Shown one piece after another: positions 1 through 64,000 of a DNA stretch of 64,000 bases (within the stretch, counting starts at the first letter, position 1; the number at the start of each line of letters is the position of its first letter). The position numbers and the translations under genes were made by a program. This DNA is from a virus. Taxonomy: Duplodnaviria; Caudoviricetes. Location: IMG/VR virus record IMGVR_UViG_3300014204_000002, positions 79,526 to 143,525 of that record, one strand, 5' to 3'. The notes under the pieces are model-generated. The model ran no database searches. It had not been told where the DNA came from and saw nothing but the letters and a program-made list of their open reading frames with translations.

Positions 1-692
1 CATTTCAGCGTCTCGGCAGATCCGCCTTCTGGAGTCCACTTTAATACTGCATTGTAGAAAATTGCCGGTTCTCCATTGATCGTGTTGTTTGCAGAATTGT
101 AACCAACGTCAAATACCTCGGCACGCCGTGCAATCCACTGGAAAGTAGATTTTGCGTATTCCTTGACGTTCAGATTGATTTCAAAGTTCGTGATACCGAC
201 ACCACGATAGATCGTAGTAGAACCGTGAACATCATTAGATCCGGTCGTATCAGTTGCCTGTTCATCAATTACTTTCAGTGCAAGAGGCATTGCTTCCATT
301 GCCAGAATGTACTTGAGCCCGGCACCGTGTGCAGTGTTAGATGCTACAACCTCTGGCGTCTGATTTCCTAATGCTCCAAGTAAAAGACCTGAAGTTGCGA
401 AATCCCATCCTCTGAATGCTGCTTCGAACGAGCCGCTTGACGAGTAAGTACCCGCGTATACGGTCGCTGCAGCCACCTGATCAATAGACTCTTCAATAAC
501 GGAATTACGATTTGCGGCATCACTGAAGGAATTAACACGGATTGTCTTAAATGCATTCGTATGAGTCGCCCCACTTGAATATGTAATCCAATCGCTAGAT
601 GTGTTATATCCCGGAGCAATGACGTAGTCGTCTATTTCATCGGCATCATACGCCGATATGTCCGTGGTGATCGCTAATTCTCTTGTCGTCAA
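1..692 (-). CDS. Probable major tail tube protein (partial; runs off the window start)
   Basis: Hand-translated open frame from TTG at 692, with an AGGTGA RBS upstream: MTTRELAITTDISAYD...SGSFEAAFRGWDF...YRGVGITNFEINLNVKEYAKSTFQWIA. It lies after the neck genes and is absent from the ORF track because its stop is outside the window. Confidence 0.7.
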   Translation of the reverse strand, partial: MTTRELAITTDISAYDADEIDDYVIAPGYNTSSDWITYSSGATHTNAFKTIRVNSFSDAANRNSVIEESIDQVAAATVYAGTYSSSGSFEAAFRGWDFATSGLLLGALGNQTPEVVASNTAHGAGLKYILAMEAMPLALKVIDEQATDTTGSNDVHGSTTIYRGVGITNFEINLNVKEYAKSTFQWIARRAEVFDVGYNSANNTINGEPAIFYNAVLKWTPEGGSAETLK

Positions 693-787
693 TTCGTTTC
701 ACCTTTATATATTTTGTTTATTTTAATAATCGTAGATCTTGCAGATTCACTCGATCATGTATTTCCAGTTACCTTTATATAAGATAA

Positions 788-1207
788 TTATGGCTGTGCG
801 TTGTCAGGATCTGATATGTCCATCCAGTCGTTTTCGAATTTATAACAACAGGACATTTCTACTTGCGTTGTAGTGCCGAGTGGCGGTGCGTGGACTGGGC
901 CAAACATGAACGAGGTGCAATTTGGGGCTTCTGACTCCTCGACGTACTTCGTTACAAATGACAGGATGTTGCTAATTTTGTACGGGACTTCGTTATTGTC
1001 GTTTACGTTGAATATAATTTTGAGCCAGACAAGATCCCAATATGATTCCTGTGTTTCTACGCTGTTGTCAAAACTGTTGTAGACGACGCTACATTCGTTT
1101 TCATTGAGTTCGTTTGTGTAATTACTGTTCGTTGTATAGTTGAGTTTGCGCATGGCTTCCTCAACATAATACTTTACGTCCTTGCGACGTGCTTTATATA
1201 CTGCCAT
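788..1207 (-). CDS. Putative tail terminator/completion protein
   Basis: 139 aa; sits between neck genes and tail tube (synteny only). Confidence 0.5.
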   Translation of the reverse strand: MAVYKARRKDVKYYVEEAMRKLNYTTNSNYTNELNENECSVVYNSFDNSVETQESYWDLVWLKIIFNVNDNNEVPYKISNILSFVTKYVEESEAPNCTSFMFGPVHAPPLGTTTQVEMSCCYKFENDWMDISDPDNAQP

Positions 1208-2247
1208 TAAATGTCTCCAAATTCTTTAAATGGGTTAAACGGGCCATATTTGTTACGATAAACCTGTGGATCACGTTTTACTGTGCCATATCCTGATATA
1301 TCACGGTGTTTATCGTAGGGAGAGTCGGGTGTAACTGGCCCAGTTTTAGATTTACGGGATTTGCGTGTGGCTTCGTCCTTCGTGATATTCTTTTCTTTTT
1401 TAGATCCGGAACGAACCTTGGCGAGATCTGACTGTTGTAATATGCCCATTTTGGCAATCATGTCCATTACCCGCTTGTGCAACCGAGCATTTGTTGCTTC
1501 TACCTTTAATTGGAAATATGCCTGCCATCGGAGCCAGTACGATTGCTTAATTCCACGCCATTTTTGATTTCGCATCTTAATACGGCGATCAAGTTCCGGG
1601 ATATATGGGTGTCCGGATCTGACTCTGGCCCCGTGCATTAGAACATTAACATAATCGATTTTGCCACCAGTTGAAGAATAGCACGGCTTTACAAATAACA
1701 GGCATCCATCGGCAGTGATATCAGTAACCGATAGTGACCGACGAAGTTGCCCAGTATGCATTCTACCGGGAAATTGTCGCCTATTTTGAGTGTATTTTTT
1801 CTCTATGGCTTTTCCTTTGGTGCGATAGAGGTATTTTTCGTCTCCTATGAATGGGCCGCTCATTTGGTGGGGCCTGAATGCCTTGTTTCTGCGACGAAAT
1901 CGTCCACTTTGACGTGCAAATTTTTTGGGCCTCGCGTTTTTTGCGTAACCGGATTTTCGAAAATACATACCATAGGCACGTCGATTAAAGTATTCAGGAA
2001 CGCCTATGTACCAATCGTGCTGTAATTTGCGGGCTTCTGCAACAATCAACTCTTTAATTTTTAACGAGACCATATTTGCATAATCGAGTTGAAGCGCCTG
2101 TGATGCCGGGATTCTGGCCTTTGTGTTAAACCACATGCCATTTTGCATCTTAAAAGAATTGAAGCCCTTACGCTTTTCCTGCGTAAAAGGAACCAAGTCT
2201 TCTGACACGACAAGATAAAACGATCGTGTTGCGGTTGGTTTGCTCAT
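1207..2247 (-). CDS. Putative neck/tail-completion (HK97 gp10-like) protein, very basic
   Basis: HTGQLRRSL and YVNVLMHG motifs resemble gp10-like neck proteins; translationally coupled to both neighbours. Confidence 0.5.
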   Translation of the reverse strand: MSKPTATRSFYLVVSEDLVPFTQEKRKGFNSFKMQNGMWFNTKARIPASQALQLDYANMVSLKIKELIVAEARKLQHDWYIGVPEYFNRRAYGMYFRKSGYAKNARPKKFARQSGRFRRRNKAFRPHQMSGPFIGDEKYLYRTKGKAIEKKYTQNRRQFPGRMHTGQLRRSLSVTDITADGCLLFVKPCYSSTGGKIDYVNVLMHGARVRSGHPYIPELDRRIKMRNQKWRGIKQSYWLRWQAYFQLKVEATNARLHKRVMDMIAKMGILQQSDLAKVRSGSKKEKNITKDEATRKSRKSKTGPVTPDSPYDKHRDISGYGTVKRDPQVYRNKYGPFNPFKEFGDI

Positions 2248-2663
2248 GACTCAATGAGGGTCGGGCTCATGATGCCGTCAACCGGCGTTCCAAGGGCATT
2301 GATGTTCAGTGACAGATCATTGTTCAATGGCACTTGTGTGATATACGATAAACAATTATATGCCTGCATCAACAGCGTCTGAAGCAACATCGGGGCACTT
2401 TCCGGCAGTGTTCCAAGGCGTCTTTCTGAAAGCGTCGTGTAATTTTTGTAACTAATATAGGCACCAAGTCGAATGGTGCAACGTCGCACATATCGCATTT
2501 CGAGGTCGTCTGCCGCAATCATACACACGAAGTCCAATGCATCTTCTAAATCGTTGACGATTAATTCGTCGTCTATAATATCGAATCCCGGATCGCCTAT
2601 CGACTGCCTCACTGGTTTTGTCAGGCTATCTAAATTTAAATCGTAATCTGCCATGTAAAGCAA
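2244..2663 (-). CDS. Putative head-tail connector/adaptor
   Basis: 139-aa helical protein downstream of the MCP; TATA box around 2676-2684. Confidence 0.5.
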   Translation of the reverse strand: MLYMADYDLNLDSLTKPVRQSIGDPGFDIIDDELIVNDLEDALDFVCMIAADDLEMRYVRRCTIRLGAYISYKNYTTLSERRLGTLPESAPMLLQTLLMQAYNCLSYITQVPLNNDLSLNINALGTPVDGIMSPTLIES

Positions 2664-2692
2664 TGGTGATTTACAGTATATAAAAAAGAGAG

Positions 2693-3874
2693 TTATGTAT
2701 ATTTGTGGATGATTTGCTTTGCTACAAAGTGTTTTCTATTCATATAAATCGTTGCATCAGTATAAAGCCACTTTAAAACTTTACCTGTGTTAAATCCTCC
2801 CTGAACCAATAATACATATGTGTTTTTATCGTTGTTTTTATCTTGTTTATGAATATGTACGGATGTATCAGGAACATGCTTTTCAATTATTTTTTTAATT
2901 CCTGTCATTGCTTCAAATGTGCCAACTATAGAAGCATTATGTTTATAATTTTGTGGTGAGTTTTCATTTCGTTTATCTTTACGCTTGTAAATTGATACAT
3001 GCCCATCACCATCAAACCAACCTCGTATACAATGTCTCTGAATATATTCAGGAGCATCAATTATTACTTGTGGAAATTGCAATATAAGCGATTTTGCCGG
3101 AACCATTCCATATGAAACAAGTGTATCTTTCATGTGCTGACTGTACATGACTAAATTATATTGCGGTTTTGCATTTTCATAACCACTACTATCTTTTAAA
3201 TATAACGGTCTATCATTTGAAACAAATGAATTTAATTGCTCCACAAGATAGCCATCATCTTCTTTTAGTGCGAGTGAAATTGATGGCTGATCTTTTGCTA
3301 CATTTCCATCAGCATAAAGCATCCCGAGAAAATATGCCTTTTCTTCAGTGTCAATATTATCAAAGAAATCTTCAGTTATCTGATATTGATTTTCTTTAGT
3401 TGGGCGTGTAACTTCTCCATTTCTACGTAAGATACTAAGGATCGTTGTATCATCAACTTCATATAAATGACTAAGTTCTCGCATTGTAGCACCGTTTCTA
3501 TACAATTTACATACTCTCGCTTCTAATCTATCTCCCAGTTTACGCTTTCCTCCAACTGGATCTATTTTAACATCATTTTTATGCAGTGTTCTATTAATTA
3601 ATCCATAATCAAGTCCGAGTATGGCTGCAGTTTTTTCCATAGATCGTGTTTCTTCATATGTCTTGATTACAAGATCTACATCAATTGGTTTACATCCAGT
3701 ATTGTTATTATACCACTCTCTACGTTTAATGCCAGAATTAACTACAATTGTTCGTGCAGTAGTCGATCCAATACCAAACATTTCACCAAGTTCTCTATAT
3801 GATAAACCAGATATGTAATGCTCAACTAGTTGACTTTTCTGTTCATTGGTTAGTAATATACTTCCCATGATCAT
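2693..3874 (-). CDS. Free-standing LAGLIDADG homing endonuclease with N-terminal HTH repeats
   Basis: AYFLGMLYADG and CIRGWFDGDG motifs, FFDNIDTEEKAY linker, three HTH-like repeats; more AT-rich than the flanking genes. Confidence 0.9.
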   Translation of the reverse strand: MIMGSILLTNEQKSQLVEHYISGLSYRELGEMFGIGSTTARTIVVNSGIKRREWYNNNTGCKPIDVDLVIKTYEETRSMEKTAAILGLDYGLINRTLHKNDVKIDPVGGKRKLGDRLEARVCKLYRNGATMRELSHLYEVDDTTILSILRRNGEVTRPTKENQYQITEDFFDNIDTEEKAYFLGMLYADGNVAKDQPSISLALKEDDGYLVEQLNSFVSNDRPLYLKDSSGYENAKPQYNLVMYSQHMKDTLVSYGMVPAKSLILQFPQVIIDAPEYIQRHCIRGWFDGDGHVSIYKRKDKRNENSPQNYKHNASIVGTFEAMTGIKKIIEKHVPDTSVHIHKQDKNNDKNTYVLLVQGGFNTGKVLKWLYTDATIYMNRKHFVAKQIIHKYT

Positions 3875-4004
3875 ATATTGGCTATTAAACTATTTGTAAT
3901 TTGTGGCATATAGAAAAATAGAATCAAAAACTATGTAAAACAGACAATTTTTAAAAATGAGAAAATTAGAGATATTTTGTGGTATAATCAATTTTGTTAA
4001 TTGA

Positions 4005-4937
4005 TCATGTGGAAACTGTGGAAATCTTCATTATTCTGTCATTTGTGGCCTGCTGAAGGTAGGATTGAGGTAACGTCTTTGTACAGTAATACTGAGTCAC
4101 CATATATGCGTCTGATCCCTCGTCTGCATCACGAACCTGCTCGACGGTTGGAATTTTTCCGCCAGTGTAGTTGTAATGAATTGCAGTCTGAGGGCCTTTA
4201 ATAACACACAGAGCAGTGTTCTGATCATTAAGCTTCCGTGAACCCTTGAACGTAAATCCAAGTTTCTGAGTAAGCCACGAGTCAACTGCATCAGTGCGCA
4301 GACGTCCCATATTTCCACCAGAAGTCCCATTATCACGGAACATCTCAGGAAGCTTGAGCCGACCGAAGAGTTTCAGTGGGTAATACACAACAACGTCTTT
4401 CAGTTCGTTCTCGGTAACATTTGAGTTAGGCTTATCGAAGATTTCCTCAATGAGGTTTGCGATATCACCAACTACATCAGCCGCATTGTTATTCCACGGG
4501 GTTCCTGCTGCCTTGGTAGTTCCGGCACCATTCCAGAGTGCATTCAGAATATCGTTATCTCTGGCAATTGCCATACCACGGGCGACAGCATCCATTGAAT
4601 AGTTCCACTGGGTAGCCTCGTCGTTCCGAATACGGCTCTCATCATCGATCATGAGCTTAGACCGGTATTTGTTCATTGAGAACCCGATATCGAAAAATCC
4701 TAATTTAGAATACTCCCCTGTAGCACCTTCGTTAATCTGATAGGTGGGCAGTGTGTGGTCTTTCGGGAATCTCAGGTGCTTGTCAAGAACATCGGTGTTC
4801 TCCATCACAACTGCGTCCATGAACTCAACGTATGAAAGAGTCTTGAACCACACGAGCTCGGCAATCATGTCTCTACGAAGAGCGTCATAAGTCTGCCCGT
4901 CAGAGGTGTATATACCTGTATTATATGTCATATTCAT
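4005..4937 (-). CDS. Major capsid protein (HK97-like fold)
   Basis: 310 aa; follows protease and decoration genes; INEGA E-loop-like and ARGMAIARDNDIL spine-helix-like segments; GAGGTG RBS. Confidence 0.75.
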   Translation of the reverse strand: MNMTYNTGIYTSDGQTYDALRRDMIAELVWFKTLSYVEFMDAVVMENTDVLDKHLRFPKDHTLPTYQINEGATGEYSKLGFFDIGFSMNKYRSKLMIDDESRIRNDEATQWNYSMDAVARGMAIARDNDILNALWNGAGTTKAAGTPWNNNAADVVGDIANLIEEIFDKPNSNVTENELKDVVVYYPLKLFGRLKLPEMFRDNGTSGGNMGRLRTDAVDSWLTQKLGFTFKGSRKLNDQNTALCVIKGPQTAIHYNYTGGKIPTVEQVRDADEGSDAYMVTQYYCTKTLPQSYLQQATNDRIMKISTVST

Positions 4938-4948
4938 TTTAATTCACC

Positions 4949-5512
4949 TCATACCTTCACGTAAGGCGTGTTTATACGGACCTTTACGAACTTTGCTCCT
5001 GCTGCGCCTAATGAGTTATCGGCTGCCAGTTCTGCGATACCAATGACCGTGTTGCCAGTCGTTGCGATAGATGCGAATCCACCAGTTGCTGCAGCGATTT
5101 CTGCATTCAGCGTGATGTTAATTCCTGCTGCAATCGGGACACCCACGAGCTGATCGGGAATCAGTGGCACGACAGTGACCGGCGTAAAGAGAATCTCGTC
5201 AGTTGCGAACCCGGATCCTGCTACATCGGCATCTAATGGGTAGAATGCAAGTGTGGCCCCGGTTAAATTACTGGTAATTGCAGTCGTCTTGAAGGACCAA
5301 CCTTTTACTGCTGCTCCCGTGGCTGCGGGGACGGTAACAAGGTATCCATCTGCGCCAGAATCGTAATCTACGGCAGGCTTAAGGTCCATTAACAGACCGG
5401 CATACTTTACCTGATACGGACAGGCGTATGCAAAGTTACCTTCTCCAATGCGTCCACCATTTACGGTAGTTGAAGTAGTAACCCCTATTTTTCCTAATGC
5501 TGGATTAATCAT
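4949..5512 (-). CDS. Capsid decoration/cement protein
   Basis: Ala/Gly/Thr-rich, with C-terminal VIGIAELAA...AGAKFVKVRI typical of cement proteins; directly upstream of the MCP. Confidence 0.6.
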   Translation of the reverse strand: MINPALGKIGVTTSTTVNGGRIGEGNFAYACPYQVKYAGLLMDLKPAVDYDSGADGYLVTVPAATGAAVKGWSFKTTAITSNLTGATLAFYPLDADVAGSGFATDEILFTPVTVVPLIPDQLVGVPIAAGINITLNAEIAAATGGFASIATTGNTVIGIAELAADNSLGAAGAKFVKVRINTPYVKV

Positions 5513-5549
5513 ATTTTTTACCTATTATGTACAGTTATATCACTGAGGA

Positions 5550-6728
5550 TCACTGTACTGGAATCCTCAGAGTTTTTGACAATCTTTCTGCTGTCTCTTG
5601 ATCAAGTTGCATTTTGAGTGATTCTGCAAGACCAATGACCGTAGGTTTCGTTGATTGGTTCTTGCCTCCCTCAACCCCGAGTGGTGTACTTTGTGGGGAG
5701 TTCATTGGCGTATTCTTGACAATTGCTACTTTGAGTGCGTCAAGAGTCTCAATCTTCAATTTAGTGTCTTTAATGTGAGCAACAAGTTTTTCAGGACTTT
5801 CCTGTCCGAGAGCGCGAAATTCTGCCAATTTAGCAGTATATGCGGCTTTCTCGTCCTTGTCGAGTTGTGCCTTGTAAGTTATGTTCTCTGCCTGCAGTTT
5901 GGTAAACTGGTCGAGCAGTTCCTTTGGAATATTTTCTGCTGGCTGTTCAGTCGATACCGGCTGCACCGTTGCTAAATTATTAATAACGGATGGCTCTAAA
6001 GGCTGCGGAGTATTAGATTTTAATGCGGCGATTTCCTGCTGCATAGCCTCTAACTGCCCACCAATCTTGGTCGAAAATCCTTCGACTATCGACGCTGCAA
6101 TATTTTTAGCAAAGTCCTGCGGATCAAATGCTGGCGTAGGAGTAGTCGGAGCGATCGGTGCAGTTGGCTGAACAAATGTGTCTGTAGGAACCTGTGTTCC
6201 CTGTATATTTACGGTTGTTACGGGTTGTTCGTCAGGAACGGTCATAGAGTTTACCTCTGGGGCAGAAAATGCAAACCGAGTCATGTTAACTTTAGTTTGC
6301 TGCATTGCTGGATTCGGGACAAAAGCAAGTTTCACAATCTTTCCACTGACAACTTTTCCAGAAGAGTCTTTTTCAAAATCAATGACTGGTGATATCGAAT
6401 TGTAGCCCATAGCAATCGCATTTTTGACATTATCGGTATTAAACACGATTCCCTTATGGCCTATTCCAGTGTCGTTTTCAGCAAATTGCGTTGCGTGCCC
6501 AACTTCTTCCTGAAATCCATCCTCGTGCTTAATAACAAAAGGAATGGACTCGTCTATATTATTGAAAAGAAGTTTGGCGTCTTCCGGAGAGATATCTACT
6601 TTGTTTCCAGAATGTGAAATGAAGCTTCCAATTTCGAGGATGTTACCTTCTGTCTTGATTACATCCCCGACCTGTTTCCAGTTTGAAACATTGCTCGTGT
6701 TACTCGCATTGTTTAAATTTTCAGCCAT
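5550..6728 (-). CDS. Prohead protease-scaffold fusion
   Basis: N-terminal domain with H (VIKHE), S (NSISP) and LAFVPNPA, like Mu gpI/HK97-type proteases, then a Pro/Thr linker and coiled coil. Confidence 0.7.
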   Translation of the reverse strand: MAENLNNASNTSNVSNWKQVGDVIKTEGNILEIGSFISHSGNKVDISPEDAKLLFNNIDESIPFVIKHEDGFQEEVGHATQFAENDTGIGHKGIVFNTDNVKNAIAMGYNSISPVIDFEKDSSGKVVSGKIVKLAFVPNPAMQQTKVNMTRFAFSAPEVNSMTVPDEQPVTTVNIQGTQVPTDTFVQPTAPIAPTTPTPAFDPQDFAKNIAASIVEGFSTKIGGQLEAMQQEIAALKSNTPQPLEPSVINNLATVQPVSTEQPAENIPKELLDQFTKLQAENITYKAQLDKDEKAAYTAKLAEFRALGQESPEKLVAHIKDTKLKIETLDALKVAIVKNTPMNSPQSTPLGVEGGKNQSTKPTVIGLAESLKMQLDQETAERLSKTLRIPVQ

Positions 6729-6794
6729 CAGAAAACAAGTGCTGTTTTCCTACATATAAAGAAGTTCAATAAAAAGAGTTTACATAAAGTTGCC

Positions 6795-8033
6795 AAAGAA
6801 TGCTCGTGACTTCAATCATGATAAGAATTTATAATATATGGAAAAGTATTAAATATTAAGCAGATCAATAATGTACAGTGTCGCTTAAAGCCTATAAGTT
6901 TAGAATATATCCTACCAAGGCGCAAGAGACTGTGTTAGAACAGACTCTTGAAACTTGTCGTAGAGTATATAATAAAACTTTGGCTTTAAAAAGAGAAGTT
7001 TATGAAGCCACGAAGACCCACATCTCCCTGTTTGAAACCAATAAACAACTGACCCAATGGAAGAAGGAAGAACCAATTTATCTAAAGAAAGTTCATTCTC
7101 AAGTACTGCAGAATGTACAAGTAAGAGTGGATCTATCATTTCAAGGATTTTTTCGAAGAGTTAAAATTGATTCCGCTAATGCCGGATACCCTATATTTAA
7201 GGCAAAAGGCAGGTATGATTCTATCACCTATCCTCAGCCCGGTTCAGCATTTAGATTGAGATCTGGTTGTATTGAATTATCAAAGATCGGATCAGTTAAA
7301 ATTAAACAACACCGAGCAATTGAAGGCAGCCCCAAAACTTGCATAGTTTTAAAAACATGTACTGGTAAGTGGTTTGTTTCAATCTGTTGCGAAGTTGAGA
7401 AGAAATCTAAACCAAAACGAGAGTTTAAAGCAATTGGAATTGATTTAGGTGTGAGAACACTTTGTGCCTTATCAAATGGGGAAGAAGTCCTACCTCCAAG
7501 ATTCTTAATGCAAGATGAAAAGATCCTTGCAAAAGCACAACGTAAGTTAAGTGCTGCTGAAAAAGGATCTAAAATGAGAAAGAAGTGCAAGAAAGTAGTT
7601 GCGCATATTCATGAACGAATATCCAATAAACGTAAAGATTTCTGTGAGAAGTTAAGTCTATCTTTGGTTCAGACCTACTCTTTTATTGCATTTGAGGATC
7701 TGAAGATAAATGAAATGGTGCAAAGATCGGATTGCTATATCGAGAAACATATTCTAGATGCTGCATGGAACCAATTAACAACCAGAACAATACGCAAAGC
7801 GGAAGATGCTGGTGCAAAAGTTGTGTTTGTTAATCCGTGTAATACTACTAAAATGTGTTCACAATGTGGAACGTTAGTACCAAAAGATAGAAGTGAAAAG
7901 GTACATAATTGTCCCGCGTGTGGTCTTTCCATAGGAAGAGATCATAATGCAGCAATCAATATACTCAGACTGGGGTTGCAGTCTGTGGGTTCAATCCCTA
8001 TATGCCCGTCACTTTAGTGGTGAGAACAATCAC
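6795..8033 (+). mobile_element. IS200/IS605-family (IS1341-like) non-autonomous element, tnpB only
   Basis: Imperfect subterminal hairpins at both ends (caaagaatgctcgtgacttcaatcatga; tatgcccgtcactttagtggtgagaacaatcac); no tnpA; antisense insertion between portal and protease genes. Ends are approximate. Confidence 0.75.
6878..8017 (+). CDS. tnpB: RNA-guided endonuclease TnpB
   Basis: KAYKFRIYPT N-terminus; RuvC D (IGIDLG), E (AFEDL) and D (RDHNAAINI) intact; Zn finger CSQCG...CPACG. Confidence 0.95.
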   Translation: MSLKAYKFRIYPTKAQETVLEQTLETCRRVYNKTLALKREVYEATKTHISLFETNKQLTQWKKEEPIYLKKVHSQVLQNVQVRVDLSFQGFFRRVKIDSANAGYPIFKAKGRYDSITYPQPGSAFRLRSGCIELSKIGSVKIKQHRAIEGSPKTCIVLKTCTGKWFVSICCEVEKKSKPKREFKAIGIDLGVRTLCALSNGEEVLPPRFLMQDEKILAKAQRKLSAAEKGSKMRKKCKKVVAHIHERISNKRKDFCEKLSLSLVQTYSFIAFEDLKINEMVQRSDCYIEKHILDAAWNQLTTRTIRKAEDAGAKVVFVNPCNTTKMCSQCGTLVPKDRSEKVHNCPACGLSIGRDHNAAINILRLGLQSVGSIPICPSL

Positions 8034-8041
8034 TTATGAGA

Positions 8042-9754
8042 TTATTCATATAATACAGACTTACTTACACTATCTCCCGAGTCAGTAGTTTGGGTGCCCG
8101 CAGATTTGGGTGTTGTGGGGCTGTTTACCTTCCCATCTGACCTGCCTCCTACAACGCCACCGAAATTAGCCTTTGTTTTCTCGATCTCCTGTTGTGCTTC
8201 AGTTTTAATTTTCTGCTGGTGTTCAAGGGACAATTCGTCAATTGAATGTACAATTTGGGTATTTCCACTAGTGAGAATTCCATCGTCCTTAATCTGCTGT
8301 TCGTTTAATGGCGCGAATCCAACTTCTTCTCTTATTTCGGTCGGTGTGAATGCCCCAATATCCTTCATTAACTGGGCAACTTTTAACTTTTCGAGCCGTG
8401 ACGCCGCCAATTCGAAGTGAATCTTAACGTCTAGATGAGATACCGGGTAATCAGGATTAATCTGTAATAGTCGTTCCTTCATATTTTCAAGAATTACCTT
8501 GGAAATACGTTTTGCGATCTGCTCAACGCGCAGAGATGCCCCGGACGCAATAATCAACTCGCTTGCATACGACCCATCGCTCTGACCCCTAATAACAGAT
8601 GGTGGCATTCCGGCTCCATCCCAGATACTTCCGTCAATTTGCGCCAGTAATCCAGACGCATCCATATAAGAGTTTCCGGCATGTTCCAAGTTTTCAATTT
8701 TGACATTTGACGAAGTAACATGTTTTTGATCCGGCGCAAGAGTCTTTAGCCCTGCTGCATAACTCGAAATAAAAGACCGTAGTGCTTTATCTGCCGCTTT
8801 ACGTTTCTGCACTGGAGTTCCCGGAAACAATGCGACATTAAATGCATTCGCATCAATTATATGGTGCTCTCTGGGAACATTTGCCCATCTCCAAATCGTC
8901 TCAATGATATATACCTGCCGTTTCATCCAAATTGGAACAATGCAACGTTGTAATGGTGAGATTCCATAAATGCCGAAAGTCATCCGTTCACGATTATCAA
9001 TGATATTCAGAGGCACATCTGACAATTTGAGGTGAATGAATTCGTCCTTTTCTAAAATCGTCTGTGTAGTAAAGAAATGTTCGTCAATTACAAGGAAGTT
9101 TTCATCGGTGATGATAGTATTTGGCGAAATAGCCCCGTCTATTCGAGCCTTGTCGTCTAATATAGTAATCCTGTTATTTGGCAAGACTGTCAGGCTTAAA
9201 TTGTCGTGCTTCTGTAAGTACAACTCGCCCTGTAAGTAAAGAATTGCGGCCCATGTCTCCATAATTGACGGAATATCAATAAGACGCGAAATTTCGTTTG
9301 CGGTGTCCTTCATTTCATCGCGTAATCTTGATTTGCTAATGAGAGCACGTAGTTCTGGCTCTAATTGCCCGTCATATTCCTCGTTATTTAATTTTTCATA
9401 AATTTCGTCGGGAATAGAGTCAAGCATGGTATCACCAATCAACATAAAATAATTAAATGACGATCTCACCATTTCGGCAACTTTGTTTACTACTGCGGCA
9501 ACTTCCGGTTCCCAGACATATAATTGCTCATAAATATCACGCTCGTTTAATTCTTCAAAATTAGATAAGCCGATGAGAAAGTTTGCAATAGATGACGTTA
9601 TCTGCGTCGCGTTTGCTGCAGTTCCGTCTGCTGTATTGTGTTGTATTCCGGGGTCTTGAGATTTGTAACGATTATATGTTGCTGGCAATCCGACAGTTCT
9701 ATTAAAGTTGTCAGCAGAAGAAAACATCTCGCGCACGCGATCCACTATTGTCAT
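8042..9754 (-). CDS. Portal protein
   Basis: 570 aa directly downstream of terL; YGISPL, AGMPP and FTPTEIREEVGFAPL portal-like motifs. Confidence 0.85.
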   Translation of the reverse strand: MTIVDRVREMFSSADNFNRTVGLPATYNRYKSQDPGIQHNTADGTAANATQITSSIANFLIGLSNFEELNERDIYEQLYVWEPEVAAVVNKVAEMVRSSFNYFMLIGDTMLDSIPDEIYEKLNNEEYDGQLEPELRALISKSRLRDEMKDTANEISRLIDIPSIMETWAAILYLQGELYLQKHDNLSLTVLPNNRITILDDKARIDGAISPNTIITDENFLVIDEHFFTTQTILEKDEFIHLKLSDVPLNIIDNRERMTFGIYGISPLQRCIVPIWMKRQVYIIETIWRWANVPREHHIIDANAFNVALFPGTPVQKRKAADKALRSFISSYAAGLKTLAPDQKHVTSSNVKIENLEHAGNSYMDASGLLAQIDGSIWDGAGMPPSVIRGQSDGSYASELIIASGASLRVEQIAKRISKVILENMKERLLQINPDYPVSHLDVKIHFELAASRLEKLKVAQLMKDIGAFTPTEIREEVGFAPLNEQQIKDDGILTSGNTQIVHSIDELSLEHQQKIKTEAQQEIEKTKANFGGVVGGRSDGKVNSPTTPKSAGTQTTDSGDSVSKSVLYE

Positions 9755-9956
9755 ATGTTAACTAAAGTGGATTTACAATATATAAAAAGAATTAGTTTGT
9801 AAGATACATACAGATGGATTCTGCCCACATCTTGACCCTTACTTGTTCAGAAGGACTTATTTTATCGTAATCGGTATTATTAGCATGGCAAATCATTTGT
9901 GCCACGCTCTCTATCTTAAGGTCGTCCATTAATATTCCACTTTGATTTTCCTGTTA

Positions 9957-12473
9957 TTAAGCATAAAAATCCACATAGTCATCATCTGCATTACAATAAA
10001 CATCAAGGCCGGAATATGAATCAAATGTTGCAGCACATCCAATTGTTGTCATGCCTGAATAATCAACTGAATCATCTGATTCAAGATACCAGATACAATT
10101 TGCCACGGTATCGGCACTATCCTTCGAATTATGCACGTAAATTCCGGCCATTAATGCAAAATTGCTCCATTTATCGACTTCCAGATCATAAACTGGCACC
10201 GGATTATCTAAAGTTATCTCCTTTTTGGATACAACGATTATATCAAGTCCTGATACGGGCATCAACTTATCTGATCTTGCAAGATCTTTCACTTGTTTGT
10301 AATCGCCGTGTTTTAACATGAATGGATGATCTGGCGTGCAGGTAATAATGTTGCCGTTAGATAAGGTGACTTCGAGCAATTCTGTTACGTATTTTGTCAG
10401 GCGTGCCTTTGCTCTTCCGGATCTCAATTTTCCCTCGTCATTGCACGAGCACACCCAGACATGATCCATGTTGGTTAATGACTCGATTGGAACATATTGT
10501 CCGTCGAGCAATTTGACCTTTGTATCGCCAGTAAAGCAGCCATTCCACGGATGATCTACTTTCGCCTTTCCACCAGTCATAATTTTAATAAACAGGGCAT
10601 TACATTCAGTTTCTAAATTGTCGTCGTATACTACGTTTAATTTGGTGTTGGATAGCCCTTCCTGTAATTCGCGCCACCGATCGTAGTCTTCTTTTGCAAC
10701 AATGTGTTTTACGATTTCGAGGCCAAGATCGCGCTCTACCGCTTCTAGAATTTCAGGATACATATGTACATCATATAGGAAGGCGTATACATTAAGGTTC
10801 ATACACGCATGTATAATAAAATTCTTGATATCTGATGGAAGCACGGTAGCATCTGTGTCTCCCATTTTTTCAAATCGCTTAACTCCATCTATTATAACAG
10901 TGCCAACTTCTGTTGCTGGATTAATATGTTTATAACCAACTGATATACCAAAAGAATCGTTTTTATATGCAGGATCAATTGACATTACACGAGGAATTGC
11001 CTTTATTTCCTTTTGCAACGTCTCGTAATTTGCGTCAAGCACGTTTAAAATCGTCTTATCGAGTTTAATGCCTTCTGGGAACTGCAATCCTGACGACATC
11101 TGCGGCTCATTTGCAAAATCACGGTAAAATCGCGCTCTGTCACCCTCACAAGTCTCTAATAAGTATTCTTGTGTAACAGTCGGGTTAAATTCCCACGTTT
11201 TATACATGTAGGCTCTAGCAAGTCGATTACCTTCTTGCTTTTTGAACTGATTATGAAGAGCCATTTGGCGCCCATTCTGTGATTTCAACGATGATAACAC
11301 AATAATTTTACCGTCGCGCTTAAATGTTTCAGTTGAATTTGCCAATTTAGTAAAAACGGCCTCAGAATCTATCTGAGTATCGGAATCCGGGAAATAATCG
11401 TATTCATCAGCAATAAAACACTTATTTGTGTAACCTGCAAGAGTAGTAGCCTTGGCAGCCATAACCTGAGCCAATACATTTTTGCGAGGTTCTTCAATCT
11501 GATATGTATCAAAAACCAAATCAGGAAAATTAAGTTCAAACCATGGATTTCCTTCAATTAACGCTCGCATTGAGGCAAATACACCGTCTTTTGCCTGTTT
11601 CATTGAAGGGCATAAACAAGTAAGCGCAATAGTTGAACCTTTCCCGGATTTACCTGTCATTAACCCAAAATGTTTTGCCGGACTCGCCCATGAAATAACC
11701 TCAACAAGTTCATAAGCCATAATAGTCGCCGTAAGCGTCGTTTTTGACGAATTATGCACTAATATTCCGTTTGCGATATAACAGTTTCCAGACGGAACAT
11801 ACAAATCATACATCTCACAAGTAAATTCTTCTTTATCCCATCCTCTGACTGTCGATTCATAAAATTCACCATTGTAACTATTATAGCAAGTAATTGAATC
11901 TCCAGAGTTAATCTCTGATAAAGGCACCCAAATATCATTTATTTTAAACTTGTGATCTTTTGAACAATATATTGTTACTCCATCTTCAAGTAGCATTTTA
12001 CACTGACTTTTAAATCCCGTATAAAATACCATACCAACATTGACCCACCCAATAGGATTTTTAACATGAATCATCTCTCCTAAGTGAAATCTATTATATA
12101 AGTCTTCTATTGTAATTGTTCCATATTCCCAAGTTAGAATGCCTGTATCACCACGAAGGCATCTCTGGCCTAAAGTGAGACTTAATTTCTTGATTGGGAG
12201 CAATGATGGATCATATTTATGGCCGTAAAACTCCTGTATGATTTCTTTTTGTTTGGGCCACATTGAGCGAGGGGAGCCATCTTCTGCGGGGCCTGGAAAT
12301 CCTAAAATGTCCTCGATGAAATAAATGGGATCAGATCTGATTCGCTCCATTTCGAACATGAAGTCGAGATAATCTACACCATCAAGTGTTTCGCCATCAG
12401 ATATTTGGTATTCACCTTCCGGGATGGCAAGACGACTATTCTTCTTCGGTCTTCCGGGAGGCATTATTACCAC
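9957..12473 (-). CDS. terL: Terminase large subunit with two inteins
   Basis: DPIYFIEDIL and WPKQKEI; reconstituted Walker A GQR|SSKTT; Walker B FIADEY; nuclease SIDPA and KDSAD. Confidence 0.92.
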   Translation of the reverse strand: MVIMPPGRPKKNSRLAIPEGEYQISDGETLDGVDYLDFMFEMERIRSDPIYFIEDILGFPGPAEDGSPRSMWPKQKEIIQEFYGHKYDPSLLPIKKLSLTLGQRCLRGDTGILTWEYGTITIEDLYNRFHLGEMIHVKNPIGWVNVGMVFYTGFKSQCKMLLEDGVTIYCSKDHKFKINDIWVPLSEINSGDSITCYNSYNGEFYESTVRGWDKEEFTCEMYDLYVPSGNCYIANGILVHNSSKTTLTATIMAYELVEVISWASPAKHFGLMTGKSGKGSTIALTCLCPSMKQAKDGVFASMRALIEGNPWFELNFPDLVFDTYQIEEPRKNVLAQVMAAKATTLAGYTNKCFIADEYDYFPDSDTQIDSEAVFTKLANSTETFKRDGKIIVLSSLKSQNGRQMALHNQFKKQEGNRLARAYMYKTWEFNPTVTQEYLLETCEGDRARFYRDFANEPQMSSGLQFPEGIKLDKTILNVLDANYETLQKEIKAIPRVMSIDPAYKNDSFGISVGYKHINPATEVGTVIIDGVKRFEKMGDTDATVLPSDIKNFIIHACMNLNVYAFLYDVHMYPEILEAVERDLGLEIVKHIVAKEDYDRWRELQEGLSNTKLNVVYDDNLETECNALFIKIMTGGKAKVDHPWNGCFTGDTKVKLLDGQYVPIESLTNMDHVWVCSCNDEGKLRSGRAKARLTKYVTELLEVTLSNGNIITCTPDHPFMLKHGDYKQVKDLARSDKLMPVSGLDIIVVSKKEITLDNPVPVYDLEVDKWSNFALMAGIYVHNSKDSADTVANCIWYLESDDSVDYSGMTTIGCAATFDSYSGLDVYCNADDDYVDFYA
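10128..10538 (-). mobile_element. Mini-intein 2 (137 aa) in the TerL nuclease domain
   Basis: CFTGDT...TCTPDHPF...VYDLEV...IYVHN followed by Ser-Lys-Asp; no endonuclease domain. Confidence 0.92.
11751..12161 (-). mobile_element. Mini-intein 1 (137 aa) in the TerL Walker A motif
   Basis: CLRGDT...CSKDH...YDL...NGILVHN followed by Ser; no endonuclease domain. Confidence 0.92.
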
Positions 12474-12972
12474 TCATCAAGGCTTTTTGTTCTTTTATAT
12501 TTGAGATGAGCGTAGGACGACATACAGGACAAGCATTTTCGACAATTGATGCCGTTACCAAGCGCAAATTCTCCTGTGCCTCGATATACTTCAGTTTAAA
12601 GGTGTCACCACGAGAAAACTTGCCCTCTAACTCAGCTAACAATTTAAGAGTTTCACGAGTTTCTTTCATGAGTTTCATACCCCGATCCATATTGTGGGTA
12701 CCAAACTCTTCTGCTTCCATCATGAACGCAAGCCATTCTTTCAGGCGTATATGCATCATGATCACTTCTCGCTTAATGAAGTCAGGATCGTTTAACAAAT
12801 CCATGACATCAACTGCTTCTTGTTTACAATCGTGTTCATTGATGTGAATAAGCACATCTTCGACACTCATATTAAATTCGATGGCCGCATTACTAACCTT
12901 TTTAACGCCAAGATTGAGTTCTGCTGACCAACGAGCGCCGTAATTACCGGCGTTGCAAATGTTACAGCCCAT
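12436..12972 (-). CDS. Probable terminase small subunit
   Basis: Overlaps the terL start; CxxC...HxxxH/HTH-like N-terminus and coiled coil. Confidence 0.6.
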   Translation of the reverse strand: MGCNICNAGNYGARWSAELNLGVKKVSNAAIEFNMSVEDVLIHINEHDCKQEAVDVMDLLNDPDFIKREVIMMHIRLKEWLAFMMEAEEFGTHNMDRGMKLMKETRETLKLLAELEGKFSRGDTFKLKYIEAQENLRLVTASIVENACPVCRPTLISNIKEQKALMSGNNASRKTEEE

Positions 12973-13042
12973 TATACGGGCTATTTGGCCTTACCGGTAT
13001 TTAAACTAAAAATACTTATAGAATTAAGTCAAATATAAAACG

Positions 13043-13204
13043 ATGAATCTAACAGAAAGAAACGAAAAAATAGAATTACTGAAACAACAGGCACAAGAAC
13101 CCATCAATGATCTACAAAGTAGAGTTACACAATTAGAAAATGAGATCGAGACATTAAAACAAGAAATCAGAAAGTTAAATAATAGAACAACTATAAGATT
13201 TTAA
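13043..13204 (+). CDS. Small coiled-coil protein (53 aa)
   Basis: Hand-translated MNLTERNEKIELLKQQ...LQSRVTQLENEIETLKQEIRKL heptad pattern; leaderless after a TATA-like box. Confidence 0.5.
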   Translation: MNLTERNEKIELLKQQAQEPINDLQSRVTQLENEIETLKQEIRKLNNRTTIRF

Positions 13205-14136
13205 GTTGATCTAATAAATTTCTCTATTATGGCATTTGCTTCTTCTTGTGAAGAAACTGCTCCATTATCTTTGTATCTGGGATCTGTTGAGTAATCGGTG
13301 TCATCTCCCAGACGATATCCATTATCATTTCCAGAAGATGTATAATGATAAAACCCATCCTCGTTTATAGACACATCGCTTTCCTTTAAATCTGGATGCT
13401 TGGCCTTTAACTGTTGCCATTTAGCCACTGCAGCATCTGTTGAGGCTACATTTTCATCAGGCGTATATTTGCGAGGCACATCATATATATCGGCATACAT
13501 ATCGTAATTTTTCTGATACTCTGTTTTGCTATCGTAATCCTTTCCATATGCCTTTAGGTATGGATCGTTACGTGCTGTGTCAATCTTGGCCCGCAATTCA
13601 GCCTCTCGTGCCTTCTCAAGATATATAAAACTGGCATACAGTGTTATACTCGAATGCTCTGAATAATATGGCTTTAATTCTTGATAACCATCTCTATATA
13701 GCCGTTCAGCCGTCTGGGTCTTTGCATAGTTAATCATCTTCTGATCAGCATTTCTATGTGCAATTATATCCTGCCAATGAAGCCCGTATAACTGCAAGTT
13801 TTTCTTAATTAGAGTGTTATCATAGTATTCATCAGTGAAACCATAATTGATTTTGGCAATCATGTTAATGCCGTCAGATGACACGACTGGCAAATCATAT
13901 TTATAATCCGCATAAAATGTTACCTGTTCTATAGGAGGTGCTAAAAATGGAATAGCAGGCTTCCAGTAACTACCACCGTCTCTAACCATGTGATATTCGC
14001 CATTATCCATGAACATTACCGGTGCATCGTAAACCAGCCCGATATCTGCAGGATAAACTACCTGAAATCCGGGATGCAATATTCCAAATCCTCCAATTAG
14101 CAACACAATTATAGTTGCAGCCACTATTTGATTCAT
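13201..14136 (-). CDS. SPFH/Band-7-like membrane-anchored protein
   Basis: N-terminal transmembrane segment; VVYPADIGLV, VSSDGINM and QTAERLY resemble SPFH motifs. Confidence 0.6.
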   Translation of the reverse strand: MNQIVAATIIVLLIGGFGILHPGFQVVYPADIGLVYDAPVMFMDNGEYHMVRDGGSYWKPAIPFLAPPIEQVTFYADYKYDLPVVSSDGINMIAKINYGFTDEYYDNTLIKKNLQLYGLHWQDIIAHRNADQKMINYAKTQTAERLYRDGYQELKPYYSEHSSITLYASFIYLEKAREAELRAKIDTARNDPYLKAYGKDYDSKTEYQKNYDMYADIYDVPRKYTPDENVASTDAAVAKWQQLKAKHPDLKESDVSINEDGFYHYTSSGNDNGYRLGDDTDYSTDPRYKDNGAVSSQEEANAIIEKFIRST

Positions 14137-14182
14137 ACAATCTTATTATTCGTCCAGACTTAAATAGGTATCGGCTCGATGA

Positions 14183-14273
14183 TTTTATATAGGAGTAAAC
14201 ACAACTAAATGATGTCAACAACGGAAGTAACAGAAGGAAGACATAGGCAATCTTCTTTCTTTTCTTTTGTTAG
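14183..14273 (+). repeat. Dispersed promoter-hairpin element, copy 1
   Basis: TATA, then ACAACTAAATGATG (14201-14214), AACAGAAG and TTCTTTTCTTTTGTTA. Confidence 0.7.
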
Positions 14274-14362
14274 GCAAACTTTTGACGCACTCTTCTGGCC
14301 CGATTTCCAGTATATAAACATAGTTAAATGAGGCATGACGCGGCTAAGCGAGGCTTTTTAAC

Positions 14363-14371
14363 TCTGGACGA
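14363..14371 (+). promoter_or_regulatory. TCTGGACGA promoter element (also 14150-14158 minus, 19577-19585, 42846-42854, 60865-60873)
   Basis: Exact 9-mer just downstream of TATA-like boxes; 21-22 nt before the ATG in three leaderless genes. Confidence 0.7.
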
Positions 14372-14765
14372 CGACTCTTTTGTATGGCAATTTATGAGCC
14401 TTGTAAATTTTTGAGGTTGCAGGCATGTAGAGGGCGGCCTATTGACTTTACGTTTTGCACCAATTGCGAAGTTAATGAGATTATGTATAAGCAGGTGCCA
14501 AATTTTGACGATTCGTTCGATTATCATTGCCGCTTTCATGAGTTCCCGCGATCTACGGGCCTGTGTCGCTTTTTCGAGGCGCAGCGATGACGATTCATTA
14601 TCATAATTCATTTATTGTAAAGGGGCAATGGTCACAAGATCAAATTGTAAGTGGCGGCACTTCTCACAAGGATGCACGGGGTGTATTTGATGGTAATTAT
14701 ATGCGAGAGTATAACACCACTGATAGATTTACATTTGTGCATGAGTACAATGCCGGGAGTGGCGA

Positions 14766-15209
14766 GTGTTCGGTCTGGTGGTTAATGTGATTGAGATTTA
14801 TACGGACGGAGGATGTAGATTAACGCGACCTGATAAACTTGGCGCGTGGAGTTACATTATTATTGGAGACGGATTTGTTGTTGATAAGCATTCTGGTATA
14901 GAATTCGACACAACCGTCAACAGAATGGAGTACACTGGACTTATTATGGCATTACGCGCGTTAAAATGGATTAATATAACCGGGCATGAAATTAAAATCA
15001 CGTCAGATTCGCAGTTGCTTATAAATCAGGTCACTGGTAAGTGGAATGTCAATGACCCGGTGTTGCAAAACTTAAGATTCTTGGTGCTTGAGGCGGGTAG
15101 CATTTCATTGAAAGATAACCAGGTAGCGTTTATATGGAATCCGCGCGAAAGTAAATGGACGAGTGAATGTGATAAAATGTGTAACGAAGCAATGGATCAG
15201 GTGAGATAA
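14766..15209 (+). CDS. rnhA: Ribonuclease HI
   Basis: IYTDGG, TVNRMEY, ITSDSQLLINQ and CDKMCNEAMD catalytic motifs. Confidence 0.92.
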   Translation: MFGLVVNVIEIYTDGGCRLTRPDKLGAWSYIIIGDGFVVDKHSGIEFDTTVNRMEYTGLIMALRALKWINITGHEIKITSDSQLLINQVTGKWNVNDPVLQNLRFLVLEAGSISLKDNQVAFIWNPRESKWTSECDKMCNEAMDQVR

Positions 15210-15218
15210 TGAGTATAT

Positions 15219-15821
15219 GTGAGAAATGTGAGTATTATGATACGTCTGATGAGGAGGAAGAGTGGTGTAATAATTCCGGTGAGTTATTGGGCGATACGTG
15301 TGATAAAGAGGAATGCGACGATTTTCAGGAGCGCGAAAATGATTGATTATAAGAAGTTTTTAGATGAGTGTCAGTTTGGCTTCGAATTGCAGGATAATGG
15401 CAATTATTATGCTTGTATAAAGTGCGCAACCAAGAAAGAAACGATTTGGAACATGGCGCAGGTGATATCATACAATAACCACGATATGTTCAGGGAGATG
15501 TTATACCGTAAAATGGATTATTGTTATTTGTCTATTCCGGGAGAAATAAGTTTTTATGCAGGTGTTAGACCAGACTGTGATAAGTTTGCAAGACACCGCG
15601 TTGTTAGCAGCCCAGATTTAATTGAGCAGGGATACGAGGAGATGCCTGTTCATTGGTCTGGAGTAAATTGGGCCCGAAAATGGCTGTCGGTTAATGAGTA
15701 TAAGGCGCTTATAATTGACGCAATTGAGACCTCGTTAGTTGAATATGCTGACGAAATAAAGAACAAGGAGTTATACAGGGAGAAAGGCGCCGTATTCGAG
15801 GTGTGCCGCGAAAATGATTGA
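15219..15821 (+). CDS. Hypothetical protein (start probably 15339)
   Basis: Long ORF in an operon; overlaps the next gene. Confidence 0.55.
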   Translation: MRNVSIMIRLMRRKSGVIIPVSYWAIRVIKRNATIFRSAKMIDYKKFLDECQFGFELQDNGNYYACIKCATKKETIWNMAQVISYNNHDMFREMLYRKMDYCYLSIPGEISFYAGVRPDCDKFARHRVVSSPDLIEQGYEEMPVHWSGVNWARKWLSVNEYKALIIDAIETSLVEYADEIKNKELYREKGAVFEVCREND

Positions 15822-16305
15822 GATTGGGAAAACTTATATTAAGGAGCCGTATGATATCGGTGGCGAGGCATTTGTTTTTACGCCGAATAGACCTGCCGAG
15901 GTGACATATGACAGAATCGAGGAATATGGATGGGCCAATGGAGGAGTTTTTACATCTGGATTTTATTGCGATAAGTTGGTCGAGAAGGTTCATTTATGGC
16001 TTAATAAAGAGACAAACACCTGTATTGAGTTAATTGAGCGCAAAGATTATGAGGTAAATATTGGATTCTTTGGAAATGGATGGAAACTCAAGCGCGGGTA
16101 TATTGAGGGTCCAAGAAAATACACCATCAAGGTAGTGCTGCCAGAGGACTGCATTAATGACATGGTGGCTGGATATTTGCTATATTCGTGGGCATATAGA
16201 GATTCTATTTTAAATAAATATGGGTTGCCGAAAGGTACAAAGAGACAAATTTTGGAATTTATTGGTGAGAATGTCGAGTCACAGAAGACCGTTTACGAAT
16301 GTTAA
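15814..16305 (+). CDS. Hypothetical protein
   Basis: 163-aa ORF coupled to the previous gene. Confidence 0.55.
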   Translation: MIEIGKTYIKEPYDIGGEAFVFTPNRPAEVTYDRIEEYGWANGGVFTSGFYCDKLVEKVHLWLNKETNTCIELIERKDYEVNIGFFGNGWKLKRGYIEGPRKYTIKVVLPEDCINDMVAGYLLYSWAYRDSILNKYGLPKGTKRQILEFIGENVESQKTVYEC

Positions 16306-16791
16306 ATTGCAGTAGTTAACTTTATCTATTTTTACGTTTAATGTTATGTGATGATACATAACAATATTCTCGATATGGTAAGTGTTCTAAATAGGCAGTC
16401 GATCCTGGTGCTTGAGATGGTGATCAATGGAACGTGGGAAACTGCCGACTTTGATGATCTGAATTCGCTGGATGACCTTTATCAGGCAGGTTGGGTTGAT
16501 GGGATTTCTGACGGCGATTATTGCGTGTGGATCATGACTAATAAAGGCCGAAAATTGTATGATGTGCTGGGCGATTTAATCATTTAGTGTTTCGAGTATT
16601 GCGTTAAAGACCATTGATGGTTCACCCATTTTTAGTATAGGGAGTTCAAATTCTTGTTCTATTGACAGTGCCGTGAGTATTGCGACTATTTCAGAATCAG
16701 TGGATGAATCCAGATATTTAAGGTACATGGATTATATGTGTTATTTTACCCTTATTATGTGTTTGGGCGCGTTTGCTATGTTTATATATGG

Positions 16792-17067
16792 TTAATACCC
16801 GGCAGCAATGTAAGCGTCTATGATTTCTTGTGGAGGATCGAGTTTTATGCAGCGCTGTGCAAACGTATAGCCCATCATTGTTCCTATTTTGCCGTCACGA
16901 ATGCTTCTGATGCCAACTCTGTATACGAGTCTGCGATGCTCTAATTCTGATTTGAGATCGAAAATTTTGCACCAGACGAACTCGACATTGTTTCTCGATA
17001 TAAACACGGCATAGTCTCCGATGTTTAGAGGTTGACCTAAAAAGTCTCTTATTTTACGTTGTGACAT
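16792..17067 (-). CDS. Hypothetical protein (SH3/KOW-like beta protein)
   Basis: RDFLGQPLNIGDYAVF start is typical of small phage beta-barrel proteins; AGGT RBS. Confidence 0.5.
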   Translation of the reverse strand: MSQRKIRDFLGQPLNIGDYAVFISRNNVEFVWCKIFDLKSELEHRRLVYRVGIRSIRDGKIGTMMGYTFAQRCIKLDPPQEIIDAYIAAGY

Positions 17068-17280
17068 GGATTACCTGACCCGGAGTATATCGTGTAAGTC
17101 CATTCGTCTTCTGAATTGGCGCAACTGGCTTTATATGGGCAGGAAGAGCACTTTCGTTTGAAGCATGGCGGTGCATCGTTAATTGACATGCATTAACTTA
17201 TGGAAGAATAGATATTTAAAAGTTTCGAAAATGGAGGTGATCCATTTGGAGTGTTTTGGTTTTCTGTTTTGTTTTTTTTT

Positions 17281-17493
17281 TTACTGGGATGCGGCGAGGT
17301 TGATGTCTTCTGCGCGAACAGTGGACCGCTTTGCATGGACGGCAAGTTCGGTTGCTCTCTTCGCAAGATCGGTTCCAATTTCAGCAAGCTTGGTATCGAG
17401 GGCGATTGCGGCCTCTTTTGATACACGAGTTACACCGGCGTTCTTCATAAGGCGCACTACTGCGGCCATAGTAAAGGTTGTGTCGTTTGACAT
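17281..17493 (-). CDS. Archaeal histone (HMf family), 70 aa
   Basis: MSNDTTFTMAAVVRLMKNAGVTRVSKEA...LAKRATELAVHAKRSTVRAEDINLA with RVS, HAKRxTV and EDI motifs; BRE/TATA (gaaaactcttaaata) about 25 nt upstream of the ATG at 17493. Confidence 0.93.
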   Translation of the reverse strand: MSNDTTFTMAAVVRLMKNAGVTRVSKEAAIALDTKLAEIGTDLAKRATELAVHAKRSTVRAEDINLAASQ

Positions 17494-17518
17494 GATATAA
17501 TGTTGATTCGGATTGTAT

Positions 17519-17791
17519 TTAAGAGTTTTCATTTTGTTGAGTGGGTTTAGTTGACTTTTCCAATTGGAGTGCGTCGTGTTCGATGGAGCAACAGCGCTTG
17601 CTGGAGTCAGTAGTTTTGAATTGGAGCCCGCAATACTCGCAGTTGTATACGTAGGTTGGATCGTGTCTATGTTCGTTTGCGCACTGTGCCGAGCAGAAAA
17701 GCCCCTTACCGCGCTCAATGTCGCGTGGATAATACTCTCTTGTTATCTGGCAACCAGGATGCTCACACATTCGATGTAACTTTATGATCAT
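17519..17791 (-). CDS. Small Cys-rich zinc-binding protein
   Basis: CEHPGC...GKGLFCSAQC...CEYC...CCSIEH; resembles the C-terminus of 30962..31696. Confidence 0.65.
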   Translation of the reverse strand: MIIKLHRMCEHPGCQITREYYPRDIERGKGLFCSAQCANEHRHDPTYVYNCEYCGLQFKTTDSSKRCCSIEHDALQLEKSTKPTQQNENS

Positions 17792-17805
17792 GTATTGTTA
17801 TTGGC

Positions 17806-18189
17806 TTGCGAAGGTTATATAAGTTTGGACGAAGAATTATTCTATCAATGAATGATAAGCCGAGTTCGCAGGTTAAGGGCAAGTTTGTTAGCGAGACTGA
17901 TAAGGCGATTTGTATCGTGTATTGGGGCAGAAATGAGTGGTTTCCAAAGAGCCAGATAAGTGGTATTAATAAAACGGGTGAGGAGGTTACATTTGCTGCA
18001 CCGGACTGGTTGATAGCCAAGAAGCGCAAGGAGATCGTGTTTGAAGAGGCAGTTGATGCTCCTGCTCCGGTAGTGGCGCAGAATTGGGCATTTTGTGATG
18101 AATGTAAAGAGGACTCGTTTAACATTTGTAAACAGGGCGAGACTTATTTTATACAGTGTGCAAGTTGCGGGAAACAGTTGAAATTATGA
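17806..18189 (+). CDS. Hypothetical protein with C-terminal Zn ribbon
   Basis: ETDKAI...WFPKSQI motif, CDEC...CASCG; start probably 17848. Confidence 0.6.
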   Translation: MRRLYKFGRRIILSMNDKPSSQVKGKFVSETDKAICIVYWGRNEWFPKSQISGINKTGEEVTFAAPDWLIAKKRKEIVFEEAVDAPAPVVAQNWAFCDECKEDSFNICKQGETYFIQCASCGKQLKL

Positions 18190-18494
18190 TTAGAAATATT
18201 CCGTATGAGTATACAGTGGATCGTTATAAGACGAAAGGGATGTGGGCGTATCGATGCGCGGATGAGATCGGCGAGCAATTGGATGATTTGAAGGAAATGC
18301 TGAAAATTCACGAAAGAAAAGGCGAGTGGGTAAACTTTGATGAATTGGAATTGTTGCCAGAGATGATTGCTGATTTGATCTTGGCACTGGATTTGTATTG
18401 TTATTCAGATGGCGTTACTGGCACATGTGTTAATCGTGTTATTGATAGGCGAATTGCTGGTGACGATAGCAAGTATAAGAGGTGTGGCTTTTGA
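18156..18494 (+). CDS. MazG-like NTP pyrophosphohydrolase (divergent)
   Basis: DEIGE...EMIADL acidic helical motifs. Confidence 0.4.
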   Translation: MCKLRETVEIMIRNIPYEYTVDRYKTKGMWAYRCADEIGEQLDDLKEMLKIHERKGEWVNFDELELLPEMIADLILALDLYCYSDGVTGTCVNRVIDRRIAGDDSKYKRCGF

Positions 18495-18885
18495 GGAATG
18501 GTGAGTAAGATGCCAGTAGTCACATTTATCTGCGTCAAATGCGGGTATAAGCATCGGTGTGAGGCGAAAACATATGATGATTCGTTTTCTGGAGTGCCAG
18601 AAAAACCAATGTGCTTTCAAGGATTAATTGATGAAAATGGGGACGATAAATCAGAATTTGAGTATATTACTTGTAATTTGGATGAGATTTAATGGCTCGT
18701 CGTAGGAAGGTGTCGGTGCAGTTTGCGTGGGATATTTGGTGCGTTGGAGCGTTTTGGTTTGGAATTAAAAGTGATCCGATTAAGAGGTTGCATATCTTTC
18801 CAATGCCATTTGTTGTAATTGTGGTTGAGTGGATAGAAGAGTAAACTTTTCTTGAGTTAGATCAATTTATACATTTTTGTGATTA

Positions 18886-19115
18886 TTTTCGCTTTGAGAA
18901 CAGCCCCTTATTATATATTTTACAGTTATTTTCGCTCTGAGATTTTATAACTGTGTAACGGGTTTGGATTGTTGGTTTTGTGGTGTCTGCGTTGTTTGTT
19001 CAGAGCGAAAGTCAGAGCGAAAACACCAACTTTTTCGACGCGAGATTTGTGTAGACGTTTTGGTGGTCTGGATTTGCGTTTGGAGGCCGTAGAGCGATTA
19101 GAATTTTCACTCTGA
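18886..19115. repeat. Iteron-like cluster TTTTC(G/A)CT(C/T)TGA
   Basis: Copies at 18886, 18929 and 19104 (+) and at 19000 and 19012 (-) in non-coding DNA. Confidence 0.65.
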
Positions 19116-19152
19116 AATTTTGTGGTTGATTTGCTAGAAAAGTAAAGTGAGT

Positions 19153-19347
19153 TTAGTTAACTGCCGCTGTACAGATGAGGCAGGTAGTCATCTCTTTGCC
19201 GTTTAATTCAAATTTGGACTGCGAGACGTGGTGGACTTCCTCAAATGCGTCACCATCATCGAGATCGATATACATCATTTCGACTTCGTGATCGCCATCT
19301 TCGTCCATGTACTGCTGTAATACGGTGATTAATTCGCTACATTTCAT
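19153..19347 (-). CDS. Hypothetical protein
   Basis: MKCSELITVLQ...GDHEV, a common small phage protein pattern; AGGT RBS. Confidence 0.55.
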   Translation of the reverse strand: MKCSELITVLQQYMDEDGDHEVEMMYIDLDDGDAFEEVHHVSQSKFELNGKEMTTCLICTAAVN

Positions 19348-19375
19348 AATTTGACCTTCAGGAAAGTGTTAGACC

Positions 19376-19450
19376 TCTATAACAAAAGAAGAAAAGAAGA
19401 CTCTTCTCTTGTTGGGGTGCATCATTTAGTTGCGTTGATAAATATTTATA
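19376..19450 (-). repeat. Dispersed promoter-hairpin element, copy 2
   Basis: Minus strand: TATAAATA, then CAACTAAATGATGCACC, AACAAGAGAAG and TTCTTTTGTTATAGA. Confidence 0.7.
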
Positions 19451-30961: not shown

Positions 30962-31696
30962 ATGTCAGCGAGATCAGTTAATAGAGTACTTGAAAGTGCT
31001 CTATATTTAATGGAATATGTAAAGTTCCAAAGAGACGATGGTATTTATTATGCCTTTTATCATCCAAGAGATATAAAGATACAAAAACTTGAATTAAGAC
31101 CTGATGCACCCGAAGAGTACATTAATTACATGCTTGGTATTAATTACAGTGTCTCATGCGATGATAAACATCTTTTTCCGGGCATTAGAGACGTTTCAAT
31201 GTTAGACACTACTATTAAAACAGATCCACTGGTATACGTTAGGGATGATGGATCCTATGTTAAATATGTAGTACGAGAAGAGTTAAAATCTGCATTACGT
31301 CAAAAATTTGGTGTTAAGCCTCTGAAACCATCTGAAGAATTCGGGTCAATGAAGACATTATTGGGTATTGCTGATCCAGAAGCGGCAGTAGAATTAAACA
31401 CTAATGTTACTGCCAAAAACAAAAAACCTGAATCATTAGAGCAATTCCTAAAAAGAACTAAGAAAGTTACTCGTCACTGCCTTAAATTAGACTGCAACGA
31501 AAAGATATCCGTTTATAGATCTGATATGAGAAAGGGAAGAGGCTTATTTTGTTGTACCAATCATTCTAACGAATATAAGTCATGGGACAGAGTAATTAAC
31601 ATCTGCAAAACGTGTAAATTAGAATACTCATCGTTACAGGAGGAAGATTTTTGCTGTGATGAATGCGCCGAATATTGGTGTGTAAACAATGGATGA
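30962..31696 (+). CDS. Hypothetical protein with C-terminal Cys-rich Zn-binding domains
   Basis: CLKLDC...KGRGLFCCTNH...CKTC...CCDEC; leaderless after TTATAAATA. Confidence 0.7.
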   Translation: MSARSVNRVLESALYLMEYVKFQRDDGIYYAFYHPRDIKIQKLELRPDAPEEYINYMLGINYSVSCDDKHLFPGIRDVSMLDTTIKTDPLVYVRDDGSYVKYVVREELKSALRQKFGVKPLKPSEEFGSMKTLLGIADPEAAVELNTNVTAKNKKPESLEQFLKRTKKVTRHCLKLDCNEKISVYRSDMRKGRGLFCCTNHSNEYKSWDRVINICKTCKLEYSSLQEEDFCCDECAEYWCVNNG

Positions 31697-32039
31697 TATA
31701 ACAAGAGAAGAAAGAAAAGACAGCAATAAGATAATTATTGACGATCCATCATTACTTGACGAGGATAGTGTTTTGCCTATCGGTGCTGGTGGATGGACTA
31801 TGGTTTATAAAGTATCTAAATCAGAAGTAGGCGATAAGATAACCTACACTATATTTACAAAGGTAAAACGTAAAATGGTTGCGCGATCTTTTCTATATAC
31901 AAAACGTCAATTAGAACACATGACACAAGAGCCTATATTTTTAGGCAATAATAGGGGAGATATTCGTATTTATGTCTTTTATAATGCAGCGTTACATAGT
32001 CATAGCACAACTCACTATGCGTACAATTTTCTAAAATAA
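31689..32039 (+). CDS. Hypothetical protein
   Basis: Coupled to the previous ORF. Confidence 0.55.
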   Translation: MDDITREERKDSNKIIIDDPSLLDEDSVLPIGAGGWTMVYKVSKSEVGDKITYTIFTKVKRKMVARSFLYTKRQLEHMTQEPIFLGNNRGDIRIYVFYNAALHSHSTTHYAYNFLK

Positions 32040-32095
32040 ATTATACATATTTTCCAATATGAAAACCGACCCCCTTTATGTTTTTTTATCTATAT

Positions 32096-32319
32096 TTTTC
32101 GTTCTGACAAATTTTTAAAAAATTAGAGTATTATTTATCTCTTAAATACAAAAATAACTTCTATAATCCATTATTTTCATAACGAAACCCATCAAATATT
32201 TTCGTTCTGACATTTTAATACACAAATTAAAAGAGCCACATACCACCAACTAAATTAAAAGATAACTTCAATACTCCCTTATTTCAAAGCGAAAACCAAA
32301 ATAGTAACTTTCACTCTGA
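32096..32319. repeat. Second iteron-like cluster TTTTC(G/A)(T/C)T(C/T)TGA
   Basis: Copies at 32096, 32199 and 32308 (+) and at 32284 (-); same motif as the 18.9-kb cluster. Confidence 0.6.
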
Positions 32320-32811
32320 CATTTGAAAGAGCGCGAAGACCATGTAAAATTATTAGGAGGTGCCGCATACAAAAACGAAGGAGAATCACTAAAAGAGCAT
32401 ATGGTTAGGTCGGTCTGGTAAGGATATTTTGGAATTTTCTTCCATGTTGTAAGGTTGATCTTTATAGTATATAAACTTATGCACATTTTCTCCAAAAATA
32501 CATACCTTTAAATACTTAATCATTAATCCTGTTAGTAAATTCGATCATGATCATAAATTCATAACACGATTAATTATCTAATATATAAAGATAACTCACC
32601 TCCTTAAACAAGGCATTAAAAGAAAAACAACTCAATTAAAAACGTCTAAAATTTGCAATCCAAATCTTTATATAGTAGATATTTAATCCTATTAGAACGA
32701 AAAATAGCATCAAAATTTTCTAACAGGATTAAGCCTCTAATATATAAGTCTATCCATGGGTCACAAACAAGAGCGTAAAAGTAAAACAAACCTCGTATAT
32801 CATCTCAATTT

Positions 32812-33195
32812 TTGACCAATACATTTATATACTCAAAATATAAACCTATTAGAATGAATCGAAAATGTAGATCGTGTCTGGAAGAAAAGGATGAATCAAA
32901 GTTTTACAAATACAATTTAAAGCACGATAAGAACCCAATATGTAAAGAATGTGTGAGAAAATACCAAAACGATTATTATTGCCGTAAAAAGTTGGGTCTA
33001 ATAGCAAAGGAATATCTTAACCCATATACCAATAACAATCAAATATGGTGTGATTGTTGCAACATAGCGAAAGATAAAACCCAATTCTTGAAATCAGATA
33101 TCAACATATCGTTATTTGTCTGTAAAGAATGTAAAGCAATAATTAAACGAGATCAGATAAACAATCTAATACTTGATCACTTCGATGAATCATAA
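32812..33195 (+). CDS. Zn-finger protein (start probably 32854)
   Basis: Two CxxC...F...CKEC repeats, like those N-terminal to HNH/EndoVII nucleases. Confidence 0.6.
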   Translation: MTNTFIYSKYKPIRMNRKCRSCLEEKDESKFYKYNLKHDKNPICKECVRKYQNDYYCRKKLGLIAKEYLNPYTNNNQIWCDCCNIAKDKTQFLKSDINISLFVCKECKAIIKRDQINNLILDHFDES

Positions 33196-33387
33196 GATAA
33201 TCTATCAATATCATATTACGCGATATGCAAAATTCCACTATCTTTTACATCAATTTATAAATGCTCAATATCATACTGACGAATTATCCGAAGAGTATAA
33301 ATATCTGGACGATCAATCATTATTCATGCAAGGGATGACACCTCACAAGAGGGATGAAACCTTGCTAAAGAACGAATGCTAAATATC

Positions 33388-33655
33388 TCTACGGTTTGAA
33401 TGCTCCTTGGTTCCTTCAATAAAGCCAAGTCAAATCGGGGTGTAAATTTCTCTTCGTGAAATTCACGTAAGAAGGATTTAAACTGAAGTAAGCCCTGTTA
33501 TCATTGTGAATAACAGAAATGTAGGACGCAAGTTTATAGATGAGCCATGTAATGTGATCATGAGAAGTTCAGGATATCAAAACAGAGTATGAAGCATTAC
33601 ATGAGAACAACTATTACAACTGGTTAGAGGGTTCGCGTATCCCGAAAACCAGTAT
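33388..33655 (+). ncRNA. Candidate structured non-coding RNA
   Basis: Intergenic, with many helices (cggtttga/tcaaatcg, cttggtt/agccaag, cgtgaa/ttcacg, ctgttat/ataacag, catgtaatg/cattacatg, actggtt/aaccagt); strand inferred from G-U pairs. Confidence 0.45.
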
Positions 33656-33699
33656 CTGGAAACCGCCATTAAGAATCTAACAGGAGAAATGAAACAAAA

Positions 33700-34035
33700 A
33701 TGAGATCAAAAAGAGAACGACTTGAAATGAACGATAACATGATGACCATTGTACACAAGATGAGTGAGGGAAATCCTGGTGCAGTGTCAGTAATGTCTCT
33801 AATCATAGCCCGAGATCAAACAACTGCATTCATGACGTTACTGGATCTTGATGATATGAACATCCGGGGATCCCAAATCTGGATCGGTTACAAAGATCAT
33901 TGCCACGAAGATCTTAACAAGTTTACAGAACTGGTCAACGCAAGAGATCAGGCACTCGTATCATGCATCAATAAGGAATCAGCCCGAGAAGGAATAACTG
34001 AACGCTGTGTAACTCACGGAGCAAGTTTCAAGTAA
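33700..34035 (+). CDS. Hypothetical phage protein (MSEGNPGA motif)
   Basis: KMSEGNPGA...LDDMNIRGSQIW pattern; GGAG RBS. Confidence 0.65.
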   Translation: MRSKRERLEMNDNMMTIVHKMSEGNPGAVSVMSLIIARDQTTAFMTLLDLDDMNIRGSQIWIGYKDHCHEDLNKFTELVNARDQALVSCINKESAREGITERCVTHGASFK

Positions 34036-34059
34036 AGCATACAGGAGCAATGATAAACA

Positions 34060-35016
34060 ATGACAAAATTTAACCATGCATATCACAATGAAAATGACCT
34101 TGTAGCGTTTGATGATTTCGCAGATCAGATCCAAGGTATGCCAAGAGCGATTATTAAGCCCCTCTACTTCAATGAACAGATAATCAATGAAGACACCGGA
34201 TTGTCAGAGTTGAAGCCCTCACGTTTTAATGCGGTGCTATCAGAAGACGAAACTGTTCAGTATAACGCAGTAACCAAAAATTACAAGCTTGCCCAGCATT
34301 CCGATGTAATGTACCAGGTGCTTAACACAATTCAGGCAACCGGAATAGACGGTAACGCACGTTTGAAGTCGTTCGGGAGCCGGGCATACATGGATATGGT
34401 TTTCTCAAATATGCAGATCGCAGATCCTACCGGTACTGATATCTCACTCGGTTACACGGTGCGAAACAGTTACGATTCTACCGGCGCAATTAACCTCTTT
34501 CCCTTCGCAATCAGAAGAATTTGCTCAAATGGGCAGATTATGAGACTTACACCCGATCTTCACTTGAATGTTATCAGCATCAAGCACATGGGAGACATCG
34601 AGTTAAAGGTCAGAGAAGGCATGAAAACACTCATCGAGAACACCATGCGAGTTCAGAATGTCTTTGTTACCATGATTGATCGGGCAAACAACAACGTCAT
34701 TGAATTCCAAGGCAATGAACTTGAGTTAACCATGGCCGAATATTCAGGCTCAAGATTTAGCGCCCGTAAGATCATCGACAGTAGCAAACTTCCCCTATCA
34801 GGCGAGATCAGTCAGTGGCAAATTGTTAACGCCATGACTCAATACGCCTCATGGAATGCATCATCCGGGTCTTCCTACGAACGCATTGAAACAGGAGCCG
34901 AAAAGATGTTCAACCTCAAACCTGATGAATTGAACAGCATCAAGAAGGCAGCCATTGAAGCAGAAGAAAAACGCCTTGCAAAACAGGTACTTGTCACTGC
35001 ACCACTAACCATTTAA
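34060..35016 (+). CDS. DUF932/DUF945-family phage/plasmid protein
   Basis: VTKNYKLAQH, RNSYDSTG...RRICSNG and WQIVNAMTQYA motifs. Confidence 0.8.
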   Translation: MTKFNHAYHNENDLVAFDDFADQIQGMPRAIIKPLYFNEQIINEDTGLSELKPSRFNAVLSEDETVQYNAVTKNYKLAQHSDVMYQVLNTIQATGIDGNARLKSFGSRAYMDMVFSNMQIADPTGTDISLGYTVRNSYDSTGAINLFPFAIRRICSNGQIMRLTPDLHLNVISIKHMGDIELKVREGMKTLIENTMRVQNVFVTMIDRANNNVIEFQGNELELTMAEYSGSRFSARKIIDSSKLPLSGEISQWQIVNAMTQYASWNASSGSSYERIETGAEKMFNLKPDELNSIKKAAIEAEEKRLAKQVLVTAPLTI

Positions 35017-35969
35017 CCCATTTTTGCAGGTGAAGTATCAACAGGAGACGATAACTAAAATGATGATCGGTAAACAAATCAAAACAACGAAGCAGAATAG
35101 CCGAAGATACCAAAACATGGCATGGCGAAACAGAGATCATAATCTAACAATTTTGAAGTAGTGTTAAATGAGTTATCAATACTATGACTAAAACTTTTGT
35201 TGCTGAAATTTGCTTTATTAGCAACGACAAGAACGATTCAGAAGCACGATCACGATTGTATCGAATTATTAACAATCCAGAAAACAATCTGGTTAGTGCA
35301 TCAATTGAAGATCTCTACGAAATTGAAAACGAGTAAACAAAATGACAAAATTCAATGAAGAAGCAAGCAAAACCTTCTACTATGACGAAAAGCCATCTCT
35401 TCAAATTAAAGGTGACTACATTTACGCTTTTAACGAACTTGGAACCAGAGCATTGAGCATCGCAGAAATAGAGGCTCACATCCTCCACTCAGGTGATATC
35501 ATCGAGGATTAAACAATGGTACACTATTCACAAGAGCCTCATTTGTGTCCTTGGTGCAAGGCAGGTGACTTTAAACCTGTACCAAATGAACAGAAGATCG
35601 TCCAAGGCATAGTATATCAAATCTGGAAATGTGACAACCTAACATGTAAGTATACCACAATGGCACGAGAACATGTACTACAACAGCATTAAGACTAATT
35701 TCAAGTGGCTACCCATGTCTTCACGATTGATGCAAATGTCAATTCAGGCCATGGTAAATCACAATCACCTACGCCACATACATCAGTATGGCAACGTCTA
35801 TGAAATAACATTCATAAACATCAAATCAGAACAACTCTACACCTGCTACATAAAACATTGTGGCAACGAATTAACAAGGTATCTAATCAACCGACCACAA
35901 TTCCGGGTAATTGAAAGTAATCTCATCACGAACATCGCAAACAAATACGATAACAACCAGTGATATAAA

Positions 35970-36530
35970 ATGAGAACTATTACAAAAGAAGAATTACAGG
36001 AAATTATAAAACTGCATAAACTGTACTTTATAGGAAATCCTACTGGAGTACGTGCATATCTAAGTAATGCAGATCTAAGATATGCAGATCTAAGATATGC
36101 AAATCTAAGTAATGCATATCTAAGTAATGCAGATCTAAGATATGCAGATCTAAGATATGTAAAAAATATTTCCAATTACGTAGAAAGCACGACTTCTATT
36201 CTTCCAGAGGGTACAATTATAGGATATAAGAAGGCGTGTATTAAAAATTCTAATAAGAGGTGCATAGTAAAAATTAAGATCCCGGATTATGCTACAAGAA
36301 GTAATGCTACTGGTCGCAAATGTCGATGTAATGAATGTATGGTGCTTGACATAACAGGCATAGATTGCAATATCCAAGATAGGGATATCATAGTATCATC
36401 ACATGATCATGATTTCATATATAAGATCGGAGAAACACTCAAAATAGATGATTTCGATCTAAACAGATGGGATGAATGTAGCACAGGGATACACTTCTTT
36501 ATAACTAAAAAAGAGGCTCTTGACTATTAA
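35970..36530 (+). CDS. Pentapeptide-repeat protein with DUF5758-like C-terminus
   Basis: A(D/N/Y)LxY/N repeats (15-nt DNA repeats at 36053-36160), then IGYKKA...RKCRC...ECSTGIHFF. Confidence 0.85.
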   Translation: MRTITKEELQEIIKLHKLYFIGNPTGVRAYLSNADLRYADLRYANLSNAYLSNADLRYADLRYVKNISNYVESTTSILPEGTIIGYKKACIKNSNKRCIVKIKIPDYATRSNATGRKCRCNECMVLDITGIDCNIQDRDIIVSSHDHDFIYKIGETLKIDDFDLNRWDECSTGIHFFITKKEALDY

Positions 36531-37009
36531 ATTTTTAAAGGAGATTTCAAAAGTGAAACTAACCAACAGAGAACAAATAGTCTACGATGACATTATTGCC
36601 CTATCAGAGTTAACCGACGATCAGACCGTAAAGATTGCTCACATATCGGTCCTTACATCAATTAAGGGAAGAACTCTTTCAGGCATCATCAGTTCCCTCC
36701 AGAGACGAAATTTAATTAGTACAGATGGCACTATCATTAAATTAACACAGGTGATACAAAATGAAATTTGAACCAGATCACGATAAAAAGATCAGCATAA
36801 CCTTGATCAATAAGAGACTGAACTTCTACGCACAACCTGAATATGACATAAAAATTCGGGTAAAAATAAATGGCACAAATGAAGTAAAGGCCATAACGTT
36901 GCCAGATTATGTTACCAAGACGCCTAAATTCAGAGCAACAACAGAAGCCGCAAACCTGATAACAAACATCGAATCCAAAACCCGCCTCATGCTCCGAAGA
37001 TGATAAATC

Positions 37010-37339
37010 ATGACATCAATAAAACTTAATCCTATTCCCGATGATTACTTTGAACACTGTAAACAAAAATATGGAGAAGGTACACAATATGTCATCTTAC
37101 ATGAAGAATTATCCGAGTTATCAATTGCATGTAATGAACTCCAAAAACTTACATGTAAAATTATCAGAGGATTAGAAGATAAAAGAAATACAGCAACAGA
37201 TGTAGGAAATGCAGTTGATCATATTTATGAAGAAATTGCAGATGTGAGAATCATGCTTGAGCAATTTATTTATACAAAGCAGATAGAGTTCTACATCAAT
37301 GACTACACAAAACAAAAACTCGCAAGAGAAGGTTTTTAA
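37010..37339 (+). CDS. MazG-like NTP pyrophosphohydrolase
   Basis: EELSEL...EEIADVRIMLEQ. Confidence 0.7.
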   Translation: MTSIKLNPIPDDYFEHCKQKYGEGTQYVILHEELSELSIACNELQKLTCKIIRGLEDKRNTATDVGNAVDHIYEEIADVRIMLEQFIYTKQIEFYINDYTKQKLAREGF

Positions 37340-37342
37340 ATT

Positions 37343-37783
37343 ATGACTAACGATTTAGAATGGATGGATGTCATTGCAGGAGGACTGGTTGCATTATTAA
37401 TAATATTTCTAATCGCTTGCATAGCGGCATTCATAGCATGGGTAACACCAGTAGAGACCATAGAAATCACCGATCCTAATATCCAAATGAAGAACATCTA
37501 CAAAACTTATACCGATAGATTTGGCAGGCACGAAAGTTTCACCGACACCTATTTCATTGAAGATATAACAACACATCGAGTATTCAAAACAATAGATCTT
37601 CACAAAGCAAACAAACTCCGATCAGGCACTCACTCAATCGAAATAAACATACATGATGAGATATTACAAGTATACAACGTACCTGAAAAAATCTTGACAC
37701 TCAACTTAACAAATCATATCAAAGTATCATTCAACTTTGACAGACTACGATTTAAGTGGAACATCTATGGAGCAACGATCTAA
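37343..37783 (+). CDS. Membrane-anchored hypothetical protein
   Basis: N-terminal transmembrane helix. Confidence 0.55.
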   Translation: MTNDLEWMDVIAGGLVALLIIFLIACIAAFIAWVTPVETIEITDPNIQMKNIYKTYTDRFGRHESFTDTYFIEDITTHRVFKTIDLHKANKLRSGTHSIEINIHDEILQVYNVPEKILTLNLTNHIKVSFNFDRLRFKWNIYGATI

Positions 37784-38454
37784 TGAAACTACACAGAGCA
37801 GAAAACGTATTGAAACTATTTGCAACCGGAAAAATCGAGAAAGTAAATTATGAGTATGAGTATCGTGATTGTAGTTGTCATTTAAGACAGTGGTTTAGAA
37901 ACATCTACACATTTACTCAAATCAATGGTCCGGTATCACTAACTCACACGTATTGCAATCGCAAAATCAAACTGAAACTCGAAGAAGAGGAGAATCCAGA
38001 TTGTAAGTTTTACGATGTTGAATATATGATGTTCAACGATTACGGCGATGATAACTTCGATCCAGAATCCGAATTCTACAAGAGAGTATTTGATTACAAT
38101 GGAGTTGGAATACCTGCCACAATCATCATTGATCAAGACTGCAAACTGTATATTGCATCTATTTACAAACTGAAAACAGATTATGGCTACACACTGGACT
38201 TGCAATACTTCTGTGATATTCCGAAAAACATCTACGATAAAATCTGGAATGGTGAAATAAATCACAAACGGCCATATCAGATTGTAATCAACAATTATCA
38301 CATCACAGGATTTCTAACGAACTACATTGGATTCAGAGATCTACATAAAAGCATAGAAATAAAAATTAGAAACCAAGACAACGAATACTATGTGTTTACA
38401 GTAGAAGGATATCGATATACAGAATTGACACGAAATGACGCGAGATTAACATGA
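37756..38454 (+). CDS. Hypothetical protein (start probably 37783)
   Basis: Long ORF in an operon. Confidence 0.55.
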   Translation: MEHLWSNDLMKLHRAENVLKLFATGKIEKVNYEYEYRDCSCHLRQWFRNIYTFTQINGPVSLTHTYCNRKIKLKLEEEENPDCKFYDVEYMMFNDYGDDNFDPESEFYKRVFDYNGVGIPATIIIDQDCKLYIASIYKLKTDYGYTLDLQYFCDIPKNIYDKIWNGEINHKRPYQIVINNYHITGFLTNYIGFRDLHKSIEIKIRNQDNEYYVFTVEGYRYTELTRNDARLT

Positions 38455-38585
38455 CCGAAGTAACACATGATCGACTTGTACCAAGATTGTATCTCATTAG
38501 AGGTCTTCCCGGTGTAACTAAGTTGCTTGGATCAGGAATAAATATTAATAAAACAATGTATATATGTGATAGGAAAAGATTCTAA
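38451..38585 (+). pseudogene. N-terminal remnant of a P-loop kinase gene
   Basis: MTEVTHDRLVPRLYLIRGLPG(VTKLL)GSG...* duplicates the start of 39612 (PRLYLIRGLVGSGKT). Confidence 0.7.
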
Positions 38586-39615
38586 TTTATTAATGTTTAA
38601 TGGATCAATTAAACAGATTTGCGATATTAAAACAGGTGATGTATTAATGGGAATAAATAACAATCCTGCAATAGTTAGATATAATATATTAACAAGTGCG
38701 GAAATGTATAAAATTAGTCCCGTTAAAGGAGATCCATTCAATTTGTCAATATCACATTGTTTATACGGGAAAAGAAAAGTTAGCATAATTGAAAGAGACA
38801 TATTTTTAAATCTAAAGACATATTTAGAGTCAGATAGAATGGCATTTAAAGAGCGATTAAAACTATGTAGATCTACTGCTGTAGAATTTAACACCAATGA
38901 TACTTTATTAATTGAGCCATATTTTCTTGGAATATGGCTTGGTGATGGGGATTCTAGTTCTCAAAAAATTACAAACCCAGACAATGAAATTATTGAATAC
39001 CTAACATATTATGCGAGTTCTATGCATATGAAAATTGCAAATTACACACCATTAAAAACAGCATCTGCATTATGCATTAGCAATGGCAAAATAGGAACTC
39101 CATTTAATAACAGTCTGTTAAATAATATGCGATATTATAATCTTATTAATAATAAGCACATACCAGATTGTTATTTACTATCATCAATTGAAAATAGATT
39201 AATGTTATTGGCAGGATTATTAGATTCTGACGGCCATCTACATGCCAACGGAGGATATGAAATCACATTTAAATCGAAGCATTTAATGAATCAAACAAGG
39301 TTTTTAATAAAATCTCTTGGGATAGCAGCCTACACATCTGATAAAATTGCAACCTGTCAAACAGCAAATGGAAAGTTCAAGGGATTGTATTATAGAACAT
39401 CTATATCAGGAAACCTTGATGTTATTCCATGTAAAGTCAAGCGAAAACAAGCACAAGAAAGAAACCAAGTCAAAAACGTTTTAAGAACGGGATTTTCAGT
39501 AGATAAAATTGGATATGATAATTGCTATAATATTATGGTTGATAATAACTTTATCATACTTGATAATTTCACGATAATATGCGACTCTTCAATAATAGGA
39601 GACTGTATTATATGA
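38566..39615 (+). CDS. Intein-derived (Hint + LAGLIDADG) free-standing homing endonuclease
   Basis: Intein-like ends (LMFNGSIKQICDIKTGDVLMG; LRTGFSVDKIG...YNIMVD...DNFTII) and PYFLGIWLGDG/LLAGLLDSDG, but no Cys1 and no terminal His-Asn. Confidence 0.85.
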   Translation: MIGKDSNLLMFNGSIKQICDIKTGDVLMGINNNPAIVRYNILTSAEMYKISPVKGDPFNLSISHCLYGKRKVSIIERDIFLNLKTYLESDRMAFKERLKLCRSTAVEFNTNDTLLIEPYFLGIWLGDGDSSSQKITNPDNEIIEYLTYYASSMHMKIANYTPLKTASALCISNGKIGTPFNNSLLNNMRYYNLINNKHIPDCYLLSSIENRLMLLAGLLDSDGHLHANGGYEITFKSKHLMNQTRFLIKSLGIAAYTSDKIATCQTANGKFKGLYYRTSISGNLDVIPCKVKRKQAQERNQVKNVLRTGFSVDKIGYDNCYNIMVDNNFIILDNFTIICDSSIIGDCII

Positions 39616-40424
39616 CAGTAAGAAATTCACCAAGATTATATTTAATCAGGGGTTTAGTAGGATCTGGAAAAACAACGTATGCAAACACATTAGGTTGTAT
39701 TACAATTGCGCCATCTGATATGATGAGTTATAGAGGAGGTCAGTATAATTGGATAAAAACTAATTATATGATATCAAAAATCCATTTTAGAAAAATAGTA
39801 AGAGATCTCATGGCTCTGCAAATTGATATTTGTATAACCGAACTCTTATTAGAAAAAAGATTTATCGATTTTTGGCTAAAAGAAGCAAAAGACAATTATT
39901 ATGAAGTGCGCATTGGTACCCTATTGACCGATCTTAACACAAGCAAATCTCGAAACATTCATAATGTAAATAAAACGTCTATTGCAGAAATTCACGAGCA
40001 AATGGACTATGGTATTCCAGATCAAATAATTGATTATAGCGAAGGAGAGTGGGATAAATCAAGCACAAACAAATTTAGGTCTCCTAATTTTGTTCCTAAT
40101 GAGGAGAATCATTATGGGCTATCATCAAATGATATAATTGGTAACGAGATTAAAAAATTGATATCTGATAACCAACTGGAAAAAGCAATTCAACTGCATA
40201 TCGATATGAGTAATTATTTAGGAGCAAATGTGACAACCGACAAATCTGTTGCGCAAATCGTAGTAATCAACGACGAAACGTACATAAATAAAAGTTCATT
40301 GCTTCGGATCATGGCACACTTTAAGACTGCCATCAAAGAAGCAAATGAAACGGCACCAGAAAAACGCAAGATTATCGTCTACACTCTTGAATCAGTAGAA
40401 GACATAATCAAGAAAGTTAATTAG
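39612..40424 (+). CDS. P-loop kinase (AAA_33/PNK-like)
   Basis: LYLIRGLVGSGKTT and RNIHNV; ATGA overlap with the endonuclease gene; the C-terminal ~65 aa may be a fused separate gene. Confidence 0.75.
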   Translation: MTVRNSPRLYLIRGLVGSGKTTYANTLGCITIAPSDMMSYRGGQYNWIKTNYMISKIHFRKIVRDLMALQIDICITELLLEKRFIDFWLKEAKDNYYEVRIGTLLTDLNTSKSRNIHNVNKTSIAEIHEQMDYGIPDQIIDYSEGEWDKSSTNKFRSPNFVPNEENHYGLSSNDIIGNEIKKLISDNQLEKAIQLHIDMSNYLGANVTTDKSVAQIVVINDETYINKSSLLRIMAHFKTAIKEANETAPEKRKIIVYTLESVEDIIKKVN

Positions 40425-40441
40425 AGGAGACAGCAAACACC

Positions 40442-40741
40442 ATGACATACATTGTCGTTATTGGAGATCCAGCATCAGGCAAGACTCATTTAGTGCAACA
40501 ATTAATGAGCCAGTCTGACAAACTTTACGAAGACATTCAATCAGCACAAGACATACAAAAAATAATTAGGTATCATGAAGGTAACAATGAACTCATTAGA
40601 TGGCTCATTATAGACACCACAAAACCAGATTACAAAAATGGCCTCATAGACATAGAGATTGGAAACTTGCCCGGCAAAGTAGCAATTTTGAACATTATCA
40701 AACCTTGCATGAGGAATCAATGTTACCAAAGAACGTATTAG
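40442..40741 (+). CDS. Small P-loop protein
   Basis: IVVIGDPASGKT; GGAG RBS. Confidence 0.55.
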   Translation: MTYIVVIGDPASGKTHLVQQLMSQSDKLYEDIQSAQDIQKIIRYHEGNNELIRWLIIDTTKPDYKNGLIDIEIGNLPGKVAILNIIKPCMRNQCYQRTY

Positions 40742-42108
40742 AAAAAATGCATCGATTAGAAGCGGCAGGTCATGAGTGTTACATTGTAGGAGGTGCTGCA
40801 CTTTATAATTTCGCATATCTGAACATGGGCCTCACAAACTACAAACAGGAACCAAAAGATTATGATTTATTCACTAATTGCCCATCAAATGAACTATTAG
40901 AGATATTTCCAGAAGCAAAACCAATGGGAGGTCAGGATCGACTAAACAAAATCTTCACTGTCATTACACCCGATCAAGTAGAGATTAGCATCTATCGAGG
41001 CAATGGCGAAAGAACCGAAACAGGCAAGACAATCTTTGATCACCAATCCACATGTGATTTTAGCATGAATGCGATTGCTATGAGTTCCAAAGGTGAATTC
41101 ATCCTCCCACCTGATGTAATTAATCACCTAAAACAACAAAGACTCGTAGCAATGGGCAATCCCGAAGATCGCATAGCCGAAGATCCTAACAGAATTTTAA
41201 GGGCCTTTAGAATTGCAACAAAGTACGACCTGACCATTGAAAATAGTTTATATTGGGTATTACTAACCACATCAATTGCCTCAATCCCGAAGGAAGTGAT
41301 CCACGATGAACTATTAAAGATCCTACCTCTTGGAATAGATCAACTTTATATATCTGGTAAACTATTCGAGATATTTCCACGGCTAAAAGAAATGGAAAAC
41401 ATTACAGGGCGAGGTATACACCATGAGGAAACTTGTTTGGAACACACTCTTGAAACTTATCGACAGATGCTACACCACACCACTGATCCGATATTGCTCT
41501 TCACAGCGATTGTACATGATTGGGGAAAAGTCACCGCATACGATCCAGACACCAAAAAGTTTACCGGACACGAAAACATTGGAGCCAAAGAAGTAAAAGC
41601 CTTAATGCAGGATCTCAAATTCAGCAATCACGACATAAAGCGTGTAGTGTGGCTCGTTAAAAATCACATGAAATGCCGCAATGACGACGATTGCACGAAA
41701 CGCTCACGAAGCAAATGGTACAAATTCCTAAATAGAATGGAAGATGCCGGAGTCTCAATCAGCGATCACCTAACCCTGAAATACTGTGACTCAAGAAGCA
41801 GAATGGTAACCGGCTACTGGGTGCATGAACAGAGCCTAACAACGCTTGAAACCTTCACCGATCAGGACATAACCGCACAATGGTATAACCGGTATATCGG
41901 TGAACATTTCCCGCAAAGACTAAAATATATCGATGTATCAGGAACCGATCTTATAATGCTCGGAATACCAAAAGGACCACTGATCGGTGAAGTGCTCTCA
42001 AAACTTTACATAATGGTTCTTGCAGCCGAACTCCCCAATGAAAAAGAAGCCCTAATAAACCAAGTAGCAAAATGGCAGGAGGCCAAATCAAACATCTTCT
42101 TAAATTAA
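40720..42108 (+). CDS. cca: Class II CCA-adding enzyme/tRNA nucleotidyltransferase with HD domain
   Basis: YIVGG...PKDYDL, CDFSMNAIA, EDPNRILRAFR, HDWGK, FTGHE and GPLIGEVL; true start at ATG 40720. Confidence 0.88.
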   Translation: MLPKNVLEKMHRLEAAGHECYIVGGAALYNFAYLNMGLTNYKQEPKDYDLFTNCPSNELLEIFPEAKPMGGQDRLNKIFTVITPDQVEISIYRGNGERTETGKTIFDHQSTCDFSMNAIAMSSKGEFILPPDVINHLKQQRLVAMGNPEDRIAEDPNRILRAFRIATKYDLTIENSLYWVLLTTSIASIPKEVIHDELLKILPLGIDQLYISGKLFEIFPRLKEMENITGRGIHHEETCLEHTLETYRQMLHHTTDPILLFTAIVHDWGKVTAYDPDTKKFTGHENIGAKEVKALMQDLKFSNHDIKRVVWLVKNHMKCRNDDDCTKRSRSKWYKFLNRMEDAGVSISDHLTLKYCDSRSRMVTGYWVHEQSLTTLETFTDQDITAQWYNRYIGEHFPQRLKYIDVSGTDLIMLGIPKGPLIGEVLSKLYIMVLAAELPNEKEALINQVAKWQEAKSNIFLN

Positions 42109-42564
42109 TAAATTAATCATTAGACATTAACAAAACCTTTATTTGCTCTTAAAATCAATAAAAGTTAAGTGAGTGACACACTGGAGAATCAAAGCATGAA
42201 AGTAGGCTCAATACAATGTCAAGGGATCATTACTCTTGACGGAGAACTGATACTTCCACCAAAAGGATCCGTCCTTGAAGTGGGAGGCATAGAGATTGCA
42301 AACATAACCGAGATCGTCATAAACTTCGTTGTTCACACGAAAGAATCAGATACCACATGGATTCAGAAAGGCCATCACCGCAACATTGTAATCTCCCACG
42401 ATGACATGATACGCAAAGCCCGCAGCGCAATACGAAACACAAAGCGCTTCAACTTTTGGGTCAGCAACAACACGCTAAACATCAAGGATCACCGTCTTGG
42501 CCCGTACAAAAATCTGATCGGCCACATCAACGGCAGAGTATAACAACAGAGTATAAACAAAACA

Positions 42565-42658
42565 TTTAAGTATTAACACACACAACTAAATGATGCACCT
42601 TACTAACAGAAGAACTTTCAACAGAAAGACTAACCACCTTTCTTTCTTTTGTTATAGA
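42565..42658 (+). repeat. Dispersed promoter-hairpin element, copy 3
   Basis: TTTAAGTA, then ACAACTAAATGATGCACC, AACAGAAG and TTCTTTTGTTATAGA. Confidence 0.7.
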
Positions 42659-42879
42659 CGCTAAAATTCGCACCGTTGAACGCACTTTTCTTGAAACGAC
42701 AACGCGTCTAAATGAACCGGCCTCCAATTCTGAACGTGCAGCGGGGCGGCATTTGTGTTTGCGCGTCGTGGCCCGGATGTAAAACGGCACGCATTTATAT
42801 TAGCGATTCGTCCGGTTTTCGACGTGACTTCAGAAGGTTTAAGTATCTGGACGACAACATTATAATACAGAGGTGACAT

Positions 42880-43158
42880 ATGACAAACTATGTCCAGTTG
42901 ATGAAGCAAGATCGACTGGAATCAGAAATTGCAGAAACGAGGTCGAAGATTCGCGAGTTGGGCGACGCTGCCGACGCGATTATTGGCGATCTCGGCAAAT
43001 TAGTGGGGAATGATGATGCAGACAATGTTCTGTATACAGTGAGTGAAATAGGCAAGGCTCTGGCGCCATTGAGCAAAATTGCGCTGGAAATGGAAGAATT
43101 GGAGAACTCGATCCCTGGATGCGGCATTGAGGCGTATGATGTTGCAGGCGACAGGTAG
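42880..43158 (+). CDS. Hypothetical coiled-coil protein
   Basis: GAGGTG RBS; TATA plus TCTGGACGA promoter. Confidence 0.6.
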   Translation: MTNYVQLMKQDRLESEIAETRSKIRELGDAADAIIGDLGKLVGNDDADNVLYTVSEIGKALAPLSKIALEMEELENSIPGCGIEAYDVAGDR

Positions 43159-43192
43159 CGTAATTTGGTAAATTTTACATGGATGAAACAAC

Positions 43193-43678
43193 ATGGCAAG
43201 AAACACCGCACAAACAATCGAAAAATCGCCCGCTGCTACAAGGGCACGACGAACGACCACCCGAAAATTAGAACAGGCTCCGCGCTCGAATAGAGGACGC
43301 AAGGCCGAGGCAATTAAGGAATTCATACCGCCGACTACGACCGCAAAGCGCTACCGAACACGAAAAGATTACGTTGGCGAGGGCTGGAAGGCTACTGTCG
43401 ATGAGGCAAAACCATCATTGAGCAAGCGGGTCGCGGCAAAATTCGAGGCTACCGAAACCGCCATTAAGGCAAAGGAGGCCGTTAAACAGGAGAAGCCGGA
43501 ATCGCCACAGTTAACGATCACGAATGAACTATCTGGCCCAACTGATCAGACGCTCGCGTATAATATTGCCGAAATGTGCAACAAGTACGTCTTTCTGATG
43601 AAGGACATCTTTGGCGGGCAGGGCGGTATCGCAGAAATAGACATTCACATAAAGGTAAAGCCCGTGAGCGTATCATGA
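43193..43678 (+). CDS. Basic Ala/Thr/Arg/Lys-rich protein (possible nucleoid protein)
   Basis: Low-complexity basic N-terminal half. Confidence 0.55.
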   Translation: MARNTAQTIEKSPAATRARRTTTRKLEQAPRSNRGRKAEAIKEFIPPTTTAKRYRTRKDYVGEGWKATVDEAKPSLSKRVAAKFEATETAIKAKEAVKQEKPESPQLTITNELSGPTDQTLAYNIAEMCNKYVFLMKDIFGGQGGIAEIDIHIKVKPVSVS

Positions 43679-43814
43679 GAAAGCCCATAGACATGACACG
43701 AGTAATCATCGGTATAAGTTTCATCCTGATTGGGGTTGCGGCAATAGCGTTCCAATGGTGAAGTGAGACAGTAAACTGAAAGTGGTCCGTGGCACGATAA
43801 AAGACGGCTAGCCC

Positions 43815-43890
43815 TCTATAACAAAAAAGAAAGAAGAACTTTCTCTTCTGTTAGGTTGGCATCATTTAGTTGTGTCTACAACCTTATAAA
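43815..43890 (-). repeat. Dispersed promoter-hairpin element, copy 4
   Basis: Minus strand: TTTATAAG, then ACAACTAAATGATGCC, AACAGAAG and TTTTTTGTTATAGA. Confidence 0.7.
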
Positions 43891-43978
43891 ACTTTTTATT
43901 TAAATTTTTATAGTTGTGTTTAATGTAATTGTATCTGGAATAACAACATTAATAAACGTATACATCATATAGATATGT

Positions 43979-44968
43979 ATGGAAATTAATCAGGATTTGA
44001 TTAATGAGTATATTTCTGGTAAATCAATCAGGAAATTAGTTGTTGAATATGGAATATCTGATCATTTTATAGACAAAATGCTCAAACAGGCAGGTGTCAC
44101 AAAGCGACCAAAGACAGTTTCTCGTGATGTTGTGCTTAAGATGATTGACGAATACAAAAATGGTGATAGTGCTCTGAAGATTGGTGCTCGATACGGAGTA
44201 TCTGATACATCTGTGTTTAGGACGCTAAAAAAGAATGGTGTAAACATAAGGGCGTTGAAGTACGCAAAGCGACATTTTCCGATTGATGAGCACTTCTTTG
44301 ACAATATAGATTGTGAAGAAAAGGCATATGCATTTGGATTATTGTTTGCAGATGGTTGTAAAAGAGACGGAGAGAATTGTGTAGCAATCACACTAAAAGA
44401 AGATGATCATGATATATTGCAACACGTAAGTGAGTTGATTCAACCGGGTGCTACTGTGCGATTCTGTGACAGGAGTAATTGTAAAGATAGTGCAAATAGA
44501 AGAAGTCAATACAAGATTGAGTTATGGAATGATATCATTTCAAATACGCTCGTTTCTTATGGTCTTATACCAAGAAAGAGTTTAGTTAAACAGTTTCCAG
44601 AAGTAATATTAAATTCTAATGAAGATATTATTCGATGGTTCATAAGAGGATATTTTGATGGTAATGGATCAATATTTTGTGTCTATACTGGAATAAATAT
44701 TCGAAGTGCGCGAGTTTCTATATCATCGACGTTGGAAATGTGTCATACTATGGAAGATATTTTTATTAAGTATATTAATAGTCATGATTTTACAATTACG
44801 ACGAGGCATGAGGTTAACAATTTTGACATGTCGTGTTCGACTATTGAGGGATCTCTAAAGTTTTGTAATTGGTTGTATAAAGATGCAACCATTTTCATGC
44901 CTCGTAAGTATTTCAAATATAGAGCATTAGTTTATAGAATAGGTGAAAACAATGACAAATCAATTTAG
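43979..44968 (+). CDS. Free-standing LAGLIDADG homing endonuclease with HTH repeats
   Basis: FFDNIDCEEKAYAFGLLFADG and FIRGYFDGNG; same family as 2693..3874. Confidence 0.9.
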   Translation: MEINQDLINEYISGKSIRKLVVEYGISDHFIDKMLKQAGVTKRPKTVSRDVVLKMIDEYKNGDSALKIGARYGVSDTSVFRTLKKNGVNIRALKYAKRHFPIDEHFFDNIDCEEKAYAFGLLFADGCKRDGENCVAITLKEDDHDILQHVSELIQPGATVRFCDRSNCKDSANRRSQYKIELWNDIISNTLVSYGLIPRKSLVKQFPEVILNSNEDIIRWFIRGYFDGNGSIFCVYTGINIRSARVSISSTLEMCHTMEDIFIKYINSHDFTITTRHEVNNFDMSCSTIEGSLKFCNWLYKDATIFMPRKYFKYRALVYRIGENNDKSI

Positions 44969-45878
44969 GCCAGTAACACTTGATAATTTTATTACAAGTA
45001 GTAGCATTAAAGATGTAATTAAATTTACAATGGGATCGGCAAAGAAACAAAAGATATCGTTCCCGCATACGTTAATTACGTCTATGCCAGGATGTGGGAA
45101 GACCACGCTGGCACATATAATTTCTAACGAAATGGAGGTTAATATCAGGACATTGATGGGGCCATCTATTAAAGATGGAGACGATATATCAAATGCATTT
45201 GTGGGGCTTAAAGACAAGGATATTTTATTCATTGATGAAATTCATGCCGTAAAGAAGCAGTTTCAGGAGATGCTGTATTCGGCAATGGAGGATAGATTTG
45301 TTCCAAAACGAGTGGATGATCACACATTTAATTATAAAATTAAAGATGTGACATTGATTCTCACGACAAATGAATCGTCAAACTTGCCCGGTCCACTGGT
45401 AGATCGATGCAGACTCAAAATCAAGCTTGACAATTATAGTAACGATGATATTGCTACAATTATTAAGGCGAATGCAGTAGTTATTGGCATAGACATTACT
45501 GATGATGCGGCACTCATGCTTGCAGGTGTGTGTCGTGGCGTTCCTCGTGTAGCAATTAACAATCTGATCACGGTCAAAGATTATGTAATTGATGCCGGGA
45601 TAAAAGTGATCACAGTAGATGTGCTCAAGGGAGCTCTTGGAATTATGGGCGTGGATCAATATGGTCTTACTGAAATAGATCGGCGCATCCTGCATACGCT
45701 ATTCAATGCCAAGAAATTGAGCAAAGAGTCACTTGCATCAATGATTGGATACAATCCTGATATCATCGAAAAGGAATATGAGCCATATCTCATGATCCAA
45801 GGGCTTATGATCAGATCGTCAAAAGGTAGGATGCTATCCGAAAAAGGTTGGACTATGATTGCCGATGAGTTGATCTAA
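44943..45878 (+). CDS. ruvB: RuvB-like Holliday junction branch migration helicase
   Basis: FRPVTLDNF, PGCGKTTLA, ILFIDEIH, EMLYSAMED, RGVPRVA, GLTEIDR and EPYLM..GLMIRSSKGR. Confidence 0.9.
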   Translation: MKTMTNQFRPVTLDNFITSSSIKDVIKFTMGSAKKQKISFPHTLITSMPGCGKTTLAHIISNEMEVNIRTLMGPSIKDGDDISNAFVGLKDKDILFIDEIHAVKKQFQEMLYSAMEDRFVPKRVDDHTFNYKIKDVTLILTTNESSNLPGPLVDRCRLKIKLDNYSNDDIATIIKANAVVIGIDITDDAALMLAGVCRGVPRVAINNLITVKDYVIDAGIKVITVDVLKGALGIMGVDQYGLTEIDRRILHTLFNAKKLSKESLASMIGYNPDIIEKEYEPYLMIQGLMIRSSKGRMLSEKGWTMIADELI

Positions 45879-46506
45879 ATGGCAGCCGATATTGCTAAAT
45901 TTATTTGCATTGCAATTTCTGAAACTATGACAATTCCGAGGGTTGTTGGTGAGGCTGATACCGAGGACGTCATATTGCACAAGATGGTTGACGCACAGTC
46001 GCGATCTCCACATCTGGAATATGCAGTGTATGAAAGGAAGAAGTTTAAGAAGCGTTACGACAAATGAATAATGGAGGTAGAATGACTGACGAAATAAGTA
46101 TACCGAAAGTGAAGGTAGTAATGAAGCGATCTGATGTTATGCGAAAATACAATGGAAAGCCGTGTGTTCTAGCGCGATCTTATCCATGCAAGGTTGAGAA
46201 TTGCTCACTTGCTCGGTGTGATCGATTGCAGGCATATGAAGAGGCCGGAACAACAGTTAGTAAACCTCCGAACAATTGGAAAGGTAAATCAAACGATTCA
46301 GCGAGGGCAATAGCAGCAATTGACAGGCTATATAGAAAGAAACTACCTTAATAAAAGATAAACAATCAAATTTTAAAGGAGGAATTTATATAACAAAGAA
46401 GCATGGGACAAATAGTGACAAGCGCGAGCCTGTAAAACGAAACATTACATTTGACAAGATCAGGAAAGAAGTATCTGATGGATTTATCAATGGGTTAAAT
46501 GAGCAA

Positions 46507-46866
46507 GTGGAATTTACCAGCAGGCCGGAACTTAAAAAGTTTATGGGGCTTGGTTCGTTTGATTTCCATGCTCGTTATGGTTATAAGTCTACCTTGGTTA
46601 ATGGGATACCAGTGGCGTGCCTGAAAGATGTTAGGGATCCATTAACCCATGATATTTTGACCAATCATGTCTGGGTAAGATTAAATGAGCGTAATTCAAA
46701 GATGCTTGATCATTTGAAGAAGGAGTCACCGATACGAGTCAGGGCAAAAGTAGTGAATTACAACGGTGAGAAGATTGGCATCAAGATCGATTATATTAAT
46801 CTCGTCAGGGGGCAGCGAAATTATACGATTGCATCGAAGCAGGTGGATCATGGCAAAGAAGAGTAG
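46507..46866 (+). CDS. Hypothetical protein (frame open further upstream; possible ATA start at 46390)
   Basis: CLKDV...LTNHVW motif; AAGGAGG at 46376. Confidence 0.55.
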   Translation: MEFTSRPELKKFMGLGSFDFHARYGYKSTLVNGIPVACLKDVRDPLTHDILTNHVWVRLNERNSKMLDHLKKESPIRVRAKVVNYNGEKIGIKIDYINLVRGQRNYTIASKQVDHGKEE

Positions 46867-47317
46867 CGTTTATGGTGTAGTAAATAATATGCAGTTGATT
46901 CTTATCGTGGGGCAAAATTACAAATTGCAATTGAATTACTTTCATTATAAGACGATCACGGACAAGAATAAGCAGTGGGTGCCTGTTTGTAATTCGTCTG
47001 TTACCAATGATGAGGCATATAATACATATGTCCTTGGTTACGAAAAAATAGAAGATCAATGGGGCTATTGGAAAAACAAGGATGCAAAGTTTCTCACGAC
47101 CCAGTATGGCCCCTCTCTCTTTATAAACAAGGATAAGCATGAAGTGTACTGGGTATATAGGCGTAATATAGACTTCAAGGCAACACAGAGACGATTAAAG
47201 GATCTTCGAATTATAATGCTTAAAGATTACAAGATGACAGAGGTATCATTTGAGGAAGTGTATAATGCTCACCTAGGCCGTCATTTGTTTGTGTTGGCAA
47301 CGGTGGAGTTTTTATGA
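46766..47317 (+). CDS. Hypothetical protein (start probably 46850)
   Basis: ORF in an operon. Confidence 0.5.
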   Translation: MRRLASRSIILISSGGSEIIRLHRSRWIMAKKSSVYGVVNNMQLILIVGQNYKLQLNYFHYKTITDKNKQWVPVCNSSVTNDEAYNTYVLGYEKIEDQWGYWKNKDAKFLTTQYGPSLFINKDKHEVYWVYRRNIDFKATQRRLKDLRIIMLKDYKMTEVSFEEVYNAHLGRHLFVLATVEFL

Positions 47318-47730
47318 GCGACAAAATCAAACGGTGCGCATATTGTAAAAAGATACTCGAAGATGATAATCAGAAGGCATATTGTAATTCTACGTGCGAG
47401 GAGTTGCGCAAGATAAAAAATAAGGAGTATTACGAAGCGCACAAAGCAGCAGTTATCAAGCACAATGCTGAATATGCAAAGGCTCATCCTGATCTTAGGA
47501 GGCAGATTAGTCAGACGTATCGGGATAAGTTAACTCCTGAAGAAATACAAGCAATGAATATTAGTAGGCGCACTGGAAAGGCTGCATGGGCACGCAAAAA
47601 TAGAAGGAAGCGAAAGCGAATCCTCAGTATTTCAGTGGAGCAATTGATAGCCAATGAGAAGGAAAAGGCTATTCGGAGAGCGCTTGGAATTGAGGTTCCC
47701 GAAGTGGAGGACGAATTAGACGAAAGTTAA
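47314..47730 (+). CDS. Zn-finger basic protein
   Basis: CAYC...YCNSTC followed by a basic helix. Confidence 0.55.
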   Translation: MSDKIKRCAYCKKILEDDNQKAYCNSTCEELRKIKNKEYYEAHKAAVIKHNAEYAKAHPDLRRQISQTYRDKLTPEEIQAMNISRRTGKAAWARKNRRKRKRILSISVEQLIANEKEKAIRRALGIEVPEVEDELDES

Positions 47731-47969
47731 ATGATCACACTAAACAAAACCTTTTTTAATTATGTTACCTGATTATTTAACATGAGTGACGAATGGTCCA
47801 AAGTTTTCTGGGATGATTCTTTTGAAGGAGAAGCCCAGGGCGGTATGTTTTTCAAGTCAATGAAATTGGGAAAATTTATTAAGGAAACTGAAGAGAAAGG
47901 TTTCGTAATTGCCGGAATAAAATTTGATGAATCGAACAAATGTGAGTTAATCTTTAAAAAGCCAGAGGA

Positions 47970-48950
47970 ATGATGCACCAATCTTGTATTTATCCAGTAT
48001 ATGAAAATTATAATGAGCCACATCGGTATTATCACAATGTGAATCATGTTCAATCGATGCTTAAGGAAGTAGATGAATTACGGAGAGATCTTGATGTTCA
48101 CGAGATAGGAATACTGACGAGGGCAATTGTGTATCATGATGTAATATATGATCCACGTAGGCAGGATAATGAAGAGCGATCTGTTGAGTTCATGCGACAA
48201 CACTGTTCATTTATGGAAATGGAGGATGTTGCGCGTATTACGCAGTTGATCAGGGCTACTGCGCCATCTACTTATGATTCTGATGGGAATGACATGCTGG
48301 TTACTTTAATCAGGTATCTCGATTGCAAAACATTGTATGACGAAGACTTGATTCAGATGATGATCAATTTCAAATTGTTGCTTAAGGAATTTCAGTTTGT
48401 GAATTACAAGACGTTCAGGGATAATCACTTATTGTTTTTTAATTGCTTTTCTTTTCTTTTGGGCATGGATTCGGAGGTAAAAGAATATTACAGAAAATAT
48501 GTCCTAAGTTACCGGCCAAAAATTGGTGTCTATGCCGGATCATTTAATCCGTTTCATATTGGGCACATGTCGGTATTGGAGCAGGCCGAGCGGGTATTTG
48601 ACAAAGTAATCGTGTTATATCCCGAAGGTGAATCGTCATTGGTGCCAGTAGAGAAAATATTGCCATTTCACGAGGTAATTCCGTTTAAAGGACTATTAAC
48701 CGACTTTATGCGAAAATTGGGATCTGATATAGACTATACCCTCATTAGAGGAATGAGAAACGGTAACGATCTAGAGTATGAAGTGAATCTAAACAAAGCA
48801 TACAAGGATCTCGGATCACATACGAATGTCATGTATTTTATGACTGACAAGCCACATGTGAGCAGCAACATGATTAGAGAAATTGCTAAAGTAAGTGATC
48901 GCTACAAAATGTATGTTCCTGACAAGTTCAGATACGCAGGAGAATTGTAA
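47970..48950 (+). CDS. HD-domain / CoaD-like adenylyltransferase fusion
   Basis: YNEPHRYYHN..H...YHDVIYD...NEERS, then YAGSFNPFHIGH, IRGMRNGNDLEYE and VSSNMIRE. Confidence 0.85.
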   Translation: MMHQSCIYPVYENYNEPHRYYHNVNHVQSMLKEVDELRRDLDVHEIGILTRAIVYHDVIYDPRRQDNEERSVEFMRQHCSFMEMEDVARITQLIRATAPSTYDSDGNDMLVTLIRYLDCKTLYDEDLIQMMINFKLLLKEFQFVNYKTFRDNHLLFFNCFSFLLGMDSEVKEYYRKYVLSYRPKIGVYAGSFNPFHIGHMSVLEQAERVFDKVIVLYPEGESSLVPVEKILPFHEVIPFKGLLTDFMRKLGSDIDYTLIRGMRNGNDLEYEVNLNKAYKDLGSHTNVMYFMTDKPHVSSNMIREIAKVSDRYKMYVPDKFRYAGEL

Positions 48951-49704
48951 TGTGGGATATTTATATTGTGTATTTGGAAGATTCGAAAATCGAACCTGAT
49001 GATTTTTCTGGGTGTCGAAAATGTATAGAGTTTTCGTTTGTGAACAATGATAAGTGGTTTCGTGTTAGATTTGAGAACGGTGATTATCGTTACATAAACG
49101 CATCATTTATTGAATTCATAGATGCGTCACCAGTGAAGGAGTAATAAATGAAAAGACCAGAGTTATTGTATCATTTGATTATTGAGGTTGCTGGAGAGCG
49201 GTTGTATTATTCGGGGCATGGTTACTTTGTCAGGGATATCGCGGAAGCAAAGTTTTATAAAAATTTAGGGCACATGAAACTTGCCATTAATCGCGTAAAA
49301 TGTAGAGTATTTGGCAAGAACTACAAGCAAAATGAATTTAAGGCAGTGATCGTAGCGAGAATAATTGAGAATCCAGTTGAAGTTGTTGAAATTTATTCAG
49401 AGGAAAGATAAATGGGATTTTTAGATCGATTGTTGTATCAGCCTGATTACAAATTACAGAAAATTTGTTATTTTCTTGGAAAGCCTGTTAGTAAAGATAC
49501 ATGGGTGTATGAAGATTCTAATATTTGTATTCGTTGGGGAGGCTCGCTCTTTGGAGACAATGCTATGTTTTCGGGTGATAAATCACAAGTCAATGAATTG
49601 TTTTATAATAAATTAACACAGAGCCAGCGAAATTCAGATATTTACCGAATGATGGATGTTGCTTATGTTTGCAATAGATATTATAATGATTAACGGAGTA
49701 CAAA

Positions 49705-51030
49705 ATGACGACTAAATCGAGAAATCTGCTCATGTCAACGGATTCCTACAAGCAAACCCACCACGTACAGTATGTGCCTGGGTTGGAGTATGTGTATTCG
49801 TATTTTGAGCCGAGGAAAGGTGCTATATACAAGGATATTGTCTGGATGGGTGTAATTCCATATATCAAGGAATATGGACTTGATGGTTATGCATTTGAGC
49901 ATTATGACATACTTGAGGCAGTTAAAATCTGTGATGAGCATTTTGGCGTTCCGGGATACTTCAATGAGAAAGGATGGCGTTATATTCTTGACACGTATGC
50001 GGGCAGGCTTCCATTGAGGATATCACAGTTGCCAGCAGGCACAATCGTTAAGCCGGGAACGCCGTGTATGGCAATCGAAAACACTGATCCAAAGGTGCCA
50101 TGGCTCACGAACTACGTAGAAAGTATATTAATGCATGTATATGCTTCTACGAATACTGCCACTATATCATATGATGTTTATAAAACAATTAAAAAGTGGG
50201 CAGATAGATGCGGGGAATGTGTGTCTCCTGTTCATTTAAATGATTTTGGGTTGCGTGGTTCAAGTTCTTTACAAAGTGCAGAAACTTGTGGGATGGGGCA
50301 CCTTCTTATTTTTTCAGGAAGTGATAATATACCATCTATTAAATGTGCTATGGAATGTTATTCTTCGGGGGTTGTTGGTGTATCTGTAATAGCTGCAGAG
50401 CATAGCACAATTACTAGCTGGGGGAAAGAAAATGAATTTGTTGCGTATTCTCATATCATAAAAACTGCTCCGGATAGTGCTATAATTTCATTAGTTATAG
50501 ATAGCTTTGATTGGAAAAATGCTATTGATACAATGTTTTGTGGTAACTTAAGAGATTTGATTTTAAGTCGATCTGGTAAAGTGGTATGTCGTCCTGATTC
50601 AGAAGATCATATTATAAATGTTCCATATATATTAAAAAAATTATGGGAAGTTTATGGAGGATCTATTAATAAAAATGGTTATAAGGTGCTCGATCCGCAC
50701 ATTGGTATAATTGTTGGTGACGGAGTAAATGTAAATATTATAGATTCAATATATTATATTATCGTTAATGATGGATTTGCACCGTCGAATGTTATATGGG
50801 GATCTGGTGGTTATTTATTACAGCAACATGATAGAGATACGTTAGGGTTTGCATTTAAATGTAGTGCAATTAGAAGAAATGGTATATGGTATGATGTTAA
50901 AAAGACGACTCCCGGTAAAGAGAGCAAGGCAGGCAGGTTCCCGGAACTTGAGGTAGTGTATGAAAACGGTGTAATTCTCAAAGACGAAAGTTTCACCGAA
51001 ATTCGAAATCGGATAAGAGGTGTATTATGA
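49705..51030 (+). CDS. nadV: Nicotinamide phosphoribosyltransferase
   Basis: TDSYKQTH, LNDFGLRG, GSDN, AAEHST, DSFD, RPDS, GDGV and RDTLGFAFKC. Confidence 0.92.
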   Translation: MTTKSRNLLMSTDSYKQTHHVQYVPGLEYVYSYFEPRKGAIYKDIVWMGVIPYIKEYGLDGYAFEHYDILEAVKICDEHFGVPGYFNEKGWRYILDTYAGRLPLRISQLPAGTIVKPGTPCMAIENTDPKVPWLTNYVESILMHVYASTNTATISYDVYKTIKKWADRCGECVSPVHLNDFGLRGSSSLQSAETCGMGHLLIFSGSDNIPSIKCAMECYSSGVVGVSVIAAEHSTITSWGKENEFVAYSHIIKTAPDSAIISLVIDSFDWKNAIDTMFCGNLRDLILSRSGKVVCRPDSEDHIINVPYILKKLWEVYGGSINKNGYKVLDPHIGIIVGDGVNVNIIDSIYYIIVNDGFAPSNVIWGSGGYLLQQHDRDTLGFAFKCSAIRRNGIWYDVKKTTPGKESKAGRFPELEVVYENGVILKDESFTEIRNRIRGVL

Positions 51031-53173
51031 AAGGTAAAATTTGTCCGTATATGTCCAGACCTATTCTACGCCAACTTTTGGAAGTGGAATGTCTCGGTAA
51101 GAGATGTGCAGCAACCTATGAGAAGGTCTATATGAGCAAGACTGAATATATTTGCACGAGAACAAAGTTAGTCGTCGAGGAGATTAAGAATGAAGTATAA
51201 CGTAATGGTATTTGCTACTGCGTCAGTTTATGCTGAAGTTGAAGTAACGGCAGATTCCGATACAGAGGCAATTGAACTTGCATACTATGAAGCAGGCGAT
51301 TGGGAAATAGACGACATTGACGATATTACAAATGCTCGCATAATAAGTTGCGAGGAAGATGACGAGGACGAATAATGCAGAGATTATAAATGTTTACTAT
51401 AAAAGAATGGGTTGTGGTAATATTACTGTCCTTTGTTTGGACTGGAATTATAATATTATCTCCACATTTATTCTCGTCTGTCGAAGAACAATTGCCGTTT
51501 TCGTCAGTTCAGGTAAATGTATCAGACAAATATGTTCACGACCCAAAAACAGAAATCGATTACGTTATCATAGACAATGGAAATGGTATGGTATATAGAA
51601 CAAATAAGTTATGTTACAATCGATTGCTCAAAGGCTACACGTATCAGTGCAATCTATCATATCAGGATTTTATTATTGGAGTTAATAAAGGTGTTTAAAT
51701 GAATGGAATATCTAAATTTTTAAAAGAGTGGGAAACTATGTCCGATGAAGAGAAGGCTATTGAAGAAAAAGATGCAAAAGAAAAGGAAAATATAAAAGCA
51801 TTGCGCTGGATATGCAAGAAATGATTACTATATACAGTTTGGGATTTGTATTTGCAATGTTGCCTATTATAGTGATGCCTGCGATAATTATTGGTGCTAT
51901 ATTATCGAAATTAGATAGGGCTGTAAATTTTTATGAGAGTTGGTTTATAGGAGCAATAGTAGCATGGGTAATTTTAGTAATTGTTATGGTATTTGCTATA
52001 CTGGTGCATTATTGTCTGTTTCAAGTTATCTTGGTGTGATATAATGATTCATACATTTACGCATGATGAGATGAAAAATAGAACGAATGTTTATTTCGAT
52101 GAAGTTCCCGAAACTATTGAGGAGATTTTATCCATTCGTTTTTATGATTACATCCATAAAATTATTAAGCAAACTAATGTATTTAAGCAATATAGTCACC
52201 TCCATTCACAAGTAATTGTGTATAATGGGCTATATATTGAAATATTTGATGATAAACTTGATTGTTTTTATATAGTAATTAAGTTATGTGAGAAAACAGA
52301 TCCAAAAATAGAACAAATTTGCGATCATGGATTTGAATCAATTAGAGTTTGCCTTGATTGTAATACAGTCGACGTTTTAAAATTTGATCACGTTGGTTAC
52401 TATTCATCAAGAGAAGGCAGTGTACACAACTGGTGTTCGTCATATGAATGGTTTGTTCATGGAAAAGTTAAGGCAATTGCTATAATTGAACTGGAAAATT
52501 TATTTAAATACTTTAATTGTAGGATGCGACTACTCAAGGAATACACTGATTACATGAACAAAGTAAAAGAAGACAATGATAAAATTGTACATTGTAATAC
52601 TATCAAGTCCATAATTAAAAACAGAGCAATGAATATTGATTGGATGTAATACAATGAATGATGATGCGTTTTTGTACCGTGAAGAACATGGTGACATTGA
52701 AGAGCCTGACGAGGATCGGTGCTTGAGTTGTGTGGCTTATGTGTGATGTGATAATTGTGAAGGATTTGGAGACTATTGTGTATTTGATCAGTATACGGAT
52801 GAGGATTTCGAAGTAATACTCATTGATGGGAGTCTTGCAACACGAAATTGTCAATCAGATAATACTTGCAAATATCATGTAACGAGAGAAGAAGTGCTTA
52901 AACTAATTTCGGAGTATAAAGGGCTATGAAGTTATCTTGTCTAATTAAAAAGTTGTGGGCCGATGTAGGAGGTTTGAGTAATGTTTACAGGTGATCATTC
53001 TTCTGAATGGCGATGCGATTATTGTAACGTGCAATTTTCTGGTGACATGATGGGAGATATAAAATGGATTCGGGAAGGGATTACTGATGAGGCTATGCAT
53101 TTTTGTAACTATGATCACGTTGCGAGATATTATGCATGTAAGGCACTATCTATTTAACTGATAAGAACTAACA

Positions 53174-53314
53174 TTTGGTACTCGCGGGGGTATATTCATG
53201 CTGCCCTCGTGAAAACTTTTAGCATCAACAGTAGACGAATGGGCGAGTCGCATATCAAGGTTTGTTATGTGATTAAGCCCGTTAAATTCGTTTATTATGT
53301 TCGCGGTTACCAAA
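53174..53314 (+). ncRNA. Candidate ~140-nt structured ncRNA
   Basis: TATA ~25 nt upstream; closing helix tttggta/taccaaa, hairpin tcgcggggg/ccctcgtga, and a long arm gacgaat-gggc-gtcgcata/tatgtgat-gccc-attcgtt. Confidence 0.55.
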
Positions 53315-53340
53315 CTCCTCTTTATATATAAAGGGTAACT

Positions 53341-53772
53341 GTGTTATCTTGTAGCATGTCCGATAATAGCACAATTCACGAATGCGAAAATATTAAGCTG
53401 CTAACTGACATGCAAATTAAGATCGCTGAAATGTCTCGTGATATGGTGCATTTTGCGGCATGTTTTCAGGAACTTAATGCGCAGTTAAGCGAGTTTATGG
53501 AAAAACAGGAACAGCGGGTGGCCGATATACAAAATACGTGTGTCATGCGGTCAATTAAGTGGAATGAACTGGAACGTGAGGCACTGACGATAAGGGCAGA
53601 TCAGCGCGATTTATATAAACGGCTCGAAATTATTGAAAGGGTGCATAGTGAGGAATTTGGTGGTAAACAGGCTACCAGACCCTACAAAGATTATATTGTA
53701 TACGTTTTTATGACTATTACCTCTATTCTATTGACATATCTGTTCTTCACTGGTGGCATTCACGCCGATTGA
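53341..53772 (+). CDS. Coiled-coil protein with C-terminal TM helix (holin/XhlA-like architecture)
   Basis: Long coiled coil plus a single hydrophobic C-terminal segment; start probably 53356. Confidence 0.5.
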   Translation: MLSCSMSDNSTIHECENIKLLTDMQIKIAEMSRDMVHFAACFQELNAQLSEFMEKQEQRVADIQNTCVMRSIKWNELEREALTIRADQRDLYKRLEIIERVHSEEFGGKQATRPYKDYIVYVFMTITSILLTYLFFTGGIHAD

Positions 53773-53820
53773 TCTAAAAGTTAATTACTATAGCACAACA
53801 TTAATCTATTTTTACGTCCA

Positions 53821-54231
53821 TTGTTAATGATGGCAGATCAGCGATGGCGATGTATTACATGTAATCATCCGCAGCGGGCAGAAATTGAACAGGCAATCAT
53901 TGATGAAAAACTTACACAGTCAGAAATAGCCAGACGCTATGGGATAACCGATAAAGCGCTTTCTCAACATAAATTGAACCATATGGAGATACCAAAGAAA
54001 GTTAAACATGAGTATAAGATTTATCGAGAGGATGACGAGACGAATATTAAATCCTGTTCCATTGGTAAGATATCTGATACAATTGTGATCCCGCGTGTTG
54101 CATCAATCAAAACTGATATCAGGGAGGATAATATCGTAGTTGCCGGGAAATCAATTGACGATTTAATATTAGAACATAAACTTGAGATTGTTAAACTTGA
54201 GCACCAAAAGTCGGTGACAAATGCTAACTAA
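53821..54231 (+). CDS. Zn-finger/HTH DNA-binding protein
   Basis: CITCNHP...TQSEIARRYGITDKALSQHKLNH. Confidence 0.65.
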   Translation: MLMMADQRWRCITCNHPQRAEIEQAIIDEKLTQSEIARRYGITDKALSQHKLNHMEIPKKVKHEYKIYREDDETNIKSCSIGKISDTIVIPRVASIKTDIREDNIVVAGKSIDDLILEHKLEIVKLEHQKSVTNAN

Positions 54232-54436
54232 TCTCAAATCGCGACTTCGTGATCTATTGTACGGTGGAGATTACGTTTCTATTAGATGCTCGCGAGGCTG
54301 TATTTATTGTGTCTTGTATCAGGATCACAAACTTGAAAAATTCAAGATGTCAAATCTGCTGATCGATGTGGATATCAGTGGAATGTACAATCAAACGATG
54401 GCTGACGTCTGGATTAAAATTAACGGTTTGAAATAA

Positions 54437-55543
54437 ATGGAGTTAAATAAGGTATATTTAGGTGATGCGCTCGAAGTTCTCAAGACGTTTCCTGACGACT
54501 CAATTGATTTCTGTCTTACTTCTCCGCCCTACGCTAATTTAAGGAGTTATTTGCCGGTTGATCATCCTGACAAATGTAAAGAAGTTGGATATGAGGTTAC
54601 ACCCGATCAGTATGTTGATCAGATAGTAAATGTATTCAGTGAGGTACATCGCGTATTGAAGCCGTCAGGCTGTGTAATGCTTAACATTGGCGATTCATGG
54701 GCATCTAATGGGATTTATCTCAAGCAGTATGTAGAGTCACATCCAGAAAGGCAAAATTTACACACTGCGGATCATGAGAGGTATCCGGCTAAAGTAAAAG
54801 GGGTTCGTGGTGGCAAATATAAAATCAAAAAGAAGGATTTAATGATGATTCCTGCCAGGACTGCAATTGCTTTACAAGAGTATGGATGGTATCTTCGGTC
54901 TGATATAATTTATGCTAAACGTAATGTGCTTCCAAATCCTGTCAAGGATCGTCCGGTTGCATCGTATGAGCACGTATTCCTATTGACGAAAACTCCAAAA
55001 TATTACTTTGATTGGAAAGCAATTGGTACAGAACCGGCAGATTCGACACAGGCAGACAAGCGACCTAAAGGAGTATTAAGACAAAAAGTAAACGAAAATT
55101 CAAAGTATCACGAAAACTGTGATGATAAGATTGCCGCACAGTTCAGAAAGCAGGACAATGTTGGCAGGTCTGATTACACTGGTTTCAATGACCGGTACAC
55201 GCCTGTTGATTTAGTTCGTCCTCGCGATGTGTGGTATATAGACATTGATGACGATGATACAGATATTATTCCAGTATGGACTATGACTGTCACCGGAAGC
55301 AAAATTAAGCATTTTGCGATGATGGAATCTAAGTTAGCCGAAAAATGTATTAAATGTGGATGTCCTGAAAATGGTGTTGTATTAGATCCATTTTGTGGAG
55401 CAAATACATCCGGTCTTGTAGCAACATCATTAAATCGAAATTACATTGGTATAGAACTCAATCCTGATACTGTTAAAATTGCAGAAAATTACTTAAACGA
55501 CTACAACTACGATTTAGAAAAGCAGAGAGTGGTTAAACGATGA
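54437..55543 (+). CDS. DNA amino-methyltransferase (N4-C/N6-A, beta class)
   Basis: TSPPY near the N-terminus, HFA and VLDPFCG...YIGIELN near the C-terminus; no cognate restriction enzyme adjacent. Confidence 0.92.
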   Translation: MELNKVYLGDALEVLKTFPDDSIDFCLTSPPYANLRSYLPVDHPDKCKEVGYEVTPDQYVDQIVNVFSEVHRVLKPSGCVMLNIGDSWASNGIYLKQYVESHPERQNLHTADHERYPAKVKGVRGGKYKIKKKDLMMIPARTAIALQEYGWYLRSDIIYAKRNVLPNPVKDRPVASYEHVFLLTKTPKYYFDWKAIGTEPADSTQADKRPKGVLRQKVNENSKYHENCDDKIAAQFRKQDNVGRSDYTGFNDRYTPVDLVRPRDVWYIDIDDDDTDIIPVWTMTVTGSKIKHFAMMESKLAEKCIKCGCPENGVVLDPFCGANTSGLVATSLNRNYIGIELNPDTVKIAENYLNDYNYDLEKQRVVKR

Positions 55544-56232
55544 CAGACAATGAAGTGATGCAGAAAATTATACCTTATCTTCCATCACATTATGAGGTGT
55601 TGCAGATCACAGAAACTGGCTCATTTATGTGGGCAATGCAAAACTTTACAGACGATCATGGAACCTCTGATCATGATTTGATCGTCATTTATCGAGCGTC
55701 TACTAAAGACATATTAAAAGGCCGATCTATTAACTCGACATTGCCCTGTAAACATCACATTATGATTGATGGACAGGAATATGACTTTAGTTACCTTGAG
55801 ATCGGGCATTTTTGTCATCAGTTAAAGAAAGGCAACGTCAACATGATCTGGGCACTATTGTCACCTCTTGTAGTGTATAAGCAGCCAGTGATGCACGTAT
55901 TACACGATATTATTTCACAGGTTCACACCGCCGATATTGTGTCTTCCGGGATAGGAATGACACTATCTCAACTGAAAGATGTCACGAAACGCGCAGAACA
56001 ACGATCTCCCGAAAAGTCGCTCAAAACTGCATATAGAACTGCTAACTTTGTGTTAAATCATCTAACGACCGGTAAATTTGAATTTGAGCCTGTGTTATTT
56101 GACGTCACAGAAACAGATGTGATGGATCTCATCGATGATATTAAAACACTTGAGTTGAATGACGACTACGATAAAATGCCTACCGAATCAATTGAGCAGT
56201 GGATCTACCAATTACGAGTCGTGAGCCTGTAA
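55540..56232 (+). CDS. Pol-beta superfamily nucleotidyltransferase (Nuc-transf/RlaP-like)
   Basis: GSFMWAM...SDHD...EIGHFCHQLKKGNVN. Confidence 0.75.
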   Translation: MTDNEVMQKIIPYLPSHYEVLQITETGSFMWAMQNFTDDHGTSDHDLIVIYRASTKDILKGRSINSTLPCKHHIMIDGQEYDFSYLEIGHFCHQLKKGNVNMIWALLSPLVVYKQPVMHVLHDIISQVHTADIVSSGIGMTLSQLKDVTKRAEQRSPEKSLKTAYRTANFVLNHLTTGKFEFEPVLFDVTETDVMDLIDDIKTLELNDDYDKMPTESIEQWIYQLRVVSL

Positions 56233-56274
56233 CTTTTTAGATATTTTATATAGAGGTTAAGTTCACTCTTTTTA

Positions 56275-56772
56275 ATGACTGACAATCAGGAGAAATCGAA
56301 CGAAGAAAACTTTGAAGAACTCAAAGAATATTTTGAACTTCTTGCACATATTCTTCCGATGGGAAATTGGCGCGTTGCGCTTGAGGGATCTAATTCTCAT
56401 GATATGAGTCATTATGTCGCGACTCCGGACGCATATGGCGCATGTCAGAAGAATCGGAATATGCAGTATGCCGAGATATTTGTCAATCTCGATAAGCCGC
56501 GATCTGATGAGTATGGCGAAACGTGGGAGCATACGCTTATTCATGAAATGCTACACGTTGTCACTGATGAGATATCAGAATATGTCGAGGCCAAATATCC
56601 CGATCTAGTAGAGGACACCTTGTATTGCACGAAAATGGAGCGTCTAATTAACATGCTGTCTTATGCGATCTATGACGCGCTTGCCCTTGAACGAGAATGC
56701 ACATGTAATAACGAACCAGCACAACAGACTCTTACATCAAGTTATGATGCCTGTGTTAACGCAAAAATATAA
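56275..56772 (+). CDS. Zincin-like metallopeptidase
   Basis: TLIHEMLHV (HExxH) with a downstream Glu. Confidence 0.65.
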   Translation: MTDNQEKSNEENFEELKEYFELLAHILPMGNWRVALEGSNSHDMSHYVATPDAYGACQKNRNMQYAEIFVNLDKPRSDEYGETWEHTLIHEMLHVVTDEISEYVEAKYPDLVEDTLYCTKMERLINMLSYAIYDALALERECTCNNEPAQQTLTSSYDACVNAKI

Positions 56773-56789
56773 ATAGGCCAAAGATCAAC

Positions 56790-57830
56790 AATAGTATGGC
56801 GCTGTGGAGTCGGCGCAATACAAAAGGACTCTCTCGAACGATACGAGTCCGTCAACGATAGTAACATGTTAATTGGATGAATCGGATTGATTTACCATTT
56901 TCTCGATTCATTTTTGCTTACTCCTGACCCACGTGTCTTGTTTGGCGACAGTCACACATGGGTCTACTGTAACTCTAATTGTTCGAATTGTATTAGTGGC
57001 ATATTATTTTCTACAGGTACTGGAAATACCTGTATCATTTTTAGTGAAATTAGAAACATTTATATCTCTAGACGATCAATATTGTAATACCGCGTTAAGT
57101 CGTGGTCGAGAAATGATAGTTTAGGAAATTGGTGTGCCTTGTCTCTGGTTCAATTCCAGAGATGAGGTATAGGCCCTATAGCAATGATGGATAGCGTAAC
57201 TCCGTTTGCTCATTCAACGGGATGCCCTTTCCAGAGACGGGCTAACTACCTGTAGAATAGACAGGAGGCAATTGAATCTTGCCATAGTAGATCTGGTTTG
57301 TCCACATTCTGATTTGTGGAGGTGATTGCTAATCCGGATATGGTTCAGGCAGGGACCAAAATCACGTTATAACACCCTGCAATAGTTGTAAACTTCATTC
57401 GATCAAATGGAGCAACTAAACATGAGTGAGTGGAACTTTAAAGCAGGTTTCTCATGTAAATTAAAACCAACTTACCAAATTAAACCTGCAATAGTTGTAA
57501 ACCGCGTCTGCGCAAACGTGGCAACTGTAACCGATACTGTTGATGAGGCAAACCTCCGGTTCAATTCCGGATATCGGTTATCAGCACTGCGGCAAGTCCA
57601 TTTAGTTGGAATGTGCATCACCAGATGAAACCGCTCGATTTGGTGCGTTGATCTATGAACGTGACACGCAGGGTAGATTCCACCCGTAGGAGCATAGATG
57701 AGGAATCAGGAGCAAGATATTATGAGTGACGATGAAACTGTTGAAGACACCTCGAAGGTGCAGAATAACATGACTGGAAAAATTGAAGATCGCGCTTGGG
57801 GAAGTTCTTATGCTGACGGCGGCGCGATGT
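56790..57830 (+). ncRNA. Large (~1 kb) densely structured RNA region with T-loop/tRNA-like modules
   Basis: Nearly continuous hairpins, two GGTTCAATTCC T-arms and a duplicated 18-mer; no convincing ORF; directly upstream of the tRNAs. Confidence 0.55.
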
Positions 57831-57872
57831 ATAGCAAAGTTTACAAAAAGAAAGATTAACTTTTCTCATTTT

Positions 57873-57944
57873 GTCAGCATAGTTCAATGGTAGAACGGTT
57901 CCCTTGTAAGGATCAGGTTCCGTGTTCAATTCACGGTGTTGACT
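57873..57944 (+). tRNA. tRNA-Thr(UGU)
   Basis: GTCAGCA/TGTTGAC acceptor, D-arm, anticodon loop CTTGTAA, T-arm CCGTG-TTCAATT-CACGG; no encoded CCA. Confidence 0.85.
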
Positions 57945-57945
57945 T

Positions 57946-58016
57946 GTGAATGTGGTGTAATGGTAACATAGCGCTCCGTGGAGGCGTTGAATCGGGTTCG
58001 AATCCCGACTTTCACA
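57946..58016 (+). tRNA. tRNA-His(GUG)-like, atypical
   Basis: Cloverleaf with loop CCGTGGA and T-arm TCGGG-TTCGAAT-CCCGA; C33, no G-1, A73, no CCA. Confidence 0.75.
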
Positions 58017-58049
58017 TACCTTTTTATTGTTTAAAGTTCACTCTATTAT

Positions 58050-58655
58050 ATGACTAATGAGAAATTAGTTGAAATTGTTTGTGTTATCGACAATTCTGGA
58101 TCGATGCAGACGATCAGAGATGATGCTATTGGCAATTTCAATGCGTTTTTAAAGGAGCAGCAGGAACTCGAAACTGACATTGACGCGAAGTTTACCATGA
58201 TTCTGTTTAACACTGATTACACAGTGATCCACGATGGTAAGCCGATCAAAGATGTTCCGACACTTAATAATGAGACTTACAGGACCATGGGATGCACTGC
58301 GCTGTATGATGCTGTAGGAAAGGCAATTGATACCGTTGGCGCACGCTTGTCAGGTATGGCAGAAAAGGATCGACCATCTAAAGTTATTGTGTCTATATTA
58401 ACAGACGGGCAGGAAAATTCATCGCGTGAATACAATAATGCCCAGATCAAGGACATGATTCATCGTCAAGAGAACCTGTGTAATTGGGAGTTTTTCTATT
58501 TGTCAGCAGGGCCAGACGCATTTAACGACGCGCTTCAAATGGGCATCTCATCACAGAACACCATGTCATTTGACGCATCACAGGGCACTCGATCGGCATA
58601 TGCATCTATGAGCACGTCATATTGTTCATCCAGAACACCGGGGCGCAAACCATGA
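58050..58655 (+). CDS. von Willebrand factor A domain protein
   Basis: DNSGSM MIDAS, TALYDAVG and ILTDGQENSS. Confidence 0.9.
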   Translation: MTNEKLVEIVCVIDNSGSMQTIRDDAIGNFNAFLKEQQELETDIDAKFTMILFNTDYTVIHDGKPIKDVPTLNNETYRTMGCTALYDAVGKAIDTVGARLSGMAEKDRPSKVIVSILTDGQENSSREYNNAQIKDMIHRQENLCNWEFFYLSAGPDAFNDALQMGISSQNTMSFDASQGTRSAYASMSTSYCSSRTPGRKP

Positions 58656-58960
58656 AAGTATTTATTAGCCAGCCAATGCTGGGTAGATCTGATGAAGAAA
58701 TTAAGATCGAGCGCGATGCAATAATTAAAGATCTCGAAAATAAAGGATTTGAGGTGATTGATTCTATGATTGCGGAAAATGCACCTGAAACATCACAGCA
58801 AGGAGCATGGTATCTTGGAGAGTCTATTAAGTTGTTATCGGGAGCAGACTTTGCGTATTTTGCAAAGGGCTGGGATATTGCTCGTGGATGTAGAATTGAG
58901 CACGCGGTTGCTGAAGAATACGACATAAAAATTTTATGGAACAATCATGACAAGTTATGA
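58652..58960 (+). CDS. DUF4406/nucleoside 2-deoxyribosyltransferase-like protein
   Basis: MKVFISQPM...LSGAD...GW..ARGCRIEH. Confidence 0.7.
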   Translation: MKVFISQPMLGRSDEEIKIERDAIIKDLENKGFEVIDSMIAENAPETSQQGAWYLGESIKLLSGADFAYFAKGWDIARGCRIEHAVAEEYDIKILWNNHDKL

Positions 58961-59435
58961 AAATGCCTCGATTTACATTGATAGAGATGGCTTCATTAAG
59001 AATCTCGATGGTAAACTTGCACAGTTTACAATCGATACAGATAATGTAGAACATATTGAGGATCTACAGTATATGGCCGATAACGAGAAGAAAACTATAT
59101 ATTTAATTAGAGAGTTTGTTGCAGTAGATGCAGATTATCAGGATCAACACCCGAAAAAATCTGCAAAAGATTGGTATCTATTAGAGGTGAAGCCGAATGA
59201 CGACGTGAGATGATATTGCACAATGGTTTGAACAGGGTGTAAAGCAGGGTTATTCGTACATGGCCGTAATTTGTGACACTTTTGATTACTCTGATTATCC
59301 TGTATATTTTAAAAATCGTCACAATATGATGGTTGTTGAAATGAATCCGGGAAATATGCAACGTGTCATGGAAACATACAACCTTAAAGCCGATATGTTT
59401 GAACAACTATCAAAGGATAGAAATTGGGTGACTGC

Positions 59436-59759
59436 TTAGTCTTGAACGCCTGATAAATCGACCTCTGTTGACTTAACATCTTTCCAATTTTCGTCGGAAA
59501 ATCGTCTCCCGCAATGTCTACAGGAATAACAATCACCATCATCCTTTCCTCTGATCCATGTAACGCCTGAATACCGATCTATCAATTCAAGGTCTGTAGA
59601 CAGGCAATCTGGGCAATACGGACTCTCTCCGACAATATCATTTGCGATATCACTTGGAATAACAACTTGCTGCGGCCTTGCCATAAGAAACTCCCTGATA
59701 ACAAACAAGACTAACAGCGTTACAATTATGCCGAATACGACAGATAACAAGTCTATCAT
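59436..59759 (-). CDS. Membrane-anchored Zn-ribbon protein
   Basis: N-terminal TM; CPDC...CRHCG. Confidence 0.6.
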   Translation of the reverse strand: MIDLLSVVFGIIVTLLVLFVIREFLMARPQQVVIPSDIANDIVGESPYCPDCLSTDLELIDRYSGVTWIRGKDDGDCYSCRHCGRRFSDENWKDVKSTEVDLSGVQD

Positions 59760-59959
59760 TTTACCTTCGGGATAATTGCATCAATGATTTTATAGGTGTC
59801 AATGGTTGGTGTATGCGTCCGATCTAAGTACACCTTGTAAATTAACAATGCTGTCATTCCAAGAGTTATAGCGATTACAATACCTGTTGCAACATATGGA
59901 TCCATGAATTAGAGTGCAATTACCCAACATTTATATGATTTGACGCATGACATATAATC

Positions 59960-60847
59960 ATGGGAAAAGAGTTTCGCCCAATTTTAGCTGTAAATGCAGA
60001 AATTGATAAAATTGTCTATCCTGTGCTCGCATCATGTAAGATTGATGGTGTACGATGCTTGATCAAGGATGGAAAGCCACTTACGCGCACGTTAAAGGAA
60101 ATCCCAAACATTTGTGTGAGGAACGAATTGGTGCGATTATTCAGTGATACGCCGGGTCTCGTTGATGGCGAGTTAATCGTCGGTAAAACATTTCAGGAAA
60201 CTTCATCTGCGGTCATGTCATTCGAAGGCGAGCCAGATTTCAGGTATTGTGTCTTCGATTACGTTGAAAGTGATTTTGAAAAACCTTTTAAAGATCGTTT
60301 ACTCGACATGCATAAGTTACTTGAGCGAATTGGATCGCATCAGATTGTAGGTGTGTTGTCTGAACCAATTGAAAATTATACACAACTCCAAAAATGTGAG
60401 GAATTTTGGCTATCGGAGGGCTACGAGGGGCTGTGTTTTAGGTCATTCGATTCACGTTACAAATTTGGTCGCTCGACAGTTAAGGAAGGCATCCTGTTAA
60501 AACTCAAGCGATTTACTGATTCAGAAGCCACAGTGATTGGTTTTCAAGAACTCATGCATAATGAAAATGAGGCCAAAAAAGATGCATTGGGGCACACTGA
60601 TCGCGCGACATGTAAAGAAAACATGGTCGGCATGAATACACTTGGATCACTTCAAGTCAGGGATGTTGTATCAGGTGTCGAATTTTCACTCGGCACTGGA
60701 TTTAACGCCGAACAACGCAAGAGTATATGGGACAACCAATACACATACGTGGGCCAACTGGTTAAGTATAAGTATCAGGCTTCTGGAGTTAAGGATCTAC
60801 CACGCTTCCCGGTTTTCCTTGGCTTCAGGGATAAAGATGACTTGTAA
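59960..60847 (+). CDS. lig: ATP-dependent DNA ligase (minimal type)
   Basis: KIDGVR, DGEL, EGYEGL, LKLK, GTGF and PRFPVF. Confidence 0.92.
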   Translation: MGKEFRPILAVNAEIDKIVYPVLASCKIDGVRCLIKDGKPLTRTLKEIPNICVRNELVRLFSDTPGLVDGELIVGKTFQETSSAVMSFEGEPDFRYCVFDYVESDFEKPFKDRLLDMHKLLERIGSHQIVGVLSEPIENYTQLQKCEEFWLSEGYEGLCFRSFDSRYKFGRSTVKEGILLKLKRFTDSEATVIGFQELMHNENEAKKDALGHTDRATCKENMVGMNTLGSLQVRDVVSGVEFSLGTGFNAEQRKSIWDNQYTYVGQLVKYKYQASGVKDLPRFPVFLGFRDKDDL

Positions 60848-60901
60848 ATCACAACCTTCTTATGTCTGGACGATTAATGTATAGTATAGCACTGGTGAAA
60901 C

Positions 60902-62941
60902 ATGGAATTTGTAGAATTTAAAAGAATTCTTCAGAAGAATTTTGAAAAGAGAACATCTGGTATCAACCATTTATTCACAATGGATGTTGATCCTGATGAA
61001 TTGTGGAATGTATATCTTGATAGTTTCCCGAGTGGATCTAACGAGATATTGCGTGTCAGGAGAGAATTTGATTGTTCTGCCTGTAGAAGATTCGTTAAGC
61101 AGTTTGGCAATGTCGTAATTCTAAAAGATGGCAAACTTGAGACTATCTGGAACTTCAAAGTAGGCGATCCGACTTATCAGACTGTAATCGATGCATTGAC
61201 TGATTATATTAGGCGCCATGCATTTCAGGGAGTATACGTTACCAAAGAAGGCAAAATTGGCACAGACAAAAATTTGGAGCAGGATAAAGACAGCAAAGTT
61301 CATGAATGGCATCACCTTTACATTGAGTTACCGGACAGATTTGTCTACAGTGGTCGAGATACGCTCGATACGGTAAGAGGCAATTACAGGGCAATAAGAG
61401 ACGTGTTTTCCAGATCGCTCACCGAACTGTCATTGGATAGCGTAGATGTGGTATTGGAACTCATTAATTCTAATACGCTATACAAGGGCGAAGAGTGGAA
61501 AGGCGTTCTGCAGCAGTTCCGGCAGTATAAACTTGCATTTGATGCGGCAAAAAACAAGGATCTATTTACGTGGGAGAAATCGGTTGAAGCAGGCCCGGTA
61601 ATTGGAAAAATTCGAAATCACAGCATCGGGACACTGTTAATCGACATCACTGCCGACATGGATCTTGATGAGGCAGTCAGGCGATATGAGAAAGTTGTAG
61701 CCCCGACAAATTACAAGAGGCCAAAGGCGATCTTTACAAAGCAGATGCTTGAAGATGCGAGGAAGACCATTGAAGAACTTGGCTACATGGCATCATTAAG
61801 CAGGCGATTCGCTACCCTTGATGATATCACGGTCAACAACATACTGTTCAGCAATCGGGATGCAGCAAAACGCATTACTGGATCCAACGATATATTCGAT
61901 GCATTAGAGTCTACCATTGCTATTAACTCGAAGAAGTTCTCAAAAATCGAAGAGATATCGATATCTACCTTCATTCAGGATGTCTTGCCTACTTCACGAG
62001 AGATCGAGGTATTATTTGAGAACAGACTTGCGTCTAACATGGTGTCACTTATTGCACCTGCTAAATCTGATGCAAAGACGATGTTCAAGTGGGACAATGG
62101 GTTTTCATGGGCATATACCGGGAATATTACTGATTCCATGATGAAAGAAAACGTCAAGATGGCCGGTGGTAACGTAGACGGCGTATTACGATTCTCAATC
62201 CAATGGAATGATGGCTCGGCCCACGATAAAAATGATCTGGATGCACATTGTATAGAGCCGTCAGGAGATCACATAGATTTCAGGTTAAAAACTGGGCATA
62301 AAAGTTCAGGATCGCTCGATGTTGATATCATACAGCCGCGTAAAGGCATACCCGCAGTAGAGAATATCATCTACACTGATGAGAGCAGGATGCCGAAAGG
62401 GGTGTATCAGTTCTTTGTAAATCAATTTGCTAACAGAGGTGGTAAGGACGGGTTTACAGCAGAGATCGAGTTTTCAGGGCAAATACACTCGTTTAGTTAT
62501 CCCAGAGAGTTACGACAGCGTGAAAATGTTGCGGTTGCTAATGTGACTTTCGACGGGACAAACTTTACAATCGATGAAAAGATCCCATCACAGATGTCAG
62601 TAAGAGAAATTTGGGGCCTTAAAACGAATCAGTTTGTTCCGGTATCCGTGATAATGTACTCACCGAATTATTGGAATGAGCAGGATGGGATCGGACACCG
62701 CCATGTATTCTTCATGCTCAAAGATTGCATAAACGGAGAAGGTGTTTCAGGTTTCTACAATGAGTATCTAAAGCACGATCTAGAAAAGCACAAGCATGTT
62801 TTTGAAGCCCTTTCTTCCAAATCAGGGGTGGTAAATGTAGATAATCAGCTTTCAGGGATAGGTTGTAGTACAACTAAACGTGCGTCAGTGATCGTAAAGG
62901 TGAAGGGCGCAACAGAACGAATGATGAAAATTAATTTCTAA
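60902..62941 (+). CDS. Large hypothetical phage protein (C-terminal DLDxH/YfaP-like beta domain)
   Basis: 679 aa; CSACR, APTNYKRP and RFSIQWN...DLDAHC...LDVD. Confidence 0.7.
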   Translation: MEFVEFKRILQKNFEKRTSGINHLFTMDVDPDELWNVYLDSFPSGSNEILRVRREFDCSACRRFVKQFGNVVILKDGKLETIWNFKVGDPTYQTVIDALTDYIRRHAFQGVYVTKEGKIGTDKNLEQDKDSKVHEWHHLYIELPDRFVYSGRDTLDTVRGNYRAIRDVFSRSLTELSLDSVDVVLELINSNTLYKGEEWKGVLQQFRQYKLAFDAAKNKDLFTWEKSVEAGPVIGKIRNHSIGTLLIDITADMDLDEAVRRYEKVVAPTNYKRPKAIFTKQMLEDARKTIEELGYMASLSRRFATLDDITVNNILFSNRDAAKRITGSNDIFDALESTIAINSKKFSKIEEISISTFIQDVLPTSREIEVLFENRLASNMVSLIAPAKSDAKTMFKWDNGFSWAYTGNITDSMMKENVKMAGGNVDGVLRFSIQWNDGSAHDKNDLDAHCIEPSGDHIDFRLKTGHKSSGSLDVDIIQPRKGIPAVENIIYTDESRMPKGVYQFFVNQFANRGGKDGFTAEIEFSGQIHSFSYPRELRQRENVAVANVTFDGTNFTIDEKIPSQMSVREIWGLKTNQFVPVSVIMYSPNYWNEQDGIGHRHVFFMLKDCINGEGVSGFYNEYLKHDLEKHKHVFEALSSKSGVVNVDNQLSGIGCSTTKRASVIVKVKGATERMMKINF

Positions 62942-62961
62942 AATTTTTCAGGTGAAAACAA

Positions 62962-63333
62962 ATGTTTGAACAAGCAACAAGAAACAAGTACAGATTTCCG
63001 TCACATGTAGGGCTGATAGACATAGAAGATCTCTGGGATCTTTCACTTGAGCGGATTGACTCCGTTTACAAGAGTCTCAAATCTGAACTCAAGGAAGTCG
63101 AAGAGGAAAGTTTACTGAATAAAGTGTCTCCCGAAGACAATGAAACTCGCAAGAAACTTGAAATCGTAACATATATCTTCGGCGTCAAGCTCGCAGAGAA
63201 GGAATATCGACTGAAGGCCAAGGAAAAAGCAGAGCACAAGCAGCAATTACTCGCAATTCTCAAAGAGAAACAAACCGACGAGTATAAGGGCAAATCAGTC
63301 GAAGAACTCCAGCAGTTGATAGATCAACTCTAA
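62962..63333 (+). CDS. Hypothetical protein, partner of 60902
   Basis: MFEQATRNKYRF...EDLWDL; GGTG RBS. Confidence 0.65.
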   Translation: MFEQATRNKYRFPSHVGLIDIEDLWDLSLERIDSVYKSLKSELKEVEEESLLNKVSPEDNETRKKLEIVTYIFGVKLAEKEYRLKAKEKAEHKQQLLAILKEKQTDEYKGKSVEELQQLIDQL

Positions 63334-63824
63334 CCCTCTTTTTATGACTTATAGAAGAATGTTTCAATTTCTTATGGGATTGCATTTACACAAGTCTCGA
63401 TACAGGTGGTTTAGAGGTCATTATAAAGGAATAAAGGCATTTCGTAAATTATACTGTGCTTGTGGAAACACTGGTAAATATAGTGGATTTAGGTCATTGC
63501 GAAATTTTGATAAACCATTTAGATATCGAATTTGCTACTATCCATGGGATTAAAATGAATATGTTTGAAATAAGCATGTTTATGGTTCTTGGATCAGGAA
63601 TTATAATTATTTTATTTGCATATATTATGGAGAAATTATGGTTAATATCAGCAAAATAGTCGAGCGAATCATAAAGTGGTGCATTGGGTATCATCTCTGC
63701 TATTCACACTGTGAAACATGTTTGTACAGTGATAGATTAGGAAATCCAGCAACTAAATGCACCAAATTTAACATTTCAATAGATGCACGACACGGCTGTT
63801 GCTACCATGCTATGTGGAGTTTCT

Positions 63825-64000
63825 ATGAACGATCCGAAGTTTAAAGATAGGTTCTATGGGTGCATGTATGGGCTTGCAATTGGTGATGCCCTTGGTATGC
63901 CAGTTGAATTCATGGAAAGAGACACTTTTCCACTGGTGACAGATTACTTACCGAATATTCATTGGGATCTTGAAGCAGGATCATGGACTGATGATACTTC
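63825..64000 (+). CDS. ADP-ribosylglycohydrolase (DraG/ARH family), partial
   Basis: Hand-translated MNDPKFKDRFYGCMYGLAIGDALGMPVEF...GSWTDDT; runs off the window end. Confidence 0.88.
   Translation, partial: MNDPKFKDRFYGCMYGLAIGDALGMPVEFMERDTFPLVTDYLPNIHWDLEAGSWTDDT

What the first reader, a model, noticed from the sequence alone, without database searches (positions are those of the whole stretch)
14183..43890. Four promoter-hairpin elements arranged as two inward-facing pairs at the C-rich to G-rich skew switches
Seen: four copies (14183+, 19450-, 42565+, 43890-) share a TATA box that starts 17-18 nt before CAACTAAATGATG. A few variable nucleotides follow, then AACA(G)AAG, a variable loop and (T)TCTTTTGTTA(TAGA), which can pair with the AACAGAAG arm. 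The ATG ATG does not open a conserved peptide (4, 18, 24 and 40 codons). The copies form convergent pairs enclosing 14.2-19.4 kb and 42.6-43.9 kb. To the right of each pair the + strand is visibly G-rich and to the left C-rich, most clearly at 43 kb where genes on both sides are on +. Inference: a family of ~50-70-nt RNAs, possibly transcription-primed bidirectional replication origins. T4 and ColE1 use R-loop priming, and an RNase H gene lies inside the first pair. Alternatives are trans-acting sRNAs or inversion sites.
Basis: partly seen in the sequence, partly recalled or inferred. Interest (0 to 1): 0.8.

Follow-up and report, generated by a model that had tools for sequence, protein, structure and literature searches.

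The report
Mini-RNA replication starts in archaeal virus
A large archaeal virus with no detectable primer-making enzyme carries ten tiny promoter-plus-hairpin units at the places where its DNA strand bias jumps, suggesting it lets the host's RNA polymerase make short RNA primers to start copying each strand at many sites.

Summary
The four elements are real, but they are 4 of 10 copies in a 143.4-kb circular-mapping archaeal tailed virus (PolB, MCM-like helicase, RNase H, no primase found). Each has a TATA box 27 nt before an invariant initiator G, a 9-12 nt leader and a purine/pyrimidine hairpin with G-U pairs, often with a short U-run after it. Homologous elements, mostly at matching positions, occur in four related viruses, with different sequence but kept pairing. 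Synonymous-site G+T skew steps upward at most elements and decays downstream. A sawtooth built only from element positions and orientations predicts the genome's skew (r 0.60-0.75; 0 of 1,500-3,000 random placements). The top steps in two relatives also fall on their elements. 'Pairs' are not the unit: the 14.2-kb switch lies at the left copy, and 19.4 kb shows no step. Best reading (0.62): transcription-primed, mainly one-directional replication starts, working like T4 oriF/oriG but as a homologous mini-RNA family. No RNA or replication data exist. Other readers noted the copies, and one the origin idea, on this same genome; the scan's look-ups found nothing on other DNA.

The parts
14184..14282 (+). 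Element a: TATA 14184-14189, predicted start G 14211, hairpin 14220-14271, U-run at about 14279. Strong upward skew step here.
   Evidence: step z 5.6-7.8, cumulative minimum 14249; orthologs in L119 and relative B
19365..19450 (-). Element b: TATA 19450-19445, start G 19423, hairpin 19413-19381, followed by a 64-codon ORF (19347-19153). No skew step. Relative B has a back-to-back (-/+) pair in the same region.
42565..42690 (+). Element c: TATA 42565-42570, start G 42592, extended hairpin 42604-42654.
   Evidence: GC-skew minimum 42729; ortholog B 95985+
43800..43890 (-). Element d: TATA 43890-43885, start G 43863, hairpin 43853-43819, U-run about 16 nt further. Points at the 20-kb A/C-rich domain.
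   Evidence: keto minimum 43838; dropping it costs the most fit in two of three settings; ortholog B 99917-
22650..23800 (.). Tract of periodic palindrome and tandem arrays (16-, 20-, 21-, 60-nt periods) at the cumulative keto-skew maximum; inferred end-point of synthesis (genome end or fork trap).
   Evidence: relatives B and C also flip negative at or just after a non-coding tract here
14766..15209 (+). RNase H gene, candidate primer-processing or primer-removing enzyme.
   Evidence: Pfam PF00075 E 2e-10; kept in relatives
14300..22600 (+). G/T-rich domain downstream of element a (synonymous residual +0.27).
23800..42500 (-). Domain G/T-rich on the minus strand, downstream of element d and antisense to the genes there (plus-strand residual mostly -0.1 to -0.3).

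Best explanation
The elements are a family of transcription-primed replication start sites.

Shown: each is an archaeal-type promoter plus a short hairpin unit, and most mark an upward, downstream-directed step in strand mutation bias.

Inferred mechanism: (1) Host RNA polymerase starts at the invariant G and makes an RNA of about 55-80 nt. (2) The hairpin folds behind the enzyme, and it pauses or stops in the U-run 6-16 nt past the stem. (3) The RNA 3' end stays on the template as a short R-loop, possibly trimmed by the viral RNase H. (4) Viral PolB extends it while the MCM-like helicase unwinds, leaving the non-template strand single-stranded, where deamination makes it G/T-rich. (5) Plus copies start plus-strand synthesis rightward and minus copies start minus-strand synthesis leftward. 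Synthesis stops or is cut at the 23-kb repeat tract. Whether the displaced strand is copied only from oppositely oriented elements or by host primase is open.
For: Promoter geometry: invariant G with a pyrimidine at -1 in 21 of 21 copies, and an A/T-rich TATA consensus at -27..-22 (weak or missing in three or four copies of relatives).

Hairpin under selection on the transcribed strand: cognate arms pair better than swapped arms (-11.5 vs -7.2 kcal/mol, 0 of 20,000 permutations); 46 G-U pairs have G on the 5' arm; this strand is the more stable in 18 of 21.

Skew in this genome: mean step 0.177 at elements vs -0.016 at 24 other TATA promoters (p 0.0007). Sawtooth r 0.60 outside 14.2-43.9 kb, reached by 0 of 3,000 random placements and by no circular shift; r 0.71-0.76 genome-wide with a break at the repeat tract. 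Downstream term 0.142+-0.032, upstream 0.013+-0.027.

Relatives: in B the four highest step peaks lie 0.2-1.7 kb from its elements, including a flip where downstream genes are antisense. In C the four highest peaks lie within 0.4 kb of its four elements (p 0.0001).

Three copies (d, G000 57312, 77172) point antisense into genes yet give steps reaching up to 14-20 kb. The genome has PolB and an MCM fold; no primase was found, although 98% of polymerase-encoding dsDNA viruses have one (PMC4889955).
Against: There is no RNA, R-loop or nascent-strand data. Two copies (19432-, G000 22152-) show no step, and flipping or dropping 19432- improves the fit. The 46843- orthologs in L131 and L132 show no step within 2.5 kb. 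The oriented model beats a bidirectional one only modestly (0.75 vs 0.74 genome-wide; 0.60 vs 0.56 outside), and the true orientation ranks only in the top 2-7% of 1,024. The reading assumes the exposed strand becomes G/T-rich. The relatives share ancestry, and C's candidates were picked with its skew table in view. A divergent primase, or the host's, may be used.
Confidence: 0.62

Rival explanations
1. Strong promoters whose hairpin makes RNA polymerase resist termination (put/nut-like). Long sense and antisense transcripts then cause the skew by transcription-associated mutation.
For: It predicts the same sign and the same downstream direction. Seven of ten copies point into same-strand genes.
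Against: Three copies, and several in relatives, point antisense and still give steps over up to 14-20 kb. The 24 other promoters give none, and virion genes' coding strands range only from -0.14 to +0.11. Raw GC skew reaches 0.5-0.6.
Confidence: 0.15
2. Mirror reading: the leading strand is A/C-rich (as I recall for budding yeast; not checked here). The 23-kb repeat tract is then an iteron-like origin and the elements are transcription-dependent polar fork barriers.
For: The tract looks like an iteron array and carries the sharpest switch in the genome (z -11 to -15).
Against: A polar barrier should give its purest bias upstream, but the data put it downstream. The slopes between elements would need dispersed initiation. 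Both C and A are depleted on the same strand, which fits deamination of exposed DNA.
Confidence: 0.1
3. Trans-acting small RNAs (protein decoys or antisense regulators) whose link to skew is incidental.
For: They are compact promoter-hairpin-U-run units with C/A-rich single-stranded leaders.
Against: It cannot explain local, orientation-dependent steps in three genomes, or why position is kept while sequence drifts.
Confidence: 0.06
4. DNA-level signals: hairpins on displaced single-stranded DNA recognised by a primase or nicking enzyme, or recombination and inversion sites.
For: G-T pairs are also tolerated in DNA hairpins. The element at the tail-chaperone junction points opposite ways in L119 and this genome.
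Against: Fixed TATA-to-initiator spacing argues for transcription. The all-flipped model expected of complementary-strand signals fits worst (0.46-0.67). No tyrosine or serine recombinase was found, and copies share only about 16 identical nt.
Confidence: 0.07

Closest known systems
Phage T4 origins oriF/oriG (PMC3016281)
   Same: [quoted passage not shown]
   Different: T4 origins share little sequence, use a MotA/sigma70 promoter and an A+T-rich unwinding element, and T4 has a primase. Here there are ten homologous units, an archaeal TATA promoter, a selected RNA hairpin, an MCM-like helicase and no primase found.
Yeast mitochondrial ori/rep elements and mammalian OriH (PMC8555793, PMC4412123)
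   Same: A dispersed homologous family (eight in yeast) in which a promoter makes a non-coding RNA proposed as primer; some copies are inactive.
   Different: Those use a phage-type RNA polymerase, an RNA of about 300 nt in yeast, and a G-rich block that stabilises the hybrid. Here there is no G-run, a 55-80 nt hairpin RNA and the multisubunit archaeal polymerase.
ColE1 RNA II origin (PMC4412123)
   Same: A folded transcript whose 3' part stays hybridised and is cut by RNase H.
   Different: ColE1 has a single origin, a roughly 550-nt RNA and an antisense RNA I control (own knowledge); none of these is seen here.
Archaeal box C/D guide RNAs and intrinsic terminators
   Same: An AUGAUG-like word near the 5' end; a hairpin followed by a U-run.
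   Different: No complete C box, no D box, and the word is absent from many copies. Each unit has its own promoter and usually does not follow a same-strand gene.

Membership tests
R-loop-primed origin (T4 oriF/oriG type) | Promoter directly upstream of the start site | tested here: met
   Invariant YG in 21 of 21 copies, TATA consensus at -27..-22; sequence only
R-loop-primed origin (T4 oriF/oriG type) | Position at an upward shift in strand bias | tested here: met
   8 of 10 copies positive, p 0.0007 against other promoters; relatives
R-loop-primed origin (T4 oriF/oriG type) | One-directional leading-strand priming | tested here: inconclusive
   Downstream term significant, upstream not at 15-kb decay, but the bidirectional model is close
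R-loop-primed origin (T4 oriF/oriG type) | [quoted passage not shown] | not tested
   Only a short U-run after the hairpin was noted; unwinding energy was not computed
R-loop-primed origin (T4 oriF/oriG type) | Persistent RNA-DNA hybrid, RNA joined to nascent DNA, autonomous plasmid replication | not testable with these tools
   No RNA run listed; no cultured host
R-loop-primed origin (T4 oriF/oriG type) | Viral RNase H, polymerase and helicase | tested here: met
Mitochondrial ori/rep or OriH | G-rich block that stabilises the hybrid | tested here: not met
   No G-run in 21 aligned copies
Box C/D sRNA | C box RUGAUGA and D box CUGA | tested here: not met
   Copies read AUGAUGC/U or GUACC, with no conserved CUGA; no Rfam hit
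Any Rfam 15 family | Score above the gathering threshold | tested here: not met
   Only two tRNAs in the window; best E 5-7 around copies c and d
Site-specific inversion system | Recombinase gene and both orientations in the population | tested here: not met
   PF00589 and PF00239 absent; one contig spans a and b without a well-supported joint (contigs only, weak)
Leader-peptide attenuator | Conserved upstream peptide and a downstream same-strand operon | tested here: not met
   4-40 codons, unrelated; no ATG in GTACC copies; three copies face antisense genes

The most novel reading that the evidence does not exclude
A primase-free replication system. Both strands of a 143-kb archaeal virus are made only as leading strands, from about ten virus-encoded hairpin primer RNAs transcribed by the host polymerase. 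PolB and MCM displace the other strand until an oppositely oriented element copies it, and this leaves the sawtooth deamination signature.
Probability: 0.35. Interest if true: 0.92.

Novelty: new variant of a known kind. Interest (0 to 1): 0.78.

Why it matters
My searches found no report of transcript-primed origins in an archaeal virus (open-access library only). If right, this gives a defined 100-bp module in which archaeal RNA polymerase hands an RNA primer to a viral PolB. That makes R-loop priming in archaea testable in vitro, and offers a mechanism for the few polymerase-encoding viruses that lack a primase (phiKZ-like phages, HGTV-1; PMC4889955). It also shows that synonymous-site skew can map several replication starts in an uncultured virus.

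Tried and rejected
DNA pattern scans of IMG/VR gave only chance matches. The metagenome scan with RuvB returned only distant homologues at 29-43% identity. The GTDB scan gave one 13-kb contig in a bacterial MAG, with no element detected. No cultured phage matches the capsid or helicase. No RNA holder was listed; this is not evidence on expression. Laid contigs show flat depth and cannot reveal genome ends or terminal repeats at 23 kb. MAFFT plus RNAalifold gave no consensus because the stems differ in length, so I used the swapped-arm test instead. A single-sequence fold of the helicase failed; the alignment-based one worked. A weak 'primase/helicase' PHROG hit (E 0.024) proved to be an ERCC4 nuclease. 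The primase search was by profile only, the alignment scans list just 25 families each, and virion proteins were not scanned. Rejected: two bidirectional origins at pair midpoints, C/D sRNA, leader peptides, inversion switch. A hairpin at G000 68614+ lacks the promoter and was not counted. The host was not identified beyond 'archaeal'.
Full report
Context. The window is G000:79526-143525 of a 143.5-kb virus record with a 124-bp end overlap. It encodes terminase and portal, PolB with an intein and ribonucleotide reductase, ligase, RuvB and RNase H. A 466-aa AAA+ protein has a model whose best PDB matches are all MCM helicases. TATA promoters, the MCM fold and an archaeal histone in relative B point to an archaeal host. 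The DNA occurs in landfill and groundwater metagenomes. A methanogen host is my guess and was not tested. No cultured phage matches.

Observation. The four copies, their hairpins (z -2.7 to -4.3) and the short frames are as described. They are 4 of 10: G000 15022+, 22152-, 30437+, 46843-, 57312+, 77172+, 93727+, 98957-, 122108+ and 123397-. Copies 22152- and 57312+ were leads from note e1-5686785, which I checked.

Anatomy. Across 21 copies from this virus and relatives, the TATA consensus lies at -27 to -22 from an invariant G preceded by a pyrimidine. It is weak or missing in three or four copies of relatives. Then come a leader of mostly 9-12 nt, an 11-20 bp stem with a purine-rich 5' arm and a U-rich 3' arm, and a run of three or more U 6-16 nt past the stem in 19 of 21. 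Pairing is selected beyond base composition: each 5' arm pairs better with its own 3' arm than with others (-11.5 vs -7.2 kcal/mol, 0 of 20,000 permutations; the arms were cut using each copy's own fold, which favours this result somewhat). G-U pairs favour the transcribed strand. Rfam has nothing similar.

Conservation. Orthologs keep place and direction in relatives. Element a is in L119 and relative B; 30437+, 46843- and 57312+ are in L131, and 46843- is in L132; b, c and d are in B. In B the c/d pair spans 3.9 kb rather than 1.3 kb, and b has a plus-strand partner 155 nt away. Relative C (capsid 57% identical) has four clear copies, all plus-strand, and a possible fifth at 25.1 kb. The tail-junction copy points the other way in L119, and the 46843 site holds a plus copy in C. 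So single elements, not pairs, are the unit.

Skew in this genome. I removed coding effects by using third-position residuals given the amino acid. Cumulative minima fall inside elements at window 14249 and 43838 and at G000 46811; the maximum is at 23604. Steps average 0.177 at elements and -0.016 at 24 other TATA promoters. I then predicted skew as the distance to the next minus copy on the right minus the distance from the last plus copy on the left, which is the time one parental strand waits single-stranded. This gives r 0.60 outside 14.2-43.9 kb, unmatched by 3,000 random placements or any circular shift. With a break at the repeat tract it gives r 0.71-0.76 genome-wide; that break was chosen from the data. 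The effect is downstream (0.142+-0.032) rather than upstream (0.013+-0.027) at 15-kb decay, though both terms are significant at 3 kb. Copies 19432- and 22152- give no step.

Skew in relatives. In B the four highest step peaks of an unbiased scan lie 0.2-1.7 kb from its five elements. At the ortholog of a, skew flips from -0.16 to +0.14 although the next genes are antisense. In C the top four peaks lie within 0.4 kb of its four elements; that selection was not blind. The 46843- orthologs in L131 and L132 show no step.

Mechanism. Shown: promoter anatomy, selected hairpin, positional conservation, and skew steps tied to the elements. Inferred: a short transcript pauses after the hairpin, keeps its 3' end on the template and primes PolB behind the MCM-like helicase, while the non-template strand stays exposed and deaminates. 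Profile searches found no primase, whereas 98% of polymerase-encoding dsDNA viruses have one (PMC4889955). This permits, but does not prove, that both strands are made as leading strands. The 22.65-23.8 kb tract of periodic palindromes is where both strong domains end, so I read it as a genome end or fork trap; contigs could not test this. Odds: primed replication starts 0.62, antitermination with transcription-driven skew 0.15, mirror model with the origin at 23 kb 0.10, DNA-level signal 0.07, trans-acting RNA 0.06.

Comparison. It works like T4 oriF/oriG, where a promoter in about 100 bp makes an R-loop that primes one direction, RNase H likely trims it, and origins sit at bias shifts (PMC3016281). 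It resembles the eight yeast mitochondrial ori elements as a dispersed family (PMC8555793). It is not shown to be a member of either: the persistent hybrid and autonomous replication were untestable, and the mitochondrial G-block is missing. It fails the tests for C/D RNA, attenuator and inversion system.

Verdict. A real, conserved, undescribed element family with strong indirect evidence for a role in starting replication and no direct evidence. New variant of a known kind; interest 0.78.

Noticed in passing
window 22650-23800: Back-to-back periodic palindrome arrays at the skew maximum. Relative B has an A+T-rich tract with a 14-nt period and repeated TATATAAA boxes at its own maximum (about 76.2 kb), with unrelated sequence.
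   Followed up: partly
window 14152 (-), 19583 (+), 33310 (+), 42852 (+); G000 5507, 56873: A second promoter class in which the TATA-like box is followed directly by TCTGGACGA; a possible binding site for a viral transcription factor.
   Followed up: partly
L119:16600-17919: The element at the tail-chaperone/tape-measure junction and its downstream flank are inverted relative to G000 77172+, next to a TnpB gene 79% identical to G000 18317-19504.
   Followed up: partly
L174:1330-1645: Back-to-back minus and plus elements in relative B, with a jump in raw keto skew from 0.07 to 0.27-0.36. This genome has only the minus copy yet stays G/T-rich, suggesting recent loss of the plus copy.
   Followed up: partly
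L170:112-318: Relative B encodes a 68-aa archaeal histone. Its contig is filed at NCBI in a Dehalococcoidales MAG, probably a mis-bin.
   Followed up: no
window 47970-51030: Cytidylyltransferase-like and NAMPT-like genes; with an ADP-ribosylglycohydrolase at G000 20-820 this looks like an NAD reconstitution anti-defence set.
   Followed up: no
window 40600-42108; G000 17219-18109: A tRNA nucleotidyltransferase/HD protein and an RNA ligase (a relative has RtcB): tRNA repair functions beside two tRNA genes at 57873-58017.
   Followed up: no
window 42655-42840 and 14300-14330: Further hairpins and conserved non-coding blocks just downstream of elements c and a; the block after a is kept in L119.
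   Followed up: no
window 6878-8017: TnpB-like ORF (identified by eye from its N-terminus and by similarity to the L119 gene's family) inserted antisense in the head module.
   Followed up: no
L182:5015-5160 (G002 25015-25160): Possible fifth, diverged element in relative C at the fifth-highest skew step.
   Followed up: partly
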